Shown here piece after piece: positions 1 through 64,000 of a stretch of 64,000 nucleotides of DNA; the first letter of the stretch is position 1; the number at the start of each line of letters is the position of its first letter. This DNA is from Waddliaceae bacterium. GTDB lineage: Bacteria > Chlamydiota > Chlamydiia > Chlamydiales > Waddliaceae. Location: assembly GCA_963724325.1 (NCBI GenBank), contig CAVRUH010000007.1, forward strand, positions 128,001-192,000. The letters are read 5' to 3'. The position numbers were made by a program, and so were the translations under genes. A model generated the notes under the pieces. It was not told the origin of the DNA. It saw nothing but the letters and a program-made list of their open reading frames with translations, and did no database searches.

Positions 1-9
1 TCCCCTTAT

Positions 10-2736
10 TTATTGATCAATAAACAATGCCTTTGCAACTTCAAAGTTACCTTCTTCGCAAATAATCTTGTACATAGAAGCATTCGGAGAATATCCTTTC
101 TTAATTAAATCTCGAATAAGAGAAATCCATTTTATACAACAGGCAGTGTGCAATGGGGATTCATAGGGCCAGACTGCTCCATATTCCATCACATCAATAA
201 AAACCATTCGAGCAATTTCATCGAAATTTGGGTGTTCATTTGGGTCGGGCTTGAAATCACCATCTTCGAACATGTGTAAAGGCGACAGTCGTTTGTAATA
301 GAAATGTACTTTTAGATGTTTGGCTGCTCCTTTTTCACAAGCATATTGGATCATCTCTTTTAATACTGCCCTGCATTCATTCCACTCACCTTCACTTTGG
401 GGCTGGTGATCCTTCCAAAACTGTCCAAATTTTCGAGCGGCCCAGCATAGACTATGCAGTACTGTTCCCCCCTTATCAATAGGATTTGGGAATTCTGGTA
501 TACGATCCAAAGCCTTCCTTATGGCATTCCAGAATGGGCGTCTTGGCCATGAATTATTGCATGTATAGAAGGAATTGATTGGCCATTTCTGATTTTCGTC
601 AAATTCAAAACATGAAAGAATGGAACTATATTCTTCCTCGCTCAGGTTTGCACTAGAACCTTGCCTTGCAAACAAATTGAGAGCTTTCTCGATCTCTTCC
701 TTCCCATTTTTGTCATCTTTTGCAAGTGATATTGCCTTTTTGAGAAGCTCCAAGACACTATTTGAAGGACGATAAAGAATAAGATTCACGACGAGCATCT
801 TAATGCACATGGAAAAGTTAAAAACTTCTGGATTGAGAAGAATCCATGTTGCGACCTTATCTTGAAGTTTTGAATTTTCAAAAATAATATCCAATAGATG
901 GACAAAATATGCTGCACTGGTTTTACTGATATCTATCATGTATTGATCAAATTCTATCTCACTAATTCTTCCTCCGATGTATTCTCTGGCTGGATTGTGA
1001 AAGTACCATTTAATACAATCAGAGAAAATCTTTACTTTTTTTTCCTGGCTGAATTTATCGGCGATAGTTTTATAGAAAACATACCCATTTTTTTCAAATA
1101 TTTCTGGCAAGTTTGGATTACAGGCAATTTGCTGCCTCTCAAGCAACTCCATTAAAGGATCAATCAATGTCAGGTCCTTTACGTCATTGATTAGACATCC
1201 TCCATCATTGATATCAAGAATAGGATGACAGTGTTCAAGTAGATAGAGGATTTTTTCCTTATTGCCGACTTCAATTTCTTTACGCAATGCCTGACCGGCG
1301 TTTATACCTGTGAGATGTTCAATCGATATTTTACCCAAATCGTATAACCTTTCAAATGCCCGTTCAGGTTTGATATGCTTAAAGGTACCATCTTTTTCAC
1401 AAAAAGTTTCCCCATGTTTTAAGCAGTATTCTAGTATTTTAGTATCATTTTTATATAGATGAATGACAGAGGGACCTCCCTCGTAAATAGGTCCTAAAGG
1501 ATATCCCGCTTCCATTATAAGAAATCGTACGATAGCATAGTCGCACGAATACTTACGGTCTTGTAATTCATGCAGTAAAGATTTCCCATTAGGCATAGGG
1601 CGCCTAAAATCGAACAAATGCTCGTGAAATACGCGCAGAATACCCATGGGTATATTATTATTTTTTTGGCTTAGAATTTTTTCAAGTGGTAAATCACCAT
1701 ATTTGTCTGCTGCATAAGGGTCGCATCCTGCATAAAGAAGGATATCGACCATTTGCTCTCTATGTTTATTTTTAATATGGTCATCTCTGATTATTCGATT
1801 CAAGAAATTATTTTTATTTTCATTTTCCCTCGGAAAAAGAATTTCCAAAACGCGGAGACTTACTAATGGAATCTTTTTGTCAGAACAGGCTTTTGCTACA
1901 TAGGGTCCTAATAAGGTACCCTCTAAAGAATTGCCATGATCTATAAACCAGCGAATGAGTCTTACGGACATTTTGGACCTTTTTTCTAAAAAGCTGTATA
2001 AAAAATCATCCGGAATTTTCCTGCCGACACTGATGGCATCTAGTAATTCAATCATGATGTCGTCACTGAATTTTTCTGTTACAAATAACATCCACTTGAA
2101 ATCGGTTACCTGAAATTTAAGATCTAGTAATTTTTTGATGACAACATAATTTTCAGACTGCAGGGCATAGTACAAGGGGTTGCCTTTGAGGTTTTTGGCA
2201 AATGGCAGAACTTTAGCTATGCCATCTTGATTTCCAGTCCGAAAAAATCCTATCAGAATGTACCTAAGGAGGTCTTCTTTTTTGTTATTTTCAGTAATGT
2301 CTTTAATCCAACCCCTATTCAGGAATTCCATAAATGTCTTGGTGCATGCTTCAAGTTGGAAAGCGTAAATATTCGCATTGGTAGAGAGGTCTTCGATAAT
2401 CCATCGAGAGATTTTTGGGTAAGATAATTCCTTATTTTCATCAGAAAGTGAGTGCCATAATGATGAAATGTCATTGAATTTCAGACTTTCCTTATTGCGT
2501 ACTACCTCAACCCAAGCAATTTTTATGGCCAAAGGTGCTCCATTTGTAATCCTAGACCAGTTCACGTATGAAGAGTGAGCGTCTTTTAACCAAATCTTTT
2601 TTATAACCTCTTGTGCAACTTGTATTGTTTCATCACTATCTTGATGAATGATCGTATGAGACCAAGCAGTAACGGCCTTTGTAAAATTATCTTCCAATTG
2701 TCTTGGAGATAGAGGTGTAGAAGTGGTGGGTGTCAT
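10..2736 (-). CDS. Large ankyrin-like repeat protein, candidate secreted effector; paralog of 2811-5585
   Basis: 908 aa ORF with ankyrin-like motifs (GNPLYYAL, GKSLLH, GTVLHSLC, SPLHTAC) and a Ser/Thr-rich N-terminus; aligns by eye over its full length with the next ORF. Confidence 0.8.
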   Translation of the reverse strand: MTPTTSTPLSPRQLEDNFTKAVTAWSHTIIHQDSDETIQVAQEVIKKIWLKDAHSSYVNWSRITNGAPLAIKIAWVEVVRNKESLKFNDISSLWHSLSDENKELSYPKISRWIIEDLSTNANIYAFQLEACTKTFMEFLNRGWIKDITENNKKEDLLRYILIGFFRTGNQDGIAKVLPFAKNLKGNPLYYALQSENYVVIKKLLDLKFQVTDFKWMLFVTEKFSDDIMIELLDAISVGRKIPDDFLYSFLEKRSKMSVRLIRWFIDHGNSLEGTLLGPYVAKACSDKKIPLVSLRVLEILFPRENENKNNFLNRIIRDDHIKNKHREQMVDILLYAGCDPYAADKYGDLPLEKILSQKNNNIPMGILRVFHEHLFDFRRPMPNGKSLLHELQDRKYSCDYAIVRFLIMEAGYPLGPIYEGGPSVIHLYKNDTKILEYCLKHGETFCEKDGTFKHIKPERAFERLYDLGKISIEHLTGINAGQALRKEIEVGNKEKILYLLEHCHPILDINDGGCLINDVKDLTLIDPLMELLERQQIACNPNLPEIFEKNGYVFYKTIADKFSQEKKVKIFSDCIKWYFHNPAREYIGGRISEIEFDQYMIDISKTSAAYFVHLLDIIFENSKLQDKVATWILLNPEVFNFSMCIKMLVVNLILYRPSNSVLELLKKAISLAKDDKNGKEEIEKALNLFARQGSSANLSEEEYSSILSCFEFDENQKWPINSFYTCNNSWPRRPFWNAIRKALDRIPEFPNPIDKGGTVLHSLCWAARKFGQFWKDHQPQSEGEWNECRAVLKEMIQYACEKGAAKHLKVHFYYKRLSPLHMFEDGDFKPDPNEHPNFDEIARMVFIDVMEYGAVWPYESPLHTACCIKWISLIRDLIKKGYSPNASMYKIICEEGNFEVAKALFIDQ

Positions 2737-2810
2737 TATGCAGCTCCTATCTTTGTTCGATTTTTTCTTTTCGCAAATAATAATACATTCAGAATTTTAA
2801 TAATGCCATT

Positions 2811-5585
2811 TCAATCTATTCCTCTATTTTTTTGATCAATAAGAAATGCTTTTGCAACTCGCAAGTCACCATTTTGGCTAATGATATCGTAGACAGAGTT
2901 ACCGTATTTATCTAGAGCATCCAGAGAATGCCCTTTCTTAATTAATTCTCGAAAGAGAGAAAGCCATCCAATGTGGCAGGCAGTGTGCAAGGGCGTTTCA
3001 TTTGGAGAGATTGCTCCATATTCCATCACATCAATAAAAACCATTCGAGCAATTTCATCAAAATTTGGGTGTTCACCAGGAATTTTCTCCAAACGACTAT
3101 CTATGAACATGTGCAAAGGGGACTGTCGTTTAAAACAGTAATATGCTTCTAGATGTTTGCATGCTCCTCTTTCACATGCATATTGGATCATCTCCTTTAA
3201 GACTGCCTTGCATTCATTCCACTCACTTTCGCTTTGAGGCTGTTGATCCTTCCATGATGACCCAAAAGATCGAACGGACAGACATATTTTATGAAGTACT
3301 GTTATCCCTTTGTTATTTGGATTTGAAAAGTCGGGTATACGATTAAAAGCCTTTCTTACTGCATTCCAGAATGGGCGTCTCGGCCATGTTTTTTGGCATT
3401 CATAGAATGATTTCACCGGCCATTCCTGATTTTCGCCTAATTCAATACATGAAAGAATGGAATCATATTCTTCCTCGCTCAGGTTTGCACTAGAACCTTC
3501 AATAGCAAACCAATGCATAGCTTTTTGGATCTCTTGCCTGCCATTCTCAGTCTTTTTAGCAAGTGCCATTGCTTTTTTGAGAAGGTCGATTACATGGTTT
3601 GAGGGTCGATAAAGAATAAGATTTGCAACAAGCATCTTAATGCACTTGGGAAAGTTAAAAACTTTCGGATTAAGGAGAATCCATGTTGCGATCTCATGCT
3701 GATGTTTTGCTTTTTCAAAAAGAGCATCTAGTAGATGGACTAAATATTTTGCACTAATTTTGCTGATATCTGTAATGAATTGATTCCACTCTAGCTTATC
3801 AATTTTTTCTCTGAAGTATCCTCCAGCTGGGGTGTCATAGGGGTTCCATTTACTTTCATAAGACAAAATCTTTACTTTTTCTTCATGGCTGAATTTATCG
3901 GCTATTGTTTTATAGAAAACATACCCATTTTTTTCAAATATTTCTGGCAAGTTTGGTTTACAGACAATTTGCTGCCTTGTAAATAACTCCAGTAAGGGAT
4001 CAATCAAGGTAAGATCCTTTACGTAATTGATTAGATATCCTCCATCTTGAATATAAAGAATAGGATTACAGTGCTCCAGAATATAGAGAATTCTTTCCTT
4101 ATTGCCGTTTATAATTTCTTTATACAATGCCCGACCGGCAGTTTGTCCTGTGAGAGATTCTATCGGCTTTTTACCCAAATCGTAAAGCCTGTCAAATGCA
4201 CTTTCAGGTTTAGTGTGCTTAAAGGTACCATCTTTTTCACAAAAAGTTTCTCCATGCTCTAAGCAGTATTCTAATATTTCATTAAAGTGTGAAAATAGAT
4301 GAATGATAGAGGGACCTCCCTCATAAATGGGTCCTAAAGGATATCCAATTTCCATTATAAGAAATCGCATGATTTCATAACTAATAATATGCGTCTTGTC
4401 TTCTATTTGGTGCAGTAAAGATTTGCCATTAGTCAGTGGGCGCTTAAAATCGTACTGATGCTTACAAAATACCTTTAGAATATCCATAGCTATGTCTTCT
4501 TTTTCCCATCCTAAAATTGCTTCAAGAGGAAATTCGCCATATTGATCTTTTTCATAGGGGTTACATCCTGCATAAAGTAGGATATCGACAATTTGCGGTT
4601 TAGTTTCTTTTACAATATATTTATCATTAAGCATTCGATTTATACAATCATCTTTATTGTCATTTTTCCAAGGAAAAACACATCTTGCCATGTGGAGATT
4701 GGATAGAGGAATCTGGATATCAGGAGAGGCCACGGCCACATAAGGACCTAATAAGGTATCATCTAAGGAATTACCACGATCTACAAACCATCGAATAAGT
4801 CTTACGGACATTGTGGACCTTTCCTCTAAAAAGCAGCGTAAAAAATCATCAGGAATTGTCTTGCCGACATAAATGATATCTAGCAATTCAATCATTCTAT
4901 CGTCACCGAATTGTTCTGGTAAAAGCAACATTGATTTGAAATCGGTTACCTGAAATCCTCGATCAAGTAACTTTTTGATGTCATCATAATCTCCATTCCG
5001 CAGAGCAAAGTATAGGGGGTCATAGTTGATATTTTTGTCAATTTTCAGAACTTTATTTATGCCATCTTGATTTCCAGAACGGCTAATTCCTATCAAAATG
5101 TACCTATAGAGCTCTTTTTTCTTATTACTTTCAGCAATGTCCTTAACCCAACCCCTATCCAGGAATTCCAGAAATGTCTCCGAGAAGCTTTCAAGATAGA
5201 AGTTGTAAATTGACTCTTTGGTGGTGAGGTCTTCAAGAGCCCGCTGAGCCCACTGTGATATTTTTGGATATGCTAATTTTTTATTTGCATCAGAAAGTGA
5301 CTGCCATAATGATGAAATATGATCGAATATCAAACATTCATTATTGTGTGCTATCTGAACCAAAGCAAATTTTATTGCCAAAGGCGCTCCCTTGGTTGCA
5401 CTAGACCAGTCCAAAGATTTTGAGTGAGTGTCTTTTAACCAAATCTTTTTAATTATCTCCTGAGCAACTTGTATTGTTTCAGCACTATCATCATGAATGA
5501 TCGTATGAGACCAAGCATTAACGGCCTCTGTAAAATTGACCTCCATTTGGGTTGGAGATATTGTTGTAGAAGTGGTGGGTATCAT
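2811..5585 (-). CDS. Large ankyrin-like repeat protein, tandem paralog
   Basis: 924 aa; DPLYFAL, GKSLLH, TPLHTAC...GHSLDALDKYGNS; upstream region nearly the same as that of the first copy. Confidence 0.8.
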   Translation of the reverse strand: MIPTTSTTISPTQMEVNFTEAVNAWSHTIIHDDSAETIQVAQEIIKKIWLKDTHSKSLDWSSATKGAPLAIKFALVQIAHNNECLIFDHISSLWQSLSDANKKLAYPKISQWAQRALEDLTTKESIYNFYLESFSETFLEFLDRGWVKDIAESNKKKELYRYILIGISRSGNQDGINKVLKIDKNINYDPLYFALRNGDYDDIKKLLDRGFQVTDFKSMLLLPEQFGDDRMIELLDIIYVGKTIPDDFLRCFLEERSTMSVRLIRWFVDRGNSLDDTLLGPYVAVASPDIQIPLSNLHMARCVFPWKNDNKDDCINRMLNDKYIVKETKPQIVDILLYAGCNPYEKDQYGEFPLEAILGWEKEDIAMDILKVFCKHQYDFKRPLTNGKSLLHQIEDKTHIISYEIMRFLIMEIGYPLGPIYEGGPSIIHLFSHFNEILEYCLEHGETFCEKDGTFKHTKPESAFDRLYDLGKKPIESLTGQTAGRALYKEIINGNKERILYILEHCNPILYIQDGGYLINYVKDLTLIDPLLELFTRQQIVCKPNLPEIFEKNGYVFYKTIADKFSHEEKVKILSYESKWNPYDTPAGGYFREKIDKLEWNQFITDISKISAKYLVHLLDALFEKAKHQHEIATWILLNPKVFNFPKCIKMLVANLILYRPSNHVIDLLKKAMALAKKTENGRQEIQKAMHWFAIEGSSANLSEEEYDSILSCIELGENQEWPVKSFYECQKTWPRRPFWNAVRKAFNRIPDFSNPNNKGITVLHKICLSVRSFGSSWKDQQPQSESEWNECKAVLKEMIQYACERGACKHLEAYYCFKRQSPLHMFIDSRLEKIPGEHPNFDEIARMVFIDVMEYGAISPNETPLHTACHIGWLSLFRELIKKGHSLDALDKYGNSVYDIISQNGDLRVAKAFLIDQKNRGID

Positions 5586-5688
5586 TGTGCAGCTCCTATC
5601 TTTGATCGACTTTTTCTTTTGGCAAATTATAATGCATTCTGAATTTTAAGACCACCGTAATCTTTACGGTATACAGACTCCTAATTTC

Positions 5689-5944
5689 AGAGGGTGCATT
5701 AGATTCTTGTATGGAGCGACCCAATTCATTGGGTCTTTTTCCGAGTCCAATTCATTGGGCTCGGTAGGGGACGATACCTTGCCATTCACATTGCGAAGGT
5801 TCAGATGGGACATTCTGCCGCAAGCAAGTTTTTCATACGGAGCAACAATCAAAAACGGACATCCATTATTATCTTTCGGTAAAAGTGTCATAGTGTAGAT
5901 ATTTTAACAGAATTGATCTATGAATTCCCTGACATTTAGATTAT
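5689..5944. repeat. Collapsed partial duplicate of 6189-6337 joined to 7268-7374
   Basis: 5689-5837 matches 6189-6337 with 4 substitutions; 5838-5944 matches 7268-7374 (dus start and prpD end). Confidence 0.9.
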
Positions 5945-6219
5945 TTAGTGAGGCATTACGGCAATTGACTGATGATGAGCGAAAAATGTTGCATATAAAA
6001 ACCTTTGGATCTGCTAAAATAGTATCCTCGAAAGGTGTAGGTAGTGCAGTGAATTATGTAAACACTAGAGATTTGGTGCCATTGATTTCGGGCTGTATTG
6101 GTGTTATCAGAAGCATGTTTGACAAGGACTACGATGTCCGCGAAGACGATTCTGAGTCCTATGAGGAGGCCCTTCGCATTGTCCGTGAAGAGGGCGCATT
6201 AGATTCCTGTATGGAGTGA
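5945..6219 (+). pseudogene. Probable 3' remnant of an unknown gene
   Basis: The ATG of ORF 5920-6219 lies inside the antisense prpD duplicate; the remainder reads as natural protein and is followed at once by a hairpin and T-tract. Confidence 0.4.
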
Positions 6220-6240
6220 CCCAATTCATTGGGTCTTTTT
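6218..6240 (+). terminator. Intrinsic terminator
   Basis: GACCCAAT-TC-ATTGGGTC perfect hairpin followed by a T-run, at the stop codon; duplicated at 5718-5740. Confidence 0.6.
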
Positions 6241-6343
6241 CCGAGTCCAATTCATTGGGCTCGGTAGGGGACGATACCTTGCCATTCACATTGCGAAGGT
6301 TCAGATGGGACATTCTGCGGCAAGCAAGTTTTTCATAAGTTCC

Positions 6344-7321
6344 TCAGGAACCCAGGTTACTCTTCATAGTTGTTAAAATACGGTCCATAAATGATTCAAA
6401 ATTAGGGCTGACTGTGGTGAGCATTTCTTGACGCTTCGCAAGCAACAAAGGACTTCCCTTAAAGAGAAAGCTCAAAAGCTGCTTCATTTTATTGATTTTA
6501 TTCCTCTCAGACATATCTTCGACCATCTGAGCGCGATACACATCAATATAGCGATGCAAAGCTTCTTGATCATTAACATGCGTCGTTCCAGCAAAATGAG
6601 CTTTAATCTGATGAAATATAAAGGGATTAATCAGGCTTCCTCGGCCAATCATGAGAGCATCGCATTTGGTCTCCTGAAGCATCCTCAAAGCATCTTCAAC
6701 ATCGAGTATATCACCATTCCCCACCACAGGTATTTTAAGCAGCGACTTTGCCTCCGCAATCAAATCCCACTTCGCCGGCGGTCCATATCCATCCACCTTA
6801 GTACGGGGATGCAGCGTTATATAGCTCGCCCCGCTTTCTTGAGCAGCCAACAAATTCTCTCTAAATAACGAGGTGTCTTCAAATCCCGACCGCATTTTAA
6901 TGGTCACCGGAATATTCACGGCCTTTACCATCGCTCGTGCATTTTCATGGAGAAAATTAGGGTCCTTAAGCAAGCTCGATCCTGCTCCACGGCCAGTGAC
7001 AGTATTTGATGGGCAGCCGCAGTTGAGGTCGATCCTGTGCGCACCACGTTTGGCGATTTCCTGCGCCATAGCTCCCATGAGCTCAGGGTCAGAGCCCATC
7101 ACCTGTGCTGCTAGAGGAATAGGTGTTGTCTCTTTCGGATCATACCTTTTGGCTAAGCTTTGCACATGAGCGTTCGAAGGAACTCTAATAAAATCAGTTA
7201 CTGCCTCATCAAATCCGCCCACAGACGCAATCGCCTTTCTAAAAGCGCGATCTCCAACTCCTTCCATCGGAGCAACAATCAAAAACGGACATCCATTATT
7301 ATCTTTTGGTAAAAGTGTCAT
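6344..7321 (-). CDS. dus: tRNA-dihydrouridine synthase
   Basis: APMEGV, DLNCGCPS, GAGSSLL, HPRT, GNGDI and MIGRG motifs. Confidence 0.95.
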   Translation of the reverse strand: MTLLPKDNNGCPFLIVAPMEGVGDRAFRKAIASVGGFDEAVTDFIRVPSNAHVQSLAKRYDPKETTPIPLAAQVMGSDPELMGAMAQEIAKRGAHRIDLNCGCPSNTVTGRGAGSSLLKDPNFLHENARAMVKAVNIPVTIKMRSGFEDTSLFRENLLAAQESGASYITLHPRTKVDGYGPPAKWDLIAEAKSLLKIPVVGNGDILDVEDALRMLQETKCDALMIGRGSLINPFIFHQIKAHFAGTTHVNDQEALHRYIDVYRAQMVEDMSERNKINKMKQLLSFLFKGSPLLLAKRQEMLTTVSPNFESFMDRILTTMKSNLGS

Positions 7322-7333
7322 AGTGTAGATATT

Positions 7334-8737
7334 TTAACAGAATTGGTCTATGAATTCCCAGACATTTAGATTATCAAGGCGATTTTTATCTTGAAATAGA
7401 GTCACTAGCTCGGCTGTTTTATCATGGGAGAAGTGGGATTTCAAATTGTGTCTAAATTTCTCATAAAGGAGGGGCAATCCTTCTTCTCTTCTTCTTTTAT
7501 GTCCAATAGGATACTCGATCTCTACCGGTTCTAATATAGTTCCGTCTTTGAAGGTAATGGTAATTTTATTCGCAATCGACCTTTTTTCAGGATCACGATA
7601 GTCTAAACTATATTGATTATTCTCAATTACATGCATTTTCTCTCTCAATGGATCTATCAAAGGGTTAGCTGCGGCCTCGGGCTCATAGTGCTCAGCCTTT
7701 AATTTTCCATGAATCATCCCAATGGCCACCATGTATTGCAAACAATGATCACGATCGGCAGGGTTGTTCAAAGGCCCTTTCTTATCAATAATTCGAATGG
7801 CGGATTCATGTGTTTCGATGTCAATTCTTTCAATCGTCTCTAGCTTGCCTTTTAGAAGGGGATGTAACTTAATGGCTGCCTCTACGGCTGTTTGTGCATG
7901 AAATTCAGCAGGAAAAGATATTTTAAAAAGGATGTTTTCAATCACATAGGAATCTAAATCTCGTGGAATTGTAAAAGGGCTTCCTTCAAATAGGACGTCG
8001 TAAAATCCCCATTGTTTTGCCGATAATGCCGTCGGATACCCCATTTCCCCTTGGAGCGCCATCAGTCCAAGCTGCACACCGCGACTGGTAGCATCGCCTG
8101 CAGCCCATGACTTTCTCGATCCTGTATTAGGCGCATGTCTATATGTACGTAGGGGTCCTGTATCAATCCAGGCATTCGAAAGAGCATTTTTAATCTGTTC
8201 TTGAGTGCCCCCGAGCATTTGTGCAGCCACTGCTGTACTCGCAACCTTCACCAAGATAACATGGTCGAAGCCAATGCGATTAAAACTGTTTTCAAGCGCC
8301 AATATTCCCTGAATCTCATAGGCTTTCACCATCGCAGTAAGCAAATCCCGCACCTTCATCGGAGAATTTCGTCGACTCATATAATCCCCAACTGCCAAAA
8401 TGGCTCCTAGATTGTCTGAAGGATGTCCCCATTCTGCCGCAAGCCATGTATCATTATAGTCAAGCCAACGTATCATGGTCCCTATATTGAATGCTGCTCG
8501 AATCGGATCCAAAATATACTTCGTACCTGGGACGCGCGATCCATTTGGAACCACAGTTCCTGGTATAACTGGACCAAGAAGTTTGGTGCATTCAGAAAAA
8601 TCTAAGGACAAAACCGCACATCCGATCGAATCGGCAAGGCATGCCCTTGCTGTATCGTAAGCTAGTTCGCTTGTGATTGATTTATTAAAGGCATAATCGG
8701 CGATAATTTCTATCGCCTCATCTACCGCTTTTTCCAT
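7334..8737 (-). CDS. prpD: 2-methylcitrate dehydratase
   Basis: [48 protein letters not shown]; start placed at the ATG overlapping the prpC stop (TAATG). Confidence 0.95.
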
Positions 8738-9858
8738 TAACGCTTCTCCAACGGAATCCATTCTCTAGGTTCTGGTCCTATGTAATTGCAGTTTGGTCTA
8801 ATCAATTTATTGTGGGCTCGTTGCTCCAAAAGATGTGCCGACCAGCCCGATATCCGCGCCATGACAAATAGGGGAGTAAACATTTCAGTCGGAATATCAC
8901 AATAATGATACGCAAGTGCACTGTAGAAGTCAAGATTTGGAAATAATTTCTTTTCATCCCACATTACCTTTTCAATCCTTTCTGCAATTGCAAAATAGTG
9001 CTCATGAGAATGGTTGTGACTAAGTTTTCGAGCCCATTCTTTAATGATTGGCGATCTCGGATCGGACGTAGTATATACCCTGTGACCAAATCCCATAATC
9101 AATTGCTTCTCCGCCAGCATCTTCTTTACTCCTGCCTCAGCCTGGTCCGGAGTTTTGAATTTTTCAATTAACCTTAAGGCATATTCATTGGCTCCGCCAT
9201 GTAGAGGACCTCGCAAGGCTCCTATTCCACCGCAGATGCACGAATAGAAATCGGACAAAGTACTTGCGATCGTTCGAACAGTAAAAGTGGAAGCATTAAA
9301 TTCATGTTCGGCATAAAGAATTAATGAGGCATTAAGACATTTTCTTTGTTCTTTAGTGGGCTCATGTCCTAAAATCAGATGCAAAATATGCCCTGCAAGA
9401 GATTCTTCATGAGTATTAAGAGAAACAAGCTCTTTTGTCTTATTGAAGTTGTACCAATAGAGTAATATCGAACCCATCGAAGCAATGAGCCGATCTGCTA
9501 CAGCAAAGGGATCCCCGCCAATTTTTTCGGGTTCAAAATTTCCCATCAATGAACATCCAGTTCGGAGAACATCCATCATGTTTGCATCATCAGGAATGAC
9601 CTCTAGGATGGTTTCAATTACAGTTGGAAGCTCTCGCAACGAACGCAACTTTTGCTGATAAGCAGCCAATTCTTTTTTATTGGGCAGGTTTCCACGAAGC
9701 AAAAGCCATGCTACTTCTTCAAATGATGCATTGGCTGCTAGTGCATCGATGCTATAGCCCCGATATTCAAGCGTTTGATCCGTAGCTCCGCAAAGGCAAA
9801 TGCTTGAATCACCCGCAATAATACCAGCCAATCCGCCGCTCTTTTTCGTGTCTACCAT
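8737..9858 (-). CDS. prpC: 2-methylcitrate/citrate synthase
   Basis: [36 protein letters not shown]; coupled to prpD. Confidence 0.92.
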
Positions 9859-10161
9859 ACCAACCTCCTTTAAAATTTAAACTAACATAAATCGAAATTT
9901 TTTGGAAATATATTGCATAAAAGCATTATTTAATGTTAAATTGTGTCAAAAAAAGGGAATATGATGAATATTGATATCAATACCTGATCATATGATAGAA
10001 CAAAGGCGATATAAATTTTATAAAGCTATTATATCTAATCTCAATAATTTGGGAATGAAGTTTAAAGATACAAGTTTTGAACAAGAACTCCGAGAAGACA
10101 TGCCTATCCTTAAGCGATCTCTTAGGTATTATATTTAATTTCGGAGAAACTGTTGCAAACT

Positions 10162-11952
10162 TTATTTTTTTATCACACGCCGCCGTAAATTTTTTCTTTG
10201 TATCACTAACCAAATCAGATATATTCCAAGAGCTGTCCCCCAAATAATCAGTCTAGGTACATTGAATATAGGGTAAGGCTTCTGAGCAGGAAATCCCCAG
10301 CGCTCTCCAGGCGGCCACAATATAAAACTTGGCGCCCCTTGCAAATTGTCTTCTGGAATAAACCCGAAAACTCTGCTGTCTGCACTGATAGCATGGTTAT
10401 CTCCAAGAAGCAAATACTGCTTCTCAGGGACCTTCAACCCAAATGCACGAATAAAATCGACATCAAAATTACCATCTGTTTTGAGAGGCGCGCCACGATC
10501 CAAAAATCCAACGTACTGCTTATTTGATTCTTTCTCCTTTTCCTTATCAGTGAATTTTTGCAGCAATGGATCGCCCTTCTTCAAGAAAGGGGCCCCCATC
10601 ACATACAAATCACCATCTCGGTAATAAGCATATCGGTGTGGTAAATAAGTGACTTTTTGAGTATGCGGCACCATTGTCGGATGAAGTTCCATGCAAATAT
10701 TAAATAAAACCAAAACATTTTCTGGTGTGTGCAGATTCAAAGGATGATCTAGTGGTAGATCATGCAAAATACCCCCCCAACCTACTGAACTGCCCTTTCC
10801 AAAATAGAACTCATAAGTTCCATCCGGAACTTTTGGAAATGGAAATCCCCGGATCCTACTCTTGTCCACCACAAATCGCGCAGTATACATATTTTTCATC
10901 AACGCATCAAGCTGCTCTTGCTTCAGTGGTATCAAAGAAGGGGATGTAGGTACAGAAATATGACCATGCGACTCATACTGGACATCTTCTACCCGTGGCA
11001 GGCGAGGGGAGTGATTCAATAGCAAATACAGGACCCCATCTTCCCCCAATTCTTTTTTCATTTCATCAGGCACTTCACTAGGCAATAAGAGCTTCGCCAC
11101 CGCAAAGTTTCCAATTCCCCATATGTCAGAAAAAGTCTCAATCTTATCATGCTTTTTACCAGCCGCCGAAGGTTCATCTTGAATCCATTGCGAACCATTA
11201 TAGATCTCTCCCTTTCCCGAATTGATATCATAACGTGCCAAAGGTTGCTTTACCAATGCATACTCAATGATATTTCGCTTTAACCTGCCATCCAAATACA
11301 TGAAAGGAATATTCTCAATTTTTTCCATCCACGGACCCGTGAGGAAGTCCATTAAAGGCTTGCCATCCCGGTCCACAGCATAGATCTTTCCACCATAAAA
11401 ATAGATACTGTCTCCAGGCTTCCCAGCCATCCTCTTAATATAACGTTTTGTATAGGGAAAAATCTTAAAGTAAGTCGTTATATCATCCGCCCCAGGAATA
11501 TTCTCACCTGACCAAATCACAACCCCCGTATTTTGTACCAAATCGGGGTCAAAATAAAAATGCTCAGTCTTCAATGGTATATTCAGCCCAAATGCCGTTT
11601 TAGTAACTGTTAAATGATCCTGCTCCCGAAATGTCGGCCGCATCGATCCCGATGGAATTTCGTACAACTCAAACCACATCTGCCGCACCACAGTAGCAAT
11701 CGCCAATGCAAATACTAAAGCAAAAACGATCTCAACAACATAATCCTTTAATGACTTCCCAAAATGCTTCTTAGCTATAGTCTCAAGCTCCCTTGCCAAA
11801 CGATCCGCCTCAGGGCGATTCAAATCCACTATTGCCTGATCCAACTTCTCCATTTCAGCCTGAATTCCTTGAACATCCCCATTTTTCTGTACCCACTTAT
11901 AACACCCTTTCAAAATGTTTTTTGACTTTCGCAAGCTATATGTTTTGCTCAT
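10162..11952 (-). CDS. lepB: Signal peptidase I (long chlamydial type)
   Basis: IPSGSMRPT (catalytic Ser), YIKR (Lys), LGDN...SADSR; transmembrane segments near both ends. Confidence 0.93.
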   Translation of the reverse strand: MSKTYSLRKSKNILKGCYKWVQKNGDVQGIQAEMEKLDQAIVDLNRPEADRLARELETIAKKHFGKSLKDYVVEIVFALVFALAIATVVRQMWFELYEIPSGSMRPTFREQDHLTVTKTAFGLNIPLKTEHFYFDPDLVQNTGVVIWSGENIPGADDITTYFKIFPYTKRYIKRMAGKPGDSIYFYGGKIYAVDRDGKPLMDFLTGPWMEKIENIPFMYLDGRLKRNIIEYALVKQPLARYDINSGKGEIYNGSQWIQDEPSAAGKKHDKIETFSDIWGIGNFAVAKLLLPSEVPDEMKKELGEDGVLYLLLNHSPRLPRVEDVQYESHGHISVPTSPSLIPLKQEQLDALMKNMYTARFVVDKSRIRGFPFPKVPDGTYEFYFGKGSSVGWGGILHDLPLDHPLNLHTPENVLVLFNICMELHPTMVPHTQKVTYLPHRYAYYRDGDLYVMGAPFLKKGDPLLQKFTDKEKEKESNKQYVGFLDRGAPLKTDGNFDVDFIRAFGLKVPEKQYLLLGDNHAISADSRVFGFIPEDNLQGAPSFILWPPGERWGFPAQKPYPIFNVPRLIIWGTALGIYLIWLVIQRKNLRRRVIKK

Positions 11953-12647
11953 TTTTCAACCTTCATTGGAGATTTTAAATTTCTGCCCGAATCCACAGTT
12001 CTCACTCTTGCCTTTCCAATAAATCCTCGCACCTGCAACCAATAAGGGAAGTAGGAGGGATAGTTGGAACTAGCCTCAGGGAGATACACAGTAATAGTTT
12101 TATCAGATAACTCAGACGAGTCCTTGGGCCAGTGTGCCTCGTATTCATTAAATGAAACTTGCGGTACTTCTTTGCCTTCAAAAATCAGTGCAGGCTGCCA
12201 CACCTTGGAGATAATTCCCGATGTTCTCTTTCGATCCTTATATGCAACTTCATTCAGTTTTAAACTTAATAATTGCGACAAAAAGTTATTCGCTTGCGAC
12301 ATGTCATACCACGTTTCATTGGTATAGCTATAATATTGCATCATCTTCCCTGTTGAGGCATTGATCGTATACATCACCCAGCACGTATGACCCGGCGCCC
12401 TCCGCTCGACCCACTCTTTCCAACTCATGCCACCACTTTTTCTACTGCTTGGAACCGTAACTTCTTCCAAAGTAATCGTTTCGTCAGTCTTAGCCTTGAT
12501 AATCATGACAGTATAATTTTGATTCTGCTGCGTCACCAAATAATCTCCAGCAACAGCATTTTTCAGATTGTCTTTCAGATAAACAAACGACCCCTCAGCA
12601 AATAGCATCAGCGGAAACAGGAAAAATATGAATAAAACCTTTTTCAT
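11949..12647 (-). CDS. Exported hypothetical protein of the kind found next to lepB in Chlamydiae
   Basis: Signal peptide; 4-nt overlap with lepB; YFPYWLQV motif. Confidence 0.75.
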   Translation of the reverse strand: MKKVLFIFFLFPLMLFAEGSFVYLKDNLKNAVAGDYLVTQQNQNYTVMIIKAKTDETITLEEVTVPSSRKSGGMSWKEWVERRAPGHTCWVMYTINASTGKMMQYYSYTNETWYDMSQANNFLSQLLSLKLNEVAYKDRKRTSGIISKVWQPALIFEGKEVPQVSFNEYEAHWPKDSSELSDKTITVYLPEASSNYPSYFPYWLQVRGFIGKARVRTVDSGRNLKSPMKVEK

Positions 12648-12727
12648 AATGAGTAAATTATAGCCTGCAACAACTATTGTGACAAGAGAATCTTGAGTTT
12701 AAAGCCTAAGAATGTTATATATTTTAC

Positions 12728-14191
12728 ATGCCATCAACAGGAATATACAACCAGCCTCTAGCATTATTGACCGATCTTTATCAATTGACCATGTCCTATG
12801 GCTATTGGAAAAATGGGCTCGATAAAAAAGAAACAGTTTTTCAACTGTTTTTCCGTAAACAACCCTTTAAAGGTGGATTTACCGTTGCCGCAGGCCTCGA
12901 AATGGCCATAAAATTCATCGAAAACTTTAAATTCGAAGAGAGTGATTTCGCATATCTCGCAACACTTAAAGACTCCACCGGTCACAACCTATTTACCCCT
13001 GATTTTTTTGACTACCTCCGTGATTTTAAATTCACCTGCGATATCGACGCCGTTCCTGAAGGTACTATCGTTTTTCCATACGAACCTCTTCTTCGAGTCA
13101 CCGGACCTCTCATCCAATGCCAACTTCTCGAAACACCTCTGCTTAATCAAATTAATTTTCCCTCGCTCATTGCGACCAAAGCTGCTCGAGTCTGCCTTGC
13201 TGCCAAAGGAGACAGCGTCATGGAATTTGGCCTCCGCCGGGCTCAAGGGATCGACGGAGGCATGTCGGCCAGCCGCGCTGCCTATATTGGCGGCTGTTCA
13301 TCCACCTCAAACGTCCTCGCCGGAAAACTCTTTAATATCCCCGTCGCCGGAACCCATTCACACAGCTGGGTCATGATATTCGAAAAAGAAGAAGAGGCTT
13401 TTAAAGCCTATGCTAAAGCCTACCCTACAAATAGCGTTTTTCTCGTCGATACATTCAACACCATAGAAGGTGTTAAAAAAGCAATACGCATTGGAGAATG
13501 GCTTCGCTCACAAGGGAATGAATTGGCCGGCATCAGACTTGATTCCGGAGACCTCGCTCAACTTTCTATCATCAGCCGCAAAATGCTTGACGATGCTGGA
13601 TTTAAAGATGCCAAAATCGTAGCCAGCAACGAACTCGATGAAACTATCATTAACGAATTAAAGCAACAAGGAGCTCAAATTTCGGTCTGGGGAGTAGGGA
13701 CCAACCTTGTCACAGGTAAACATCAAGGCGCGCTCGATGGAGTATATAAGCTTTCAGCAGTACGTGATCCAGGTGAACCATGGCACTACAGACTTAAACT
13801 TTCTGAGCAAATGACAAAAATATCCGACCCTGGAATCCTTCAAATCCGCCGCTTCAAAACGGACAATGAAAACATCGCAGATGCCATCTACGACATACAT
13901 TCTGATGTCTCCAATGGATGCGTCATCTATGATCCGTTAGATCATACTCGTGAAAAAAAATTGGGCAATGGAATGGAAAGCGTCGATCTTTTAGTACCCA
14001 TCATGCGAAAAGGACAAACCGTATATAAATTTCCTAAACTTTCTGATGTGAGGCAGAATACCCAAAAGGAACTTAATCAATTTGCGCAGGGGATAAAGCG
14101 ATTTTTGAATCCCCATCTCTATTTTGCTGGAATTGAAAAGTCTCTTTATGAGAAAAAAGTTGAATTAATTAAGCATATACGGAAGTTATGA
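12728..14191 (+). CDS. pncB: Nicotinate phosphoribosyltransferase
   Basis: LLTDLYQLTM, EFGLRRAQG, GTHSHSW, GIRLDSGD, GVGT. Confidence 0.95.
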   Translation: MPSTGIYNQPLALLTDLYQLTMSYGYWKNGLDKKETVFQLFFRKQPFKGGFTVAAGLEMAIKFIENFKFEESDFAYLATLKDSTGHNLFTPDFFDYLRDFKFTCDIDAVPEGTIVFPYEPLLRVTGPLIQCQLLETPLLNQINFPSLIATKAARVCLAAKGDSVMEFGLRRAQGIDGGMSASRAAYIGGCSSTSNVLAGKLFNIPVAGTHSHSWVMIFEKEEEAFKAYAKAYPTNSVFLVDTFNTIEGVKKAIRIGEWLRSQGNELAGIRLDSGDLAQLSIISRKMLDDAGFKDAKIVASNELDETIINELKQQGAQISVWGVGTNLVTGKHQGALDGVYKLSAVRDPGEPWHYRLKLSEQMTKISDPGILQIRRFKTDNENIADAIYDIHSDVSNGCVIYDPLDHTREKKLGNGMESVDLLVPIMRKGQTVYKFPKLSDVRQNTQKELNQFAQGIKRFLNPHLYFAGIEKSLYEKKVELIKHIRKL

Positions 14192-14805
14192 AAGCATTAT
14201 TAGTCGTGGATATTCAGAATGACTTTCTTCCTGGCGGAGCTTTGGGGGTCAATGGAGGCAATGAGATTATACCAATTGTTAACGCTCTTTTGGAAAAGCC
14301 CTTTGATCTTATTGTTGCATGTAAGGATTGGCATCCTTTGAATCATTGTAGTTTTGCGAAGACGCATAATAAAAGGGTAGGGGATCAGATTGAACTTATG
14401 GGAAGAAAGCAGATACTCTGGCCGGTGCATTGTGTTCAGAATACCTTTGGAGCAGAATTTTCTTCAAAACTTGATTCTTCGAAAATTGAAAAAACCTTTT
14501 TGAAGGGGACAGAGGCGCAAATTGACAGTTATGGGGCTTTTTTTGATAATGGCCATTTGCGTTCGACGGGACTTGATGATTATCTTAAGAGTAAAAAGAT
14601 TACGGACCTTTACATAGCTGGATTGACAACGGATTATTGTGTGAAGTATACTGTGCTTGATGCGTGTAAACTGAAATATAATACTTACGTGATACAGGAT
14701 GGATGTCGTGCAGTCAACCTCAATCCTGGTGATGGGGTAAATGCTCTCGATTTAATGGCTCAGTCTGGTGCGCACATAATTAATTCGATAGAATGTATAT
14801 TTTAG
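14188..14805 (+). CDS. pncA: Nicotinamidase/pyrazinamidase
   Basis: VDIQNDFLPGGAL, DWHP, WPVHCVQ, GLTTDYCV. Confidence 0.95.
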   Translation: MKALLVVDIQNDFLPGGALGVNGGNEIIPIVNALLEKPFDLIVACKDWHPLNHCSFAKTHNKRVGDQIELMGRKQILWPVHCVQNTFGAEFSSKLDSSKIEKTFLKGTEAQIDSYGAFFDNGHLRSTGLDDYLKSKKITDLYIAGLTTDYCVKYTVLDACKLKYNTYVIQDGCRAVNLNPGDGVNALDLMAQSGAHIINSIECIF

Positions 14806-15068
14806 CTGTGAAGGTTGTTCCTAATGCATCTAAAAGTGAGATTCTCGCCTGGGAAAATAATGAGCTTAAAATTCGTCTTCATGCAGTGCCTGACAAGAAT
14901 AAGGCTAATTTAGAGTTAATTAGACTGCTGTCGATCACCTTTAAGATACCTAAGTCGCAAATTCAAATAGTTTCTGGGAGTACATCACGTCATAAAAAGT
15001 TAATGTTGCCTGATTTTTCTCCATTGCAGCAGAAGATTCTTGTTGATTTTCAATTTCCGCAATGTTAG
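14793..15068 (+). CDS. DUF167/YggU family protein
   Basis: VKVVPNASKSEI...LKIRL.AVP...KAN.EL...SG.TSRHK. Confidence 0.85.
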   Translation: MYILAVKVVPNASKSEILAWENNELKIRLHAVPDKNKANLELIRLLSITFKIPKSQIQIVSGSTSRHKKLMLPDFSPLQQKILVDFQFPQC

Positions 15069-15090
15069 TCTATTTGCATATCCTTTAGGG

Positions 15091-15164
15091 GGGGCAATAG
15101 CTCAGTCGGTTAGAGCAGCGGACTCATAACCCGCGGGTCACTGGTTCAAGTCCAGTTTGCCCCA
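15091..15164 (+). tRNA. tRNA with CAT anticodon, most similar to tRNA-Ile2 (lysidine) type; CCA not encoded
   Basis: Acceptor GGGGCAA/TTGCCCC, D-arm AGCTCAGTCGGTTAGAGC, anticodon loop CTCATAA, T-arm ACTGG-TTCAAGT-CCAGT; resembles E. coli ileX; lacks initiator features. Confidence 0.93.
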
Positions 15165-15779
15165 CATTTTTTTTACAGGACAAACTTATGACACTCATAG
15201 AATCCAAAATGGAATTTGCCGAAAGGAACCATGCGGTACTTCTATCCCTAGAGGCTCAGATTGTAGCGCACTATCAAAAACGTCCTCGCCTTCATGATCA
15301 CAATGTGATTCGCGTTTTAGAGGCTCTCATAAAGCACTTTAGGGCTTTAGCGACAAATTTCCCATTGCCTCAGCATTCATTATCTGAATTCGAGGGTGAA
15401 ATTTATCTTAGCATTCAATACAATCTAGAAAAATCGGAAGCCCTAACTCCGAATGATTCCTGTGTCCTTTTAAAGTTCCTCAAAAAATCTGTAGAGCTAA
15501 ACAACAAGAGATCGGGCTCACAGGGTTACTTAAACTTCATCAGCCGCTTCATCGAAGTTGAAATAGAGGATTAGAAACCCGAGTCACTCACCTTATTAAC
15601 ATTAAAATATGTGAGTTAGGCTTCCGCATTCCCTAAATGGTTATTTTCAAGAAAAACTTATTTGTTTTTACTCTTCAATAACACAATTGATTTTCAGTGA
15701 CTTATCAGCTTTAAAGCATAATCTTCACGTGTTCAAGAAGAGCCTTCGTTCGCTTCGCTCACTACGGCCAGATGCGCCC
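15123..15779 (+). repeat. About 657-bp direct repeat, copy 1 (tRNA 3' half, 128-aa gene and downstream sequence)
   Basis: Near-identical to 23270-23927; the first ~250 bp recur at 28444-28695. Confidence 0.95.
15188..15574 (+). CDS. Hypothetical 128-aa protein, copy 1
   Basis: ORF repeated at 23335-23721 with 2 amino-acid changes; C-terminal GSQGYLNFISRF motif. Confidence 0.8.
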   Translation: MTLIESKMEFAERNHAVLLSLEAQIVAHYQKRPRLHDHNVIRVLEALIKHFRALATNFPLPQHSLSEFEGEIYLSIQYNLEKSEALTPNDSCVLLKFLKKSVELNNKRSGSQGYLNFISRFIEVEIED

Positions 15780-15819
15780 TCCCTTATTTTTTGCCTTAGC
15801 GAGCGCAGCGTGCGAAGGC
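15742..15819. repeat. GC-rich imperfect palindrome (REP-like)
   Basis: GCCTTCGTTCGCTTCGCTCACTACGGC ... GCCTTAGCGAGCGCAGCGTGCGAAGGC; only the left arm is present in the second repeat copy. Confidence 0.65.
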
Positions 15820-16035
15820 ATTTCTACACAAGAAGTCGAATTCACCAATTAGGCTCTTCGGGCAGACGACAACTGAGTAATTGATATTTTTGAACCAAAA
15901 CAATGCTCGAGAGGATATGAAAAAGACGAAACAAACACCAGCTATGATATCCTTATGAAATTAAGGAATGGATTCACTCGTAAAAATAAAATATAAGATT
16001 ACAGTAAAAAATATAAATTTAAAAAATAGGAGAAT

Positions 16036-16752
16036 TTACTCATTTGAATTTACTGCCTCAGTTTTTCCAAAGAATTGATTATATGCATCTTCGGAAACAA
16101 AAAACTGCTTCCAATATTTTTCGTTATAAAGATGGTCTTCGGAGGTTATGTTCTTACTCACTAGTTCTATTCCTGACTTATACGTGTTTTTACGGTTTTT
16201 AAGTTCGTTTTTGATTGCTGCAAGTTTAATGATCTTCTGAATAGAAATTTTTTCGATTTCATCAACAACAGATTTCCCTGAAATCTTTGAAAGTAAATCC
16301 GTTTGTTGGAAGTAAAAATTTCTATATTCTTTATGACCAGCGCTAATCGTTAAATTTAGATATACTAATGCCAAGAAAGGGTCTAGATTTTCATTAGCAT
16401 ACATTTGAGACACTTCAAATAAAGCTGGGGGATATCCCAAAGAGGCAGCCATTTTAAACTGCTGATTTGCCGCTTTCCTGTTTATTGATGTCCCAGTTCC
16501 TGATAACGAACACTGACCTGCAATATACATAGCAATCTCATCGCCATCAAGAGCAGCATCAAGAACCTTGCTAAGTTCAAATGTATCAGAAGTTTGAACG
16601 CTTTGCAGAAACTCTTCTAAGCCTTTTTTTTCTGTATTAGATAGCTGGAAACCATCTGAAAGATCGCTTTTAGGTGATTCTGAAGAATGGACAGTTGACG
16701 ATCCCAATGCCATTGCAAATACAGTCATTCCTATTGCTATAAGTTTAAACAT
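16036..16752 (-). CDS. Exported Sel1-like repeat protein
   Basis: Signal peptide from MFKLIAIG; AMYIAGQCSLSGTG...AANQQFKMAASLGYPPALFEV Sel1 pattern. Confidence 0.75.
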   Translation of the reverse strand: MFKLIAIGMTVFAMALGSSTVHSSESPKSDLSDGFQLSNTEKKGLEEFLQSVQTSDTFELSKVLDAALDGDEIAMYIAGQCSLSGTGTSINRKAANQQFKMAASLGYPPALFEVSQMYANENLDPFLALVYLNLTISAGHKEYRNFYFQQTDLLSKISGKSVVDEIEKISIQKIIKLAAIKNELKNRKNTYKSGIELVSKNITSEDHLYNEKYWKQFFVSEDAYNQFFGKTEAVNSNE

Positions 16753-16845
16753 ACAAGACACTCCTTTACAATTAGTTAGACTAGCATATACAAATATCAA
16801 CAAAACATCAAACTATTAAATCGTTTAATTGTTTGACTTTCTTGA

Positions 16846-17112
16846 ATGATCATGCCAATCTTGTGGCATAAACTCAAAAAAAGGTGGGTCTTGGTTGTTA
16901 CAAAGCGAAAAGTATCCGGAGGCAAGCGCCGTGATACAGGGAGAAAATGCCTAGATACATTTTTAAGTTTGAAGCAAACTTGCCTTAAGCTGCATATTAA
17001 TTTTATTACATTTCTTAAAGACAGGGTGTGTGAGCAAAACGAGATTCCTCGGCTTGCTGAAATCATTCGCGGGCGTTCTTCAAAATCCCAAAAAACCACT
17101 GAGGCCACTTAG
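16846..17112 (+). pseudogene. IS66-family transposase C-terminal fragment
   Basis: VTKRKVSGG.R...GRKCLDTFLSLKQTC.KL.INF..FL.DR matches the IS66 TnpC C-terminus. Confidence 0.7.
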
Positions 17113-17128
17113 AACCAAACTAGGTCCA

Positions 17129-17378
17129 ATTCACAGACATAGGTAACACTTTGATTCACAAACATAGGTAACACTTTTCAAAATATGGTATAATACTCTC
17201 ATCATTAACAATTTAGGGAGTATTTATGCCTTGGGAGAACTTGAAAGTGGAAAATCTTAGGTTAAAACTGATTCAATCCTTCTTGAAGGGTGAAGAGACA
17301 ATGACAGACTTATGTTTAGAGAATGGAATAAGTCGAAAAACTGGGTATAAATGGTTAGCGAGATATGAGAAATATGGG
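17129..17378 (+). mobile_element. Left-end fragment of an IS481-family element
   Basis: Tandem ATTCACA(G/A)ACATAGGTAACACTTT repeats, then MPW...TDLC...GISRKTGYKWLARY...G HTH typical of IS481 transposases. Confidence 0.75.
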
Positions 17379-18242
17379 GCCACTGTGCTTATGGAATGCA
17401 ATCAATTGGAAACTTGGCTTTTTGAATCACCAGAGCCTTCTGAAACAGCATCGACTAATGCAGCACACTGCATAAAATGTTGGCGTGATTATCTTGAAAT
17501 TAAAGATGCTTACTATGGGGATTTTGAGGAGTTTGAGTTGCCTGAGCCGAAAGAGGGAGAAATTCTGCAAGATTATATCATGCGCATGGCAAGGTTGGTT
17601 GAAGAGGAAGGAAAAGGGTCTAGACTTGAGTGGCGTGCGCTCAAATCCTTTTTGGGTTACATGCGAAATTTGGCTCATGAAGAAATTGCTTTCATCGAGC
17701 AAATCTTTCCTTTTAAAATGAATATCCACGATTCAAGGATTATTCGACTGATTGAGCCGGAGGTTTACCCGATCTCACAGGCAATTGCCGCGGACATTCT
17801 CAAGGAACTGGCCAGGATGTGTAAATATGGAAGGCCGAATGCTAAGCATGGGGCTGCTGAAGCACTTGGGTTGTGCTGGTTGTGTTTATCAGCATCGCGC
17901 ATGCGATTGCCTATCACTCTCACTGATATTCATGGCACGAAAAAAACGTCAGTTTTTGCCGATGAAAAATGTGCTAAATTGCTGGTACCAACTATCTTTG
18001 GAAATAGGTCTCTAAGAATCTCGCGACGACTGGCAAAATACCTGTCAGCGCTTGCTGGGATTTCATCAATAGATCCAAGAAAAACTATTCTGCAGAGGCC
18101 TAAGAGGTCATTAATGAGAGTATTGGATAGAGCTATTGAAAATCTTAGACTCGATCCAAAATTAGGAAATATAACTTTTGTAACCTTAATTTCTTCGCCC
18201 GACATCTCGGGTGGCGATCATCGTTATGTCCGTAATTCTTAA
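17226..18242 (+). CDS. Chimeric ORF: IS481 HTH fused to a degenerate tyrosine-recombinase-like domain
   Basis: The first ~50 aa are a transposase HTH; the rest follows integrase catalytic-domain spacing (LGLCWLCLSASRMR, VPTIFGNRSLRI, LGNITFVTL) but lacks HxxR and a clear catalytic Tyr. Confidence 0.5.
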   Translation: MPWENLKVENLRLKLIQSFLKGEETMTDLCLENGISRKTGYKWLARYEKYGATVLMECNQLETWLFESPEPSETASTNAAHCIKCWRDYLEIKDAYYGDFEEFELPEPKEGEILQDYIMRMARLVEEEGKGSRLEWRALKSFLGYMRNLAHEEIAFIEQIFPFKMNIHDSRIIRLIEPEVYPISQAIAADILKELARMCKYGRPNAKHGAAEALGLCWLCLSASRMRLPITLTDIHGTKKTSVFADEKCAKLLVPTIFGNRSLRISRRLAKYLSALAGISSIDPRKTILQRPKRSLMRVLDRAIENLRLDPKLGNITFVTLISSPDISGGDHRYVRNS

Positions 18243-18336
18243 TAGATAAAAAGTGTCCATCGCTGTGCCGACGTGATTCGATCCATTTCATTTACAATGA
18301 GCGCAATTCCGAAATTAACAACATCAGGAGGCGCCA

Positions 18337-18542
18337 ATGAGCGATTATCAGTATTTGGATATAAATCAAATTGTAGAGGGTGGCAATACCCCTTTTCATT
18401 AGGGCAATTACGTCACTACCTAATTATGCGGCACAAAAATAATCTTGAGATTGCAGTCCGAAAGATTGGAAAGCGGCTGTATTTGCGTAAGGATCTTTTT
18501 GAACAATGGATAGAAGATCAAAAGGAGAGGAAAAATGGATAA
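18337..18542 (+). pseudogene. Excisionase/AlpA-like small DNA-binding protein, frameshifted
   Basis: AGGAGG RBS then MSDYQYLDINQIVEGG; continues in another frame as YPFSLGQLRHYL...RKIGKRLYLRKDLFEQWIE. Confidence 0.6.
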
Positions 18543-18890
18543 TTTTCTCCTCGATGAAAAAGGTGTTTGGTTTGCGCCACCCACACATTCCCTTGGTAGA
18601 TCATCACGGAAGCAAGGGAACCCTGCAAGATTGGCAACAATATATTGCCAAATTTTGTGTGGACAATTCGCGACTTGGCTTTTGTGTAAGTGTGGGGTTT
18701 ACTTCACCCCTTCTTTATTTGTTAGGGGAAGAAAATGGAGGTTTTAACCTTCGAGGACCGAGCAGCGGAGGCAAAACAACTGCGCTAAAAGTTGGTCTCT
18801 CAACTTATGGAAGTGAAAAGATGCTCCATTCGTGGCGAGCTACATCAAACGGTCTTGAATCAATTGCGGCCCTTCACAATGATTGTCTCC
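18535..18890 (+). pseudogene. DUF927 helicase-domain fragment
   Basis: GTLQDWQ..IA...NSRL, GGFNLRGPSSGGKTT (Walker A), SWRATSNGLE..AALHND; truncated. Confidence 0.8.
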
Positions 18891-19175
18891 AAGGAGTTGC
18901 AAGTCTTACTTAGGAAAAATGGATATTCTGATGCAAAGGAAATATCAGCCAAACTCATTGAGCTCTATTCCCGACAGAATCAACGCTTGGAAGAGGACAT
19001 TCAAAAGCTAATTAAGCAAAAGCTTACGAATGACACATCAAATAAACTCACCTTCATGCTTGGTTTGATCCCTACAGTGGATAACACAGACAAAGTCCTG
19101 AAATATGAGCGCTCCCTACAAAAATCGATTTTCCAGAACCTCCTTATGTTGAAAAAACTGCAAGGGGCTTTCTAG
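18891..19175 (+). pseudogene. C-terminal fragment of a hypothetical protein
   Basis: Ends DKVLKYERSLQKSIFQNLLMLKKLQ; no own start, joined to the DUF927 fragment. Confidence 0.4.
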
Positions 19176-19277
19176 AAATGGGTCTGTTTTGGAAAAATGC
19201 AAAGTTAAAAAAACTGTCCTATGACTATGGCGACCTTCTCTAAGTGTATGGGGCAATGTCACTTGCAATTAGGAGGA

Positions 19278-20285
19278 TCAGAAGGTGCCATAGAGGTAGT
19301 TCCAATATGCCGTGAATATTTCAGACTGTTCTGAGGTCAGAGGCTCAACAATAATAAAGCTTTCATCACTGCGTGTAAATGAAGATTGTGACCAGTTTGC
19401 CGAACCATTAACCAAAATACTGTTATCGATGCACATAAGCTTATTATGCATGAAGCTTAATTTTGGGTTGACCTTAACCTCTATCCCTGCCGCCATTAGC
19501 TTTGGTAGATTTCCACCAAAATCAGGTGCTACCACCTGTACTTTTATTCCTCGTTGGTGGGCTTTAATTACTGCATTTGCAAGATCATTGTTGGTCCAAA
19601 CCATCATGGCAATATGGATGCTTGTATTCGCTTGATCGATTTTTTCAATGAGAAATTGTTTAGATTGCTCGTTGATTGACTTTTCTACTTTTTTTTGTGG
19701 AAACCCATCATGAGGCAGAAGACAAAAATAGATGTCTTGACTGAGTAGAGAAATAAGTAATGGTCCATGTTCGGTTCGGTGAGCACTTAAGCGAAATATA
19801 TCTGCTTCGTGATGAAGATATTGCGCTAACTCAGTTGAATTAAATCTTACCATTAAATTTTCTTGGGTTTGATATGCAGATGTTGTAAAGTTTGCGGATC
19901 CAATCCAAATTTCACTTTCATCTACAACCAGTATCTTGTGATGAAGATGACCTTCTCCTGTCGTCCTCGTCACAATTTCAATATTTGGCAGCTTTTTGCT
20001 TGCAATTTCACCTAAATGGTCTCTATCGATCACGACTGTGACTTTTAATCCCTCGTTTGCTTTCTGATTGAGTGCTGCGATAATTTCGGGATCAGATAGG
20101 CTGAATGTAATAATCAGAATTGATTTTTCAGCGTGAAGAATGCTTTCCTTTATCGAAACGCTTAAGTGTTTACGGTCTTGGGTATGATATAGCTGTGCGT
20201 CAGCTGCTACTGTAGCTTCAAGGCTGCCTACGCAAAATACCATAGCTGCTAATAGACTGAAAATTGATAATTTAAATTTTAACAT
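19278..20285 (-). CDS. Exported phospholipase D superfamily protein
   Basis: Signal peptide; two HKD motifs (HHKILVVD...GSANFT and HNKLMCID...GSANWS). Confidence 0.92.
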   Translation of the reverse strand: MLKFKLSIFSLLAAMVFCVGSLEATVAADAQLYHTQDRKHLSVSIKESILHAEKSILIITFSLSDPEIIAALNQKANEGLKVTVVIDRDHLGEIASKKLPNIEIVTRTTGEGHLHHKILVVDESEIWIGSANFTTSAYQTQENLMVRFNSTELAQYLHHEADIFRLSAHRTEHGPLLISLLSQDIYFCLLPHDGFPQKKVEKSINEQSKQFLIEKIDQANTSIHIAMMVWTNNDLANAVIKAHQRGIKVQVVAPDFGGNLPKLMAAGIEVKVNPKLSFMHNKLMCIDNSILVNGSANWSQSSFTRSDESFIIVEPLTSEQSEIFTAYWNYLYGTF

Positions 20286-20299
20286 GGTTAACCTTCCTT

Positions 20300-21259
20300 T
20301 TAATTATTCCAAGCTTGCAATAGATTTTGTCTCAATTTATCTCTCCTCATGGGGTCGAATGTAGAAGATTTGATTAAATTGCGAAGTTCGAGCTCCCAAA
20401 TCTTAAGCTTGCCAGGCTGAATTTTTGTATAACGTTTTATGATAAGCGGTGATGTAGGATTAAGTACCCCACTAATGCCTAAAACAAGTCGCAATTCTTG
20501 TGGAAATTCATCTGAAGGAGTGTCGAGGAAATATTCACTGATCAATTGATTCTCAGCAATGAATCCATTGGGATATGATGCATACCCCACTGTATTTCCA
20601 AAAGCATATAAAGAGACAGAGCTATCAAAAAATTGCAGAAGAACGCCGGCTTTACTGTCCAGATGTTGATGTGAGATAGTATAAGCCACCTCTATCAATG
20701 ATGAGTCCATTCCAAGTTCTTCGAACATGTGTTTCAAGTCCTTTCGCTGTTGATAGGTGTCGCTACCTACATTCTTCGTAAAATTTAAGACTGAGTTTAA
20801 CCCTAGGCGGTTGTGATTCGAGTAGATGCAGAAGTTCAAGGGGAAAGTACTTTCTGCGACCAACTGCGAATAGTGTATTTCACTTACAAATACCCGTGAA
20901 AAAACTTCTAGAGATTCTAGAAAGTTGTTTTTTTTAAATGGCGTTGAAACGAAATGAAAATCCTTTCTGATGGGCACATCTAGGACCTCTTCGACAATTA
21001 TACGAATAATGTCTTGGTAAACTAGAAAATCTAAACTGTCTCCATGATATCCCATGAAGCTGATATTTTCCTGAGCTATAGCTTTATCGAATAACTCACG
21101 GTAATCTAATCCAACACCTTTTCCTTTCAGATTATACTTAATCTGATCGAGTCCAACAAATGCAACATATTGCTTTGAAGGAGATTCAAATTCAGCACCA
21201 TGGATTCTGATGGTCCCACAAATAAATAACAAGCTTAAAAGTAGGATTTTATTATTCAT
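20300..21259 (-). CDS. Exported protein, possible ADP-ribosyltransferase-like fold; paralog of 21252-22274
   Basis: Signal peptide; FMGYHGDS..F.VYQDIIRII, RKDFHF, FPQELRLV, LNP.SPL. Confidence 0.55.
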   Translation of the reverse strand: MNNKILLLSLLFICGTIRIHGAEFESPSKQYVAFVGLDQIKYNLKGKGVGLDYRELFDKAIAQENISFMGYHGDSLDFLVYQDIIRIIVEEVLDVPIRKDFHFVSTPFKKNNFLESLEVFSRVFVSEIHYSQLVAESTFPLNFCIYSNHNRLGLNSVLNFTKNVGSDTYQQRKDLKHMFEELGMDSSLIEVAYTISHQHLDSKAGVLLQFFDSSVSLYAFGNTVGYASYPNGFIAENQLISEYFLDTPSDEFPQELRLVLGISGVLNPTSPLIIKRYTKIQPGKLKIWELELRNLIKSSTFDPMRRDKLRQNLLQAWNN

Positions 21260-22274
21260 TTTTTTCTCTCCACATGTTCAATAACAATTCACGATACTGT
21301 ACGACTTTTGTTTCATCGTAAGGCAGTGTTCTGATTGCTTCACGTAAGTTAGATTCATACTCATTGATTAGTTCGGGATCATTCCTGTCAAAGCGCATGA
21401 TATATAGAGGGGAATACGGATTTAGAGTGACGGAGTTGTTAATGACAAGCCGGAATTGTGCAGGAAAAGCTGTAGAATTAACGCCAAGGAATATTTCGGA
21501 CATTCTTTTCTCATTGAGAATTGGACGTCCGCCGGGCAAGGCATTATAGCATAATTGATTTATCAAATCATAATGATTTTGAAATGCATTGTGATGAGAA
21601 AAGTCGAAGAATTGGAATAACACAGCATTATCCATGGTCATCAAAGGGTTGCCTATTGCAAATAAATCAGGTATCGCTTCGGTTGGTATTCCTAAAGAAT
21701 CAAATAAATAATTTAGTTGAGTTTGGAATCCAACGGTCGTTGCAGATCTATTCCTTGTAAACCAGTAGACAGTGCATTCCCCAAAGTTATCGAAATTCCC
21801 AAAGAGTGAATAATTCATCGACAACAACTGCTCTCGTTGTTCTGGTAACGCGTCAATCACTGCAGGATAGTCTTTCAGGAATTGCTCCTCACTTTCCCGA
21901 TTTAGCATAGGTTTTCCTGGGATGCGCAGAAAGTGAAAGTCTTTTCTAATATGGATCTCGCAAATTTCCTCTATTATTATCCGAATAATATCTTGATAAA
22001 TACGAAATCCTTGAGTGCTGCTATGGTATCCAAAAAAACCAAGCTCTTCGTGGGGAATGATGTGCTCGAAGAAATTGCGATGCTCCAAAGACAACCCGTT
22101 TGTCTTCAGCGCTTGCAATATTTTCTCGTAATTGTAAAATCCGCAAAAGCGATTTGTTGGGGATGCATATACGGCTTCGGTTCGAATCGGCATATCGAAA
22201 TCTACGATTGCCGGAGTGGCAAGCAATGATAAATTACAAAGTGCAATTAAAATAAATAAAATTAATCTAATCAT
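21252..22274 (-). CDS. Exported protein, possible ADP-ribosyltransferase-like fold
   Basis: Signal peptide; FFGYHSST..F.IYQDIIRII, RKDFHF, FPAQFRLV, LNPYSPL. Confidence 0.55.
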   Translation of the reverse strand: MIRLILFILIALCNLSLLATPAIVDFDMPIRTEAVYASPTNRFCGFYNYEKILQALKTNGLSLEHRNFFEHIIPHEELGFFGYHSSTQGFRIYQDIIRIIIEEICEIHIRKDFHFLRIPGKPMLNRESEEQFLKDYPAVIDALPEQREQLLSMNYSLFGNFDNFGECTVYWFTRNRSATTVGFQTQLNYLFDSLGIPTEAIPDLFAIGNPLMTMDNAVLFQFFDFSHHNAFQNHYDLINQLCYNALPGGRPILNEKRMSEIFLGVNSTAFPAQFRLVINNSVTLNPYSPLYIMRFDRNDPELINEYESNLREAIRTLPYDETKVVQYRELLLNMWREKNE

Positions 22275-22425
22275 AATTATTTAACCAATATATTTAAGAT
22301 GAATACATTTTAACAATTATCAATTTATAAGTCAATCATAAACATGCATTTTTATATCGATTTGAATGGACCAATGCAATATGCTTTGTGGGGATAAGTC
22401 TAAATTCAACCATAAAGGAGAAATT

Positions 22426-23019
22426 ATGTTGAACAGTTTTATCCGAAAGTTTTTATTTATCATTGTTCTTACGACATCGCTGTCATCCCCTATTTTTGCT
22501 GTGGATGACTTTCAAGTTGAGTATCAACCACAGGTCATCGAAAAAGTAATTCAGTTTGAGAAGAAAAGCATCTTAAAGCAAAAAGCAAATGGATACCTAT
22601 ATGTCGAAGTGTCTCGAGATTTTATTGCCGAGGCTCTTCCTCTAATTGATGCCCCGGGAAAAATTGTACACCCGAGTCATTATACTAGCAAGAAAGGGAT
22701 TGGAGCCCATATCAGCATTATTTATGAAAATGAGTTGATTGAACATGAAATCTGGGAGATCGATGAGTTGGGGCAAGAGTTCACATTCTCGGTCATGGAG
22801 TTGAGGACGGTAAAACTAAATGACAATAACAAGATGAAAAAACTTTGGCTTTTGGCAGTAGCTGCTCCCGAGTTAGAGAAACTTCGTGAGGGTTATGGTC
22901 TATCATCCCGTTTAAAAAACCATGATTTCCATATAACAATAGGAACTCAAGTACCTGGTAAAGTCTATGTTTTATTCGATGAGATAATCATTGAAGAGGA
23001 GCTGGAAGAAGCAGCATAA
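22426..23019 (+). CDS. Exported 2H phosphoesterase superfamily protein
   Basis: AAGGAG RBS; signal peptide; two HxS/T motifs (GAHISI, DFHITIG). Confidence 0.8.
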   Translation: MLNSFIRKFLFIIVLTTSLSSPIFAVDDFQVEYQPQVIEKVIQFEKKSILKQKANGYLYVEVSRDFIAEALPLIDAPGKIVHPSHYTSKKGIGAHISIIYENELIEHEIWEIDELGQEFTFSVMELRTVKLNDNNKMKKLWLLAVAAPELEKLREGYGLSSRLKNHDFHITIGTQVPGKVYVLFDEIIIEEELEEAA

Positions 23020-23269
23020 GGCTGATTCCAAAGATAAAATCGATTTGGTAGCCTAACAACAGGGGATTCGAATGCCTCTTTTGTGCTTTTGCTCAACTTC
23101 AGTTTAAGCACGACTTTCACAACTATCCTTCGCGTTGCAATGGCGGTGCAATGATTTACCTATTTATCCAATAATATCCATCAGAAACCAGTTGCAATTT
23201 GATTGCATATCCTTTAGCATGTTACTCATAGCGGTTGGATGGTGTTGATTGGAGTGGAAGTCCCCCTCC

Positions 23270-23927
23270 CTCATAACCCGCGGGTCACTGGTTCAAGTCC
23301 AGTTTGCCCCACATTTTTTTTACAGGACAAACTTATGACACTCATAGAATCCAAAATGGAATTTGCCGAAAGGAACCATGCTATACTTCTCTCACTGGAG
23401 GCTCAGATTGTAGCGCACTATCAAAAACGTCCTCGCCTTCATGATCACAATGTGATTCGCGTTTTAGAGGCTCTCATAAAGCACTTTAGGGCTTTAGCGA
23501 CAAATTTTCCATTGCCTCAGCATTCATTATCTGAATTCGAGGGTGAAATTTATCTTAGCATTCAATACAATCTAGAAAAAACGGAAGCCCTAACTCCGAA
23601 TGATTCCTGTGTCCTTTTAAAGTTCCTCAAAAAATCTGTAGAGCTAAACAACAAGAGATCGGGCTCACAGGGTTACTTAAACTTCATCAGCCGCTTCATC
23701 GAAGTTGAAATAGAGGATTAGAAACTGGAGTCACTCACCTTATTCACATTAAAATATGTGAGTTAGGCCCTCCGCGTACCCTCAATGGTTATTTTCAAGA
23801 AAAACTTATTTGTTTTTACTCTTCAATAATGCAATTGATTTTCAGTGACTTATCAGCTTTAAAGCATAATCTTCACGTGTTCAAGAAGAGCCTTCGTTCG
23901 CTTCGCTCACTACGGCCAGATGCGCCC
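23270..23927 (+). repeat. att-like tRNA 3' half (23270-23311, identical) and direct repeat copy 2
   Basis: 42-nt exact match to 15123-15164, then near identity through the 128-aa gene. Confidence 0.95.
23335..23721 (+). CDS. Hypothetical 128-aa protein, copy 2
   Basis: Near-identical to 15188-15574. Confidence 0.8.
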   Translation: MTLIESKMEFAERNHAILLSLEAQIVAHYQKRPRLHDHNVIRVLEALIKHFRALATNFPLPQHSLSEFEGEIYLSIQYNLEKTEALTPNDSCVLLKFLKKSVELNNKRSGSQGYLNFISRFIEVEIED

Positions 23928-24042
23928 GGCGTTATTAAAGTAGACCCAACTGTCTAGCTAAAAAGAGGAACATTTATTATTATGTGAAAGTTTGCGAAGT
24001 AATACCGAAAAATAATGTTCTCCATTGAGATTAGAGAGATTA

Positions 24043-24369
24043 TCACAAGACAAACTCGATAATTAGACAAAAAGTGTAGACCATTCCTAAAAAGAGTAGT
24101 GGCAGCAAGTGATAAAGTAGAAAAACAGGCAGGGAGGGATCATGGAGATGCTTCCACCCTTTATAGATTCCAAAAGGTGATGAGAGTGGCGATAGAAGTG
24201 TAATAATTATGAAAGTCATTATCGTTTTTGGATAATCAAGTTCATAATCCGCAAATCCCATGGGTAGAATCCATGTAATAAGTAGCAATAGGATAAAAAG
24301 AAATATGTTTAGGACGGTGAAACCTCTTGCAAGATAAAGCCTGATACTAGCCTTTTCTATAAATTCCAT
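24043..24369 (-). CDS. Small integral membrane protein
   Basis: 108 aa with three hydrophobic segments. Confidence 0.55.
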   Translation of the reverse strand: MEFIEKASIRLYLARGFTVLNIFLFILLLLITWILPMGFADYELDYPKTIMTFIIITLLSPLSSPFGIYKGWKHLHDPSLPVFLLYHLLPLLFLGMVYTFCLIIEFVL

Positions 24370-24577
24370 CTATTAATTCCTTTAAGGTTCTCTGATACTG
24401 CGGATCGTCAAATCCATGCTGTGGACCCGAACTCTTTTGCTGATAGATTATCCGAGTATTCCTAAGTTCTTCAAGCCTTTTTTTATATCCATTGAATTTT
24501 TCCTTCTTATAGATTTCGTACTCTACTCCACTAAACATAAGAATTGCTCCTAGAAGTTGTTTTAAAAATATATTTTG

Positions 24578-25852
24578 TTATCTAATGTGAAAAGAAGATA
24601 CTAACTTATTCCATTCTTCGGAAATTTGTGGAGTTTCGCTATTAAAAGATTGAGTAATTTGATAGAGTCTTCTTTTTTTGAGCACAAACAATGTTCTATA
24701 AATTTTACCTGAATTTTCTGCTAGAAGCTCAATAGAGGGACAACCTTCATGCTCGCCTAAGTTCCAAGATAAAACAATCATTTTATTGCTCAATCCGAGC
24801 CAAGCTAGATCAATGGAACCGTTTTTATCCATTTGACTTTGAATCTCGTTTATCAGCATAGAGATTGAAGGGTCAGAATATTCAAGAATAATTTCGCTAA
24901 ACATCGTCATATTTAAAACTTTCAGCTCAGGGTCTTCAAAATCTGGGTGATTAATCTCTTTTAGAATACCCATATAAGTAACCATTGGTAAAGTGACAAT
25001 GGATTCGATAAAATAGCCGCTGTCACCATACTCTCCAAATAAAGTCTTGGGAGCGAAAGGCCCAAGTCTAGAATAGAAAATTCTGTGATAAATGTTATAT
25101 TTTGGAGGAATATTAATGTCATAAGTGTTCCGACCCAATAAGATATTGCGTTGTACAGTTTCACAAAACAAATTTGCCCACAAAAGTTTATGCCAATCAT
25201 AGTTGAGAATGCTTTGATACTGTCGGTATGATTCTGTAGTAGTTATCCAAGAAGGAATCATTGTGTTTTGAGATTCAATTTTAAATCCTAAATGATATGC
25301 GGGTGTTCCCGAAAAAGCTGGATATATTCCCCATGCAGAAGCTAAATAGAAGATATTTTGAATTTCTAGGCGATATACGAATTGATTTATAGCAACAAGG
25401 AGTCCACGCCGTTCAGATAAATTTCGAAAATTTACGCTAAAATTTGTGGCGCTATTATCGCAATAATACACAGACTCTTTGCCATAAACATGTCCTTTTT
25501 TAAAATAGGAAAAGCCGTCGTTTTCAATTTTATTTAAAAGATCATCCATCCAACTTTTATATTTTACTGAGTCATTTGCTATTGAATTTGGAAGTTTATA
25601 AATCCAAACTTTAAAAGGACCCATGTGTGTTTCACTATAATAATGGGTGATTTCCACATTTTCTTCATGATAGCTTTCCATTCTAGTAGCATCCCAAGTG
25701 TGAAGAGTAATGCGATGATCTTTTGGCCCTGGAATTTCTATTGTATATCCCTTGTTAAGCGATAGAAGCCCCATCAAGTCTATTGCTATTCCCCCAGATA
25801 AAGACCCAAAATGCACCAAAATAAAAAATGAGTATATTAATTTTTTCATCAT
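24578..25852 (-). CDS. Exported hypothetical protein
   Basis: 424-aa ORF with signal peptide; C-terminus loosely PsbP/DcrB-like. Confidence 0.65.
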   Translation of the reverse strand: MMKKLIYSFFILVHFGSLSGGIAIDLMGLLSLNKGYTIEIPGPKDHRITLHTWDATRMESYHEENVEITHYYSETHMGPFKVWIYKLPNSIANDSVKYKSWMDDLLNKIENDGFSYFKKGHVYGKESVYYCDNSATNFSVNFRNLSERRGLLVAINQFVYRLEIQNIFYLASAWGIYPAFSGTPAYHLGFKIESQNTMIPSWITTTESYRQYQSILNYDWHKLLWANLFCETVQRNILLGRNTYDINIPPKYNIYHRIFYSRLGPFAPKTLFGEYGDSGYFIESIVTLPMVTYMGILKEINHPDFEDPELKVLNMTMFSEIILEYSDPSISMLINEIQSQMDKNGSIDLAWLGLSNKMIVLSWNLGEHEGCPSIELLAENSGKIYRTLFVLKKRRLYQITQSFNSETPQISEEWNKLVSSFHIR

Positions 25853-25994
25853 AATGTCAATTATTTTACAGTAATTGTTCTAATAGTGCAACTAAAAAGA
25901 CGAGCTAACGGCAATTAGGAGTTTGTTAAATAAAAGATCAAAAATAGAATAGGGTGATTTTGGCCCCAGAAATATTTTTTTTGAGCTCCAAACT

Positions 25995-26265
25995 GATTTG
26001 AGTTTTTGATCAGCTGATAAAATATTTCAGGGCAAAAGCAACTAATTTTCCATTCCAAGAGTCTAAATTTTCTTTGCCTATTGAAAATGATTTATATGAT
26101 TCGCTTAAGGAATGTCTTGAGGAAACTGAAGGCAAAACAGCTAATGAAGCATATAACATTTTTAAATTCTTAAAAAAATCAGTCGAATTTTGGAACAGAG
26201 AAGGGGGCTCTCAAGGCTGCCTTACATATATATCGCGCTTCATAGATGTTGAAGAAAAAAAATGA
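25995..26265 (+). pseudogene. Divergent, decayed paralog of the 128-aa protein
   Basis: VFDQLIKYFRAKATN...FKFLKKSVEFWNREGGSQGCLTYISRFIDVE aligns with VLEALIKHFRALATN...LKFLKKSVELNNKRSGSQGYLNFISRFIEVE. Confidence 0.7.
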
Positions 26266-26647
26266 TGGGACCCGGGCGTGAAAAACTGACATTTTAAAGT
26301 AAGCATACGCGTATTAAAAGTAAGCGCATATGCACGCCCGACCCCAATCATTTCTAAAGTTATCTTCGATGCCCCTGGCAACATCTTTAGGGTCATCAGG
26401 GTCAATCTAAATAAAAAAAATCTTAATATGTATCCTACTTAAAAATTTAAAAAATCCTCCCAATTTAACCCCCCCTTGTTTTCAATGCAAAATCAGATAG
26501 AAAAATTTTAATTCAAGGGTTTATGTCTATTTTGTTGGCTAGGGATTACAGTGCGACACCTACAGCGTAATCTACAGCGTAATCTCCATAAGTCTGCAGA
26601 AGTAGTTTCCACGAATAGTACCATCACAGAGAGGTGTTACCCATACC

Positions 26648-27409
26648 TTAGACAATAATTAATTCTAGAAATGATTTTTGGTGAGCTTTGGGACGCAAAT
26701 AGGGTTCCTTTTTTGTATGAACAACGATTGCGTAGAGAATTCCTGCTTCCGCAAGAGCTATTGCTTCTTTTTTAAGAAGCCACACACTGTCCTCATGTGA
26801 ATTACCAACTAAAAATTCAGTAATGACATGTCGTTTATTGACTCGAACTCCCTGAACTTTCTTTACATCAATATATTCCTCACGTCCCTCTCTCCATCCT
26901 TCATGTTTTTTCATAGCATCAAGCAATTGTTCATATTCTTTGTCGTTTAGGGAACGAATCGTGCGATCCATATCAAATTTAGTAAAAAATTTAATCGCTT
27001 TTCGATAGTTAATGACTTCTTCTGTATCGGGTTGTCCCTTTTTGACACCAGTGTAAGTACGTACAAATTCATTGAGGGTGCAATCAATATACATATTGCC
27101 TTCTTTTAAACGTAAGGCCTGTGCCCTTCTACCAGTTTCATAATCAGGATAAACTGCAAACCTATAATCTTTGTTTTCTTTATTAGGTATCTTCCCAGCG
27201 GAACCGATAGCTCCGTTCCTTTTTGCGAAATCTCCCATTGCGTGATTACCAGGATTATTATTTCTCCATGATCTAGTACTTGCTTGATCCACTGGCTGTT
27301 CTGGATAGGCTTTCCAAAAGCGCTTTAAATGATTCCCATCTTCATCATAATAGATGACCGAATTTTCTGGCCCTTCTACAACTTTTATCCATTTATTTTG
27401 AGTCTTCAT
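26648..27409 (-). CDS. Lysozyme-like (RNNNPGN family) protein with DUF3892-like C-terminal domain
   Basis: RSWRNNNPGN, FAVYPDYETGRRA, MKKHEGW; C-terminal EAIALAEAG...PYLR. Confidence 0.65.
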   Translation of the reverse strand: MKTQNKWIKVVEGPENSVIYYDEDGNHLKRFWKAYPEQPVDQASTRSWRNNNPGNHAMGDFAKRNGAIGSAGKIPNKENKDYRFAVYPDYETGRRAQALRLKEGNMYIDCTLNEFVRTYTGVKKGQPDTEEVINYRKAIKFFTKFDMDRTIRSLNDKEYEQLLDAMKKHEGWREGREEYIDVKKVQGVRVNKRHVITEFLVGNSHEDSVWLLKKEAIALAEAGILYAIVVHTKKEPYLRPKAHQKSFLELIIV

Positions 27410-27577
27410 ACATTTACTTCAGGTTTAATCAACAAAATAGAATAAATTATAAATTATTAATTTTAAATAACTTGTCTACGAATTATAGCAGATTAGGAGA
27501 AATTTTTCTAATCAAAAATAAATGGTTCAAAATGGTCCCCTTTTGGTAATATCGCCTCTTCTTGGTAGGGAGAAATT

Positions 27578-28273
27578 ATGGTTGATGCAAAACGTATTAA
27601 CAGAAATGGTGCATGGATTTCTTTTTCTATAGCTCACAGCCTCCTTATTTTTTTGGGAATACTCGTTGTTGGGTGTGAAAAAAACGGTGAGATTGACGTA
27701 GATGATCTCAATTCTGAGAAAAATATTTTTATTAGTAGGGTTCTTGATGCAGAGCTAGGCGAGGGACCTTTTTTTATAAACTATTCGTTGAGTACAGTCT
27801 TTTTTTCACAAGATATTGTAAGCATCTTTGGAGAATTCACACGTTATACAGACTTCCCACATGATCGTAAGCATTATGAAGGAAAAACATTTTGTAGAAT
27901 AAATGGAAAATTCCAATTAATATCTTTCGATGATCTTTTTTCTGCTGAAAAGCAAAAAGAATTTATCAGAAAGTATTGTGAGGATGTTCTCAAGGCTAAG
28001 TCTATAGGCTATTTTGGTGAGGATCCACCTCTTCGCGATCAACTTGATTTAAAGGAAATTCAAACATTTTTAATTCATGAAAATTTTTTTATCATCGTAT
28101 TCCAACGTTATATTGTAGCCGGTCTTGACGATTATCCGACAACATTACGAATTCCTTACAATATTTTGAAGGGTCATATTAATCCAAACATTCCTTTGAT
28201 CACACTCTTAGAAAAAACAGTAAAATCAAATTCTTTTATTTCTTCTTGGGAAGATGTTTTGGGTGGTTCGTAG
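27578..28273 (+). CDS. RsiV/DUF3298-like putative lipoprotein
   Basis: LVVGC lipobox-like motif; YTDFPH...TF, ISFDDLF, IVFQRYIVA...LRIPY. Confidence 0.65.
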   Translation: MVDAKRINRNGAWISFSIAHSLLIFLGILVVGCEKNGEIDVDDLNSEKNIFISRVLDAELGEGPFFINYSLSTVFFSQDIVSIFGEFTRYTDFPHDRKHYEGKTFCRINGKFQLISFDDLFSAEKQKEFIRKYCEDVLKAKSIGYFGEDPPLRDQLDLKEIQTFLIHENFFIIVFQRYIVAGLDDYPTTLRIPYNILKGHINPNIPLITLLEKTVKSNSFISSWEDVLGGS

Positions 28274-28443
28274 ACACACACGAAGCCTCTCTTTTTATTG
28301 CATTTCCCGTGCACTGGCGGTGCAACGGTGCAGTACTTTATCCATTTTCAACCGTCAAAATTCGGTAGCAATAAATACATAAGTCATTTATTATCTTACT
28401 CAAAGCGGTTGAGTGGTGTTGATTGGAGTGGTAGTCTTCCTCC

Positions 28444-28695
28444 CTCATAACCCGCGGGTCACTGGTTCAAGTCCAGTTTGCCCCACATTTTTTTACAGGA
28501 CAAACTTATGACACTAATAGAATCCAAAATGGAATTTGCCGAAAGGAATCCTGCAATACTTCTCTCCCTAGAGGCTCAGATTGTAACGCACTATCAAAAA
28601 CGTCCTCGCCTTCATGATCACGATGTGATTCGCGTTTTAGAGGCTCTCATAAAGCACTTTAAGGCCTTAGCGACAAATTTCCCATTGCCTCAGCA
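28444..28695 (+). repeat. att-like tRNA 3' half (28444-28485, identical) and truncated 128-aa gene, copy 3 (from 28508)
   Basis: Match to 15123 onward stops abruptly next to the IS481 end. Confidence 0.92.
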
Positions 28696-28699
28696 GGTG

Positions 28700-29470
28700 C
28701 GGTTACAGACATAGGTTACACTTTTATTGTTAAAATGTTATATAAAAAGCAGGGGGCAACTAGCCCCCTGCCAAAAAAACATCCGTCACCCATCGTCTCT
28801 CGGTCGCAGCGGGGAGTTTTCTTCTTGGTACCAATAATTATACTATGTATGGTCAAAAGATGCATTAGGAAAATACACAAGAAAACATCTAGAATTTTGA
28901 GTTTTGAGGGAGCTGTGGGGGTTTCTTCTTGGTCGGGGGTTTGGGGGCTGGCCCCCAATATATTCACTTCCGATCGTTGTCATTAGCGCTGCCTCCTTCT
29001 CTTAACTTTTGGTTTTTCAAGCCCTTCCTTTACAAGTTTTCCTAAGTATATAGGTCCATAATAAACATCATATTCCCCCTGTTCATTAGCCTTAAGACCA
29101 ACATATTCTCCAGTAAGCGTTTGTCCAATATAATGATCATTCTGATGTAACCATAAACAACCACTTGCACAAATCTTTCTAACAATCATTTTTTGTGTGT
29201 CGTATTCTGGTTTCCTTAAAACTCCATCCCAAGTCCGTAAGGATTTAGTATAAACACTTGCTGGTGTTTGCATATTCAAGGCTTCATGAGGCCTTTCAAA
29301 GTTATATTCGTCTAAGAATTTGCTGTTCGCTTGTATTTGCAATACAAGGGATGCTTTAGCAGGGTTTGCTACTTCTTGTTGTAGTGTAGAATGGAATCTC
29401 TCGTGCCTTCCATTTTCCTCAGGATGTCCTGGATTTATCCACTCAGGGATAACTCCAGCTTTAATTAGAT
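28700..29470 (-). mobile_element. Right-end fragment of an IS481-family element
   Basis: Transposase C-terminus (PGHPEENGRHERFHSTL, YNFERPHEAL...TPASVY) and terminal motif ACAGACATAGGTTACACTTT at 28705-28724, matching the 17133 motif. Confidence 0.82.
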
Positions 29471-29781
29471 TGGCGTGATTTAGTCGGAATAGCAACGTAG
29501 ACAAAGTGAGGGATTTGTGTGGTGATTTCGTGATAAGCCAAAGCAGAGATCAGGCATATAATTCCGTTAGGAATTTTTTTCAAAACAAGAACAAGATCAG
29601 GCTAGGAAAAGTCTGGGATTTCAATTAGCCCATAGACTCCTCTAGCTAATTGTTCCAAGAGCCCCTCATCTCACATCTGATATAGTGTGCGTGGGTGAAT
29701 GCCCAATTGGATAGCTTCACCCGAGCGGAGGAGTCCCTGGTGTGATTTAAAGTGCTTGATCGCTATCTGTTTTGCATTCAT
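29466..29781 (-). pseudogene. AbiEi-type (type IV TA) antitoxin pseudogene, absent from the ORF track
   Basis: Manual translation: MNAKQIA...GLLRSGEAIQLGIHPRTLYQM*DEGLLEQL...PDLVLVLKKIPNGIICLISALAYHEITTQIPH; internal stops; cut by the IS481 fragment. Confidence 0.75.
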
Positions 29782-29871
29782 GGATAGTAATGTCGGTAAA
29801 TGTTAACATTTTACTACATTCTTATCCATATTGCAGAGTATTCCTATGAGCTCTTACTGCCTAGAAACAAC

Positions 29872-30650
29872 TTAAAGTTCTAAAAGCTTTTTCATAGTTT
29901 TTTCAAAATGAAGCTTACGTAGCCTGCCAGAGGGGTCTTGCGCTTCCAATTTAACCCAGTCATTTGGAGAGGCATTGTCAAGCCAGATTCGTAGATTTTT
30001 CTGAAGAGTTTTAAACCATTTCGGATGCTGTTTTGCCAATACGTTGAATTCAATTAGAGCCCGATCAGAAAAATCGCCTAATTGGGAAGTGACATACCAA
30101 ATACCATAAAGATCCTTAAGAATCTTTAAAGCACTTTTGCGTTTCGTAAAAGTAAGCCCCTTATGGAATATCCAAGCACCTGGTGTAACTACATTTCCTG
30201 CAATGTTTGAGTGGGTATGAAACTTTATGGTTGTCTGCAAGCTTAAGGTTAAATAGCTTAGCGGTTGGGCAACCACACCAGCAATGACGACATTTTTATT
30301 TTTGTTTTCCTGACTAGAGTCATCCGTCAAAAATTCAATTTCAATTTCAGCGCCTGCAATTTCCTTCACATAGGCTTCTGTCGCAGGATCTCTAAATCTT
30401 TAAAAACATGATTGAAACCTGCTTCTCGAAGATAATTTTGAATGTTCTTTTTCGAAATTTGTGGGATTTTCCTTGGAATAAGAGAATCGATATCTCTTGT
30501 TCCTACTGGAGGGTTCTTTAATTTTGGATCAGCTAGATAAAGCTTGTAGATAAAGAGTGCAAATCCACCTCCAATGACGATAAAATCTCGCCATGGACCA
30601 ATAGATTCTAAAAATTCTGAAATGATTTTGTCTTCTTGATTAGATGTCAT
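29872..30650 (-). pseudogene. Nucleotidyltransferase toxin (AbiEii/GSU2403-like), split by one frameshift near 30390
   Basis: IVIGGGFAL...GTRDID motif; second part has IEFLT, HKGL...R...K..KDL. Confidence 0.78.
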
Positions 30651-31379
30651 GACGATTTACCACTTTTATAAATACGCTTAAGCTCTGGAAGACGTTCTGC
30701 CATAAATTCTGCTTGTTCTTGTCCACGTAAAGGAAAGTGATATAAATCCAAAAAAGTCAAAATAGAAGGAGAGACATTGATATCTAGATTTGAGTCAGAA
30801 GCATGCTTAAGCAAGCTTTTGTAGTAAGGTTCTATAAGCAAAACTTCATAGCCTCTTTCTTGAGGTTCTAATAGTAGCTTTTTCTCAAGTTGTGGTCTAA
30901 CCAAAGGATCAAGCAGGTATAGTTCAAGAGTGTTTAAGTTGGTGTTTTTATATCCATGCGCTTCAGCAGCAGAATGAAGAGCCAATGCTACCTTATTGCT
31001 TAGATTTGACTTTTTAATTGCCTCTAAAAGCTCTGCTTTATCTTGGAACCCAGAACGATAAGTTCTCATTTTGCATTTTTTTACGATGCTGTAATGTTCT
31101 AGCCAGCTTTCAAGAAGGCGTTTGGGATCTTTCAAGAAAAACTTTTTGGCGGTTCTTATTCCTTCGGCTTGCAAAATTCCTTTTAAAACTAAAGTCCCAA
31201 AGACGCGTTGTACTGATCCAAGACTTACCCCAGCTTCTTTAGACACATTTCGCACGGATAACTCTCGACTCTTTGATGCCTTCTCTCAGCAACCAATCAA
31301 GAACCACGGCAGATTTGTCCGAATAGATATTCCCTTCCACAGGTTTTTCATTCGAGCCTATCAAAAACCGACCTTCCAT
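30647..31379 (-). pseudogene. AbiEi-like winged-helix antitoxin, frameshifted near 31265
   Basis: AAGGAGG RBS before ATG 31379 (MEGRFLIG...VLDWLL), continuing as VRNVSKEAGVSLGSVQRVF...LLESW...FLDLYHFPLRGQEQAE. Confidence 0.75.
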
Positions 31380-31392
31380 ACGACCTCCTTAT

Positions 31393-31448
31393 CTGTTCAT
31401 TATTTTATACTGTTCAATATTTATGGAACAGTATAAAATATGGAACAG
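31393..31448. promoter_or_regulatory. Long inverted repeat, probable AbiEi operator
   Basis: CTGTTCATTATTTTATACTGTTCA / TGGAACAGTATAAAATATGGAACAG immediately upstream of the antitoxin RBS. Confidence 0.7.
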
Positions 31449-31490
31449 CGAATATTAACGTAAAAAGTTTAAAGAAACAAGGAGAGTCTA

Positions 31491-32033
31491 ATGACGAACA
31501 CAACAAATTCTTCAAGTCAAAAACAAATCAGAATGCCAGTACCTGTCGATTCCTTAATCACCATTCTACATAATATACAATTGAAAATTGATTCAGCTGC
31601 TGGCGCTGCAACAGCGCTAGAGCTCCGGCTGCGAATTATCGCTCAGATAGAAGAGAAAGTTCGAGATGAACTAAAGAAAAATACAAAAGACCCTTTTCAT
31701 CAGGCAACTCTTAAACATCTCATTTCAGCAGTCCTTGAGGTATTTCAAGATAAACTTGATGCAACCGAGCAAAGTATAATAAAACAATGCCGCCCCCCTC
31801 GCAATAAAACTGCGCATGGCAGCTTTGCTGAGTTAATGATCGAACTGGCAGGGGAGGCTTCTGGTAGACAGCTTGATAATCGCACATTGAAACCATTACC
31901 TTTAGCAGAAGATGATATAATTGAAGGAGCAATATGCATTGAGAGAAATGGTGGTTTAGAGGATTTTTCAAAACTTGCAAACCGTGCAGTATCAATTCTT
32001 GAAGAAAAAATTATACGCCATTTAAAACCTTAA
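31491..32033 (+). CDS. HEPN-motif protein, putative RNase
   Basis: Helical 180 aa with RNKTAHG (R-x4-H). Confidence 0.6.
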   Translation: MTNTTNSSSQKQIRMPVPVDSLITILHNIQLKIDSAAGAATALELRLRIIAQIEEKVRDELKKNTKDPFHQATLKHLISAVLEVFQDKLDATEQSIIKQCRPPRNKTAHGSFAELMIELAGEASGRQLDNRTLKPLPLAEDDIIEGAICIERNGGLEDFSKLANRAVSILEEKIIRHLKP

Positions 32034-32304
32034 TTGTAATTGTAAAATGACTCATCATCAATCGGACCTATTGAATGGCCCAATGCTGATTGTCCTCATG
32101 ATAAAACCATTGTCATTTTTCAACTTTTGCATACGTTTTTATCATTTGCAGATCATGCAAAATCCGTGGACCACTGGTGGGCCAAATAGGGGCAGCAAGT
32201 GGCATGAAATAGTATCAAATTGGCTTGGACGAAAAGGGCTTTTCGCTGTATAGTGGTTGATGTCAGCTACTGTATGTTGCGGTGGTTTATTAACAGGGGA
32301 TGGC

Positions 32305-32346
32305 CTCATAACCCGCTGGTCACTGGTTCAAGTCCAGTTTGCCACA
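32305..32346 (+). repeat. att-like tRNA 3' half (2 mismatches)
   Basis: CTCATAACCCGCTGGTCACTGGTTCAAGTCCAGTTTGCCACA. Confidence 0.92.
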
Positions 32347-32367
32347 CTTTTTTCTGTGTTGGAATTC

Positions 32368-32754
32368 ATGATTTCTAAAGTGAAGAAAATATTCATTATT
32401 TTGTATGCCCTCCCGAACCCTATTGTGGACACTGAAGAAGATCGATGCAATTATGTAATTACAAAGTACATATTTGCATTCTTCATGGTTGTAGGTAGTA
32501 TTTTAACATCCTATATGATGGCTGATTTAATAAATGAATTGGTTCCGTTAACATTAATAAAAATTAAAATTATGGAAATTATTTCAGTGTCCATATTGAC
32601 TGTTGGAGCTTGGGGGAGTCTTAGATGGCCAGCACAAACTACGAAAATAAAGTCCCATGCAGAAGATTTTGACGATTATATTTCGAGGATATTCTCTTTT
32701 TGTGGTTTTTTGATGACCTTGGTTTCATATCAATTAGTCCCCAATGATTTGTAG
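32368..32754 (+). CDS. Small membrane protein
   Basis: Three hydrophobic segments; the longer ORF call only reads through the att repeat. Confidence 0.55.
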   Translation: MISKVKKIFIILYALPNPIVDTEEDRCNYVITKYIFAFFMVVGSILTSYMMADLINELVPLTLIKIKIMEIISVSILTVGAWGSLRWPAQTTKIKSHAEDFDDYISRIFSFCGFLMTLVSYQLVPNDL

Positions 32755-33096
32755 GTTAATTAGTATATTCTTTAACATAGATTATGCTGGATGATCATAA
32801 AAAGGGTCATAAAAAAGAGAAAAGAATGTGGTCAGGCCTGCACATTTTGACCCTATTTGGATCTTGCAGCAAGTCATGAGGTGCCCAAGCACTATCTTTG
32901 CCACTACTCCAAGAAATAAGAGTTTTTCTACTCATCATAACTCACAAAAACTTCCGATGGAGAATCTTCCATCTTCATAATTTAAAAGCGCATATCCATC
33001 CTTGGCATTAGTAACTCAAGGGGGCATATGCCCTTACTTGTTACCGTTACTTATATATAAAATGTATATTAATTAGGATATATTTTTATAAAAAAA

Positions 33097-34044
33097 TTAT
33101 CCCCAATAACAATTTTTTTTACTAAATTGCTGGTTTACAAATTTTCGACGTAATTTCAGGTTGACTGGTTTGGAGCCCATGTCTTCAATAAAATTCATAA
33201 AATCTTTCATCCATCGTGAACACATTCCTTGAGGTGTATGTTTCATATAATCCCAGCTTTTATAAGCTGCATGTAAAGTATGAAAAGGACGAGAGGCTTG
33301 ATGTTTTCTCTGTCCGCTTCCTTTTCGTTCACTGAGTCCTAATTTCACATAATCATTATTAGACATGCCAACCTTGCAAGTTTTAATTTTATCTAAATTC
33401 TCAATAACCCATTTGATGCCTTCTCGTTTCAACCATTCCGCTGCTTTACTTCGCGTGATTCCCCATCTTTCAGCCCATCTTGCAATTGTTAAGTTTTCAC
33501 CATTATGTGAATAGAAAATACATCCTCTTTTATTATCGTTTTGGTTTTTTACCGAAGCCCAACGACAGTTATCGGGAGAATATCCTTTATTATTGTCGAT
33601 TCTATCAAGAGAGGTGTTTTCAGGTTTCATTCCCATATCCAATAAAAAATTATCAAAGGATCCTGTATCCCGATGCCATCGGTCACAAACGTTGATTCCA
33701 CGATCGACATAATTTTTCTTTTCTTTAATTGTTTTACCTTCGCATCGACGATGCATATAGTGCCAAGCCATATACGTTTTGTAATTAGGACTATTTATAG
33801 CACAGCATCCATGTGTTCTTCTAGGTCCCCCAAGTAAAGTTTGAATTTTTTGGGAGCACTCATCACAACACATGGTCTTAAAAATTTGCGCACTACTTTT
33901 AGTACGTAGTTTCCCGCAATTACAACGAATAATATATTTTCGAGTGCGTCCTACCACTCCAAGCAACTGAACAACAGTCCAATGATTGATGCACTGGCCA
34001 ATAACAATCTTTTTATTTTGCTTATTTTGTATTGATGACAGCAT
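33097..34044 (-). CDS. Phage-type HNH homing-endonuclease-like protein
   Basis: CNCG..., W..M.RRC, RGINVCDRW...F.NFL.DMG.KP...SLDRIDNNKGYSPDNCRWA, with a degenerate second copy at the C-terminus. Confidence 0.8.
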   Translation of the reverse strand: MLSSIQNKQNKKIVIGQCINHWTVVQLLGVVGRTRKYIIRCNCGKLRTKSSAQIFKTMCCDECSQKIQTLLGGPRRTHGCCAINSPNYKTYMAWHYMHRRCEGKTIKEKKNYVDRGINVCDRWHRDTGSFDNFLLDMGMKPENTSLDRIDNNKGYSPDNCRWASVKNQNDNKRGCIFYSHNGENLTIARWAERWGITRSKAAEWLKREGIKWVIENLDKIKTCKVGMSNNDYVKLGLSERKGSGQRKHQASRPFHTLHAAYKSWDYMKHTPQGMCSRWMKDFMNFIEDMGSKPVNLKLRRKFVNQQFSKKNCYWG

Positions 34045-34119
34045 TGATTATAGTTTTTTGTTTGTAAAATGATTGAATTCAAGAAATGGCCCGAAGATCT
34101 CGAACCAAAAAAGCTTATC

Positions 34120-34707
34120 TTAAAAAGGTAAACGACTTTGATAAGGATCACTTTTAGCAGATTCGAAAGACTGATTATAATTTGGAGAATACTCAAAAAT
34201 ATTATCTTGATCTTGCTGTGTTTTTAAAGCTTCAATAATCAGCTTGTAAAAACTTGATAGTTCCTTTTCGATTTTAATTCGAAAATGCGACTTTGTCTCA
34301 ATTAGAGGTTTGGATTGAGATAGAATTGATTTTCCATCTTCGTATCTTTCAAGAATTTTTTCTCCATCAGCATACTTGAAAACTTCGCTTTGAGTAACAT
34401 AGACGTTATAACTAAAACGATATTCAGTCTTATTTTTTCCCCATACTATGCAATGATCTGTATGTCTTATGAATTCGTCCTGATAAGGAAATTTTTCCGT
34501 TGAATTTGGTCTTACAAATCTTGTTTTTTCAGATGAAAAAACATAAGTAAAGGTAAATGGAATACCTGCTGTTTTCAACCTTTCTTCTAATGCTTTAATG
34601 TCATTAGAAATACGGTCCAAATCTTGAAGATGATTAGAAATTACGGAGTCCGCTTCAGAATTAAGTATTTGAAGGGAGGTTGATACAAAAGATTTTGTTG
34701 ATGTCAT
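34120..34707 (-). CDS. Hypothetical protein
   Basis: 195-aa ORF with AAGGA RBS. Confidence 0.6.
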   Translation of the reverse strand: MTSTKSFVSTSLQILNSEADSVISNHLQDLDRISNDIKALEERLKTAGIPFTFTYVFSSEKTRFVRPNSTEKFPYQDEFIRHTDHCIVWGKNKTEYRFSYNVYVTQSEVFKYADGEKILERYEDGKSILSQSKPLIETKSHFRIKIEKELSSFYKLIIEALKTQQDQDNIFEYSPNYNQSFESAKSDPYQSRLPF

Positions 34708-35033
34708 AATATAAATCCTTAAAATTTGTGAATTTTATTTTTTTTAATAATTACACAACAGTGCAATTACCCAGATTCAACCTTGGTTTTTCATTCAAGA
34801 TTCAGGATTCCAATTCAAGGAAAAGCCCATTCAAGGGTTTAAAACAAACTGCTATCAAGCAGTTAATGAGAATGACTTTAGCAAACATTATAATTACATA
34901 CAAGAAAAAAGAAAATTGTTGTCGGTGTTCGAGTTATTTGGCTTTCGAGAAATTTGCATTAATATGCACATGCTAAGTTCATTTATTTCCTTCTACTGCC
35001 TTACCTTCAGAATCTATAAAGATAAGGGGGGCA

Positions 35034-35083
35034 GGCTTGGCATGCGGACATTTGATCGGGATCAAATGTCCGCATGCCAAGCC
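35034..35083. repeat. Perfect 24-bp-arm palindrome of a dispersed REP-like family
   Basis: GGCTTGGCATGCGGACATTTGATC-GG-GATCAAATGTCCGCATGCCAAGCC. Confidence 0.9.
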
Positions 35084-35341
35084 CGACTCTTTTTTCTACT
35101 GATCATTAAGAGAAATATTGTCTTTAACTTCTTCATATTTATTTTCAGCTTCAACAAAAATTATTTAAACAAGTCTATAATTTGATTTTTTGAAACTTTC
35201 ATGATAAGATTTTAAAAAATAACATCGGAAAATTCAATACAAATACTATCAAAAGCATCTTGCTTTTGGCTTTATGATTTTTTGTATGTTTTGAAATATG
35301 AGTACCCGCTTGACTTAATTGGGCACCTGACTAATTACCAA

Positions 35342-36448
35342 TCACGATGTACATAGCGTAAGAGGGATTAGGTCCGTATAAGCAACCATCTCTTTAGGAG
35401 AAATGTAGTTGTGCGCAAAAAAATCGGTTGATGCCGCATTTCTTTTCTCCGCATTATCATTATTTTTTTGAGGAATTGGGATTTGATTGTACGCTTGAAA
35501 TGCCGAAGGCTCAAGCAACAGCATTTTGATGACTGAAATGCGAGAGATTTCCAACAGATCAAACAAGTCTTTAATTTCGGGTGTCTTCTCCTGGCGGATC
35601 GAGGACCCCGGGAAAGAGAGGTCTTTGACATACCCATGGAGGCCTGGAGGTCTATGGTCATCCCAAATAGCCTTTAGCCTTGCCTCAATCTCTTGTGAAG
35701 TGAAAGATTTTCCATTTATAGCAGAGGAAGTATTTGCTAGGAATGATCCTAACCTTGAAGCAACTCGATTAGCATGATGACGACTAGGATTGCCCACCAA
35801 AGCGTCAAGTAAAGGAAACAGCTTGGAAAAAGAGGAACTCGCATAGTGCAGGCGCTCCCAGATTACCGCTTCAAAAAACAATTGTAATGTTAAGTATGGG
35901 CGTGGCATGTGTTGACGTTGTTCAAGACAGTTTAGGATGAGAGGAAATAGTTTACCTGCCAGTGAGAAATCCTCTACTTCGTACTGTAGCAAGGGTTTGC
36001 CATTGACATCATGTGGAAAGAAACTGTCAAGACAAACATTAGTGCGATGGTTGATGTGGTTTGTTTCATGACCCAATAGCCCATCTTCCAGTGTACCGTA
36101 TGTGAAAGATCCTCCGATTACCATACGAATAGGTTTTGCCAAGTGTAGTGCACCCAGCATGGCCCAACCATAACGCCGAGCCCTCTCAACGGAAAGAGAG
36201 GAGTCAACCTTAAGACATGCATGACATTGATCCATTCCAAGCCCATGTCCAGGGTAAACCCATGCACCTAGTCCGACATGGCGTTCTGGTGGGGAACCTG
36301 GGTGAGCTCCATGTACCACGGCGTGATATGGGGTTGAGGCTAAGTAGATGCCGGAAGAAAGAGGAATTGGCAATTGGCGATATAATTCGCCTGCTATTGG
36401 GAGGTGCGTGAAGAGAAAGTAGTGGTCGCCGTGTTGTGGTTCTTTCAT
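35342..36448 (-). CDS. ApeA-like HEPN domain protein, putative defence RNase
   Basis: C-terminal helical domain F..L...LDAL...RVASR...LKAIWDDHRPPGLHG (R-x4-H); GC visibly higher than flanks. Confidence 0.6.
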   Translation of the reverse strand: MKEPQHGDHYFLFTHLPIAGELYRQLPIPLSSGIYLASTPYHAVVHGAHPGSPPERHVGLGAWVYPGHGLGMDQCHACLKVDSSLSVERARRYGWAMLGALHLAKPIRMVIGGSFTYGTLEDGLLGHETNHINHRTNVCLDSFFPHDVNGKPLLQYEVEDFSLAGKLFPLILNCLEQRQHMPRPYLTLQLFFEAVIWERLHYASSSFSKLFPLLDALVGNPSRHHANRVASRLGSFLANTSSAINGKSFTSQEIEARLKAIWDDHRPPGLHGYVKDLSFPGSSIRQEKTPEIKDLFDLLEISRISVIKMLLLEPSAFQAYNQIPIPQKNNDNAEKRNAASTDFFAHNYISPKEMVAYTDLIPLTLCTS

Positions 36449-36616
36449 GATTTTATTCCGTCTGCTGGTGTTTTTCTAGTGTTTTGAGTCCTTATAAGAG
36501 CCATGCCTAAGATCCTTCAAAGTTTATATTTGCAAATGACTCAATGATGTTTGAAATCATAACATGTATTTGCATAAAATTGCAACATATGTTATAATAA
36601 AAAGAAACAGGGGATT

Positions 36617-37414
36617 GTGTTTATGGAAACATCTTTAGGTAAACGAATAAAAGCCTTGCGTGAGGCTCTGAGAATAAGCCAAGAGGAATTATCGCAAAGA
36701 TTAGCATTGGATAGAGCTTCGCTGTCTTTAATCGAAAATGACAAACGCTCATTGAAAGCTGATGAACTTATTTTACTATCAAAATCTTTGAATATTTCGA
36801 TTGATGAGTTGTTAAATCTCAAGTCGTCAACAGAAGTTATTTTGGAACAGGCTCAGAAGCCAAAAGAAAAAAGAAATGACTTACGGATTAGCGTTCCAAG
36901 AAAAAACCTGAAAAAGTTTAAGGAAGTTCTTCTCTATATATTGGGAAAGGTTGGAGCAAAACCAAATGTGGGTGAAACTGTCTTGTATAAGCTGCTGTAC
37001 TTTATAGATTTCAACTATTACGAGAAATATGAAGAACAACTCATTGGAGCCACATACATCAAAAACCATCATGGCCCTACCCCAATCGAGTTTCAGTCCA
37101 TTGTAAATGAGATGATAGAAAACAAAGAAATCGAAGTTGTGAAAAGTAAATATTTTCAGCATCTCCAAAAAAAATATCTACCTCATCAAGAACCCGATCT
37201 TTCTGTCTTTAATGCAAATGAGATCAAAGTGATAGATGATGTGTTGCAAAAATTATCTGGCATGAATGCTTCAACAATAAGTGAATACTCTCATCAAGAT
37301 GTCCCATGGATGGTCACATCGGAAAGGCAAAAAATTGATTATGAATCTGTATTTTACCGAACCCCTGCATATAGCGTAAGAGAGTATAGCAACGATGAAA
37401 TTCAAGCACATTGA
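36617..37414 (+). CDS. XRE HTH + DUF4065 (Panacea/SocA-like) antitoxin
   Basis: N-terminal LGKRIKALRE...SQEELS...ASLSLIE; LYKLLYFIDF, HGPTP, ISEYSH.DVPW. Confidence 0.88.
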   Translation: MFMETSLGKRIKALREALRISQEELSQRLALDRASLSLIENDKRSLKADELILLSKSLNISIDELLNLKSSTEVILEQAQKPKEKRNDLRISVPRKNLKKFKEVLLYILGKVGAKPNVGETVLYKLLYFIDFNYYEKYEEQLIGATYIKNHHGPTPIEFQSIVNEMIENKEIEVVKSKYFQHLQKKYLPHQEPDLSVFNANEIKVIDDVLQKLSGMNASTISEYSHQDVPWMVTSERQKIDYESVFYRTPAYSVREYSNDEIQAH

Positions 37415-37763
37415 GCAGCTAGATAAATTCAAGAAAGATCTAAAAAAACTCCTTAAAAGATTTCCCAGTCTTGAGGAAGATTTAGACTCGCTTGTGAAAG
37501 CACAATTGATTGCTTATCATAAACTCAATGTCGACAATCATGGCATCTTTGCAATCGAAAATCTTGCAATTCAAAATCCTAAAATTTTTAAAGTTAAGAA
37601 GTTTGCTTGCAAATCGTTAAAAGGAAAAGGTGTTCATTCTGGTATTCGCGTCACATATGCATATTTTCCAGTTGAAGACAGAATAGAGTTCATCGAGATC
37701 TACTACAAGGGTGATCAAGAGAATGAGGATAGAGAAAGGATCAAAAATTATTATATAAAATAA
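37395..37763 (+). CDS. RelE/ParE-like toxin
   Basis: FKKDLKKLLKRFPSLEEDL...KGKG..SGIRVTY...IEIYYKGDQEN; overlaps the antitoxin. Confidence 0.8.
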   Translation: MKFKHIEQLDKFKKDLKKLLKRFPSLEEDLDSLVKAQLIAYHKLNVDNHGIFAIENLAIQNPKIFKVKKFACKSLKGKGVHSGIRVTYAYFPVEDRIEFIEIYYKGDQENEDRERIKNYYIK

Positions 37764-37887
37764 CCTATGCTTTTAAAATATTAGCTATTACTTTAAATCA
37801 CCTAGTAAGAAAAGGATTAAGTCTAGAAGAATGGAGATCTTTAAGGATGCAGTACTCTGTATAATCCATTGATATTGGATTCCATTA

Positions 37888-39636
37888 TTAATTTACATTG
37901 TACGTAAATTCTACCGATTCCTTTCTTCTTTCATCTTTTGGGACATAAGTTTTTAATAGATTTCCGAGTAAATTTCCTTTTTTAATCTCATAAGTTTTAA
38001 AATAACGATTAACACGTTGTTTATTAGCTCCCCAATAACTACCAAAACCATCGGGTTGATTAATCCAATCCCAATCTTTCTTTTGGACCATGCCGGTAAC
38101 TCCTGAGGAAACATTATTTTCAAGAAATGGAATATGACGGAAATTCATATATTCTGTATCAATAAAGTAAATTCCTTCTTCACCTTGCGAATCCCTTCCT
38201 AACATGAAATTGTCGCCAAGAAAGTCTCCAAAACCGGTTGCTTCTAATATTTTGAGAAATTCAGTGACTTCTTCTCTTGTAGTGCCTCGTTCCAGAGGAG
38301 TGATATTTTCCGCAAAAATAGTTACTTGATCGGAAGTTAATTCTAAATTGTAAGGACTTACTACTGCAGGAACAGAAGTGATTCCTTCATTCAATACAGC
38401 AATTTTTTTGGGAACCTTAATATGTTTTAAGCCTAGCTCCTCAGCTATTCTTTTTATGTAATTTGCCCCTTGAATTCTACCTAAGTCCCTTCCTTTATCC
38501 CAATAAGCTCCCTTAGGATGATTTTGATCAACAAATTCCTGCTTAGTCAGCAACCTACCAGATTCTCTTAAATCTTCAAAAAATTCTATTCCAATTTGTT
38601 GAACCTCTTCATTGCTCATAGAATGTCTAAAAATACTAGGTCCTAGGGTCCTCTGTTCTATTTTTGTGCGCAATTCAAGATTTTTATGAGGACATTTCTT
38701 GTTAAGCGCTTGAATGAAGTTTGTTTCAAGAATAAGGGCCTTCTCAATGATTTTTTCATTGACCGCATTGAATGAATTCGCAGTTTGAGTAAAATTAAGT
38801 ATTTGAAAAATTATAGATTCACTAAGACCATCATAAAATCCTCGAATCTCTTCTTCTGTAACTTCTTCATTCTTGATGATGGCTATTAATTTTTTTGTAT
38901 TTTGCTCCTCTTCAAGGCGACCAGTATCTTCTTTAAGCCAATTTAAAAATTCTGGATTTGTTAATTCGTCAACTGGTTTAGGCTCTATCTTAACACCAAC
39001 ATTTGAAGGAACAAGATTTGACGAATTTTCTTTTGCTTCCGGTTCTTCAACTTTCTTTAGATATTCTTCATCTCGTTCCCTTGCTTCGTTTTCAAGTTCG
39101 GACTTTCTTCTTTCTTCTTGAACCCTTAGTGCCTCTTCGCGTTCATTTTTTAAGTTTTTGAATGCTGACCGAGCTAAGTGACCCCTAAATAGGCTTTGAA
39201 TTTTTGTTGCGGCGATGTTTTTTGTTTGTTCTGTTGGTTCGTTAATCTTTTCCTGTGAAGATATGTCATTAATATTTTGATCTAAGGAAGAATTAGAGGG
39301 TTGATCATTGGAAGGAATAGAAGATTCAAGCAGAGCAAAACGAATATTTTCTTTAGACTTAATAAATAGGTTTCTTATGGATTTTGAGAAGAGTGCTAAA
39401 CATAAGGTGCATATGACAGCAACAGTTCCCAATAATCCTCTTCCAAAATGTTCTAAACCGGAGAAGGCGCGTTCTCTTTTTTCAATAATGCGATATTGAC
39501 GACCTTTATAATCAGAGCATACTCTATGTCCTTTTTCATCAACGAGTCTATTCGTGCTGTTAAATTTCGTCGCTAAAACCCATTTATCACTAAGGCTAAT
39601 TTCGTTTATTATGCTAATTATTTTAAACCCTGGCAT
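37888..39636 (-). CDS. IQ-motif and kinase-like domain protein, candidate effector
   Basis: Hydrophobic N-terminal segment, AATKIQSLFRGHLAR, coiled coil, GDFLGDN (D-x4-N) and IYFIDTE. Confidence 0.68.
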   Translation of the reverse strand: MPGFKIISIINEISLSDKWVLATKFNSTNRLVDEKGHRVCSDYKGRQYRIIEKRERAFSGLEHFGRGLLGTVAVICTLCLALFSKSIRNLFIKSKENIRFALLESSIPSNDQPSNSSLDQNINDISSQEKINEPTEQTKNIAATKIQSLFRGHLARSAFKNLKNEREEALRVQEERRKSELENEARERDEEYLKKVEEPEAKENSSNLVPSNVGVKIEPKPVDELTNPEFLNWLKEDTGRLEEEQNTKKLIAIIKNEEVTEEEIRGFYDGLSESIIFQILNFTQTANSFNAVNEKIIEKALILETNFIQALNKKCPHKNLELRTKIEQRTLGPSIFRHSMSNEEVQQIGIEFFEDLRESGRLLTKQEFVDQNHPKGAYWDKGRDLGRIQGANYIKRIAEELGLKHIKVPKKIAVLNEGITSVPAVVSPYNLELTSDQVTIFAENITPLERGTTREEVTEFLKILEATGFGDFLGDNFMLGRDSQGEEGIYFIDTEYMNFRHIPFLENNVSSGVTGMVQKKDWDWINQPDGFGSYWGANKQRVNRYFKTYEIKKGNLLGNLLKTYVPKDERRKESVEFTYNVN

Positions 39637-39916
39637 TTTTCACCTAATTGATTACAAGTTAATGACTTTAAAGAAAATTGTAACAGATTAGATAATTTAA
39701 ATCAAGACCAAACTTCTACACCTCTACGCCATGAATGGCACTTTGTGACCAACAGGTTTAATCTGATAAATGTAAGAATTGGACCAACGGTGGACCAAAT
39801 AGGGACATCAAATTACATGATATCAGATAAAATTAGAATAGACTGAAAAGTCTTGAGGCTGCTATCTTGATTTATGTCAGCTCTTGTAGTAAGCGATAGT
39901 TTGAGGATCGCTGACA

Positions 39917-40010
39917 GACTCATAACCCGTGGGTCATTGGTTCAAGTCCAGTTTGTTCCACTTTTTTACGGTACACACTTATGATACCCATAGAATTTGC
40001 CGAATAAATC
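39917..40010 (+). repeat. att-like tRNA 3' half (4 mismatches) and eroded start of the 128-aa gene
   Basis: GACTCATAACCCGTGGGTCATTGGTTCAAGTCCAGTTTGTTCCA then ...ACTTATGATACCCATAGAATTTGCCGAA. Confidence 0.88.
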
Positions 40011-40300
40011 CCTAAAAAATATGCGACCGGTTCAGCACAGGTTTCATCTCATTTCACAAGATTTTCGGATGCATCAACATACTATTGAATTTTTACTTTA
40101 CAGCTTTACTCTGCTATTTATGTGAATCCAATAAACATCGTCTGTCTGGATAAAATAAATAATTTTGATTCTGGATTTTTCACAGCGCATGTGTTGGAGT
40201 ATATGGAAATTTCAAATAAAATCTCCGTCTAGACATGGAATAGTTTTAGTATTATAGTGAGTAAATATGTTATCGTAGAACCTTTAGTTTTGGAGACCTT

Positions 40301-40750
40301 GTGGCAATGAAGAATTACAGAGTTGAATTTATTGATAAAGTTTCTGAAGAATTAAAGAAAATAGTGCTTGAAGGTTTTGGCCGTCACTCTATCGAAATGA
40401 CAGGGCATGATGAAAAATTTGAATCTGTTGCTTTTGTGGCCTATAATGGTGATAATTTTGCTGGAATAATTGAAGTTGTTTTATTTTGGGGAGCTCTTCA
40501 CATCAAAAAAGTTTATATAAATGAAGACTGCCGCGGGCAAGGACTTGGCAATAAACTAATGGAACTTGCTTGTGGATATGGTCGGGAAAATAAATGTCCA
40601 TTCGCATTCGTTGAAACGATGAGTTTTCAAGCACTGGGTTTCTACCAAAAAAATGGGTTCCAATTAGAATTTACTCGTCCTGGATATTCACATGGATGCT
40701 CATTTCATTACTTAAAAAAAGACCTTATGGTACACCTACGCTTCATTTAG
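40301..40750 (+). CDS. GNAT acetyltransferase
   Basis: RGQGLGNKLM, QALGFYQKNGF. Confidence 0.88.
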   Translation: MAMKNYRVEFIDKVSEELKKIVLEGFGRHSIEMTGHDEKFESVAFVAYNGDNFAGIIEVVLFWGALHIKKVYINEDCRGQGLGNKLMELACGYGRENKCPFAFVETMSFQALGFYQKNGFQLEFTRPGYSHGCSFHYLKKDLMVHLRFI

Positions 40751-40962
40751 CTTGCATACGACCCCTTCTGATTTTGCAAAGATCTATTAATCGACTGGGA
40801 ACAATTTGATACTTGCAGTAATGACGCTGCCGACAATGAGTTTCTTGCCAACTGGTGGAAAAACTATGCTCTCTGATAAAATTATGAAAACAATCTTACA
40901 CGAAGAAAAAGAGACCGATGTCAATCAGAGATATGAAAGTAAATAATTATATGGTTTAGGAA

Positions 40963-41376
40963 ATGCGCAATATGAAACAAATAAATCGCTACGGTGCCTA
41001 TGGGATTGTTCTAGTGGATTCGAAAATTCTGCTTACTCAAAAAAGAGGAGGCCCATACAAAGGGCTATGGGATTTGCCTGGAGGTGGTATTGAGTTTGGC
41101 GAGTCCCCTGAAGAGGCTCTTCGGCGTGAACTACATGAAGAGGCAGCATTGACTGCAGATGAGGTCCATCTGTCAAGAGTCATAACCTTCAATGGAAAAT
41201 ACGATAATGACGGTGAAGAATATATTTTTCACCACATCGGTCTCATCTATAGCGTTTTGAATGTAACATCAAATCCAAATCTAATGCCCGAAGAAGAATT
41301 GCGATGGGAGGTGCCAAGGAATATCGACAGGGAAGAGCTAACGCCGTTTGCTAAACAAGTAATAGAAGGCTTGTAA
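40963..41376 (+). CDS. NUDIX hydrolase
   Basis: LPGGGIEFGESPEEALRRELHEEA Nudix box. Confidence 0.92.
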   Translation: MRNMKQINRYGAYGIVLVDSKILLTQKRGGPYKGLWDLPGGGIEFGESPEEALRRELHEEAALTADEVHLSRVITFNGKYDNDGEEYIFHHIGLIYSVLNVTSNPNLMPEEELRWEVPRNIDREELTPFAKQVIEGL

Positions 41377-41532
41377 CATTTCGATGCAGAAGTCATGGCA
41401 CGCATATGGAACAGTTCGGCCCTATAAATCTAACCAAGTCTCAGCTTTTGCCTGTTGAACTTTTGCAACCCTTCTGATATCCTATTGCTGAGAACAGTTA
41501 ATGACTATTGTAAAGTATTGGAAATAAGCGGC

Positions 41533-41562
41533 CTCATAACCCGCGGGTCACTGGTTCAAGTC
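41533..41562 (+). repeat. att-like tRNA fragment (30 nt identical, truncated)
   Basis: CTCATAACCCGCGGGTCACTGGTTCAAGTC. Confidence 0.88.
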
Positions 41563-41588
41563 AAAACCACTTTAAGAAGGAAGATATT

Positions 41589-42071
41589 GTGAAGGATTAC
41601 ACACTCATTCAAAAGCCCCCCATAAATGTAATAGGAATCGAATGCAGAACATCAAACGCTCCTGAAGATGGCCCTCAAGACATCCCAAGCCTCTGGGGAC
41701 GATTTTATAGCGAAGATATCATTAATAAAATTCCAAACAAAGCCTCTAATGAGGTCATAGCTCTCTACTGCGATTATGAAGATGATTACACAAAACCTTA
41801 TTCACTAGTAATAGGATGTTCTGTGACTTCCTTAGACAATATTCCCGAAGGAATGGTAGCCAAAATAATTCATGCTGGATCATATGCTCTTTTCCGTGCC
41901 ATTGGAGAATACCCTGCAAGCTTGATTGAAACTTGGGGAAATATTTGGCAAACTGAATTGAAGCGTACCTACACCGGTGATTACGAATTTTACGGAGAGA
42001 AGTTCAGCTCTGGATCACTCCAGGAAGTTGAAGTATTTATCGCTGTTGAAAAAACTTTTCTGGGGAATTAA
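41589..42071 (+). CDS. GyrI-like small-molecule-binding protein
   Basis: GIECRTSN...IPSLWGRF...ALYCDYE.D...W..IW...R.YTGDYE. Confidence 0.85.
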   Translation: MKDYTLIQKPPINVIGIECRTSNAPEDGPQDIPSLWGRFYSEDIINKIPNKASNEVIALYCDYEDDYTKPYSLVIGCSVTSLDNIPEGMVAKIIHAGSYALFRAIGEYPASLIETWGNIWQTELKRTYTGDYEFYGEKFSSGSLQEVEVFIAVEKTFLGN

Positions 42072-42073
42072 CT

Positions 42074-42793
42074 ATGAAAAAAGCAATTATCATCGGTGCT
42101 TCATCAGGAATAGGCAAAGAACTTGCCATTATCCTCGCAAACAATGACTACGAAGTGGGTTTAATGGCTCGACGCACTGAATTGCTTGAAGCTTTAAAAA
42201 ATGAGATGTCAACTAAAAGTCAACTTGGCCACATCGATATCAGTAAAACTGCTGATGCGATCGATAAGTTTAGGAATATGATTCAAAAGATGCAAGGTGT
42301 TGACCTTGTGGTGATCAATGCTGGCATCGGTTTTTTAAATCCCGAATTAGATTGGTCGAAAGAGCAACAGACTATAGATGTTAATGTCTGTGGATTTTGT
42401 GCCTTGGCTGGAGAGGCGTATAAGCTTTTCGCAAAACAAGGGCACGGACACTTAGTAGGCATTTCATCAATAGGAGCGTTAAGAGGTAATCCGATAGCTC
42501 CTGCCTATAATGCATCTAAAGCCTTTATGTCTAATTATCTAGAAGGATTAAGGAAAAAGGCCTTCCAAGAAAAATCTCCCATCATCATTACAGATATTAA
42601 ACCAGGTTTTGTAGATACAGATATGGCTAAAGGTGAAGGTAAATTTTGGGTAGCAACGCCTCAGAAAGCTGCTGAGCAAATTTACTTAGCAATCAGCAAA
42701 CAAAAAAAACATGCCTATATTACTCATCGTTGGCGACTCATTGGTTGGGCTCTGAAATTAATGCCCGAGTGGCTCTACCAAAGAATAGGTTAA
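42074..42793 (+). CDS. Short-chain dehydrogenase/reductase
   Basis: GASSGIG, NAG, YNASK, PGFVDT. Confidence 0.92.
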   Translation: MKKAIIIGASSGIGKELAIILANNDYEVGLMARRTELLEALKNEMSTKSQLGHIDISKTADAIDKFRNMIQKMQGVDLVVINAGIGFLNPELDWSKEQQTIDVNVCGFCALAGEAYKLFAKQGHGHLVGISSIGALRGNPIAPAYNASKAFMSNYLEGLRKKAFQEKSPIIITDIKPGFVDTDMAKGEGKFWVATPQKAAEQIYLAISKQKKHAYITHRWRLIGWALKLMPEWLYQRIG

Positions 42794-43152
42794 CGGAGAG
42801 ATTTTCATGAACAACGAAACTTTTGCTGTAATCGATGAGTGTTTCAGCGGTACGCCAACGCACTGAGAATTGTGTTCAGCAAGTCGTCGAGATGCTTGCC
42901 TACATCTTCTGCGAGGAATCTGAGCACTAGATAACCATCTTACCTGATTTGAAGTTGTTTTAATCGCTCTAATCTTTTTGGTTCAAGCTTTTTAAACCAC
43001 TCGTCTTTGGAAAGGTCATCGTAAGCCAGTCTTGCAAAGTCTTTTGCCTTAGTGGTATAAATTTCAGCAAGCTCCTCATAGACCAAACCTCTAAGACAGG
43101 GTAGCATTTCGACAGGAAGGGCACTTTTTGTAATATAAACATTCCTTTTTTC

Positions 43153-43599
43153 TTAGCTTGGGATCTGATGAAAGTCGTCGAAGTCGCCCTTGCCATTTGA
43201 AAGAAAGATGCTAATATGATCTACTCTGCAATTTCCTGCAGGTCCAGATGAAGGTTCAATCATTATGCGTTTTACCAAGTTATCAAGAGCCTCTTGTGAA
43301 CCTTCTGCCCATATTTCTACCGTTCCATCAGAAAGATTTTTTACTGTTCCCTTTAAACCAAGCTCCAAGGCAATACGGTTTACGGTGGGTCGAAAACCGA
43401 CACCTTGAACCAACCCACTGACGATGGCGTGTATGCGTTGAGATTGGTGGTCATCAGCGAGCAGTTCCATAGACTCATTTTTGAGCACAATTACATGATA
43501 GGAATGTGTAGCATTAAGTATGGGGATAGGTTCGATGCTTATGAGTGCAAGAGGTGTTGATAGAATTATGGTTGATAATATTAATTTTATTCTCTTCAT
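43153..43599 (-). CDS. acyP: Acylphosphatase with signal-peptide-like N-terminal extension
   Basis: VSGLVQGVGFR, GTVKNLSDGTVEI.AEG. Confidence 0.85.
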   Translation of the reverse strand: MKRIKLILSTIILSTPLALISIEPIPILNATHSYHVIVLKNESMELLADDHQSQRIHAIVSGLVQGVGFRPTVNRIALELGLKGTVKNLSDGTVEIWAEGSQEALDNLVKRIMIEPSSGPAGNCRVDHISIFLSNGKGDFDDFHQIPS

Positions 43600-43660
43600 A
43601 TCTGATCCTTGATTTGAAATAAATCATTTGTTAATATTTGTGGTTCATAGGCTATCATAT

Positions 43661-44602
43661 TTAGTCACAGCTGTTTTTATAAATTTCTAGATCAGTCTTT
43701 AATTTACTAACAAGAAAGTGAACAGAAATTTTTTTCAATTTTGTATTTGGATGTTTATTAATAAAATCATAGATTGCTTTTAAAAAAATACAAGCCGCTC
43801 TATCCTTGGGAAATCCAAAAATACCTGTACTAATTGAGGGAAATGCAATACTTGTTTTATTGTGATTGTCTGCGAGCACCAAACTATTATAATAACAAGA
43901 ATAAAGCTGATCTTCTTTTTCAGGACTAGTCTCTCCTTTAGGTCCTGCAACAACGATTACATTGTCAATGTTATAATCTGCCTTAAGTGATCCACTTTTT
44001 ATCAAGGAAGCATAGCCAGAAACATATTTTGATTTATACTGTACTTGCAATTCACGGTGCGCTGCTTTATATTTATGACCACCTTTTTTATGAATTGCCC
44101 CATCAATACCACCACCCCCTCTCAATTGAGTATTAGCTGCATTTACAATAACCTGTGCATTGCTACTGAATATATCTTGTTGGCGAATAGTAACATTAAA
44201 TCGACGAGCTTTCTTGAAAACAATTTTAAGCGTATTGTCATCAATAAAATTTGCTTTCATCTTTGATTTTTGTAATAAATTTAAATCACCTGTATAAGAA
44301 TGCACTAATTTAGAATCACAAGGTGGAATAATTTGATCTTCACTTATTTCATTTAATTTTAAATGTTTTCTTCCTTGAACATTTACCCTTTTATCATTAG
44401 AAGAAAGAGATTCTTTTTTGCTAACACGAGCATACAAATAGGCTGTTCCATATGCAACAGAAAAACCAAAAGGAATCACGACTGTGAAATATGAAAATAT
44501 TTTTAGTACAGCTAAGACATTGGTTTTTGCATCATTTTTTTTATAATTTGAGACATCTTGAAAACCATTAAAATAACTTTTGCAAAAAGTTTTTACTTGC
44601 AT
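43661..44602 (-). CDS. Macro domain (ADP-ribose binding/hydrolase) protein with hydrophobic N-terminal region
   Basis: IVNAAN, GGGGIDGAIH, SIAFPSISTGIFGFP. Confidence 0.88.
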   Translation of the reverse strand: MQVKTFCKSYFNGFQDVSNYKKNDAKTNVLAVLKIFSYFTVVIPFGFSVAYGTAYLYARVSKKESLSSNDKRVNVQGRKHLKLNEISEDQIIPPCDSKLVHSYTGDLNLLQKSKMKANFIDDNTLKIVFKKARRFNVTIRQQDIFSSNAQVIVNAANTQLRGGGGIDGAIHKKGGHKYKAAHRELQVQYKSKYVSGYASLIKSGSLKADYNIDNVIVVAGPKGETSPEKEDQLYSCYYNSLVLADNHNKTSIAFPSISTGIFGFPKDRAACIFLKAIYDFINKHPNTKLKKISVHFLVSKLKTDLEIYKNSCD

Positions 44603-45091
44603 GATAAATCCTATTATTTTTAACTTAAATTATATATAATAACAATTGTATACTATTAATTATTAAAATTCAAGGAGAATATCAACTTTCATAGCGAAAT
44701 CATCTTTCACCTTTAATTTTATCAGGGCTCGTTAAGATACTGATAAATTCCAGTAGTATTTTAGCCTTAAATACCTGGACATCGAAATCACATCTTAATT
44801 CACGTCTTCAGCTTATCTATCTTTAAACCCTTCACTATAAGGATAATGTTAGATATTTTGTGAGTGAAAAATGGTGCAATTGCTAATTGAGATTTCGTTC
44901 AATTTTATAAAATGCTTTCTAGAAAGTCTTTGTATTCAAATATCTTAGTTATCTTGGGGCATCAAGGGGATGTTGATCAACTATGCAAATATACTGATCC
45001 ATTTGTCAAAACAGGACCACTTTATTTTAGGTAGACATAAAAACCTATTATATAGTAGCATGTTTCACATAAACATATTTTTGGAGTTAAA

Positions 45092-46264
45092 ATGTTTTTT
45101 AAAAAATTTATTGGAGTTGCAATTATGTTAGGTATTTCGAGCTTTAGCCATGTTCATGCCGTTAATACAGCCACTGAAATTAAGGGAATCCATAGGCTCC
45201 CAGATGAAATAATTCGCAACGGCCAGTATATTGTTACCGATTTGGATGGTACTATTCTAAACACATTTAATGGAAAGTACGAACCACCACTTAGTGAAAG
45301 TCCTTGCCAAAAGCCTTTATTAGATTGGTTAAAATCTGGTGGAAGAGTTGTGGCAATTACGGGAAATGACTTGAATAGAACGATTGATCGTTTCTTCAAC
45401 CATATTCCAAAAGATCTTCGAGCCAACAATCAATTGATTGTCGTTGCTAATGGAGGTTCAGCCTTTTACGGAACAGATTCGGAAGGGAACCTTGTTGAAG
45501 ATGTCGATTACAGAATGCAAGGGCTTCATGGTGAATCAACGCTTATTCCTGCTGAACATGTTGATGAATTAGTTAAAGGTGGAATAGACATTATAAATGC
45601 ATTTTTTGCAGATCTTAGAAAAAATCCAAACTTGCTTGATAATTTACCTAAAAAGTTTCCATTTCTTGTAGAAATTGCTCAGGGTAGAACAAGCGACTTT
45701 ACAGCTGAAGAACTATTAACAACTGATATTTCTGTTGTCCCTCGTATTGAAAAAAGGTGCATTGCAGACGCAAATCTTCAACCTAACTCCGATCTAGTGA
45801 CGCAAATTGGTATCGTAGGCATTCCTGCTCTATCAAAATATCCTTTAGATAGATTATTCTCGGATAAGTCCGGTGAGAAATCCTTGGGATTAATAATAAA
45901 ATGGGATGGTCTCACTTTGGAAATTAACCGCAGTGGAATGGATAAATCTGTATCTGTGCTTTGGATTGTAAAAAATGCATCTAAATTCGATTTTATTCCT
46001 GAAATGTCCTTCTCCATGGGAGATAGACCAAATGAAAATGATGGTCCGCTCATGAAGCTACAGGAAAAACTGAACATGCCATTTATTTCTGTCTCGGAAA
46101 AGAATGAGAAACTTCCAGAAGGCGTTTATAACGTTGGTGGAAACTGCACTGGTGCAGCAAAAGTGCTGAACGGTCTTGTCAATAAGGCCTATCAATTGGA
46201 AGCGGAGAATGAACTCTCGCCCGTTATTCCAACAAAGCTTGAGGAAGTTATTCGTGAGCTATAA
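45092..46264 (+). CDS. Exported HAD-superfamily (IIB-like) phosphatase/mutase
   Basis: Signal peptide; TDLDGTI, AITG, MDK, MGD...NDGPL. Confidence 0.8.
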   Translation: MFFKKFIGVAIMLGISSFSHVHAVNTATEIKGIHRLPDEIIRNGQYIVTDLDGTILNTFNGKYEPPLSESPCQKPLLDWLKSGGRVVAITGNDLNRTIDRFFNHIPKDLRANNQLIVVANGGSAFYGTDSEGNLVEDVDYRMQGLHGESTLIPAEHVDELVKGGIDIINAFFADLRKNPNLLDNLPKKFPFLVEIAQGRTSDFTAEELLTTDISVVPRIEKRCIADANLQPNSDLVTQIGIVGIPALSKYPLDRLFSDKSGEKSLGLIIKWDGLTLEINRSGMDKSVSVLWIVKNASKFDFIPEMSFSMGDRPNENDGPLMKLQEKLNMPFISVSEKNEKLPEGVYNVGGNCTGAAKVLNGLVNKAYQLEAENELSPVIPTKLEEVIREL

Positions 46265-46298
46265 ATATAAAATTTTCAATATAATTCTAGGGATTTTT

Positions 46299-47450
46299 AT
46301 GCATACAACTTTATTATCAGCAAGTCCTTTCACGGTTGCTTCATTTAACATGGGTGGAATTCCCATTAAAACAACCTATCATCCGGATTCAGCGACAGTC
46401 ACTAGCTACGACTATCTCATGTCTATTTCAAGCAATGTGGTTATGAGGGAGCGTTATGAAATAGAGCCTGAACAATTGCAGAAGCTTCTCCGAATTCAAG
46501 ACGTTGCCTTGCAACGTCTTTTCGGGGAAGGTCAACAGCTTGAATGGGCTGAGAGAGAATGGCAAGAGGCGGAGTATGAAAAATTACTTCCCCAACTTAC
46601 AAATCAAATCAAAAATGCTCCATGGTATAAGCGCAGCGGTGAGATCATAACGCCATTTATGGATGTTCAGCGCGCAGTGCTTTCTGGAAAAACAATTGAT
46701 ATTAACATTATTGATGCAAAAGTTCGTGCGATTCTATGCGAATTTCTCGGTATCGAAGATTCTAGATTAATTCCAGGGGCCGATGTAGATGCCCTGCTCT
46801 TAGCAAAACGTGTTGATAATGCAAAACATATTTTTAATGGTGAACTCGCAGATAAGGATATTCTTTGCCTACTAGAATACAATGACTTCGTTGATGCAAA
46901 GCCCTTATCGGATGAATATGAAATTCGTTGGCACTCAGAAACATTTGTTACCACGGCGATTGCCTGGAAAAAAGCTCGTTTTGAGTATGTTCAAAATGTG
47001 GGTGTAGGAAAGCTAGAACGTGCTTTTTCCGTTCTCTTGAGAGATAAAGAAACCCATAAATTAGTTGTTGTTGGAGCTTTGCATCCTGCTGGTTGCGACC
47101 CTTTTATGGGTGACGCTAGTTCAAAAAAAGGGGATGATAGTTTGGCGATTGCCTTATCTGAAATGGAAGATGTTCGTGCAGATATGATGGTCGTGGGTAC
47201 CGATGCAAATGTGACTCCGACCCACCCACGCTTAAAGATGTTTTCGAATGCTGGCTATAAGATTGATCCTAAATACTTTTCTGCCACAGCTACAAACCCG
47301 ATAGATTATGTTGATACAAAGATAGACTATATCGCAGTGAAAGGGGGGATTGTTCACAATCTTCCTATATCCGACAACATAGGTCTAAATAGTATGAGAA
47401 CGAACTTAGGCGATCATAAACCTGTGTCCGCTCGTGTTAGCTATCCTTAA
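46299..47450 (+). CDS. Endonuclease/exonuclease/phosphatase (EEP) family protein
   Basis: VASFNM, DILCLLE, GTDAN, IDYI, GDHKPV. Confidence 0.8.
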   Translation: MHTTLLSASPFTVASFNMGGIPIKTTYHPDSATVTSYDYLMSISSNVVMRERYEIEPEQLQKLLRIQDVALQRLFGEGQQLEWAEREWQEAEYEKLLPQLTNQIKNAPWYKRSGEIITPFMDVQRAVLSGKTIDINIIDAKVRAILCEFLGIEDSRLIPGADVDALLLAKRVDNAKHIFNGELADKDILCLLEYNDFVDAKPLSDEYEIRWHSETFVTTAIAWKKARFEYVQNVGVGKLERAFSVLLRDKETHKLVVVGALHPAGCDPFMGDASSKKGDDSLAIALSEMEDVRADMMVVGTDANVTPTHPRLKMFSNAGYKIDPKYFSATATNPIDYVDTKIDYIAVKGGIVHNLPISDNIGLNSMRTNLGDHKPVSARVSYP

Positions 47451-47568
47451 GAAAGAAAGGATCTATTTTATATTGAATTCTCATTGACACCAATTAAATA
47501 GTGGAAGAAAAAAAATTTAAAGTGATGGAAATCTTGATAAACTGAATTGCAAAAATAAGGGAGAAAAT

Positions 47569-47738
47569 ATGCCCTATAACGCAAAGATAAAAAAAGTAAA
47601 AATTGGAAGTATTGAGCTTCACACGGAGTACTTTGGAAATACGGCGAATCAAGCTTGTCTGCTCATCGCAGGGGCCATGGCTCCTTGTTATTTTTGGACT
47701 GATACTTTTTGCAATATTCTTGTTCAAAACGGCCTCGA
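47569..47738 (+). pseudogene. Alpha/beta hydrolase N-terminal fragment
   Basis: IELHTEYFGN....CLLIAGAMA...FW.D.FC..L...G, ending at a REP half-site. Confidence 0.65.
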
Positions 47739-47739
47739 T

Positions 47740-47756
47740 AATGCCAAGCCCGACCC
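47740..47756. repeat. Half copy of the REP-like palindrome
   Basis: AATGCCAAGCCCGACCC. Confidence 0.7.
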
Positions 47757-47778
47757 TTTTTTGCCCTTTTTTTATATA

Positions 47779-48465
47779 TTAGTTGCCGTACCAAAAAAAT
47801 ACTTGGGTTCTAAATTCATAGGGGAAATTTGCATTTGCACCAGCATATTGATACAGGATGCCCGGAGAAGTGAAGTTTTGACTGAAGAAAAAGTTAAGAG
47901 ATGGATTGTTTTTAACTGGATAAATAAAGACATCGCTTATAAGCCCGTGAGGCTTTATTGTTTTACCAATCTGAATGAGACGAGAACCTATCTTCATTCT
48001 TGAATAACCTGGTCTAACTGCAATTTGTTTGATATAACCTACAGCAGGATCAGATAGCCAATCATGAACATTTGAGAGATTAAGTCCGGTTTCAAATAGC
48101 CCTGTAAGGGCATCTTGATAAAATTTCTCAAATTCTGCGGCTTTTATGAGAATGATGTAACCAAGCAGTGTTTGATCCTGATAAATACAAATAATCTGAC
48201 CTTCTTTTTTTTCAAGGAGGGAAGCAACATATTCTGGAGTCATGGAAACTAATAGAAATCCAGTTTGTATAAATGGTTCAGGGATTTGTGAAGGACAAAC
48301 GATGAGAGATTTTTGAAGAGATAGTAGATCAGAAATAATTTTGTCATATGATGAATTGTTTCTATCAACAACTAAAGAGGTAGTAGAAAAATCTTGATTA
48401 ATTTGGTTAGCTGATGCAGTTGTTAGATAAAATAATGAAATTAAAAGGAAAAAGTATCTGTTCAT
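47779..48465 (-). CDS. Exported GNAT-family protein
   Basis: Signal peptide; QIAVRPGYSRMKIGSRL, NNPSLNFF...NF. Confidence 0.75.
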   Translation of the reverse strand: MNRYFFLLISLFYLTTASANQINQDFSTTSLVVDRNNSSYDKIISDLLSLQKSLIVCPSQIPEPFIQTGFLLVSMTPEYVASLLEKKEGQIICIYQDQTLLGYIILIKAAEFEKFYQDALTGLFETGLNLSNVHDWLSDPAVGYIKQIAVRPGYSRMKIGSRLIQIGKTIKPHGLISDVFIYPVKNNPSLNFFFSQNFTSPGILYQYAGANANFPYEFRTQVFFWYGN

Positions 48466-48551
48466 CTTTTGGAATCCTTCGTAGGTAAAAGCAAATTATA
48501 GTTCGATGAAGCAAATTTACTCCAGTCAAAAGTTTTGAAAATTCTATGATT

Positions 48552-48603
48552 AGGCTTGGCATTCGGACATTTGATCTGGATCAAATGTCCGAATGCCAAG
48601 CCT
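48552..48603. repeat. Perfect palindrome, REP-like family
   Basis: AGGCTTGGCATTCGGACATTTGATC-TG-GATCAAATGTCCGAATGCCAAGCCT. Confidence 0.9.
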
Positions 48604-48645
48604 GACCCTTTTTCCTGGACTATACTTCAATAGAAAGTAGTTAGA

Positions 48646-50760
48646 CTATTCACTGGAGATTCTTTTAAGATAAGTTTCGACTGTTGGAAATCTACCTAAA
48701 AATTGAAATGCTTGGTCATTTGGGTTGAGGCCTCCTCCATGATCCAATACCAACTCACGAAATTTCAACCACATATTAGAAATTCCTCGTTTTTGTTGGT
48801 CGATTATATGGTCATATGAATCAAAAGCAAATACATCAGACCAAAAGTACACATAATATTTTGAGCGATAGAAGTGTTCAGCCAAGTGCAGGAAGGATGC
48901 TTCTTTGTTTATTTGTGGATCACATGCAATATTTGGTAGAAAATCTTTTTCTATTTCTTCTCTTAATAGTTTCGGATTTTCTACATTACTTAAAAAACAC
49001 TTCAAAGAAAACATTGATAAATAAAAATATCTAGTGAATGTTATTCCAGATGTAGCATTTTTGGAATTAATTTTGGCATCTATTAATTCATCAGGAATAG
49101 GAAGGCTTGTTTCAAAATGTTCGCCAAATTTCTTTAGGTTTTCTTTTTCCCATATAAGAAACTCAAGCAGTCTTGATGGCCATTCTATGGCATCTCGTTG
49201 AATCATATGATAACCAGAACGAGAGGGCATTTCAGCAATACCCAATAATTGATGAAATGCATGCCCAAATTCATGCAATAAGAAGTCTAATTCATCATGT
49301 CGAAGGATAGACTCTCTCATGTCACTAGGAGGTGTAAAATTTACTAAAAGCAGCACAATTGCCGGATTAACATCGCCGGATGGTAAACGACAAGGGGATA
49401 GAATATCAACACAATAGCCGTGAGGAAATTTTCCTTCTCGTGGAAAAGGATCGAGAATGATATGGCCCGCAATTCTTCCTTTATTAACTTTGTCTTTAAC
49501 GACTAAAATCCAACCAGGAGTATTCCATAGGCCTTTATTTTCTGTATCAATGATTTCGATCTCTAAAGAAAAAATTTCTTCAAACATTATCATTAGCTTT
49601 TTTAGAGTTCTTTCAAAAGGAAAATATTGCTGCAAAGCGATTTCATTTACGTTGTAATGCTTTTTTTTGTAATCCTCTTGCAAATACATGAGGTCCCAAG
49701 GTTTGATACAGTTATTTTCATCTAAGCTGAACCCATCAGGAAGCTCTTTTGTAAGCTGTTCAATTTCAGATTTATACTTGCCCTGAATACCATCTTTAAG
49801 TGAAAGAATAAACTTTTCAACAGCCTCTGGTGTTTGAGCGAGCTGATCAGAAATATCTAAATGAGCAAAGCTTGCATAACCTATCAAATTTGCGAGCCTG
49901 TTTCTCTTTTGAATAAGCTCTTTCAAAATAGGGACATTTTTTTCAGCAGCGCGACTTTCAAATGCTCGATAAAGAGATTGCCTTGTCTTTTCTACTTTGC
50001 AATAGCGCATAACAGGAAAATAATGAGGATATTGGCAGGTAATTTTTTTTAAAAAGGTATTTTCTTTTATGAATGTGTTCATAGTGCTTTCAGGAACGCC
50101 TAATAATTCTTCATCACTAACCAAGATAAATGATTGATCTTCATCAATATTTTTCAAAAAGGAGCTCTCTAAACGACTGATATCTGTTTTCAGAGCTTGA
50201 ACTTGCAAATATTCATTTTCTTCGAGATGCAAACCCTCCGCTCGCAGAGATTGCATCTTCCAGTTCATGTAATCCTCTTTCTCTTTTGATAAAGAGACCC
50301 CATGTTTTTCTATATTTTGGCATGCTTCGTTATACATGTTATATACAGACTTGCTGGAAAACAGATTTAAAGAAAATTCAATAAGTTGATCTTTGCAGAC
50401 AGTTCCCTCATTTCGAAAGGAGGAGTCCGGATGAGTTTTTGATATGGATTCAATTGTGCGTCTTCTAGAATAAATTAATGTTTCTGCAGCATCAAGAGCA
50501 TAAAAGGTGTTATTGAAATCTTTCAGATCCGGAGGGATTGTACTGACTAAATGAAGACTGAATTCCACTTCGTTCTGAGCTTTTTGAACATAATTGGACA
50601 ATTCACTGCTATTTTGAGGAAAGAATTGAAGCACTGCACTTAAGTTATCTACAGTTAAGGTCTGTAATGGGTGAGTTTGTGGAAATAACTGGCTAAATAA
50701 AATATCTACTTCAGTGTTTTTTTGAGCAAACTGTTTGAGATTTTCATTTTCTTTATTCAT
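48646..50760 (-). CDS. M3 family metallopeptidase (thimet oligopeptidase-like)
   Basis: LHEFGHAFH, DAIEWPS, FPREGK, YYVYFWS, FLGR.P. Confidence 0.92.
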   Translation of the reverse strand: MNKENENLKQFAQKNTEVDILFSQLFPQTHPLQTLTVDNLSAVLQFFPQNSSELSNYVQKAQNEVEFSLHLVSTIPPDLKDFNNTFYALDAAETLIYSRRRTIESISKTHPDSSFRNEGTVCKDQLIEFSLNLFSSKSVYNMYNEACQNIEKHGVSLSKEKEDYMNWKMQSLRAEGLHLEENEYLQVQALKTDISRLESSFLKNIDEDQSFILVSDEELLGVPESTMNTFIKENTFLKKITCQYPHYFPVMRYCKVEKTRQSLYRAFESRAAEKNVPILKELIQKRNRLANLIGYASFAHLDISDQLAQTPEAVEKFILSLKDGIQGKYKSEIEQLTKELPDGFSLDENNCIKPWDLMYLQEDYKKKHYNVNEIALQQYFPFERTLKKLMIMFEEIFSLEIEIIDTENKGLWNTPGWILVVKDKVNKGRIAGHIILDPFPREGKFPHGYCVDILSPCRLPSGDVNPAIVLLLVNFTPPSDMRESILRHDELDFLLHEFGHAFHQLLGIAEMPSRSGYHMIQRDAIEWPSRLLEFLIWEKENLKKFGEHFETSLPIPDELIDAKINSKNATSGITFTRYFYLSMFSLKCFLSNVENPKLLREEIEKDFLPNIACDPQINKEASFLHLAEHFYRSKYYVYFWSDVFAFDSYDHIIDQQKRGISNMWLKFRELVLDHGGGLNPNDQAFQFLGRFPTVETYLKRISSE

Positions 50761-50884
50761 GACGTCGTAGACTCCTCTGAAGTTCTATGGCTGCAAAATC
50801 GAGTTGGATTTCGATCGACTATTATCATGAGACCTTCTCATGATTTTCGTAATCATTGTATCAAAAAAGTGAATTACATGTCAA
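50757..50884 (-). promoter_or_regulatory. Promoter, palindrome and uORF leader cassette, copy A
   Basis: TTGACA-N18-TACAAT; CATGAGA-AGG-TCTCATG; uORF 50828-50757. Confidence 0.65.
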
Positions 50885-51040
50885 AAAAAGGGTCATGAGG
50901 GCTTCCTGACTGCTTTTTTTCTTAATGGTCGGATTATTTATTGAACAGTCTTTTAAACCCCTTTTCGCAGTCGAATTTGTTGATGGAGGGCAATCTCTAA
51001 GTGCGAACCTAGCGTTTGGCTTTTTAAAGTGTAATTATTT

Positions 51041-51253
51041 TATCCCGTAGGGATATTTTTCAATAATAGCCCATGATGTAGCTCCGTTAGGTGCAAATCG
51101 TGGGTACTTGCGAATACTGCCCTAGCCGCGTAGCGGCGATTAAATTTTATGCTATCGCCGCTACGCGGCTAGATATATTTTTTGTCGCACCCATGATTTG
51201 CGCCTAACAGCGCTACATCATGGGCTATTATTGAAAAATATCCCTACGGGATA
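51041..51253. repeat. 213-bp nested palindromic element (REPIN/MITE-like)
   Basis: Terminal arms TATCCCGTAGGGATATTTTTCAATAATAGCCCATGATGTAGC and its exact complement; inner CTAGCCGCGTAGCGGCGAT / ATCGCCGCTACGCGGCTAG. Confidence 0.9.
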
Positions 51254-51308
51254 CAGGAATTATGATCTAAAAGGGTGACAAATTCTGCTTGCTATTGCCC
51301 AAGGAGAG

Positions 51309-52820
51309 TCATTTAGACGTGCTTTTATCATTTATCAAAGCAAGAAAGAAATCAAAAATTTCTTTTTGCTTATGTTGGATCGCCACGAGTGCTAAATTTT
51401 CTATTAGTTCCTCAGAAAGAGAAAAATGCTGGCTGTATAGTTTTAAAATTTCTAAACGCCCACTCTCAACGCATTTATATAAATCCTTTTCAGTGAACTG
51501 ATTTTCATTTTTCAATAAAATCGCTGCAATTTTAATCGCATTATTCTCAATAATTTTTTCTGTCAAGCCAGACATTGAATATTTATTTACAAACTGCTCA
51601 AATAATTCGCTAATATCTTTTTCAATAATCATTTCAACAGCTTTCTGGTCTAACAGGCCAGCTTCAATCAAAAGGGTTGCAGCATCATATTTGTTTGCCT
51701 TGATTGCTGCGTAAAGATCTGTACAATCACCCAATCCCTTCTCTAATAAGTTGTTAAGCACATCTATACGATCATAAAGAATAGCATCCTTCAAATATAA
51801 TTGAGAAGGGAATTGAGCGATTAAAATATCTACAAATTCAGAATTCGAATGTTCTAAGGCGGTACCGAATAATGTCTTACTCGTTTGCGCATTTTTATTT
51901 TCTGGATTTGCTCCATAAGCCAAAAGAGTTTCGAATCCTTCAACATCGTTAGCTTGCATTGCTTGAAACAGTAATGTTCCTTCCTGTGGATTTTTACCAT
52001 AAATTCTGAAAACACGTACGACCTCATCAGATATATTTTCTATTGAAATTGAAGTATTTGACCTAGCTAGTTTATGCGCAATTATCTTTTTTAATACGTC
52101 ATCACTGCCCCAGGCAGCAGCAGTTTCTATGGCATCTACATGTATGCTATTTGGTATTTGAATTTTCATTATAGTTGGATTGGTTGAAGTTTCTGAATAC
52201 GTTTGTGTTAAGTCCACATTTTTTTCTAACAAAATTTCTAAAGGTTCTGAATTTGACGCTAGAATTGCCCAGTATAAAGGTGTCGTCGTTCTTAATTTAA
52301 GTGGAAATCGATTAATTTCCTTTACCCATTCATCTATAGTATAATAAGAATATCCTCCGATTGAAAGTTCTTTAGTCCATGAATCAATATATGGTCCCTC
52401 AAGTTCTTTGCGTCGAATATTGATATCATTCTCTGAAATACTATGCAGAATTTTTATAGCCAAAGCTGGTTGATCTTTCATAAGCGATAATTCTAAAGCA
52501 CTAAACCCGTCCTCAAATCCATAATCATAATGGTAGCATAATCTTATATCACTACTTGGGCAGAATAATACTTTAATCTTTACATCAGGAGTTTTAAGTT
52601 GAACTGTATCACTATAGTTATTCAAAAGCCATTCTGCGGCTTCAAAGTGATTATTAAATAGGGCATAATGAAGTGCTGGCCAATTTCTGTTATTATTCAT
52701 AGAATCGTAAATATTTTGTCCCAATTCTGTAGGGATTTGTTTACTTGTCTCGGCAAACACTGTTACATTCATATTCAAGCAAAAAACTATAAAAATTGAG
52801 AGTAATAATCTATTTATCAT
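51309..52820 (-). CDS. Exported ankyrin repeat protein
   Basis: Signal peptide; WPALHYAL, TPLYWAI, LLAYGANPE. Confidence 0.85.
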   Translation of the reverse strand: MINRLLLSIFIVFCLNMNVTVFAETSKQIPTELGQNIYDSMNNNRNWPALHYALFNNHFEAAEWLLNNYSDTVQLKTPDVKIKVLFCPSSDIRLCYHYDYGFEDGFSALELSLMKDQPALAIKILHSISENDINIRRKELEGPYIDSWTKELSIGGYSYYTIDEWVKEINRFPLKLRTTTPLYWAILASNSEPLEILLEKNVDLTQTYSETSTNPTIMKIQIPNSIHVDAIETAAAWGSDDVLKKIIAHKLARSNTSISIENISDEVVRVFRIYGKNPQEGTLLFQAMQANDVEGFETLLAYGANPENKNAQTSKTLFGTALEHSNSEFVDILIAQFPSQLYLKDAILYDRIDVLNNLLEKGLGDCTDLYAAIKANKYDAATLLIEAGLLDQKAVEMIIEKDISELFEQFVNKYSMSGLTEKIIENNAIKIAAILLKNENQFTEKDLYKCVESGRLEILKLYSQHFSLSEELIENLALVAIQHKQKEIFDFFLALINDKSTSK

Positions 52821-52829
52821 TATAATTCC

Positions 52830-52948
52830 TTATATTAAAGAGTTATTATAACTATGGCTACAAAATCGGATTGGATTCTGATCGGTCTTCATGAGACTTT
52901 CTCATGTTATTTTACACTATTCTATCAAAAAAATGAATTATATGTCAA
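52830..52948 (-). promoter_or_regulatory. Promoter, palindrome and uORF leader cassette, copy B
   Basis: TTGACA-N18-TAGAAT; CATGAGA-AAG-TCTCATG; uORF 52892-52830. Confidence 0.65.
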
Positions 52949-53017
52949 TAAAAAATTATATAATATATGCACTCAATATCATTTAGACATTTCTATTTAA
53001 AATGATAAATAGGAATC

Positions 53018-53074
53018 AGGCCTTGCATCCGGACACTTGAGTAGATCAAACGCCCGAATGCCAAACCCGAGCCC
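53018..53074. repeat. Degenerate copy of the REP-like palindrome
   Basis: AGGCCTTGCATCCGGACACTTGAGTAGATCAAACGCCCGAATGCCAAACCCGAGCCC. Confidence 0.75.
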
Positions 53075-53157
53075 TATTTTTTTATGCCTGATCCCATTTC
53101 TCGAACCCTAATATTCTAATGAAAGGGACTATTAAATCTCTTTCATGGCTCTTTATA

Positions 53158-53322
53158 TTAATGCACAATTACCACTTGGCCACTAAGAGCCAATAATAAA
53201 TATATCACCAATATAAATAATATGATTCCAAAGGGATTATATCCCCAGCCTCGGCTGTATGGCCAGGCTGGAAAGGAACCAAACAACAATAATATTAAGA
53301 GAATTAACAATATGAGTTCCAT
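53158..53322 (-). CDS. DUF3309-like small membrane protein (below the ORF-track cutoff)
   Basis: MELILLILLILLLFGSFPAWPYSRGWGYNPFG..., with a GAGGA RBS. Confidence 0.85.
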   Translation of the reverse strand: MELILLILLILLLFGSFPAWPYSRGWGYNPFGIILFILVIYLLLALSGQVVIVH

Positions 53323-53330
53323 ACTTCCTC

Positions 53331-53573
53331 CTAAATTTCTTTTTCTTCTTCATTTTCTTCATTATCTTCTGTATCAGCAAAAGAATCTTCAAATGTTTTT
53401 AATTCTTTTTCTGCTTTGTCCTTTTCATATCCATATCTCTTTTGCAACTTCCCAAGCAACTGATCTCGTTTACCACTTATTTGTGTAAGGTCATCATCAG
53501 TCAATTTTCCCCATTTTTCTTTCACCTTTCCTACCATTTCATTCCATCTACCTTTAAAAGTTTGCGTATTCAT
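53331..53573 (-). CDS. CsbD/YjbJ family stress protein
   Basis: KGRWNEMVGKVKEKWGKLTDDDL..I.GKRDQL.GKLQ.RYG. Confidence 0.92.
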   Translation of the reverse strand: MNTQTFKGRWNEMVGKVKEKWGKLTDDDLTQISGKRDQLLGKLQKRYGYEKDKAEKELKTFEDSFADTEDNEENEEEKEI

Positions 53574-53606
53574 AGCATACCTCCTGATTAATATTTATTT
53601 AAAAAA

Positions 53607-54245
53607 TCAAGCTGCCATAGCAACTTCTTCTTTTTCTTCTACTTTGTAAGCGATTTTATTTACACCAGTTGTAAATATAGTGCCCTCCGCTATTTTTGTG
53701 AGGGTTTTATCAGCGTTCGCTTCTTCATCCAAAGTTTCTTTTAATAAATCAGAAACTTGTTCCAATCCTAATTGAATTGCATGGGATCTGGCTGTGCCAT
53801 AGCCAGCCATTTCATAATGTTCAACCCTTTGTGCAATTCCTATAATGAATGCATCTCGAAGTTCAGCATCCATTTGCTCATTTAGCAATTCTGAGCCTTC
53901 TTTTAAAATACCTTCCATACCTTTACAGGTTTTTGAAACAGGTTTTTCACCAATAATGGAAAATACTTTTTTTAATCTAATTACTTGATTTTTTGTTTCT
54001 TTCAGATGTGTTTTCAGAGCTTCTTTCAATTTTTCATTTTTTAATGCGTGAATGATAATTGGCAATGCAACGACCATTTGATTTTCTGCACTTAAAAGAT
54101 CAGAGATCTCGTCAGAAAAAAGAGCCTTAAAGTCATTGTGCTTTGAATTGTTTTTTGAGTGATTATTTTTTGGAGAACTATTAGTTTTTTCATTCTTTAA
54201 GGAATTAGATTTAATCTTCTTATGAAAAGCTTTTACCTTTTCCAT
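53607..54245 (-). CDS. DUF892 ferritin-like protein (YciE/YciF)
   Basis: DLLSAENQ, HLKETKNQV.RL, CKGMEGI, QRVEHYEMAGYG; AAGGAGGT RBS. Confidence 0.9.
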   Translation of the reverse strand: MEKVKAFHKKIKSNSLKNEKTNSSPKNNHSKNNSKHNDFKALFSDEISDLLSAENQMVVALPIIIHALKNEKLKEALKTHLKETKNQVIRLKKVFSIIGEKPVSKTCKGMEGILKEGSELLNEQMDAELRDAFIIGIAQRVEHYEMAGYGTARSHAIQLGLEQVSDLLKETLDEEANADKTLTKIAEGTIFTTGVNKIAYKVEEKEEVAMAA

Positions 54246-54484
54246 AATTACCTCCTTCCTTTTTTTATCTATCTTCTTAGGGAGTTTCCTCATTCCTCCC
54301 TAATTCCACAATGCACATTTTCGAATATTTTGTCAAATAATTTTTTATATTTAATTTGTTAAAATACTTATTGTAAGTAACTTAAGTAAAATCATATTAA
54401 ATAATAAGTGAAAAATAATTGATATAAAGTATTAGAAAAAGTATGAGTAAATTATAAGGTAAAAAATTATGCATAGGTGTAGTT

Positions 54485-54994
54485 ATGGCAAAGGTTGCTG
54501 TTATCATTGATGAGGACTTTGAAGATAGTGAATACACAAAGCCTGTAAAAGCTTTAAAAGATGCAGGGCATGAAATTATTCATGTCGGGCTAAAAAAGGG
54601 AAAAAGGCTTGAAGGAAAAAAGGAAGGGACTAAAGTCACTGTAGATATTTCTGTAATGGATGCTTCAGCTAATGATTTTGATGCACTTTTCATTCCTGGG
54701 GGATATTCACCTGATCATGTACGAGTTGATAAAAAGGCTGTAGAATTTACTAAGGAATTCATGGATAAGGACAAACCAGTATTCTCAATATGCCATGGAG
54801 TTCAATTGCTTATTACAGCTCAAGTATTAAAAAATCGGAAAGTTACAGGTTGGAAATCTCTTGAGCAAGATATAAAAAATTCTGGGGCGATATACCAGGA
54901 TAAGGAATTAGTTGAAGATGGTAATCTGATTAGTAGTCGGCAACCGGATGATTTACCTGTATTTTCGAAAGCAATTGTAAAAGCATTAAAATAA
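54485..54994 (+). CDS. PfpI/YhbO (DJ-1) family protein
   Basis: FEDSE, IPGGYSPD, SICHG, SSRQPDDL. Confidence 0.92.
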   Translation: MAKVAVIIDEDFEDSEYTKPVKALKDAGHEIIHVGLKKGKRLEGKKEGTKVTVDISVMDASANDFDALFIPGGYSPDHVRVDKKAVEFTKEFMDKDKPVFSICHGVQLLITAQVLKNRKVTGWKSLEQDIKNSGAIYQDKELVEDGNLISSRQPDDLPVFSKAIVKALK

Positions 54995-55005
54995 AAAGGT
55001 GTTTT

Positions 55006-55158
55006 ATGCTTCGAAAACTTAAGTCAGGTCAGTATCGTTTATATTCTCGAAAAAAAAATCCTAATACTGGCAAAAGGCGTAATCTCGGAACTTTTAGTAC
55101 ACGTGAAGCTGCCTTAAAGCATGAGCGTGAAGTCCAATATTTTAAAAAACATCATTAG
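55006..55158 (+). CDS. Small basic hypothetical protein (50 aa)
   Basis: MLRKLKSGQYRLYSRKKNPNTGKRRNLGTFSTREAALKHEREVQYFKKHH with an AAGGT RBS. Confidence 0.75.
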   Translation: MLRKLKSGQYRLYSRKKNPNTGKRRNLGTFSTREAALKHEREVQYFKKHH

Positions 55159-55235
55159 AATTTCTACATTCATGTTCTAGATCTTTTTTAAATAAAATTG
55201 AATTCTTTTATTTACTCTAGGCGTATACAAAAAAA

Positions 55236-55328
55236 TGATCTTAAGTTTTTAATTTTAAAATAATTATATTAATTTTTATAAAATTTGATCTTAAGTTATT
55301 AAGTTCAAAATAATTATATTTTTTTTAA
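55236..55328. repeat. 50-bp-period tandem repeat upstream of the BON gene
   Basis: TGATCTTAAGTT.TTAA.TT.AAAATAATTATATT at 55236 and 55286. Confidence 0.65.
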
Positions 55329-55403
55329 AAAAAAAATTGATGAAAAATACTGACTAAATGTATAAGAAAAATTGCCTGTAAACAACCAAAAAAGGAGGGT
55401 GAA

Positions 55404-56213
55404 ATGTTACAGTATATTTTAAATTTTGCAGTTGCTTTTGTAAGCATTGCGGGGATTATTCATGCATCTGAAGTTTCAGATCAGGAACTTTCAAGTAAAA
55501 TCCATGATAAGATTGGTTCTGGTTATTTTTCTAAAGGCTATGATCAAGTTACTGTTCAAGTTAAAGATGGTGTTGTTACTTTACAAGGTCAAGTACAAAA
55601 TATTGATGATAAAAACAAATTAGATAAAGAAGTTAGAAATATGAATGGTGTAAAGGAATTAAACAGTGAAGTTACTGTTGTTGAAAAAGGAAAAGACAAT
55701 AGATCCCATGAATTTGCTCAAGATACTTACTTGACATCTGCTGATGAACAATTAAATAATAAAATTAGAGATAAGGTAAGCCGCGGATGGCTCTGGAATA
55801 GTTACAAAAATGTTAAATTAAAAACTTCAAACGGAGTTGTGACTCTTGAAGGTAATGTTAATGATCTGAGTGACCAGCAAAAAATTATGACAGAGATTCA
55901 AAAAGTTGAAGGTGTAAAACAAGTTAAAAGCGACCTGAAAATAAATAATGTTCCTCAAACAAAAAAAGACTTTAAACAAGATACTTTTGCAAGTCAGGCA
56001 GATGAAGCATTAAATAGAAAGATTCGAAATGATGTTAGTCGAGGATGGCTTTGGGATAGTTATAAAGAAGTTGTATTGAATACTTCCAATGGCAATGTGA
56101 CTTTAGAGGGGAATATTGATACTACAGAAGATCAACAGAAACTTATAAATGAAATACAACAAGTTCCTGGAGTGAAATCTGTAACAAGCAATTTGAATAT
56201 TAAAAAACCTTAA
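55404..56213 (+). CDS. OsmY-like exported protein with three BON domains
   Basis: Signal peptide; three repeats of V....G.VTL.G.V/I......K.......GVK...S. Confidence 0.9.
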   Translation: MLQYILNFAVAFVSIAGIIHASEVSDQELSSKIHDKIGSGYFSKGYDQVTVQVKDGVVTLQGQVQNIDDKNKLDKEVRNMNGVKELNSEVTVVEKGKDNRSHEFAQDTYLTSADEQLNNKIRDKVSRGWLWNSYKNVKLKTSNGVVTLEGNVNDLSDQQKIMTEIQKVEGVKQVKSDLKINNVPQTKKDFKQDTFASQADEALNRKIRNDVSRGWLWDSYKEVVLNTSNGNVTLEGNIDTTEDQQKLINEIQQVPGVKSVTSNLNIKKP

Positions 56214-56228
56214 CTATAAGGAGATCCC

Positions 56229-56309
56229 ATGGGAAAATTCCTATTGTTATGGTTATTAGGTGTTCCGTTAAGTGTACTTATTATCCTAAAAATTTTTGGT
56301 ATTATTTAG
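56229..56309 (+). CDS. 26-aa small membrane peptide
   Basis: TAAGGAG RBS; MGKFLLLWLLGVPLSVLIILKIFGII. Confidence 0.7.
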   Translation: MGKFLLLWLLGVPLSVLIILKIFGII

Positions 56310-56317
56310 AACAACTG

Positions 56318-56343
56318 AACGGGTAATATTTATTACCCGTTTT
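56318..56343 (+). terminator. Intrinsic terminator
   Basis: AACGGGTAAT-ATTT-ATTACCCGTT followed by T residues. Confidence 0.7.
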
Positions 56344-56463
56344 ACTTTAAAACTAGGGTATTAAATTAAAAAAGGTTTAATATGAGTTTAGAAGACTTAG
56401 CAAGAAGGCTAACATGCCTTCAGTCAAGGAGAAAAAGCAAAAACAAAAGAAGGGGGTAAAATT

Positions 56464-56664
56464 ATGTTGGGTTTAGCAATTTTATTTTTAATTATAGCTC
56501 TTATTGCAGGTGTACTAGGTTTGCCTGGGGTGGCAGCAATTTCTGTTGAAATTTCCAAAATACTTTTTGTAGTATTTATTATTATTTTCATTGTGACGTT
56601 GATTTTCGGAGTGGGCATATTTAGTCCAACACCAGTGGTAACAACGACGCCTGTGGTGCATTGA
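56464..56664 (+). CDS. DUF1328/UPF0391 (YtjA-like) membrane protein
   Basis: MLGLAILFLIIALIAGVLGL.GVA....EI.KILF. Confidence 0.88.
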   Translation: MLGLAILFLIIALIAGVLGLPGVAAISVEISKILFVVFIIIFIVTLIFGVGIFSPTPVVTTTPVVH

Positions 56665-56886
56665 TTAAGCAGAGGCAGGAGAAATTTTGTCATTTTGTTT
56701 AATTTTGGGTTGGGGACTTTCTGTGAAAATAAGTCCAAGACCTAAAATTAGCAAAATGATAAAAATGATTAAAAAGAGTGTAAATAGGAATCTCGATATT
56801 TCCATTGAAAATATAGCAACACCCCGTAATCCTTTATATCCGATAATTAAAGCGAAAATTAAAAAAATAATTGATAATCCAAGCAT
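56665..56886 (-). CDS. Second DUF1328-like protein, convergent paralog
   Basis: MLGLSIIFLIFALIIG..GL.GVA...MEISRFLF. Confidence 0.7.
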   Translation of the reverse strand: MLGLSIIFLIFALIIGYKGLRGVAIFSMEISRFLFTLFLIIFIILLILGLGLIFTESPQPKIKQNDKISPASA

Positions 56887-56956
56887 AGACACTCTTTTTT
56901 TGCTACTATTACATGAATATAGCTGTTTTGGAATGTTGTCAATAGGATATTTTTAA

Positions 56957-57382
56957 TTAATGATTGCATTTGGACACAGAAGGTTCTATTAGTAAGGACT
57001 GCACTATCTCACCCACATCAGCTAGCGGGCAGGAAAGACGGGTGATGTCAGGATGATGATAGAATGCATTTGTCTGAGGTCCAAGTTCAAAAAGTAAAGG
57101 GTCTTCGCTATGAAGAAAAACTTTTTTTCCCCTTGCGATTGCAAACCCAAGCTCCAGGTGAGTACCGCCGCCTCCAGGAAGGAGAACAACTACAAAATCG
57201 GCATCCGAAACGCCTTGTAGTTCAAGAGCAGCCACTTCTTGAAGGCGTTCTTTGCTAATAGACTTTACACTCCCATGCCAAGTCCAATCATACGAGAGTT
57301 CATGACCGCATATTTTTAAGGAATCTCTTACCACATGATGTGAGGTCGCTCTTGAAAGGGATGTTGCTATATAAAACTTCAT
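56957..57382 (-). CDS. Nucleoside 2-deoxyribosyltransferase-like protein
   Basis: MKFYIATS, YDWT, ADFVVVLLPGG.GTHLELGFAIA.GK. Confidence 0.8.
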   Translation of the reverse strand: MKFYIATSLSRATSHHVVRDSLKICGHELSYDWTWHGSVKSISKERLQEVAALELQGVSDADFVVVLLPGGGGTHLELGFAIARGKKVFLHSEDPLLFELGPQTNAFYHHPDITRLSCPLADVGEIVQSLLIEPSVSKCNH

Positions 57383-57763
57383 AAGATTTTTTGGGGTTTA
57401 TGATTAAAGAACAAAGTCTAACAGTCATTTTGGATTTTGTCGAGTTAAAAGTTAGCTTATTTTTGTTAAATAACAAAAAAAATTGATAGATTTTTTGATC
57501 TTTTTATAGTAAAATTATATGGAAACTAAGTGGGGAGAGGATTGCGATGAATAAAGTAAATATAAAAAATAAAAAGGTCAATCAATTGATTGTTAGTTTT
57601 TCGTCGTCTGTAAAATCAATAAGCTATCTTCAGTTGAAAGAAGCCGATGACCTCCGATCATGGGACCCGGCCAATTTTATGCTTGCATAAAATTCAAGAA
57701 ACGTGTACCATTCTATTAACTTTGCAGAATATTGCCAAAGTGAAACTCATTTAGGAGAATGAA

Positions 57764-57895
57764 ATGAATACAATACAATTTGATTATGGAGCGCGGTTAA
57801 TCCCTGTGCAATCCAATCGTTATCTCAATTCTTTGTCAGCGTCTGTTTCCTCCATTCATCATCTTTCCCATCATCACGAGCATCCAGCTCATTAA
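57764..57895 (+). CDS. His-rich leader peptide (43 aa), candidate attenuator
   Basis: AGGAG RBS; MNTIQFDYGARLIPVQSNRYLNSLSASVSSIHHLSHHHEHPAH, 7 His in the last 12 codons. Confidence 0.72.
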   Translation: MNTIQFDYGARLIPVQSNRYLNSLSASVSSIHHLSHHHEHPAH

Positions 57896-58051
57896 TAGTT
57901 CCCTGTAAATTTTTATTAAAATTCAGGATTAGATTGAGTCATTTAGAGGCTTCCATCTCATTCAGAATCAAAACATATTTTAGATAAATTTATTAACGAT
58001 TCACCTGTTCACTAGTTTATGTGGAAGGTGGAAATAATTTGAGGATTTTTT

Positions 58052-58711
58052 ATGAAACCAAAATCAATTGGCATTATTGGCGGAGCTGGCCCTTTGGCAG
58101 GAGCTTTGTTGCTTGAACGTATACTTATCCTTTCGGGAAGTGAATATGGGTGTTATAAAGATGCAGATTTTCCAGAAGTAATTCTTCTTAGTTTTCCTTT
58201 TTCGGAAATGTTGACTCCTGAAAGAGACGTCTTGCAAATTGCGAAGAGAGCTGAGTGAGTGTTTAAATCGATTACGTAAAAATGGCGCTGCTGTTCTAGC
58301 TATAGCTTGCAATACACTGCACGCATTTTTAGAGGAGAATGAAGATTTGTCAGATCTCATACACCTGCCGCGAGTGGTAGCAGAGGAGATTCCTGCATCA
58401 GAGGTACCATTGGTCCTTTGCACCTCAACATCTGTTCAATTTGGGGTACATAAACAGTTTTTCCCTTGCGTGTATCCAGATTCAAAGACTCAGTTGCAGG
58501 TGGATGGGATCATTGACCGAGTTCTAAAGGGAGAAATCAAATTGTCGATGAGTTGTTGACGATTCTTCGGGCTCAGGAGGCACGTACAGTTGTATTGGGA
58601 TGTACCGAATTATCCCTTTTTACGAAAAGTTTATCTGTAAGTGATCTGATAATCATAGATCCGTTAGAGGTTGCAGCAAAAAAAGTATTAGAAAAAAGTT
58701 TTTTAAAATAA
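58052..58711 (+). pseudogene. Asp/Glu racemase-family amino-acid racemase with two frameshifts (about 58240 and 58540)
   Basis: IGIIGGAGPLAG, IACNTLH and VVLGCTELS...DPLEVAA found in three successive frames. Confidence 0.82.
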
Positions 58712-58723
58712 TAGGAGTTAATT

Positions 58724-59737
58724 GTGTTTTCAATTGTAGAAAAATCAGAAATGTCAACTTTCCCTGCCACAATGCAGGAAGAATTCGTTTCTATTAAGCT
58801 CTTTAAGGAACCGTGTTCTCCAGATATGGTGGTTGAGGAGATAGCAAGCATTAAAGGTCCAGTGGATGTTTATTGCTGGTATGAAGGGGTCTCTGGTCTT
58901 CCGATAGCTGGCGCCAAATTTATGAAGCAGAATATTTTGGAGCCTCTTGCTAAACAAAAGGTAGATGTAAAATTATGTCTTTATTCACTTCGAGGGTGGG
59001 ACTTTAAAGAAGGCATTTCAAACATGCCGGTTTTAACGACTTTGGGAGAGGCGATTAATCGCATCAATACGAAGGTTATTGAGTGTTTTTACTCATCCTC
59101 ATTTTTTCGGTATTGTGCCGATGTGTCAGATAAGGTTGCTCTTTATGAATATTTAAATAAGGAGTTACCCAAAAAGGTGCGACTCATCAAACATTCAGAA
59201 GGTCGAGAGCCATGCGGCATATCGATAGGGAAATTTTTTGAGGAGAGAGTGTCATTATTTGATTGCATCAACGAGATGGATGTCTGTAAATCTTACTCAT
59301 TGATGCAGTACATCGAGGGTTATTACCTGATTCAAGAATCAATTAAGAGGGGATTAGAGCAGGGACGAAGGCAAATTGAAATTGCTTTTGTACTTCCCAA
59401 TGATGAAGGTGAATATTATTTAGAGCTTCCGGATGAGATTGAAAGAATGCTTAAATTGGATTTCGGTGCAAAACTTACAAATATCAAGGTCAACATTACT
59501 TTTAGATTTTTTAAGTACAAAAATAGTCTAAAAGCTAGGCCATATAACGACCAATGGGGACAAAAGGTAGAAGCCGAAGAAATCGGCGCCTTATCTACCA
59601 AAATGCCCTCAAAAATTAATTTAAAAGGAGAATTTAAAGATGAATGTTTCAATTTTTGTTTCTATGCTGTTTATCTTGCAGTTTATTTATTGGGCTGTGG
59701 GAAGACGGTCTTCAAAAAATTTGAGTGGCAAGGATGA
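58724..59737 (+). CDS. Unknown enzyme-like protein; native stop probably near 59624
   Basis: AGGAG RBS; motifs WYEGVSG, YSLRGW, YSLMQYIEG, FVLPNDE..YY, RPY; the called C-terminus overlaps the next gene by 98 nt. Confidence 0.65.
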   Translation: MFSIVEKSEMSTFPATMQEEFVSIKLFKEPCSPDMVVEEIASIKGPVDVYCWYEGVSGLPIAGAKFMKQNILEPLAKQKVDVKLCLYSLRGWDFKEGISNMPVLTTLGEAINRINTKVIECFYSSSFFRYCADVSDKVALYEYLNKELPKKVRLIKHSEGREPCGISIGKFFEERVSLFDCINEMDVCKSYSLMQYIEGYYLIQESIKRGLEQGRRQIEIAFVLPNDEGEYYLELPDEIERMLKLDFGAKLTNIKVNITFRFFKYKNSLKARPYNDQWGQKVEAEEIGALSTKMPSKINLKGEFKDECFNFCFYAVYLAVYLLGCGKTVFKKFEWQG

Positions 59738-61016
59738 TTATTTCTTAGCTGGAAAAACTGTAAGGCTTTTTCCTTTGATGATGACATTTCTAGCTACACA
59801 AGTAGGTGGGGGACTAGTTCTTGGAGCCGCTGAAGAGGCCTATATATTTGGATGGCCAGTGCTATTATATCCTCTGGGATCTGCTCTTGGGCTTATGTTG
59901 CTTGGGTGCGGCATTGGTCGTAGATTAGCAGGTTTTCAAGTTTCCACTGTTTCGCAAATCTTTGAAGTGGTCTACGGATCGCCATTTTTAAGAAAAATAA
60001 CATCGATTTTATCGGTGATCGCTTTGTTCATGGTGCTTGTGGCGCAAATCATAGCCTCAAACAAGTTTTTGATTAGCATGGGGTTCAGCAATGTTCCTCT
60101 TTTCATTGTGTTTTGGGCAATTGTGATTATCTATACTGCGCAGGGAGGACTGAAAGCAGTGATCTCCACTGACATGGTTCAGGCAGCTTTCTTTTCGTTT
60201 ATTTTTCTGCTTTGTTTTGGATTTGTCCTTTATACAAATACTTCAATCGCATCAGTGGGATTGCCGCAATTGGAGCAATTTTCAGAGGTTTCTTCAAAAT
60301 TTTGTGGATGGCTTTTAATGCCCCTTCTTGTTGTAGTGATAGAACAAGATTATGCGCAACGTTGCTTTGCAGGTAATTCTCCCAAAATTGTAACCAAGGC
60401 CTCCTTCCTAGCTGGTATTTTCACCATGATTGTTTGTATTGTACCCGTTTTCTTTGGTGCCCTCGCAAATAGTATGAATCTCGAAATCCCTGCGGGAAGC
60501 AGCGTATTAATGGAAGTGATTGCAATAACCACAAATCCGTGGATTGCGGCACTTGTCGGATGTGCAGTGTTGGCTGCAATTATTTCAACAGCTACTTCCC
60601 TTATCAACGCCATTAGCTCGAATTTATCGAGTGACTTTAAATTAGCCGTTCTTGAACGTTTCGATACGATACGTATAGTGCAATGGACCACCTGTACTAT
60701 TTCGATCGCAGCCATATTTTTCGCATTCTATTTTGATAATATCGTTGATATGTTGATTCAAAGTTATGAGCTTTCGGTTAGCTGTATGTTTGTTCCCGTT
60801 CTTATTGCTTTGTTTAAGAAAAGAGGAAATTTTCTGGCGGCATGTATTGCTATGATATTTGGTGCTTTAGCATTTGTTTACTTTCGGATATGCCCTATAG
60901 AGTTTCCAAGAGAAATTGCGAGTATCTTGTTATCGTTCATGGGATATTTTTTGGGTGAAATGATCGCTAGGTACAGTGCAAGTAAGATCAAGTCGGTTGA
61001 AAGAGCAGTTTTATGA
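59640..61016 (+). CDS. Sodium:solute symporter family transporter
   Basis: DDYFLAGK, ATQVGGG..LG, YT..GGLKAV..TD..Q, QDYAQR, LAAIISTA; many transmembrane segments. Confidence 0.92.
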   Translation: MNVSIFVSMLFILQFIYWAVGRRSSKNLSGKDDYFLAGKTVRLFPLMMTFLATQVGGGLVLGAAEEAYIFGWPVLLYPLGSALGLMLLGCGIGRRLAGFQVSTVSQIFEVVYGSPFLRKITSILSVIALFMVLVAQIIASNKFLISMGFSNVPLFIVFWAIVIIYTAQGGLKAVISTDMVQAAFFSFIFLLCFGFVLYTNTSIASVGLPQLEQFSEVSSKFCGWLLMPLLVVVIEQDYAQRCFAGNSPKIVTKASFLAGIFTMIVCIVPVFFGALANSMNLEIPAGSSVLMEVIAITTNPWIAALVGCAVLAAIISTATSLINAISSNLSSDFKLAVLERFDTIRIVQWTTCTISIAAIFFAFYFDNIVDMLIQSYELSVSCMFVPVLIALFKKRGNFLAACIAMIFGALAFVYFRICPIEFPREIASILLSFMGYFLGEMIARYSASKIKSVERAVL

Positions 61017-61666
61017 AAAGTAGAATTGCAACAATCGCGGAGTTGCAGCAAATTAGGTGCTGTGAAAATGGAGAGCTTCTTGTGAGTTTGACTGACGAAT
61101 GCCCTGATATCATTTGTGAGTATCGCAGAAAAGATTCTGACCAGAACAAAGTTTTGGTCAGAAAATCTGTTTGTAAAAGGCTGCAAAAGGTGCAAAGCAA
61201 GCTTTGTGCTTACGATTCTCAACTGAGACTTTTGGTTGTAGAGGGATACCGGAGCCCTGTTTATCAGGAGTCTTACTATTTGAAAGAACTTCTCACTCAA
61301 TATAAGGAAGAGCCTGACTTGGACTTTGAGGCCCTTTTGGAGAGGGTGCATCAATTAGTCGCCCTTCCAAGTGTTGCCGGGCACCCCACCGGTGGAGCTA
61401 TTGATTTATCAATTGTGCGTGGTGAAGATGAATTGGATATGGGAGGGAGAATTGCAGACTTCAGTATTCCAGCAATGCTTCCAACGCATTCACCATTTAT
61501 CACCCCGGAGCAAGCAAAATGGCGCTTTCAGCTTCATGATTTAATGGTTGATGAAGGTTTTGCGCCATTTTATGGAGAGTGGTGGCACTTTTCCTATGGA
61601 GATCGTGAATGGGCTGCATTTTATGGCATGCAAGAAGCATTTTACACTTCAATTTTATTGTGTTAA
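61013..61666 (+). CDS. M15 D-Ala-D-Ala dipeptidase family (VanX/DdpX-like)
   Basis: LLVVEGYRSP, AGHPTGGAIDL, EWWHFSYGD. Confidence 0.9.
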   Translation: MKSRIATIAELQQIRCCENGELLVSLTDECPDIICEYRRKDSDQNKVLVRKSVCKRLQKVQSKLCAYDSQLRLLVVEGYRSPVYQESYYLKELLTQYKEEPDLDFEALLERVHQLVALPSVAGHPTGGAIDLSIVRGEDELDMGGRIADFSIPAMLPTHSPFITPEQAKWRFQLHDLMVDEGFAPFYGEWWHFSYGDREWAAFYGMQEAFYTSILLC

Positions 61667-61697
61667 AAATTTGATGCCCTTGTATGAAGACTTTTGG

Positions 61698-62483
61698 TTA
61701 CTTGGTTTTTACAGCTCCCATAATTTTTTCGATGAGTGGGGATGAAAGTGCCAAGTATGCTATTTTATTTCGGATATCTTTCGGCATTTTCTGTGTAGAA
61801 TGGTATCGTTCCGTGAAATGCTTCCAAGCGCAAAAAACACTGAGTAATGATTTATAATGAGGATTATGTGATAATTCGGAATTGGAATCGCTTGTACAAA
61901 TAAGGTTTATTGTAATAGTATCAATATTTGACTGATTCCTAAGATTTTTAATTACTTTGCATTTGCATAAATCGTGCAATAAGATTAAAGAAGCCATTAA
62001 AGATGTTTTGTACGTTGCATCCTCCTTGGACCACTCTATATGATCAGGTCGAGTATTTTTAAAAATGCCTAGATCATTACTCAAATAATCATCAGAAAGT
62101 TGCTCAAGATTGAAGGTTTCCGATCGCAACTGAGTATCATCTTTTAAAAGTTTTTCTAGTAATATTTTTTGAAAATCGGAAGAATTATTCATTGATGCAA
62201 AGGCAACCAGCAGTAAGGCAGTTTGGCCTTTTGAAGGATAACTATTATCACAGGCTGGTAGTTGTAAAAGTTTCACCATATTTGGAATATTCCGTGAGCG
62301 ATGATCGTCTTTTATTTCATTTGCAGAATCTATCATGGCTTTCCCCAATGCCTTAAAGTCTGTAAAAAAATAATTGGGGTTATTTGCGTGAAGATTACTT
62401 GCCGTTGGTGTATAGAAATAAAGGTTTGTTAAATAATAATTCTCGTCAAGTGGATCAAAATTACTCATAATAGCTGCGTGCAT
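61698..62483 (-). CDS. Hypothetical protein, tandem paralog A
   Basis: Aligns with 62688-63551 (FKAL.K..IDSANEIK..HRSRNIPN, KTSLMASLIL, FCAWK, KMPKDI..KI). Confidence 0.75.
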   Translation of the reverse strand: MHAAIMSNFDPLDENYYLTNLYFYTPTASNLHANNPNYFFTDFKALGKAMIDSANEIKDDHRSRNIPNMVKLLQLPACDNSYPSKGQTALLLVAFASMNNSSDFQKILLEKLLKDDTQLRSETFNLEQLSDDYLSNDLGIFKNTRPDHIEWSKEDATYKTSLMASLILLHDLCKCKVIKNLRNQSNIDTITINLICTSDSNSELSHNPHYKSLLSVFCAWKHFTERYHSTQKMPKDIRNKIAYLALSSPLIEKIMGAVKTK

Positions 62484-62687
62484 AAAAAACTCCTTGTTTG
62501 TGATTAAAATTATTTAATTCTTTTTCTGGATCATCGACTTAACTTTGATTTTTCAACAAAAAGCGCAGTAAATATCCAAATTTCCTATATTATAATAAAA
62601 TTTCGGGATTTGTCAATCCGCTTTGCCATTTGATATTTTGTGGTTTGCATTTATTTTCTTTAAGATATGCCCTATGCAAAGCAAGCT

Positions 62688-63551
62688 TTAATTTGCTTCA
62701 TGATTTTTGGTTTTTACAGCTCCCATAATTTTTTCGATGAGTAAGGGTGAATATGCCTGATATACCAAGCTTGTTATTTTCTTTAGGATATCTTTCGGCA
62801 TCTTCAGACTAGTGTATTGTACCATATCATACTTCCAAGCGCAAAATAATGTTAGTAATGATTTATTGAGTAAGGATATATCAAGAGGAATAGGTGATAA
62901 CTTGGAATCTGTACAAATATTGTTTATTGCAATACTATCAATATTTTTTCCATCATAAATAGTTTCAATTACTTTGCATTTTACTAAATCGTACATTAAG
63001 ATTAAAGAAGCCATTAAAGATGTCTTGAACATTGTATCATGTTGTTGTTTTTCTGAAGGGGTTCCCTTAAATTCGTGCAAGCCAAACTTTTTCTCGTACA
63101 TGTGTACAGGTGTGTTTTGATCAATTTTAAAATTTTTTAGCTCACTACTCAAATAAGTATATGAAAGTTCATCAACATCGAAGACTTCCGACTTTAAACT
63201 AGTATACGACATAATAAATCGATTTGTTAAAAGTTTTTCTATTATTTTTTTTTTAAATTCGGAGAAAGTATCCATTGATGCAAAGGCAACTAGCAGTAAG
63301 GCCTTTTGGGCTTTTGAAGGATAACTATTATCACTTAGTGGTTGTTGTAAATTTTTCACTATATTTGGAATATTTCGTGAGCGATGACCTGTTTTTATTT
63401 CATTTGCAGAATCTATCAAGGCTTTACTCAAGGCCTTAAAGTTTGTATAATAATAATCGGCGTCTTTGGCGTGAAGATCTAGGCCCCAATCGATTCTTAT
63501 TTTTTCACTGGCATCATAAAAGATAGGAAGACTATTATCAGGTACGTTCAT
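62688..63551 (-). CDS. Hypothetical protein, tandem paralog B
   Basis: As above; the upstream ~140 bp is also duplicated. Confidence 0.75.
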   Translation of the reverse strand: MNVPDNSLPIFYDASEKIRIDWGLDLHAKDADYYYTNFKALSKALIDSANEIKTGHRSRNIPNIVKNLQQPLSDNSYPSKAQKALLLVAFASMDTFSEFKKKIIEKLLTNRFIMSYTSLKSEVFDVDELSYTYLSSELKNFKIDQNTPVHMYEKKFGLHEFKGTPSEKQQHDTMFKTSLMASLILMYDLVKCKVIETIYDGKNIDSIAINNICTDSKLSPIPLDISLLNKSLLTLFCAWKYDMVQYTSLKMPKDILKKITSLVYQAYSPLLIEKIMGAVKTKNHEAN

Positions 63552-63877
63552 AAAAAAACTCCTTGTTTGTAATTAAAATTATTTATTTTTTTCTGGATTA
63601 TTGACTCAAGTTTGATTTTTCATCAAAAAATGCATAAAATATCCAGATTTTATAAATTATAAATAAAATTTCGGGATTTGTCAATTCCTATTTAATATGG
63701 TTTCGGGAAAGTAGGGGCACATGTTGACCCCCCTACCACCTATGATAAGATTAAATTAAAGTGTTTAGGAACCAAATATAAAGAGAAATTAATGTATGCA
63801 ATGAAAGTTTATTATGAAGATATAAAAATAATTTTAAACATTCCTAGAAAAATTTGAATATAATAAGGCAATGAAAA

Positions 63878-64000
63878 TTAAAGTTGGCTTCGATTGTGCA
63901 TTGCCACCACTGCCCTGCGAAATTCTGCTGGTTGTATGGTTAGCGATAAATCATCCCCTGTTATTTTATCTTTCACATACTTCTCATAAACGTTCAGGCT
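63878..64000 (-). CDS. 3' end of a gene that extends beyond the window
   Basis: Open frame SLNVYEKYVKDKITG...HNRSQL* up to the window edge. Confidence 0.4.
   Translation of the reverse strand, partial: SLNVYEKYVKDKITGDDLSLTIQPAEFRRAVVAMHNRSQL

Follow-up and report, generated by a model that had tools for sequence, protein, structure and literature searches.

Decayed elements stacked at a single integration site have been described in several bacterial groups. In CIMEs and ICESt1-type elements, as outlined in PMC5704250, site-specific accretion proceeds by integration, loss of the integrase and re-integration at the same site, and leaves mostly decayed tandems. In Dehalococcoides, several tandem islands occupy one RNA gene, ssrA, and 15 islands are without an integration module (main account of PMC3146451). 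Tycheposons carry an inward-facing integrase adjoining a tRNA gene and a small primase/helicase module; new arrivals displace earlier elements outward, remnants take the form of partial tRNAs and broken integrases, and a capture of flanking DNA has been proposed (as summarised in bioRxiv 10.1101/2020.12.28.424599). The locus that we describe here, in a Waddliaceae bacterium, is likely a product of the same process of accretion and decay, which is presented in these three sources and, for the additive flexible genomic islands of Alteromonas, in the relevant parts of PMC4898812. It is of the known kind of additive tRNA islands, with a tRNA hotspot and partial tRNA repeats 3' of the cassettes, and such islands are common in this group. 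In the literature, mostly open-access main texts, we found no account of tandem tRNA islands in chlamydiae.

The window, i.e., the whole stretch of 64,000 nucleotides that was analysed, contains an intact, non-initiator tRNA-CAT gene (15091..15165, forward strand) as integration target, the single tRNA with this anticodon found at this locus by ARAGORN. Its anticodon loop, CTCATAA, lies at 15123-15129, and the 43-nt 3' half that starts with this loop is repeated on the forward strand at 23270..23312 and 28444..28486 (no mismatch), at 32305..32347 (2 mismatches) and at 39919..39961 (4 mismatches, each C to T). A fifth copy (41527..41562, forward strand) is identical at 35 of 36 nt, matches exactly over 30 nt from 41533 and diverges beyond; the 13 nt missing on its acceptor side were not found elsewhere in the window. 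The core-to-core spacings are 8147, 5174, 3861, 7614 and 1614 nt. The five repeats, their mismatch series with a truncated last copy, and unit sizes of about 8.1, 5.1, 3.8, 7.6 and 1.6 kb had been given by the initial annotation and were re-found exactly. Its tRNA-Ile2 assignment stands for the non-initiator CAT gene and not for the Ile2 identity: similarity to tRNA-Ile(GAT) fails to split the two non-initiator tRNA-CATs (scores of 26 versus 29), so that the gene may be either Ile2 or elongator Met. A 30-nt probe taken from the tRNA half gave 6 matches in the window against 0.00 expected (100 shuffles), and in the whole 2.37-Mb genome, allowing up to 6 mismatches, the sole further match was another tRNA-CAT gene. 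The repeats also extend past the tRNA half, with 97% identity over 667 nt between 15123-15788 and 23270-23936 and 96% over 253 nt between 15123 onward and 28444-28695, and the ~135 nt located 5' of the cores are pairwise related among copies.

The contents of the units differ. Unit 1 (15166..23269) associates a left end, here called alpha, with SEL1-like and IS scraps, the right part of an integrase-partner island and a right arm. Alpha copy 1 (15166..15788, forward strand) carries an ORF of 128 aa (15188-15574) that belongs to no known family, and a REP-like hairpin (~15743-15819) is complete at this copy alone. Further on lie an ORF fusing the N-terminus of an IS481 transposase (aa 1-56) to the body of the partner protein (17226..18242, forward strand) and a decayed mobility module (18273..19175, forward strand), composed of an HTH_17 excisionase-like ORF (weak, E 0.016), a DUF927 primase/helicase fragment and a C-terminal fragment 71% identical to a 288-aa gene of the islands of two relatives, G006 and G007; the unit 1 genes behind ORF 17226 match the module that follows the integrase in these two islands. 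The cargo of unit 1 (19278..23019) comprises a phospholipase D-like protein, two unknown secreted-type proteins and a 2H phosphoesterase. Unit 2 (23313..28443) contains alpha copy 2, up to 23936, with its ORF (23335-23721), unknown ORFs and, at 25990-26253, a broken and diverged homologue of the 128-aa alpha gene. In unit 3 (28487..32304), alpha copy 3 stops at 28695, where it is cut by an IS481-type element of which the 3' half remains (to 29504), and is accompanied by an AbiEi-type antitoxin with a split nucleotidyltransferase (29872-31255) and a HEPN-like ORF (31491-32033). Unit 4 (32348..39918) encodes an HNH endonuclease (33097-34044), an HTH-Panacea antitoxin with a 122-aa ORF 3' of it (36617-37763) and an IQ-motif protein (37888-39636), and unit 5 (39962..41532), after a short decayed alpha-like start, a GNAT (40301-40750) and a NUDIX protein (40963-41376). 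The cargo had been described as defence and effector genes; AbiEi_2, SocA/Panacea and one IQ motif do pass the Pfam cut-offs, the HEPN match stays below and the remaining cargo is not so assigned, PADLOC giving single-domain matches only on the window.

No tyrosine or serine recombinase family (PF00589, PF07508, PF00239; six-frame search) was detected in the window, and tblastn with the four tyrosine recombinases of the genome and with the integrases of relatives found no remnant there, in agreement with the earlier statement that no intact integrase is present. The four PF00589 proteins of the genome, i.e., one XerC-like, one XerD-like and two island integrases, are all encoded outside the window; since the genome is ~85% complete, a cognate integrase could sit in its unassembled part.

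The relatives reveal what the parent islands look like. We compared 43 other genomes of the order, one per species and so above species level only, which hold 90 bounded units at the same tRNA: 38 with a full tyrosine integrase, 15 with a stub and 37 with none, at least 2 of these 37 having a large serine recombinase, or a remnant of one, instead. The integrase, a PF00589 protein of ~355 aa, usually starts 200-400 nt past the core. This comparison had been suggested by the initial annotation; the stacks turn out to vary both in number, from 1 to 7 bounded units, and in content. A depth of five units is not exceptional, since the stack of G139 counts seven units without a full integrase. The right arms of the window units match integrase-bearing islands of relatives at 71-82%. 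Successive accretion and integration by tyrosine integrases in the anticodon loop, both proposed earlier, are supported, as is the loss of integrases, put forward as one of two alternatives; intact islands of this type stand at the same tRNA in relatives.

Integrase units of relatives display an 11-bp-period tandem motif ~136 nt before the core (right arm) and 114-132 nt past the core (left arm); both motifs were derived from the same sequence set as the one counted and are predicted integrase-binding sites only. The left motif is found in 31/38 integrase units versus 8/37 integrase-less ones (P 2e-7), while the right motif is found in 35/38 versus 30/37 (P 0.19). All five window units possess the right motif, at -136 to -138 and with 0-2 mismatches, a match equalled by 1 of 300 random 50-nt windows: GGTGCA class in unit 1 (23134..23150, forward strand, 136 nt before the core) and unit 2 (28308-28324), GGACCA class in unit 3 (32168-32184) and unit 4 (39781-39797), and a degenerate GGCACA class in unit 5 (41397-41413). 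None has the left motif, nor the 14-nt inverted match between arms that is present in 24/38 integrase units and 2/37 integrase-less ones. Left-arm classes besides those scored exist, so alpha could contain an unrecognised site. Decay is strongly asymmetric, removing the left arm with the integrase and sparing the right arm.

We propose, with a probability of about 0.78, that the five units are right-hand parts of tRNA-targeting islands that lost their left end after serial, integrase-driven entry and are probably immobile. Each island would have entered by means of its own tyrosine integrase, with a crossover presumably in the 7-nt anticodon loop, so that the newest unit would stand nearest the tRNA and the older ones outward; the left end, i.e., left arm and integrase, would have been lost later, or may have been missing on arrival already, leaving the core copy and the right arm. 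By analogy with lambda, integrases of such architecture need arms on both sides, which makes the units probably immobile. Right arms in 5/5 units, left arms in 0/5 and the leftover mobility genes of unit 1 point to left-truncated remnants and not to trans-mobilised cassettes. That units might be deletion remnants of integrase-bearing islands had been named beforehand as the outcome that would overturn the cassette view; it is largely what we find, unit 1 being such a remnant.

Could the alpha-led units nevertheless be non-autonomous cassettes, still mobile at the tRNA through an integrase acting in trans, for instance that of the tRNA-Lys island? The 95-97% identical left end of the three tRNA-proximal units and the perfect cores 1 and 2 would fit such mobility, and the tRNA-Lys integrase shares 40-57% identity with the tRNA-CAT integrases of relatives and belongs to their family, in an island whose GGTGCA-class arms are like those of units 1 and 2; the tRNA-Lys core, however, differs in loop and stem. 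Moreover, 8/37 integrase-less units of relatives keep the left motif, which in five cases (G083, G158, G110, G062 and G252) matches the right motif of the same unit, hence trans-mobilisable mini-islands probably exist in the group. But both left-arm markers are missing from all five window units, alpha is coding from 22 nt past the core and occurs in no other stack examined, and contigs from public runs, sparse and of low depth and so a weak test, contain no circle junction or skipped unit. We regard this mobility as distinctly unlikely, and the earlier suggestion of mobilisation in trans does not agree with a left motif present in 0/5 units here versus 31/38 integrase units.

The near-identical blocks of 667 and 253 nt, with their mosaic differences, might also come from a local segmental duplication that took in the tRNA end together with its flank, independently of any integrase. 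Yet every copy begins at the anticodon loop, cores 3-5 have no long block, and the right arms are of island type, fall in three classes and are shared with other-family islands; motifs at a fixed distance in 5/5 units already largely refute this very improbable origin. The same 667-nt repeats, in a metagenome-assembled genome and in a region spanned by no read set, could raise the suspicion of an assembly artefact, which we find scarcely credible: the copies differ and their flanks are unique, short contigs of soil runs, which may be the source campaign's, are exact matches to each of the two alpha versions (15559-15716 and 23727-23877), one such contig crosses junction 1 (23166-23381) with zero differences, and like stacks exist in single-contig genomes, e.g., G234 and G209.

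Within the reading of stranded island remnants, the order of the units deserves attention. In 7 of the 8 mixed stacks of relatives, all units with a full integrase lie inward of the broken ones (P ~0.001), which supports, roughly, the chronological order proposed in the initial annotation. Intactness pooled over units, 18/36 proximal versus 17/45 distal, gives no significant difference (P 0.37), and the window's mismatch gradient says little about age, since no mismatch occurs in the 30 nt of the outermost copy.

The duplication of alpha, shared by units 1-3 over 667 or 253 nt with 95-97% identity, had been overlooked. A duplicated left end is likewise seen in 7/51 integrase-less units elsewhere, adjacent duplication being weakly enriched (P 0.06). 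Alpha in units 1-3 is best explained as duplicated from the left end of the next unit outward; alpha of unit 3 has no match to the neighbouring unit 4. Past alpha, the inner copy has the complete hairpin and the outer copy a cut one; the simplest flank capture would predict the opposite. Copies 1 and 2 differ, in a mosaic pattern, by 7 coding changes, 5 of which fall in codons 16-21. At slightly better than even odds, a wrongly excised circle made of right arm, core and downstream flank and lacking the integrase, or an unequal sister exchange, would re-enter the empty site; at slightly less than even odds, a unit would be duplicated in tandem and then undergo deletions across the junctions. 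Flank-duplicating aberrant excision was not found described in the literature, mostly open-access main texts. The 128-aa alpha ORF was considered as a mobility factor and rejected: it has 3 homologues besides itself in the protein database, occurs in 7/400 relatives, in only 1 of these 7 loci near a degenerate core, and has no match in Pfam, NCBIfam, PADLOC, PHROG or Atlas.

The partner remnant of unit 1 had also been missed, and its family is unannotated. In 25/29 other loci, this family is encoded directly behind the integrase. Its model (pLDDT 82) has tyrosine recombinases or topoisomerase IB as its top 19 structural matches, the best being an integrase (Z 11.2, rmsd 3.0, 144 aligned residues), with MrpR at Z 7.7; the partner is thus predicted to adopt a tyrosine-recombinase fold. 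The family alignment has no HxxR box, a terminal Tyr in 27/50 rows, two invariant Arg and a His in 48/50. ORF 17226 was rejected as the missing integrase: it is an IS481 fusion without the family N-terminus, has an Asp at the near-invariant His and no HxxR box, and was not matched to the 40 cognate integrases compared with it by profile-profile alignment (probability 0.4%). Foldseek with ORF 17226 found no match at E <= 0.001, the best being XerH (E 0.0075), and the partner family was not found described in the literature, mostly open-access main texts. MrpR of SPbeta is a recombinase-fold protein lacking much of the catalytic set (as reported in the main lines of PMC10516654); the modelled partner resembles it in predicted fold and may likewise have lost part of this set, the likeness being one of structure, and differs in sitting directly behind the island integrase. 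One tentative picture, rather unlikely as a whole, would be a chlamydial one-step domestication, in which faulty excision circles re-enter the empty tRNA site, locking the cargo and duplicating the left end, the parents making up a family found across the order, in which the integrase is often accompanied by a putatively non-catalytic partner that may steer recombination. Duplicated left ends and partner protein are small questions, directly testable.

More broadly, tRNA-CAT is an order-wide hotspot for gene acquisition in environmental chlamydiae, a group with few genetic tools, and the relatives yield predicted att arms and ~40 full integrases, possible tools for site-specific integration. 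Like the integrons to which it had been compared, the stack lines up gene blocks in order, and the newest block probably lies closest to one end. Unlike in integrons, no integrase adjoins the array, no PF00589 match (hence no integron integrase) occurs in the window, the att cores that bound the units are double-stranded, derive from the tRNA and are flanked by island arms, and the units are multi-gene, on both strands and with IS scars; the integron-like label is not supported. It is no Islander-type tandem array either (as defined in the outline of PMC4383910), the window having fragments and no integrases, while G234 and G219 qualify. The stack resembles CIMEs and site-specific accretion, as outlined in PMC5704250, in its decayed tandem elements at one site and its loss of integration and transfer genes. 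A CIME keeps attL and attR; the window units keep cores and right-arm motifs in 5/5 cases, core 5 being truncated, and would lack attL, the cores being present and both left-arm markers absent 5/5, and no conjugative or integrase-bearing element lies beside them. In Dehalococcoides, the recombinases are of the serine type and the repeat, at tmRNA, is 20 bp long, according to the main account of PMC3146451; the chlamydial stack involves a family of tyrosine integrases and, as its repeat, a tRNA half of 43 nt. The chlamydial parents share the tycheposon traits named at the outset, and those of PICI-like satellites (as summarised in bioRxiv 10.1101/2020.12.28.424599), in G006, G007 and G038, unit 1 retaining the DUF927 fragment only; unlike tycheposons, they often have a second gene of tyrosine-recombinase fold behind the integrase. 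As a stack of decayed islands the locus is ordinary, close to the Alteromonas additive islands at tRNA genes, and its value is that of a well-resolved example: compared with these, as outlined in PMC4898812, the parent islands, arm motifs and one-sided loss can here be mapped.

The blocks stacked at the tRNA of this window are probably immobile remnants and not cassettes. The sole tRNA in the window, a non-initiator tRNA-CAT (15091-15165), follows the genes pncB-pncA-yggU, and its 3' half, from the anticodon loop onward, recurs downstream in five copies (hereafter cores), all in the same orientation. The 43-nt copies carry 0, 0, 2 and 4 mismatches and the outermost copy is exact for 30 nt; core spacings from the tRNA outward are 8147, 5174, 3861, 7614 and 1614 nt, delimiting units 1 to 5. 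With zero matches expected by chance (100 shuffles), the repeated tRNA half and the unit sizes reported in the initial annotation are real and correctly observed. The same is true of its statement that the stack holds no intact integrase. Indeed, the window's own genome (G000; 2.37 Mb, 11 contigs, about 85% complete) encodes four tyrosine recombinases, named from sequence reading as XerC-like, XerD-like, a tRNA-Lys-side integrase and a P4-like integrase, none of which lies within the window, and serine recombinase families gave no match there. Elsewhere, G000 carries a ~1.87-kb element that codes for a large serine recombinase of ~552 aa, in seven copies sharing at least 99.5% identity (contig C1: 23998-25864, 25982-27853, 27894-29765 and about 440960-442830; contig C7: 112445-114305, 230229-232099 and 257343-259214). 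The element's ends fall in a dispersed palindromic REP-like repeat present in dozens of copies, and the whole suggests a recently active, IS-like element with this repeat as target. Near-perfect 65-78-nt palindromes in the window (35020-35097 and 48552-48616) belong to a second dispersed repeat family, with more copies on C1 and in the relative G001.

The tRNA-CAT is a hotspot across the order. We pattern-screened 300 relatives and chose genomes with many matches; 46 stretches were fetched from 44 genomes, 43 of which yielded bounded units, and 90 units were counted, one 56-nt false unit being left out. The integrase is full in 38 units, a stub in 15 and missing in 37, in a set chosen for deep stacks, with related members, whose counts are not frequencies. 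The full integrases of the 38 units belong to the family of the tRNA-Lys integrase and usually start 200-400 nt past the core; median unit length is 12.9 kb with an integrase and 3.6 kb without (the second median also takes in the window's five units and the false one). The intact islands of G006, G007 and G038 resemble satellite-type islands by their primase/helicase modules, and that of G006 also by DUF5681. In depth, the window stack is unexceptional, because there are eight cores within about 24 kb, and no full integrase, in G139, seven cores with an integrase in all six units in G234, and six cores in G209. Among the 20 other stacks of at least two units starting at the tRNA, eight have no full integrase, four have one in every unit and eight are mixed. 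Reverse-strand large serine recombinase genes, whose last codons overlap the tRNA-CAT core in three fetched stretches (L073 from G179, L115 from G217 and L070 from G139), represent a second island class at this tRNA. In G219, tRNA-half repeats also accompany two further tRNAs, the other non-initiator tRNA-CAT and one with a GTT loop (C1:1252166-1263446 and 1762306-1782982), so the island family may stack at several tRNAs.

Decay of these units is one-sided. Intact islands carry a tandem 6-7-nt motif that repeats every 11 bp; one copy lies about 136 nt ahead of the closing core (right arm), and a left copy, usually of the same class, 114-132 nt past the opening core (left arm). By their position and by analogy with lambda, for which arm-type sites are described (PMC1470463), these motifs probably serve as arm sites for the integrase. 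Of the integrase units, 31 of 38 have the left motif, vs 8 of 37 integrase-less ones (P 2e-7), and 35 of 38 vs 30 of 37 have the right motif (P 0.19), a test limited by a motif list partly derived from the same data and by the existence of other left-end classes. In the window, all five units have the right motif (0-2 mismatches, position -136 to -138; background 1/300), and none of the five left ends has the left one (best 4 mismatches). The arms also share a second marker, an inverted match of 14 nt that lies 30-50 nt ahead of the core on the right and just upstream of the integrase start on the left. It occurs in 24/38 integrase units, 2/37 integrase-less units and 0/5 window units, and may be the site of a second protein or an RNA pairing that arises only at attP.

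What was lost can be read in unit 1, where the ORF 17226-18242 fuses an IS481 N-terminus to a member of a ~340-aa unannotated family (the partner), present in 36 of 300 genomes scored and coded directly behind the island integrase at 25 of 29 other loci (30 fetched). One published study reportedly names elements in which an integrase is paired with a "tyrosine recombinase fold protein". After the ORF in unit 1 come a weakly matching HTH_17 ORF, a fragment of DUF927 and then a fragment that shares 71% identity with a 288-aa gene found on the islands of G006 and G007. On this evidence, unit 1 is what remains of an integrase-partner island: the left arm, the integrase and the beginning of the partner are gone, and an IS end sits at the joint. 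The partner has a tyrosine-recombinase fold: its predicted model (pLDDT 82) aligns with an integrase (Z 11.2, rmsd 3.0, 144 aligned) and with MrpR (Z 7.7), and its language-model neighbours agree. As the HxxR box is absent, the partner is likely non-catalytic, like MrpR (described as such in PMC10516654), and this ORF is unlikely to be the missing integrase.

The repeat is that of the tRNA 3' half, as first described, but the repeated sequence extends past it, which had been overlooked. About 135 nt upstream of each core are also related, in pairs, and units 1, 2 and 3 open with a common left-end block, alpha, carrying a 128-aa ORF. Copies 1 and 2 of alpha are 97% identical over 667 nt; copy 3 is 96% identical over 253 nt, after which an IS481-type element, present as its 3' half, interrupts it. 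Unit 5 opens with a short decayed relative of alpha, and unit 2 contains a broken homologue of the 128-aa ORF (49% identical). Outside the window, counting matches of at least 75% over 80 nt, 7 of 51 units that have no full integrase, and 1 of 37 that have one, resemble the next outward unit at the left end. The test compared integrase-less with integrase-bearing units, window counted in, and gave P 0.06. The five matches above 90% (G001, G083, G104 and two in G139) all link neighbouring junctions, in units that have no full integrase. A single event could be the source: a faulty excision circle (right arm, core and downstream flank) would re-enter the empty site, the lambda-bio transducing phages being a precedent for such a circle, or an excised and an unexcised sister would undergo unequal exchange. 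Tandem duplication, then deletions across the junctions, would give the same result in more steps. Against simple flank capture, it is the inner copy of alpha that is followed by a complete hairpin and the outer copy by a cut one, and alpha of unit 3 has no match to unit 4.

The chronological archive proposed in the initial annotation holds in part. In seven of the eight mixed stacks, every full-integrase unit lies inward, towards the tRNA, of every broken one (P about 0.001), and this ordering supports entry of islands at the tRNA. However, pooled proximal vs distal full-integrase units do not differ significantly (18/36 vs 17/45, P 0.37), and the outermost window core, mismatch-free over its 30 nt, argues against order within the window. 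Past it, 41589-64000 carries accessory-looking genes (Cass2/GyrI-like, SDR, Macro, GNAT, M3 peptidase, VanX-like dipeptidase), shows little synteny with G001 and is possibly an older accretion with its cores lost. For mobilisation of the window units in trans, also proposed, a helper is conceivable, since G000 holds an intact 15-kb tRNA-Lys island (C1:53383-68361; perfect 51-nt repeat) whose full integrase is of the same family as those of the tRNA-CAT islands and whose arms, at both ends, have the motif class of units 1 and 2. Moreover, five short integrase-less units of relatives (1.2-4.8 kb; stretches L098 from G083, L108 from G158, L119 from G110, L129 from G062 and L105 from G252) keep matching arm motifs at both ends; these are better candidates for trans-mobilised mini-islands than the window units, which have no left arms. 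In addition, the tRNA-Lys core is unlike the tRNA-CAT core, and public runs gave no circle and no skipped unit, a weak negative from an organism present as sparse contigs only, which agree exactly with both versions of alpha and across junction 1. The evidence thus goes against mobilisation in trans and favours immobile remnants. Two further tRNA-associated structures were seen in G000. A 2.7-kb islet at tRNA-Thr(CGT) (C1:246056-248822) has a perfect 47-nt repeat, a right-arm motif, no integrase match and an AbiEi-like segment in common with unit 3. At C5:4356-5500, about five copies of a 228-bp tandem repeat, each of which contains the initial 24 nt of tRNA-Arg(CCT) together with a REP-like palindrome, end at the intact tRNA.

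In the literature searched, we found no account of this chlamydial hotspot, the partner family or left-end duplication, and the main value of the locus lies in one-sided decay, duplicated left ends and the partner protein. Accretion and decay at tRNA/tmRNA genes are described for streptococcal CIMEs (PMC5704250), Alteromonas additive islands (PMC4898812) and Prochlorococcus (bioRxiv 10.1101/2020.12.28.424599), and 15 tandem islands without integration modules for Dehalococcoides (PMC3146451). In 2168 genomes, Islander counted no more than 4 tandems that have at least three members, each with an integrase (PMC4383910), a scale on which the chlamydial stacks are deep. The window stack differs from a CIME on attL, and the likeness to an integron, first put forward for it, fails on the integrase; it works like an additive island made of decayed elements.

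Follow-up and report, generated by a model that had tools for sequence, protein, structure and literature searches.

Known ADP-ribosyltransferases (ARTs) carry a His or Arg on the first strand. The ART fold is a split β-sheet of two three-stranded units, as laid out in section 3.3.1 of PMC9503650. Tpt1/KptA and MbcT/RES are ART folds that act on phosphate acceptors, according to passages of PMC8883491 and section 3.4.5 of PMC9503650. In the Tpt1 route that the same passages describe, 2H, macrodomain and NUDIX enzymes deal with the products. Tpt1 and MbcT yield ADP-ribose, its phosphate and its cyclic phosphate, which these sources give as substrates of PARG, NUDIX and 2H enzymes. According to PMC8883491 section 5, the ART DarT needs an extra catalytic Arg and has a linked macrodomain hydrolase.

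The locus described here lies in a 64,000-nt stretch of DNA from a Waddliaceae bacterium, termed the window. It encodes two paralogs with a predicted ART fold, A and B, together with a PLD-superfamily enzyme (PLD) and a 2H phosphoesterase (2H). As in the clean-up route of Tpt1 and MbcT, enzymes of the same classes adjoin the A/B family or are fused to it. Tpt1/KptA and the MbcT/RES NAD+ phosphorylases are cytoplasmic, and the A/B family contains neither the second His nor the RES motif. The family resembles DarTG in combining a predicted ART that has an extra Arg with a link to a macro-type hydrolase. It differs from DarTG in being exported, by a hydropathy heuristic, and in that the macro partner is a PARG of the PF10021/TIGR02452 type that stands beside only 4/17 A+B pairs. 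The features of the locus are as follows.

15091–15165, plus strand: intact tRNA-Met(CAT), the left integration site of the island
15123–15788, plus strand: left direct-repeat copy, comprising the tRNA from its anticodon loop onwards (the 3' half) and a 128-aa ORF with no Pfam family
17226–18913, plus strand: mobility remnants, namely an IS481-type HTH fused to an unassigned region, a weak HTH_17 match and a truncated DUF927/primase-helicase fragment
19278–20285, minus strand: PLD, a single-chain double-HKD phosphodiesterase of the PLD superfamily and the commonest partner of the A+B pair
20300–21259, minus strand: paralog B, 319 aa, with a signal-peptide-like N-terminus and a predicted ART fold
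21252–22274, minus strand: paralog A, 340 aa, with a signal-peptide-like N-terminus and a predicted ART fold
22307–22335, minus strand: promoter-like site upstream of A (TTGACT-17-TAAAAT, 10/12, TG present), a consensus match only
22426–23019, plus strand: divergent 2H phosphoesterase (Pfam 2H-SAK), likely starting at Met21 of the ORF that opens at 22366
23270–23936, plus strand: right direct-repeat copy, 97% identical, the end of the 8,147-bp island

Four genes on an island at tRNA-Met

The PLD, B, A and 2H reading frames are all open, as an earlier reading of the sequence alone had stated. The co-directional genes A, B and PLD follow one another in this order on the minus strand in an operon-like arrangement, with an 8-nt overlap between A and B and a 14-nt gap between B and PLD. 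The 2H gene is divergent from them on the plus strand. The region contains 18 promoter-like sites, not clearly in excess of the 14.4 ± 3.5 found in shuffles. A and B are paralogs with 33% identity over 302 aa (E 5e-43). The early F.GYH[GS][DS] and late FP[QA][EQ].RLV motifs that the sequence-only reading had recorded are present in both, as FFGYHSS and FPAQFRLV in A and as FMGYHGD and FPQELRLV in B.

That reading also assigned signal peptides to all four products. Each of them passes the hydropathy heuristic, which is also passed by 188/1406 (13%) long ORFs of the genome. For 2H this holds only when the start is placed at Met21 (22426 rather than 22366). From their sequences, A and B are likely Sec-exported, and both are small and predicted to be soluble.

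The PLD contains two complete HxKxxxxD..GSAN motifs, at His115 and His280, and is a member of the PLD/HKD superfamily (Pfam PLDc_2, 7.5e-45, 152 bits). Its nearest relatives by sequence are Zucchini/mitoPLD, Nuc and NucT, and its best PDB matches are Zucchini/mitoPLD (E 3e-12) and Nuc (2e-9). It shares two intact HKD motifs with Nuc, NucT, Zucchini and chlamydial PLD-family proteins, and differs from the first three in carrying both HKD halves in one chain. Pair-linked copies form a PLD subfamily with 42–83% identity, compared with 32% to the genome's other PLD. The 2H protein has two HxS/T motifs, HISI and HITI, and belongs to the 2H enzymes (Pfam 2H-SAK, 1.7e-17, 64 bits versus a cut-off of 27).

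The four genes lie inside an 8,147-bp island that is missing from the sequence-only reading. The island is bounded by 667-nt direct repeats of 97% identity, which begin at the tRNA-Met anticodon. A third, partial repeat copy at 28443 forms the boundary of a second, 5.2-kb island (window 23270–28695), which shares the tRNA-Met site with the first and lies in tandem with it. Every repeat copy carries the start of one 128-aa ORF without a known family. The broken mobility genes reported earlier are found alongside as truncated remnants: the IS481-type HTH (17226–18242) matches only the N-terminus of the transposase profile, and the DUF927/primase fragment (18506–18913) covers profile positions 146–243 of 284. 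A 24-nt sequence is present in three copies (17129–17177, 28701–28724) near IS481-type and integrase-core remnants, and these copies are probably IS ends.

Directly to the left of the island are pncB and pncA (12728–14805), which function in NAD salvage. Both were examined as candidate members of the module and dismissed. In 5/5 relatives pncA occurs at other sites, with no tRNA-Met within 3.6 kb, so its adjacency to the island is probably due to chance. A Macro-domain protein (PF01661, E 3e-29) is encoded 20 kb downstream at 43661–44602 in the same variable region, which also contains AbiEi and Panacea antitoxin-like genes (30647–31255, 36617–37414). The window, which comes from an environmental chlamydia, additionally encodes a CT021-family protein.

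Predicted fold and family of A and B

Structure prediction against ART folds, the check suggested by the sequence-only reading, gives an ART-like fold for both paralogs, with low Z, high rmsd and large helical insertions. The models contain the split β-sheet of two three-stranded units, and an ART core is predicted in A and B. Diphtheria toxin and its homologues lead the structural match lists of both paralogs, with the leading rows within 1 Z unit of DarT, Tpt1, RES and PARP chains. CNFy domain 4 and RCD1 are also among the matches, and a Foldseek search against the PDB found no ART. Strand 1 ends in a His, His84, which is present in 151/162 members outside the B-type and presumably aligns with the first-strand His or Arg of DT, LT and PT, judging from where the alignment ranges start. 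Covariation across 198 sequences loosely supports the pairing of strands 1–3, 3–6 and 4–5, and leaves the register of strands 2–5 unfixed.

The residue set departs from those of the three recognised clades. Members of the H-Y-[EDQ] clade (diphtheria toxin, exotoxin A, PARP, DarT) have a Tyr on strand 2 and a catalytic Glu on strand 5, whereas the family has Ser-x-Asn and Gln-x-Arg at these places (L-S-x-N and Q-x-R in A). The assignment to the diphtheria-toxin class made from sequence therefore fails: the H-Y-E set is absent, and His, Ser-x-Asn and Gln-x-Arg stand in its place. Family members also differ from this clade in their size of about 320 aa, large helical insertions, signal peptide and tandem degenerate paralog, and have no sequence or profile match to it. 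The R-S-E clade (cholera/heat-labile, pertussis and C3-type toxins) is defined by Arg, S-T-S and [QE]-x-E. The family has His for the strand-1 Arg, a partly fitting S-x-N, and [QE]-x-R instead of [QE]-x-E on strand 5. The second His on strand 2 and the KptA profile match that mark Tpt1/KptA (H-H-h clade) are both absent. No Pfam match was obtained to DarT (PF14487), and hhalign against 12 chlamydial DarT sequences gave Prob 0.2 and a score of 13.2, with shuffled controls reaching 18.4. Nor was there a Pfam match to Tox-ART-HYD1/2, HYE1, RSE or PARP, whose residue lists, compared by description in the available part of PMC3482391, contain no S-x-N/Q-x-R. DarT-family genes themselves occur in 15/371 chlamydial genomes (L144–L155), some in open frames of 400–480 aa that may be fusions.

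The present genome contains five family genes: the pair described here, a second pair on contig C5 and a single gene on C1. The second pair has B-A order and is succeeded by a microbial PARG with a signal peptide (PF10021, E 1e-21), encoded on the pair's own strand (G000 C5, L018:5229-8363). Across the phylum, the family was found in 36/400 genomes and in 0/29 scored genomes of the small-genome family f4 (G005 was left unscored in this search and in that for PLD). A profile search retrieved 621 representatives at 50% identity, 113 of them with E≤1e-30, and the best 150 of the 621 were inspected. A Streptomyces murinus plasmid protein is a non-chlamydial member. Two copies of the domain occur among the repeated modules of a 7,623-aa protein (P0145), which presumably is akin to an actinobacterial polymorphic toxin, and P0050 is fused to a NUDIX domain. 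P0019, a 521-aa protein on a single short contig, joins an A-type N-terminal part to a B-type C-terminal part, and is either a natural fusion or an assembly artefact. A subfamily of 430–565 aa (L016, L017, L068–L071 and many proteins of the profile search) has a 100–200-aa insertion after the conserved Arg loop. By structure, A matches uncharacterised proteins of Mimivirus LCMiAC02 (E 1.6e-9) and Hokovirus (E 1.8e-7), and B matches proteins of the same two viruses (E 2.5e-7 and 2.4e-8).

A and B have no match in Pfam, NCBIfam or PHROGs, and the family has none in the PDB by sequence, with either single sequence or profile. Two ESM Atlas searches gave best scores of 0.82 and 0.81, which are leads only. 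IMG/VR scans with two alignments yielded no confirmed locus, and PLSDB no match for A or the Streptomyces relative. In a search of sequencing runs, no RNA data set came up, and DNA data sets came up with small shares only. No published description of the family was found, and the astARTe catalogue or a 2015 review of ART natural history may already list it. The string 'chlamyd' is absent from the accessible text of PMC12522546, whose supplements could list the family. The accessible portions of the PMC9503650 supplement and of PMC4245714 contain nothing relevant on the two giant viruses and on the family, respectively. The family is real, apparently undescribed and ART-like, with an old pair that is likely one of enzyme and pseudo-enzyme.

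The A+B pair and its exchangeable partners

Among 182 well-covered members (162 non-B and 20 B), the B-types form one clade with a support of 1.0. A keeps the full consensus, consisting of His84, Arg117, Asp141, Ser152-x-Asn154, Glu166 and Gln273-x-Arg275. In the aligned rows, conservation reaches 90% for His84, 86% for Arg117, 86% for Asn154, 97% for Gln/Glu273 and 93% for Arg275. The B clade has lost much of this set. Arg117 is present in 161/162 non-B members versus 0/20 B, His84 in all but 11 of the former versus 13/20, and Arg275 in 155/162 versus 12/20, and Ser152 on strand β2 is replaced by Pro in 16/20 B. Position 273 is Gln in 139/162 and Glu in 18/162 non-B members, and Glu in 14/20 B. 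The sequence-only reading had taken the Glu copy as possibly active and the Gln copy as regulatory. Since Gln is the family consensus and the Glu-bearing clade has lost Arg117 and mostly Ser152, it is the Gln copy that has been conserved and the Glu copy that has degenerated. From these residues, A is likely the catalytic copy, and B likely a non-catalytic or re-purposed partner.

B is nevertheless maintained: compared with its G089 counterpart it has pN 0.157 and pS 0.65, much like A, indicating purifying selection and no decay. No B was found without an adjoining A, either for the 8/8 B copies of the 400-genome search or at the 17/17 loci, unlike A-types, which are often solo. A and B co-diverge over 11 pairs (Spearman 0.89, 0/10,000 permutations), a result that linkage alone could also give. 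Complex prediction scores A:B at 0.56, versus 0.00 for the best control; the runs share at least 82% of contacts, and partner pLDDT is at least 86. The mark for a complex was reached by 116/157 solved and 2/215 mismatched pairs, at scores of 0.60 or below by 18/157 and by both mismatches. A homodimer surface could also let a paralog reach the mark. The prediction thus hints that A may bind B.

Seventeen A+B loci, the window included, remained after removal of duplicates and were tallied by hand. A PLD follows the pair at 7 of them, 2H lies within ~1.5 kb at 5, a microbial PARG is adjacent at 4 and a Ppx/GppA-family gene at 3; two loci have no partner and one has no context. PLD-linked pairs are spread over several branches of the tree, and the link is specific, with 3/5 best non-self PLD matches among the 400 genomes adjoining a pair. 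PARG-linked pairs form one clade. PARG occurs in 61/401 genomes, and among 30 fetched loci a family gene lies within 1.5 kb only at this genome's own copy. No family gene lies near close 2H homologues at 11 fetched loci (0/11), 5/11 of which have a Ppx/GppA gene alongside. All four genes recur once, in G089, as 2H-Ppx-A-B-PLD on one strand, with 2H in two frameshifted pieces. Gene-neighbourhood conservation, as looked for by the sequence-only reading, therefore holds for A+B, often with the PLD, whereas the full set is found just this once more, and the fixed four-gene module is not borne out. As these tallies show, the stable unit is A+B, usually with one or more swappable phosphoesterases, and 2H is a loosely linked accessory.

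Some partners are also found together without ART-like genes: PLD accompanies PARG at L072 and a double 2H at L074. A chlamydial two-gene unit of a secreted 2H-SAK and a secreted Ppx/GppA-family phosphatase likewise mostly lacks them (L052:7905-9631; L076, L078, L079, L080, L082). At five loci with solo A-types, the A gene adjoins in 5/5 cases a secreted protein of about 230 aa, with conserved His/Asp motifs and weak matches to Zn-dependent PLC (best E 0.003, under the cut-off). These proteins (L009:6953-7663, L011:6990-7664, L015:5063-5746, L135:5974-6417 and L138:5990-6697) may replace the PLD beside solo A-types.

Candidate activities and their meaning

In the reading that is favoured, at somewhat less than an even chance, A splits NAD+ and hands the ADP-ribose to water or to an acceptor that is phosphate or nucleic acid, B binds A and steers or damps it, and the partners, outside the cytoplasm, make ends ready or remove products. 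Given its modelled fold, A would likely cleave NAD+, and B is likely its catalytically crippled binding partner. The nature of the acceptor is inferred from the Gln that replaces the catalytic Glu on strand 5 and from the two conserved Arg residues. By analogy with Tpt1, MbcT and DarT-type enzymes, it would be phosphate-bearing, nucleic acid or water, and not a protein residue as for diphtheria toxin. PLD and 2H would prepare or degrade phosphate-linked substrates and products, and PARG, 2H and NUDIX would then convert adducts of ADP-ribose(-phosphate) to ADP-ribose and AMP. The proteins would act in the periplasm, in the inclusion or in the protist host. Of the nucleotide or signal chemistry proposed from sequence, the link to ADP-ribose or nucleotides stands, through the PARG neighbours and the NUDIX fusion.

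A might instead be a host-directed protein mono-ADP-ribosyltransferase effector, with PARG as its eraser, B as a targeting or regulatory subunit, and PLD and 2H as separate secreted effectors on the same island. The lead of diphtheria toxin in both structural lists and the writer and eraser lying side by side in 4/17 pairs favour such an effector, and the giant-virus relatives and the two copies in the presumed toxin point to use in conflict. It is nonetheless unlikely, as A has neither the conserved strand-2 Tyr nor the strand-5 Glu, the best structural rows are tied with those of other ARTs, and the PARG link belongs to one clade while phosphodiesterases and phosphatases are commoner partners. 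An ART-derived fold that does not use NAD+, comparable to the CNFy ART-like domain or plant RCD1, or a loose resemblance of strands, with another substrate bound or cut together with the PLD, would explain the low Z, the high rmsd, the helical insertions, the absence of a catalytic Glu from most members and the missing sequence link to ARTs. It is rated quite unlikely: the conserved polar residues (His84, Arg117, Asn154, Gln/Glu273 and Arg275) lie on the strands of the ART motifs or close to them, and a PARG neighbour and a NUDIX fusion are ADP-ribose-specific contexts. Activity of B as the Glu-bearing ART, with A regulatory and the four genes one dedicated module, is very improbable. Of the 20 B-types, 6 lack the Glu and 7 the His, stand-alone, NUDIX-fused and toxin-embedded members mostly have the A-type Gln, B was not seen apart from A in the genomes and loci searched, and 2H is absent from most pairs.

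The favoured NAD+-cleaving reading has a more far-reaching form, which is doubtful. A new ART family with a His / Ser-x-Asn / Gln-x-Arg site would act as an exported enzyme–pseudoenzyme heterodimer that ADP-ribosylates phosphates (nucleic-acid ends, nucleotides or phosphate) outside the chlamydial cytoplasm. It would run a full secreted pathway of writing and cleaning, in which PLD, 2H, PARG, Ppx and NUDIX enzymes are interchangeable, and its domain would be common to protist giant viruses and actinobacterial toxins.

Should the predicted fold prove right, the motif of this ART family would lie beyond the three recognised clades, and the A+B pair would be a paired pseudo-enzyme arrangement kept across chlamydial families. 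Environmental chlamydiae rely on host nucleotides. A likely exported pair of predicted ARTs with swappable enzymes that cut phosphate bonds would be a new type of secreted NAD-chemistry module; it would equip environmental chlamydiae with such a system and tie them to giant viruses that have protist hosts in common with them.

Follow-up and report, generated by a model that had tools for sequence, protein, structure and literature searches.

The window analysed here, that is, the whole stretch of 64,000 nucleotides from a Waddliaceae bacterium, carries a tRNA(CAT) gene with an array of five islands, each of which closes with a pair of short direct repeats followed by a copy of the core sequence CTCATAA. 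ARAGORN labels the target gene as tRNA-Met; the genome contains two further CAT tRNAs, and the gene may instead encode tRNA-Ile2. The features on which the argument is built are the following:

15091..15165, + strand: the target gene, tRNA(CAT), with the CTCATAA loop at 15123-15129
15123..15788, + strand: core plus flank X, the left end of island 1, with a 128-aa ORF (15188-15574) and without a left-arm pair
17226..19175, + strand: class A backbone remnant of island 1 (338-aa gene, HTH gene, DUF927 primase fragment and a fragment of the last backbone gene)
23134..23153, + strand: end 1, class A arm pair with period 11, core 134 bp downstream
23270..23936, + strand: core with the first copy of the tRNA 3' half (23270-23312), then a copy of flank X (97% over 667 bp)
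25990..26253, + strand: fifth copy of the X ORF, broken and lacking a core, within island 2
28308..28327, + strand: end 2, class A arm pair, core 134 bp downstream; a third, partial copy follows with period 8
28444..28695, + strand: core with the second copy of the tRNA 3' half (28444-28486), then a copy of X (96% over 253 bp) that is interrupted by an IS481-like insertion
29888..32350, + strand: class B1 element, its right-hand 2.5 kb, with an AbiE toxin-antitoxin pair, a HEPN gene, the arm and the core
32165..32188, + strand: end 3, class B1 arm pair, core 138 bp downstream
32305..32343, + strand: core with the third copy of the tRNA 3' half
39778..39801, + strand: end 4, class B1 arm pair, core 139 bp downstream
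39917..39996, + strand: core with the fourth copy of the tRNA 3' half, then a short relic of X (85% over 81 bp counted from the core)
41394..41413, + strand: end 5, class C arm pair, the weakest of the five, core 137 bp downstream
41533..41562, + strand: outermost core, its tRNA 3' half ending after the T-arm

The five terminal motifs had been described in a sequence-only reading of this DNA, and all are present as reported, in position and sequence, 134, 134, 138, 139 and 137 bp ahead of the CTCATAA of the tRNA(CAT) 3'-half copies, together with the additional blocks common to ends 1 and 2 and to ends 3 and 4. From end 1 to end 5, the paired 7-mers agree at 7, 5, 6, 7 and 5 of 7 positions; because ends 1 and 2 are homologous, as are ends 3 and 4, these represent just three independent ends. 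How exceptional are such short repeats in this genome? A TG..TG pair of period 11 with at least five of seven matches occurs at 2283 of 4,748,724 genome positions, and four matches out of six at this period, in a 6-position slot, are met at 14% of sites. When a match of at least six out of eight is demanded in a 12-position slot, 4.0% of 5000 random genome sites comply versus all five ends, and at seven out of eight or better 0.58% comply versus three of the five; the repeats are thus not equally frequent at random positions, the first of two outcomes that the earlier reading had named as fatal to it. The other, loss of the spacing at homologous ends, was not seen either: among 32 att copies of relatives found by the tRNA 3' half alone, with the motif left unused, 27 reach six and 22 reach seven of the eight positions in the slot. 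Across 89 distinct att copies of relatives, a set partly chosen by the motif itself, period 11 at -144..-133 scores 59 and other periods or positions score 0-14, and the pattern of motif plus core is found at 164 sites in 106 of the 401 genomes of the order (6 for the reversed control). Short as the words are, this conservation in relatives refutes an origin by chance, to which we assign a negligible probability. Error-free matches in short soil-metagenome contigs, which are identical to end 1 and its junction and possibly stem from the same sample as the assembly, make an assembly artefact there less plausible.

The family of tyrosine integrases concerned is common, 183 of the 401 genomes searched having a close integrase. 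In intact relatives, the same pair recurs at about +115 to +130 from the core, directly before the gene for an integrase of some 355 aa, and the left and right pairs agree in 22 of 23 elements with a full-length integrase (mean 13.6 of 14 positions versus 11.0 when shuffled; 0 of 5000 shuffles as high), mismatched ends (10/14) being seen in one full-length element, the second at locus L084. Of 77 cores followed by an integrase, 75 have the left-arm pair, versus 5 of 30 cores without one; all six cores of the window lack it (scores 2-5 of 8), and there the right-hand pair is the sole survivor. This genome itself provides a control in the form of an intact tRNA-Lys element, which encodes a clade A integrase and has TGGTGCA repeats at both ends; paired direct repeats flanking the core at a fixed distance thus occur both in the intact relatives and in this element. 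At ends 1, 2 and 3, identity with the tRNA sets in exactly where the 7-nt anticodon loop begins, and judged by this match these ends appear to contain the short overlap common to attP and attB.

The integrases of the relatives belong to PF00589 and have invariant R210, K235, H297, R300, H323 and Y332. Their N-terminal domain is predicted to fold into three strands and a helix (pLDDT 85); fold searches with this model returned weak dsRBD and GCC-box matches with a best Z of about 5 (for 2gcc, Z 5.1, rmsd 4.0 and 50 aligned residues), and the integrase arm domain is not among the matches listed. An Arg in strand 2 of this domain goes together with the word TGGACC in one independent case (L126), a hint at a residue-to-base relation; the aligned residue of P2 is Asp.

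These layouts point to one explanation, which we regard as very likely: the five motifs would be the far-end P-arm sites of tyrosine integrases of three lineages (A, B1 and C), each with its own word. Five elements would have inserted successively at the anticodon loop of the tRNA(CAT) gene, the N-terminal domain of each integrase presumably binding the arm pairs and its core domain cutting at the 7-bp loop, with an attP that would span about 270 bp. The sequence-only reading had likened the motifs to the arm sites of lambda-type integrases, and its arm-type part stands; P2 and mv4 are a better fit than lambda, however, given that both arms carry 11-bp direct repeats in pairs. Could the motifs instead bind another factor, such as a host protein, an excisionase or a repressor, or be promoter elements? 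The left-arm copy does lie about 80-150 bp before the integrase start codon, a plausible position for an operator. The right-hand copy, however, controls no gene, keeps its distance from the core and varies with the integrase lineage over many hosts; moreover, the motif is missing upstream of intact tRNA genes (0 of 38 stretches) and known attP sites are laid out in just this way, so that this alternative is improbable.

The assignment of three motif classes to three integrases, proposed earlier from the letters of the window, is borne out by the scan of relatives, in which word and integrase clade go together and classes A, B1 and C fall into separate clades, with the distance of 134-139 bp kept across all three despite their differing sequences. 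In a tree of 95 proteins, SH-aLRT values are 100 for A with A2, 93 for C, 99 for B1 and 99 for B2, and the class label changes 12 times versus 49 when shuffled. This tree came from a quick search, and its labels were assigned after the sequences had been viewed; as, in addition, each left arm lies beside its own integrase, the clustering alone is insufficient to demonstrate co-evolution. Identity between classes amounts to 25-36% over residues 1-60 and 37-50% over the catalytic domain, and within A, B1 and C to 56-66%. The right pairs of all five ends differ from their class consensus by one or two changes at most; nonetheless, the likeness of end 5 to class C arms is weak (mean 42% versus 30-36% for the other classes). 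Island content tracks arm class as well. The 338-aa gene of island 1 has matches in 8 of 9 class A elements and in 0 of 12 others, and 29888..32350 in island 3 is 86% identical to the right end of an intact B1 element (L075). In the class A remnant of island 1, the likely excisionase-type HTH gene is 18273-18542. The 338-aa gene was at one point considered to be an IS481 fusion to a dead recombinase but is actually a regular component of class A elements, in which it occupies second place; it does not significantly resemble the gene that follows the integrase of the tRNA-Lys element. The earlier count of about three integrases holds for the window but is too low for the order, where more than three lineages use this tRNA and at least eight arm words share the single site across the family.

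Do these integrases compete for the tRNA, as had also been suggested? A PF00589 profile and tblastn with 95 family integrases revealed no integrase for this tRNA in the array or in the 85%-complete assembly, the only assembly matches being the integrase of the tRNA-Lys element, a P4-like integrase and XerC/D. Competition at the present day is therefore not supported, and any competition would be historical, since the class integrases are absent from the array. Nor do differing arms seem to be required for coexistence, because elements of the same class are often stacked side by side: neighbouring elements among the matches listed share their class in 11 of 20 cases, a hand count that is confounded by host range.

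All five islands have lost their left arms and integrase genes, and four of them open with a copy of one and the same flank. They would thus be fixed remnants incapable of self-excision, even though their right arms might still act as a distal attR should a class-matched element integrate at the tRNA. How did the flank come to be repeated? The distribution of X contradicts the idea that it regularly belongs to the att arm in this order: of 400 other genomes, 5 have distant matches to it, and among the loci returned no match lies at a core. A recent tandem duplication of island 1 was likewise rejected: the left ends are 97% identical, yet the cargo differs and the right arms have clearly diverged.

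An origin by aberrant excision, as in the specialised transducing phages of lambda, is possible, albeit not probable. Here, circles containing the right part of an element, attR and the adjoining flank would re-enter the tRNA by homologous recombination through the core plus X, the arm pairs being passive hitchhikers. A single step of this kind yields the observed order tRNA-X-cargo-arm-core-X and accommodates both the varying length of the flank repeats (667, 253, 81 and 228 bp) and breakpoints of X at a short palindromic repeat and at an IS481-like end. It nevertheless demands that an illegitimate event took place independently for every one of the four islands at this locus, and once more for the tRNA-Thr island; also, no excision circle or joint was detected in four low-depth runs covering small pieces, a depth that cannot show absence.

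The same negative result bears on a bolder and rather doubtful idea, which would supplement the P-arm explanation rather than replace it, namely that the array is a working stack of cassettes mobilised in cis. An incoming class-matched element at the tRNA would provide attL and the integrase, excise as far as a distal right arm of its own class, carry the islands to a related strain and later leave precisely. What remains would be tRNA-X(donor)-cargo-arm-core-X(recipient), which would account for right arms being kept and left arms lost, with the arm class setting the reach of the helper (A, islands 1-2; B1, islands 1-4; C, islands 1-5). The near-consensus state of all five right pairs is in keeping with this, and so is the 3-5% divergence of the flank copies, which is mostly synonymous (when the first two copies of X are compared, 5 codons differ synonymously and 2 non-synonymously) and resembles that between alleles of related strains. 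In relatives, 4 of 12 segments without an integrase have long flank repeats versus 1 of 15 integrase-bearing ones, and such repeats are also found in G001 and in the tRNA-Thr island of this genome. In two genomes (G090 and G092), an intact class A element precedes an island that lacks an integrase but has a right arm of class A, and in G090 there is also a flank repeat of 282 bp. Cis-mobilisation of decayed elements is on record (PMC5704250). On the other hand, these helper-plus-island cases number just two, both of the commonest class, and the flank in G090 holds dispersed repeats; one of the four long repeats (L253) contains a left arm; the arms have decayed in G001, a genome of the same genus; and right-arm retention is in part an ascertainment effect because many att copies were located by the right arm. 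It is conceivable, though we consider it unlikely, that the cassettes of the stack are one-armed and that an arm code gates their movement, a right arm being all that an island has to keep. An incoming class A, B1 or C integrase would supply the left site and collect everything as far as an end of its own class, be it the nearest or the farthest, and many rounds of gain and release among strains would leave every island headed by the duplicated flank. If true, the family, with its eight or more arm words on a single tRNA core, would provide a natural set of integrases that share their target site but can be told apart by arm specificity.

Under the favoured P-arm explanation, the word at an island end reveals the integrase lineage responsible even once the integrase gene is gone, offering a readable key to the mobile DNA of environmental chlamydiae. 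The many natural variants that combine one core with different arm words should be useful for decoding DNA recognition by the arm-binding domain, and may also serve as integration tools for a group with few genetic tools. The arm-site design itself is textbook knowledge; for arm classes in chlamydiae, no published description was found in a search that covered few subscription journals.

Among known systems, the annotated arm sites of P2 likewise have period 11 (P2 record; for P2/186-type attP, Nilsson et al. 2011, PMC3448106). However, P2 Int and the family integrases share just 22-29% identity over partial alignments, and the P arm starts about 63 bp before the P2 core versus 134-139 bp here, so that neither the integrase homology nor the attP spacing of the P2/186 type is found at this locus; moreover, the elements are primase-bearing islands, unlike P2-like prophages, and across the family one tRNA site is shared by at least eight arm words. 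With CIMEs, as portrayed in excerpts of PMC5704250 (Pavlovic 2004; Bellanger 2011), the array shares the stacking of decayed, integrase-less elements at one gene, and no integrase is present in any of the five islands. CIMEs keep both attL and attR, whereas the islands here keep the right arm alone, the left-arm pair being missing at all window cores, and begin with a duplicated flank. Accretion by repeated site-specific integration and deletion is also described, in the portion seen of PMC3146451, for the ssrA islands of Dehalococcoides. Pam100G of Protochlamydia amoebophila differs in its tRNA-Gly target, 17-bp repeats and tra unit, and arm sites and integrase classes do not figure in the part of its description consulted (PMC548262), but it too is a modular island of an environmental chlamydia, anchored at a tRNA and containing internal direct repeats. 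A likeness in layout links the array to mv4 (bioRxiv 10.1101/2023.11.06.565760), in which each arm must have two neighbouring direct repeats of 11 bp, and to the Cluster J mycobacteriophages (PMC3706429): although the sequences and hosts differ and the reconstructed attP of about 270 bp exceeds the 215 bp of mv4, the arms of both carry one adjacent pair of 10-11-bp direct repeats at their outer ends, as reconstructed here, mv4 shares the 7-bp overlap, and both target a tRNA, Cluster J at the anticodon loop.

The tandem motifs ahead of the five island ends are very probably arm-type sites and, judged by sequence comparison, these putative sites, which remain on integrase-less islands, belong to three lineages within a widespread family of chlamydial integrases. 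The array lies in an assembly of 2.37 Mb (85% complete). A chlamydial CT021-family gene in the window (G000:C7:128001-192000) and the nearest relatives of one integrase of the family, from Waddliaceae, Parachlamydiaceae, Rhabdochlamydia and Chlamydiales, mark the host as an environmental chlamydia. The layout is as follows (window coordinates):

15091-15165: tRNA(CAT), the single target gene, upstream of all five 3'-half copies
23270, 28444, 32305, 39919 and 41533: starts of the tRNA 3'-half copies, each beginning at the anticodon loop CTCATAA (the core)
8.1, 5.2, 3.9, 7.6 and 1.6 kb: the five segments bounded by these copies

Because the outermost core is truncated and accessory-looking genes go on past it (41589-64000) at lower GC (35%), the array may once have reached further. 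The window also holds two copies, 91% identical, of a 65-bp palindromic repeat (35033-35097 and 48552-48616), a similar word occurring in a flank of the related genome G090, and two tandem paralogous pairs, one of 900-aa ankyrin-repeat proteins (10-5585) and one of 260-290-aa genes without Pfam match (61698-63551).

The five motifs and their extra shared blocks, as described in the sequence-only reading, are present exactly, 134, 134, 138, 139 and 137 bp ahead of the core; ends 1 and 2 carry arm word A, ends 3 and 4 word B1 and end 5 word C. Of random genome sites, 4.0% show a period-11 match of at least 6/8 within a 12-position slot, versus 5/5 window ends, only three of which count as independent. 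The pair recurs in 27/32 att copies of relatives located by BLAST with the tRNA alone, and in 23/31 chosen via an adjacent integrase. When 89 att copies were pooled (partly selected by the motif itself), the signal was limited to period 11 at -144 to -121 from the core; upstream of 38 intact tRNA genes the same signal was absent. Finally, a degenerate pattern combining the three classes with the core returned 164 sites in 106/401 genomes, with class-specific spacing, against 6 for the reversed control. The random sites, the relatives' att copies and the pattern search thus uphold the proposal that geometry is conserved: spacing is kept and the pairs are non-random.

What would recognize such pairs? 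In relatives, the core is often followed by a gene for a 352-370-aa tyrosine integrase; a close homolog (E 1e-70 or better) is found in 183/401 genomes, the protein matches PF00589, and its catalytic residues are invariant among 8 aligned sequences. The interval from core to integrase contains another pair of this type, its start at +115 to +134, seen at 75/77 cores with an integrase after them and 5/30 cores without one. Left and right pairs were compared in 23 elements that have a full-length integrase and a core on either side; in 22 of them the pairs agree at 13 or 14 of the 14 positions (mean match 13.6 versus 11.0 for shuffled pairings, with 0/5000 shuffles as high). Mismatched ends occur in three segments with a truncated integrase (L010, L087, L089) and in one case with a full-length integrase, the second element of L084. 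Joining the two ends gives an attP of ~270 bp in which each arm has one direct-repeat pair at its outer end. The arm-binding domains of lambda and Tn916 integrases combine a three-stranded sheet with a helix. Structure prediction gives the chlamydial integrase an N-terminal three-stranded sheet plus helix; fold searches with this N-terminal model returned only weak dsRBD and GCC-box matches. We infer integrase binding to the pairs, which are putative arm-type sites. In intact elements the integrase is accompanied by a second gene, an HTH gene, a large gene of primase type and cargo resembling defence genes; this content makes them look like satellite or mobilisable islands.

That about three distinct integrases lie behind the ends, as had been proposed, is supported by integrase clades, whole-arm identity and island content. 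In a quick IQ-TREE analysis of 95 full-length proteins (12 shorter ones of the 107 found were excluded), left-arm classes correspond to clades (SH-aLRT: A with variant A2 100, C 93, B1 99, B2 99, A3 98), and arm labels require 12 changes versus 49 after shuffling; since the labels were assigned after the data were seen and are shared by kin, this is evidence for separate lineages, not for co-evolution. Across classes A, B1 and C the proteins are 25-36% identical over residues 1-60, 32-42% over the core-binding part and 37-50% over the catalytic part, compared with 56-66% within classes. The full 150-bp arms place the window ends in the same classes: ends 1 and 2 share 54-57% identity with A arms, ends 3 and 4 share 55-63% with B1 arms and end 5 shares 42% with C arms, in every case more than with the other classes (27-38%). 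Island content agrees with this assignment: the 338-aa gene of island 1 has a match in 8/9 class A elements and 0/12 others, and the right 2.5 kb of island 3 matches the B1 element L075 at 86% identity. Other words (A2, A3, B2, B3, C2, E and more) occur at the same tRNA in other genomes. One integrase, L126 of genome G296, has Arg in the second strand of its N-terminal domain and goes with a TGGACC pair. Its near relatives have Gln, and their pairs read TGTGCC; Arg with TGGACC recurs in the distant B1/B2 clades, L126 being a single independent case.

The window islands themselves are right-hand remnants. The array contains no integrase or integrase fragment, the 95 family integrases used as queries against the assembly retrieving only a tRNA-Lys integrase, a P4-like integrase and XerC/D, and a left-arm pair is missing from all six window cores (scores 2-5 of 8). 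Hence, of the suggestion that several integrases compete for one tRNA, the three lineages stand, but competition would be historical only. Nor are distinct arms a condition for stacking, as same-class ends are often neighbours (11/20 neighbouring matches, counted by hand among the pattern matches listed). Cargo of defence or addiction type includes an AbiE pair with a split toxin gene plus a HEPN gene in island 3 (29872-32033), an HTH-SocA/Panacea antitoxin followed by a likely 122-aa toxin in island 4 (36617-37763), and an HNH endonuclease gene (33097-34044).

Islands 1, 2, 3 and 5 begin with a duplicated flank, X, whose repeats measure 667 bp (97%), 253 bp (96%, interrupted by an IS481-like element) and 81 bp (85%). 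Copies of its ORF lie at:

15188-15574, 23335-23721, 28508-28693 and 25990-26253: 128-aa ORF without Pfam or PHROG match; a short relic accompanies the copies, of which there are up to four

X is found nowhere else in the genome and in 5/400 other genomes of the order, 0 at a core among the loci returned. The same-genus genome G001 has a long flank repeat of 294 bp. Among other relatives' segments with enough flank to judge, long repeats occur in 4/12 integrase-less versus 1/15 integrase-bearing segments, the latter being two paralogous elements. One possible route to such a flank is cis-mobilisation, in which a class-matched element would enter the tRNA, excise to a retained distal arm, insert into the DNA of a related strain and afterwards excise precisely; the other possible route is aberrant excision, then re-entry by homology. 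The steps of cis-mobilisation are already known (PMC5704250), the X ORF copies differ mostly synonymously, and G090 and G092 each present a helper-plus-island case. However, both cases belong to the commonest class, the arms in G001 are decayed, and retention of right arms is partly ascertainment. Four low-depth soil sequencing runs confirmed the end-1 junction, and no circles were seen in them.

Elsewhere in the genome, an intact 15-kb element at tRNA-Lys(TTT) (L003, G000:C1:53383-68361), with TGGTGCA repeats at both ends, is an in-genome control for the arm layout. In the quick tree its integrase nests within the class A clade, together with three further tRNA-Lys/Glu-adjacent integrases, which suggests that the target changed while the arm word was kept. 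At tRNA-Thr(CGT), a 2.7-kb integrase-less island (G000:C1:246056-249005) repeats the layout of the window, with a TGGCAC pair 137 bp ahead of the core, a 228-bp duplicated flank and no left pair. Some 9 kb past it lies a class B1 pair with a CAAATAGGG tail (G000:C1:257760-257790), possibly an orphaned end, as no tRNA core was found behind it.

How do these islands compare with known systems? CIMEs keep both ends, whereas the window islands do not. The annotated arms of P2 have period 11, as do the chlamydial pairs, and the attP layout reconstructed here is that reported for P2/186-type phages and for Cluster J mycobacteriophages. The same holds for mv4, whose attP is reported to have an outer direct-repeat pair on each arm, and whose integrase binding is described as stabilised only by two adjacent 11-bp direct repeats. 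Although the chlamydial system is likened in its working to P2/mv4 attP arms, neither its sequence nor its spacing makes it an integrase system of the P2 type; the attP-arm design as such is a known one.

Follow-up and report, generated by a model that had tools for sequence, protein, structure and literature searches.

A histidine-codon leader with an internal hairpin, and the operon that it probably controls, in a Waddliaceae bacterium and other Chlamydiota

Introduction

In the his operon of E. coli and Salmonella, attenuation relies on a run of His codons in the leader hisL, which serves as a gauge of charged His-tRNA. Rho-dependent leaders such as tnaC and speFL sense a free ligand via the nascent peptide. 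Environmental chlamydiae are host-dependent for amino acids, and how they sense a shortage is poorly understood.

One published account places His leaders before hisS paralogues in bacilli and states that almost no attenuators of Chlamydiota had a function (PMC2965389). Another describes a chlamydial case in which a run of codons is sensed: the WWW motif of YtgCR in C. trachomatis, a stretch of Trp codons that sits within a gene and on which stalling leads to termination and thus turns expression off (PMC7755916).

Here we describe a His-rich leader ORF and the operon behind it in a 64,000-nucleotide stretch (the window, taken at its full length) of the genome of a Waddliaceae bacterium. Like hisL and the bacillar His leaders, it is short and places a run of His codons ahead of predicted His-supply genes. 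In contrast to hisL, it is 26–43 aa long in most loci and lacks a GC-rich terminator/antiterminator pair; it has a 4-bp hairpin inside the His codons and a long U-rich spacer, and it appears to control importers and salvage genes. It also differs from the WWW motif in being a separate ORF that likely turns genes on, that is, in the opposite direction. No published account of the operon, its leader or the protein family of its second gene, here called UNK, was found in the literature covered (mostly open-access main texts).

A conserved His-rich leader ORF

The leader ORF (57764..57895, plus strand) comprises 43 codons and is preceded, 6 nt upstream, by the ribosome-binding site AGGAG (57753..57757, plus strand). 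Its 3′ half is C-rich and G-poor. Seven His fall among the final 12 codons, as the initial annotation had pointed out, and a genome-wide comparison of 3477 small RBS-led ORFs singles it out as the only one with five or more His in this stretch; the runner-up has 4. As in hisL, a short (here predicted) ORF with an RBS thus carries a run of cognate codons.

The initial annotation had staked its proposal of His control on conservation of the leader, which is borne out. Homologous leaders precede 35 of the 76 distinct UNK loci, although these loci are kin and p-values across them overstate significance. They also precede 32 of the 41 racemase loci for which the upstream DNA was long enough. Of 401 Chlamydiota genomes, 41 contain the motif, which is also found ahead of lone importers. 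An Rfam search returned no family and a plasmid search no match, and among 31 leaderless loci no leader for another amino acid was convincing.

Leaders vary in their N-terminal part, while the C-terminal register H-H-H-x-H-x-A-H/Q-stop is conserved. The Ala codon at position −2 is GCT in 26 of 27 leaders, as against 30 % in genome usage. Within the last His codons lies a 4-bp RNA hairpin, GRGC-N5-GCYC (57878..57890, plus strand), for which 115 of 116 cells are paired across 29 leaders and two pairs are changed on both sides. This hairpin is the best-conserved RNA element and had been missed by the initial annotation.

The GCT bias and the paired double changes indicate that the constraint on the leader acts at the RNA level. 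It is very improbable that the ORF is a metal-binding peptide, the alternative raised initially, or a RiPP precursor. Such a peptide would agree with an ORF that is long for an attenuator peptide (26–43 aa in most) and with the fixed His register, but not with the RNA-level constraint, the variable N-terminal part, downstream proteins without His or the lack of recurring metal genes.

Histidine depletion and the direction of the switch

In 33 leader loci, the His content of UNK is 0.27 %, compared with 1.95 % in 10 HisRS-linked loci, 2.02 % in 15 GNAT-type leaderless loci and a genome background of 2.32 %. The contrast between leader and leaderless members recurs in separate branches: two leader members (L104 and L105) have no His at all and their counterparts on the neighbouring branch (L095 and L097) have 8 and 6, and a second such set comprises L100 and L115 (0 and 0) versus L114 (6). 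Five leaderless members of the main UNK clade have 3–11 His, and UNK at the present locus has one in 289 residues. Symporters are similarly poor (0.13 % and 0.34 % versus 1.62 % in membrane-like proteins), as are the products of the other genes that the leader motif precedes, namely SSS and ABC importers, the racemase and a hydantoinase-type operon.

A low content of the cognate amino acid is a mark of starvation-recovery proteins, according to a published study (PMC4209129). His depletion in the leader-controlled members therefore makes it likely that the operon is expressed during His starvation. Together with conservation and the RNA-level constraint, it lends good support to the His-responsive control proposed initially, and we consider it highly probable that the leader switches the operon on when His is scarce. 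With somewhat less assurance, the operon as a whole can be read as a His-starvation operon that restores the supply of His. The conserved position of the leader before His-supply genes again recalls hisL, the supply role being deduced here from family membership and His depletion.

Spacer, RNA structure and the route of termination

The leader is followed by a U-rich, G-poor untranslated spacer (57896..58051, plus strand), a candidate zone for Rho termination. Its length of 156 nt agrees with the initial annotation (54–340 nt in homologues), and both hairpins named there can form locally. The first, CCTG/CAGG (57902–57927), folds at −5.7 kcal/mol. The second, TTCACCT/AGGTGGAA (58000..58032, plus strand), lies just upstream of the racemase RBS and folds at −13.6 kcal/mol; its position is loosely conserved, its sequence is not, and 13 of 35 leaders give a z lower than −2. 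The leader region as a whole folds no better than shuffles (z 0.48).

At this locus no terminator-like site was found in leader or spacer, and the GC-rich intrinsic terminator with an alternative antiterminator that characterises hisL is absent. The hairpin within the His codons is a candidate polymerase pause or weak terminator. The 4–6 bp hairpins of the leaders have about −5 to −7 kcal/mol and are followed by 2–6 U within 8 nt, so that they could act as weak intrinsic terminators blocked by coupled translation.

Features of Rho-dependent leaders are present. The leader end is C-rich, G-poor and weakly structured (C 31 %, G 9 % and U 41 % in the last 60 nt of leaders), 254 of 329 wobble positions are pyrimidines where 180 are expected, an untranslated spacer follows and the genome has a rho gene; 576 of 158250 genome windows are equally skewed in composition. 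We regard Rho as the route of attenuation with about even confidence. Occlusion of the RBS was also considered: across 29 leaders the unpaired fraction of the RBS is 0.19, the same as with shuffled spacers, and placing a ribosome on the final His codon lifts it to no more than 0.35, which gives translational control little support.

In the mechanism that we propose, low levels of charged His-tRNA would leave a ribosome parked on the His run, where it would cover the C-rich stretch and the hairpin and block Rho loading, and transcription would continue into the predicted His-supply genes. With ample His, the ribosome would complete the leader and depart, and Rho would terminate transcription in the spacer. 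As for tnaC, speFL and the WWW motif, it would thus be the position of the ribosome that decides on termination in a pyrimidine-rich stretch.

Genes behind the leader

The four genes reported initially were all recovered: an Asp/Glu-family racemase in three frames, UNK, an SSF symporter and an M15 peptidase. The racemase (58052..58711, plus strand) is broken near 58245 and 58530–58555 and is intact, at about 221 aa, in relatives. Its catalytic Cys motifs, CNT and GCTE, are invariant in 17 and 31 homologues and are present in the window pieces. The frameshifts are probably an assembly error; both breaks fall outside the contigs compared here. Split genes number 2 of 49 tested, one being the racemase itself, and the gene may therefore be a real pseudogene in this genome. 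Both Cys motifs are common to the aspartate racemase/CuyB family; scores are below the curated cut-offs, and where aspartate racemase has a Pro-Asp-Arg segment this protein has P-F-S-E-M-L.

UNK follows (58724..59624, plus strand), its frame as assembled running to 59737. Its 337-aa length is probably an assembly indel, since a contig from run X1 has one base fewer at 59591 and with it the ORF would stop near 59624. Members of the family are about 265–325 aa long. The symporter (59640..61016, plus strand; 458 aa, no His) matches Pfam SSF at 82.8 bits against a cut-off of 22.8 (E 3e-23) and likely imports His or a His derivative. The last gene (61013..61666, plus strand) encodes a VanX/DdpX-like M15 zinc peptidase of 217 aa, an accessory member (family match E 1.5e-14). 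It shares with VanX and DdpX the zinc ligands and catalytic Glu (H-x-x-G-x-A-x-D, E-W-W-H), and it scores below the equivalog cut-offs for both (40 vs 320 bits for VanX, 34 vs 176 bits for DdpX).

In such an operon the symporter would bring in His or a derivative, the peptidase would release His from dipeptides and the racemase would convert D-His to L-His. The initial annotation had seen a single pathway for uptake, hydrolysis and racemisation of D-His or D-His peptides, of which the control by His is well supported and the fixed set of four genes is not. Of the 28 leader loci that extend 2.2 kb or more downstream, 15 have the symporter, 7 have the peptidase and 6 have both, and the core consists of leader, racemase and UNK only.

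The leader is retained despite changes in gene order. These comprise leader-UNK-racemase in a Coxiellaceae MAG (L029; 1 of 86 genomes), leader-SSS-racemase-UNK (L113 and L115) and leader-UNK alone (L073). The symporter stands behind the leader without racemase or UNK in 15 genomes, and in five genomes the leader drives genes for an NCS1 permease, a thiohydantoin-desulfurase-like and a hydantoinase-like protein.

UNK, a predicted class I fold linked to HisRS

The UNK family, which numbers 316 or more representatives at 50 % identity, gave no usable match in Pfam, NCBIfam, a PDB sequence search or the ESM Atlas. Two models (pLDDT 89 and 94) match TyrRS and cyclodipeptide synthases (CDPS), level at the top with middling scores (Z 7.5–8.8, rmsd about 4.2 Å), and UNK is accordingly predicted to have a class I Rossmann catalytic fold. 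In a viral fold library, a viral TyrRS is among the weak matches (E 4.5e-3). No RCDPS structure is among the top fold matches listed.

UNK resembles the catalytic domain of TyrRS/TrpRS (class Ic) in predicted fold (Z up to 8.8, Foldseek E 7e-4) and in the order in which six motifs follow one another, Y-x-x-x-Q-x-x-E and D-E-x-K-Y-Y among them; the invariant residues Y191, Q195, E198, D/N227, E228 and R272 follow in the same order. Some of these may correspond to the amino-acid pocket Tyr/Gln/Asp and the ribose-binding acid of TyrRS/TrpRS. Profile-profile comparison by hhalign with TyrRS/TrpRS (one TrpRS set being empty) gave no alignment, so the equivalences rest on motif order. UNK differs from these synthetases in lacking HIGH, in having RPY where KMSKS is expected, in its link to histidine and in the absence of an anticodon-binding domain, structural matches spanning the catalytic domain only.

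Like the CDPS (AlbC, Nbra-, Rgry- and Fdum-CDPS, with the racemase NozR), UNK is a predicted stand-alone class I fold without ATP motifs, with racemase, methyltransferase and GNAT partners. It might hence be a CDPS-like synthase that makes a His-containing (cyclo)dipeptide from His-tRNA, to be tailored by racemase, methyltransferase and GNAT, in which case the leader would be on at plentiful His. The equal fold matches, the extra copies of hisS next to UNK (4 of 4 such genomes checked) and the 15 loci of a GNAT/methyltransferase/MFS subfamily would fit. So would nocardioazine synthesis, a precedent for CDPS, racemase and methyltransferase, there on separate loci (PMC10156859).

CDPS are defined, however, by a catalytic Ser that follows the first strand (AlbC Ser37) and by Glu182 (PMC12945691). 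Mapped by motif order, UNK has no conserved Ser at the position of AlbC Ser37, and neither a His nor a polar residue is conserved behind that strand; its near-invariant Ser is S158, away from that position, and Gln stands where AlbC has Glu182. Pfam CDPS matches none of 81 members, lone importers stand under the same leader, and His depletion, confined to leader-controlled members, points to expression in starvation. We therefore judge a CDPS-like synthase unlikely, and the initial suggestion of an operon making a His-derived product is weakened.

Relatives of UNK are fused to HisRS at either end (UNK-HisRS and HisRS-UNK), adjoin HisRS in a giant virus and are fused to RimJ/L-type GNATs. The most likely role of UNK would be to hydrolyse mischarged His-tRNA or to release His from a conjugate. 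A tentative assignment is that of an ATP-independent hydrolase of histidyl-type aminoacyl esters or adenylates. As a proofreader, it would clear tRNA-His of D-His or of an analogue of His, which would go back to the racemase.

To our knowledge, no editing enzyme has a class I catalytic fold and HisRS has no editing domain. UNK could, more speculatively, be the first editing domain on a class I (TyrRS-like) fold and the first dedicated tRNA-His proofreader. It would work free or fused to either end of the class II HisRS, and bacteria associated with amoebae would have it in common with giant viruses. In chlamydiae it would be switched on with the racemase by a new type of His leader with a hairpin in its codons. 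Against proofreading, HAL, a neighbour of UNK in 6 of 76 loci, destroys His, and the 15 GNAT/methyltransferase/MFS loci have no His link.

With the same switch, UNK could alternatively be a salvage hydrolase that acts upstream of peptidase and racemase and frees His from an imported conjugate, such as a His-containing cyclodipeptide, N-acyl-His or a methyl- or thio-histidine derivative. The UNK-VanX fusion of L115, a PepD-type M20 peptidase adjoining UNK in a giant-virus contig, UNK as the sole gene behind the leader (L073) and the permease and hydantoinase-type genes driven by it in five genomes are in its favour. An Asp/Glu racemase homologue can moreover act on cyclodipeptides (PMC10156859). 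The HisRS fusions at both ends, the viral HisRS neighbour and the RimJ/L-type GNAT fusion would be left unexplained and UNK lacks the serine at the CDPS position; we regard salvage as plausible but less likely than not.

HisD-like, HAL, extra HisRS and MFS genes flank UNK. They could suggest inducible resistance to a His analogue or HisRS inhibitor, the drug lowering His-tRNA and tripping the leader, with UNK, GNAT, methyltransferase, HAL, HisD-like protein, efflux and spare HisRS as interchangeable defences. A single activity would then suit all three UNK contexts. We know of no such analogue or inhibitor in this niche, the leader is absent from the HisRS-, HAL- and GNAT-linked loci, and lone importers behind it better match plain hunger; resistance is thus an improbable account of the operon.

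Three further roles for UNK were rejected. A replacement HisRS is not to be expected, as an intact HisRS is encoded in the genome and ATP motifs are missing from UNK; the genome also has a TyrRS and a TrpRS. DTD is present as well in 27 of 36 UNK genomes, so that UNK does not stand in for DTD. A search for HisD in the genome (84.6 % complete) did not find it, which speaks against a step of de novo His synthesis.

Significance

The leader would provide a defined His sensor in about a tenth of the sampled Chlamydiota genomes. It would also allow substrates to be assigned to orphan genes, namely a family of His importers, a candidate His racemase of the Asp/Glu family and the hydantoinase-type operon. 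The UNK family may represent a new branch of class I synthetase-derived proteins, tied to HisRS.

The histidine leader operon

The architecture proposed in the initial annotation is borne out by the sequence of the window. A leader ORF (57764-57895, +) with its ribosome binding site, a 156-nt spacer and four tightly packed genes lie where they had been placed, the genes encoding an Asp/Glu-family racemase (58052..58711), an undescribed protein called UNK (58724..59624, +), an SSS/SSF symporter (59640..61016) and an M15 peptidase (61013..61666). The His run claimed for the leader is far beyond chance expectation in its own genome, with at least five His in the last 12 codons in one of 3477 small ORFs led by a ribosome binding site. 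A two-codon ATG-AAA-TGA frame (57759-57767) overlaps the leader start codon.

In the window, the racemase is broken over three frames, and the UNK ORF and the symporter share about 100 nt. One base, at 59591, is absent from a contig of sequencing run X1, and at 58045 a contig of run X2 carries one T more; rho and one further housekeeping gene are likewise split in this genome. Because of these single-base differences and split housekeeping genes, indel errors in the assembly are likely, but both racemase breaks lie outside the contig comparison, and of 49 genes tested just 2 are split, the racemase among them. On the minus strand nearby are a divergent nucleoside 2-deoxyribosyltransferase-like gene (56957-57382), not conserved next to other leader loci, and two tandem paralogous ORFs (61698-63551; 261 and 287 aa) whose flanks are nearly identical and which match, weakly, only a phosphoribosyltransferase-like anti-phage model (E 0.015).

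Distribution of UNK and its leader

UNK loci gathered from GTDB, metagenome contigs, viral contigs and whole-genome searches were merged at 95 % identity to give 76. The family comprises at least 316 representatives at 50 % identity. Of the 401 genomes covering the phylum, 36 were found to have UNK; it also occurs in one of 86 genomes of an order containing a Coxiellaceae MAG and on giant-virus contigs. The leader is conserved, lying upstream of UNK in 35 of the 76 loci, a count that excludes a small ORF of the viral locus L123, antisense to a gene. Of the leader loci, 34 have the racemase nearby, 19 the symporter and 10 the peptidase, many loci being short contigs. Leader, racemase and UNK form the core; the four-gene set is not constant and gene order varies. 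Symporter and peptidase occur together in 6 of the 28 leader loci having at least 2.2 kb downstream. At L015:6663-7115 (genome G330), two tandem His leaders precede the racemase.

The leader as an RNA element

Counted from the stop codon, His occupies position -7 in 34, -6 in 33 and -4 in 33 of 35 leaders. Ala stands at -2 in 27 of them and is encoded by GCT in 26, versus 30 % genome usage, a bias explained by a hairpin, GRGC-N5-GCYC. Once the six leaders that lack the motif (L029, L082, L100, L104, L105 and L115) are set apart, the remaining 29 show pairing in 115 of 116 cells of this hairpin, with two pairs changed on both sides. It was equalled by 2 of 500 shuffles and slid controls reached 33-44 %, figures that are flattering since the structure was derived from the same sequences. 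The leader probably acts at the RNA level. Its last 60 nt contain 31 % C, 9 % G and 41 % U, and the spacer, of 54-340 nt, is rich in U. No classical terminator was found in the leader region and occlusion of the ribosome binding site is a weakly supported route of control. Rho-type attenuation would fit best, by analogy with known systems; a weak intrinsic terminator in place of Rho is possible. His leaders outside Proteobacteria are already known (PMC2965389).

Histidine depletion and the direction of the proposed switch

Proteins made in starvation are expected to have a low content of the cognate amino acid (PMC4209129). UNK of the window has one His in 289 residues (binomial 0.009) and the symporter none in 458 (binomial 0.0006). 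Across 33 leader loci the His share of the UNK domain is 0.27 %, compared with 1.95 % for the 10 loci linked to HisRS, 2.02 % for 15 loci of the GNAT type and 1.56 % for another 13, of which several are cut upstream. The racemase, at 1.36 %, is partially depleted and the peptidase, at 2.9 %, is not. The His-poor pattern recurs in separate branches of a quick UNK tree (five short rows omitted, many forks open) and is reversed in five leaderless main-clade members. Against a switch that turns on in starvation stands a Trp run in C. trachomatis, where stalling leads to switch-off (PMC7755916).

With at most one mismatch allowed, 41 of 401 genomes contain the 24-nt leader motif and 4 its reversed control. 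Behind the motif lie racemase and UNK (14 cases), racemase without UNK (4) and the symporter with neither (15). Two cases lead into an amino-acid ABC binding protein, five into a hydantoinase-type operon (L203:654-5770; also L190, L193, L202 and L178), and one match is spurious. The hydantoinase-type operon encodes a 428-aa protein that belongs to neither a Pfam nor an NCBIfam family, an NCS1 permease, an S-Me-THD-like (thiohydantoin-desulfurase-like) protein and a hydantoinase/oxoprolinase-like protein, all His-poor, and may serve His salvage from thio- or methyl-histidines; the 428-aa gene is split into two ORFs in four genomes. The lone symporters are His-poor too (0.07-0.74 %, hydantoinase-type operon proteins included), and therefore the symporter probably serves, independently of the other genes, to take up His or a compound derived from it. 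Two more His-poor ORFs of obscure nature lie immediately 3' of the leader (L184:563-1171, L164:474-1343), preceding a symporter or ABC binding protein.

Fold and possible functions of UNK

No sequence library searched gave UNK a name. Its predicted structure (pLDDT 89) matches TyrRS (Foldseek E 7e-4). VIA-align Z scores are 8.8 for TyrRS and 8.1 for cyclodipeptide synthases (CDPS), and 8.3 for CDPS and 7.9 for TyrRS with the model of a viral homologue (pLDDT 94); these are middling values, but class I synthetases and their relatives fill both match lists. Residues W52, G55, W92, S158, Y191, Q195, E198, E228, Y231, Y232, R272, P273 and Y274, near-invariant in 206 sequences, come in the same order as the motifs of the TyrRS and TrpRS encoded in this genome, a mapping that profile alignment did not confirm. 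Going by the usual roles of these residues, UNK presumably keeps the amino-acid and ribose contacts. By motif order, HIGH, KMSKS and the CDPS serine (PMC12945691) are absent. The genome's TrpRS (L064, G000:C1) is archaeal/eukaryote-like in appearance, with a PF00579 score far below that of relatives' TrpRS, and has an aromatic permease next to it.

UNK is fused N-terminally to HisRS in L095, L097 and, in part, family protein P0165, and C-terminally in P0245; other partners are GNATs (three proteins) and the M15-type peptidase (L115). It adjoins a HisRS gene in a 1.47-Mb viral genome and, in a giant-virus MAG, lies between a hutH-grade histidine-destroying enzyme (HAL) and an M20 peptidase. Giant-virus DNA shows these two settings at L123:4386-6795 and L103:4296-8364, the peptidase being PepD-like, and L101 also looks viral. 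Further loci carry HisD-like, HisC-like and HisRS-HAL fusion genes. The hisS genes near UNK are extra copies in all four genomes examined, and the leader is missing from all 10 HisRS-linked loci. The HisRS-HAL fusions of about 1025 aa (L028:4013-7093, L088:2031-5102) have HisRS motifs that look intact and the Ala-Ser-Gly motif of HAL. One cluster (L061:1049-9650) combines a pair of HisRS-like genes with a degenerate HisD-like gene, an aromatic permease, UNK, racemase and HAL, and a leaderless subfamily of normal His content (L094, L096, L099, L106-L111) combines UNK with a RimJ/L-type GNAT, sometimes fused, a methyltransferase and a convergent MFS transporter.

By a small margin, we rank first a role of UNK as a proofreader of tRNA-His. 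Such a role would agree with the fold and with the fusions to HisRS, and also with the close association with a racemase, an enzyme expected to generate D-His, which HisRS may mischarge; against a simple D-His deacylase speaks DTD, present in 27 of 36 UNK genomes. A salvage hydrolase also fits, through the leader loci and peptidase links. A synthase consuming His-tRNA fits in part: the fold and tailoring-type neighbours favour it, with NozR as a precedent (PMC10156859), but the likely expression during His starvation argues against it. The literature searched held nothing on the leader, the operon or the UNK family, although a genome-wide attenuator table might contain one of the leaders; the enzyme family is undescribed and may turn out to be categorically new.
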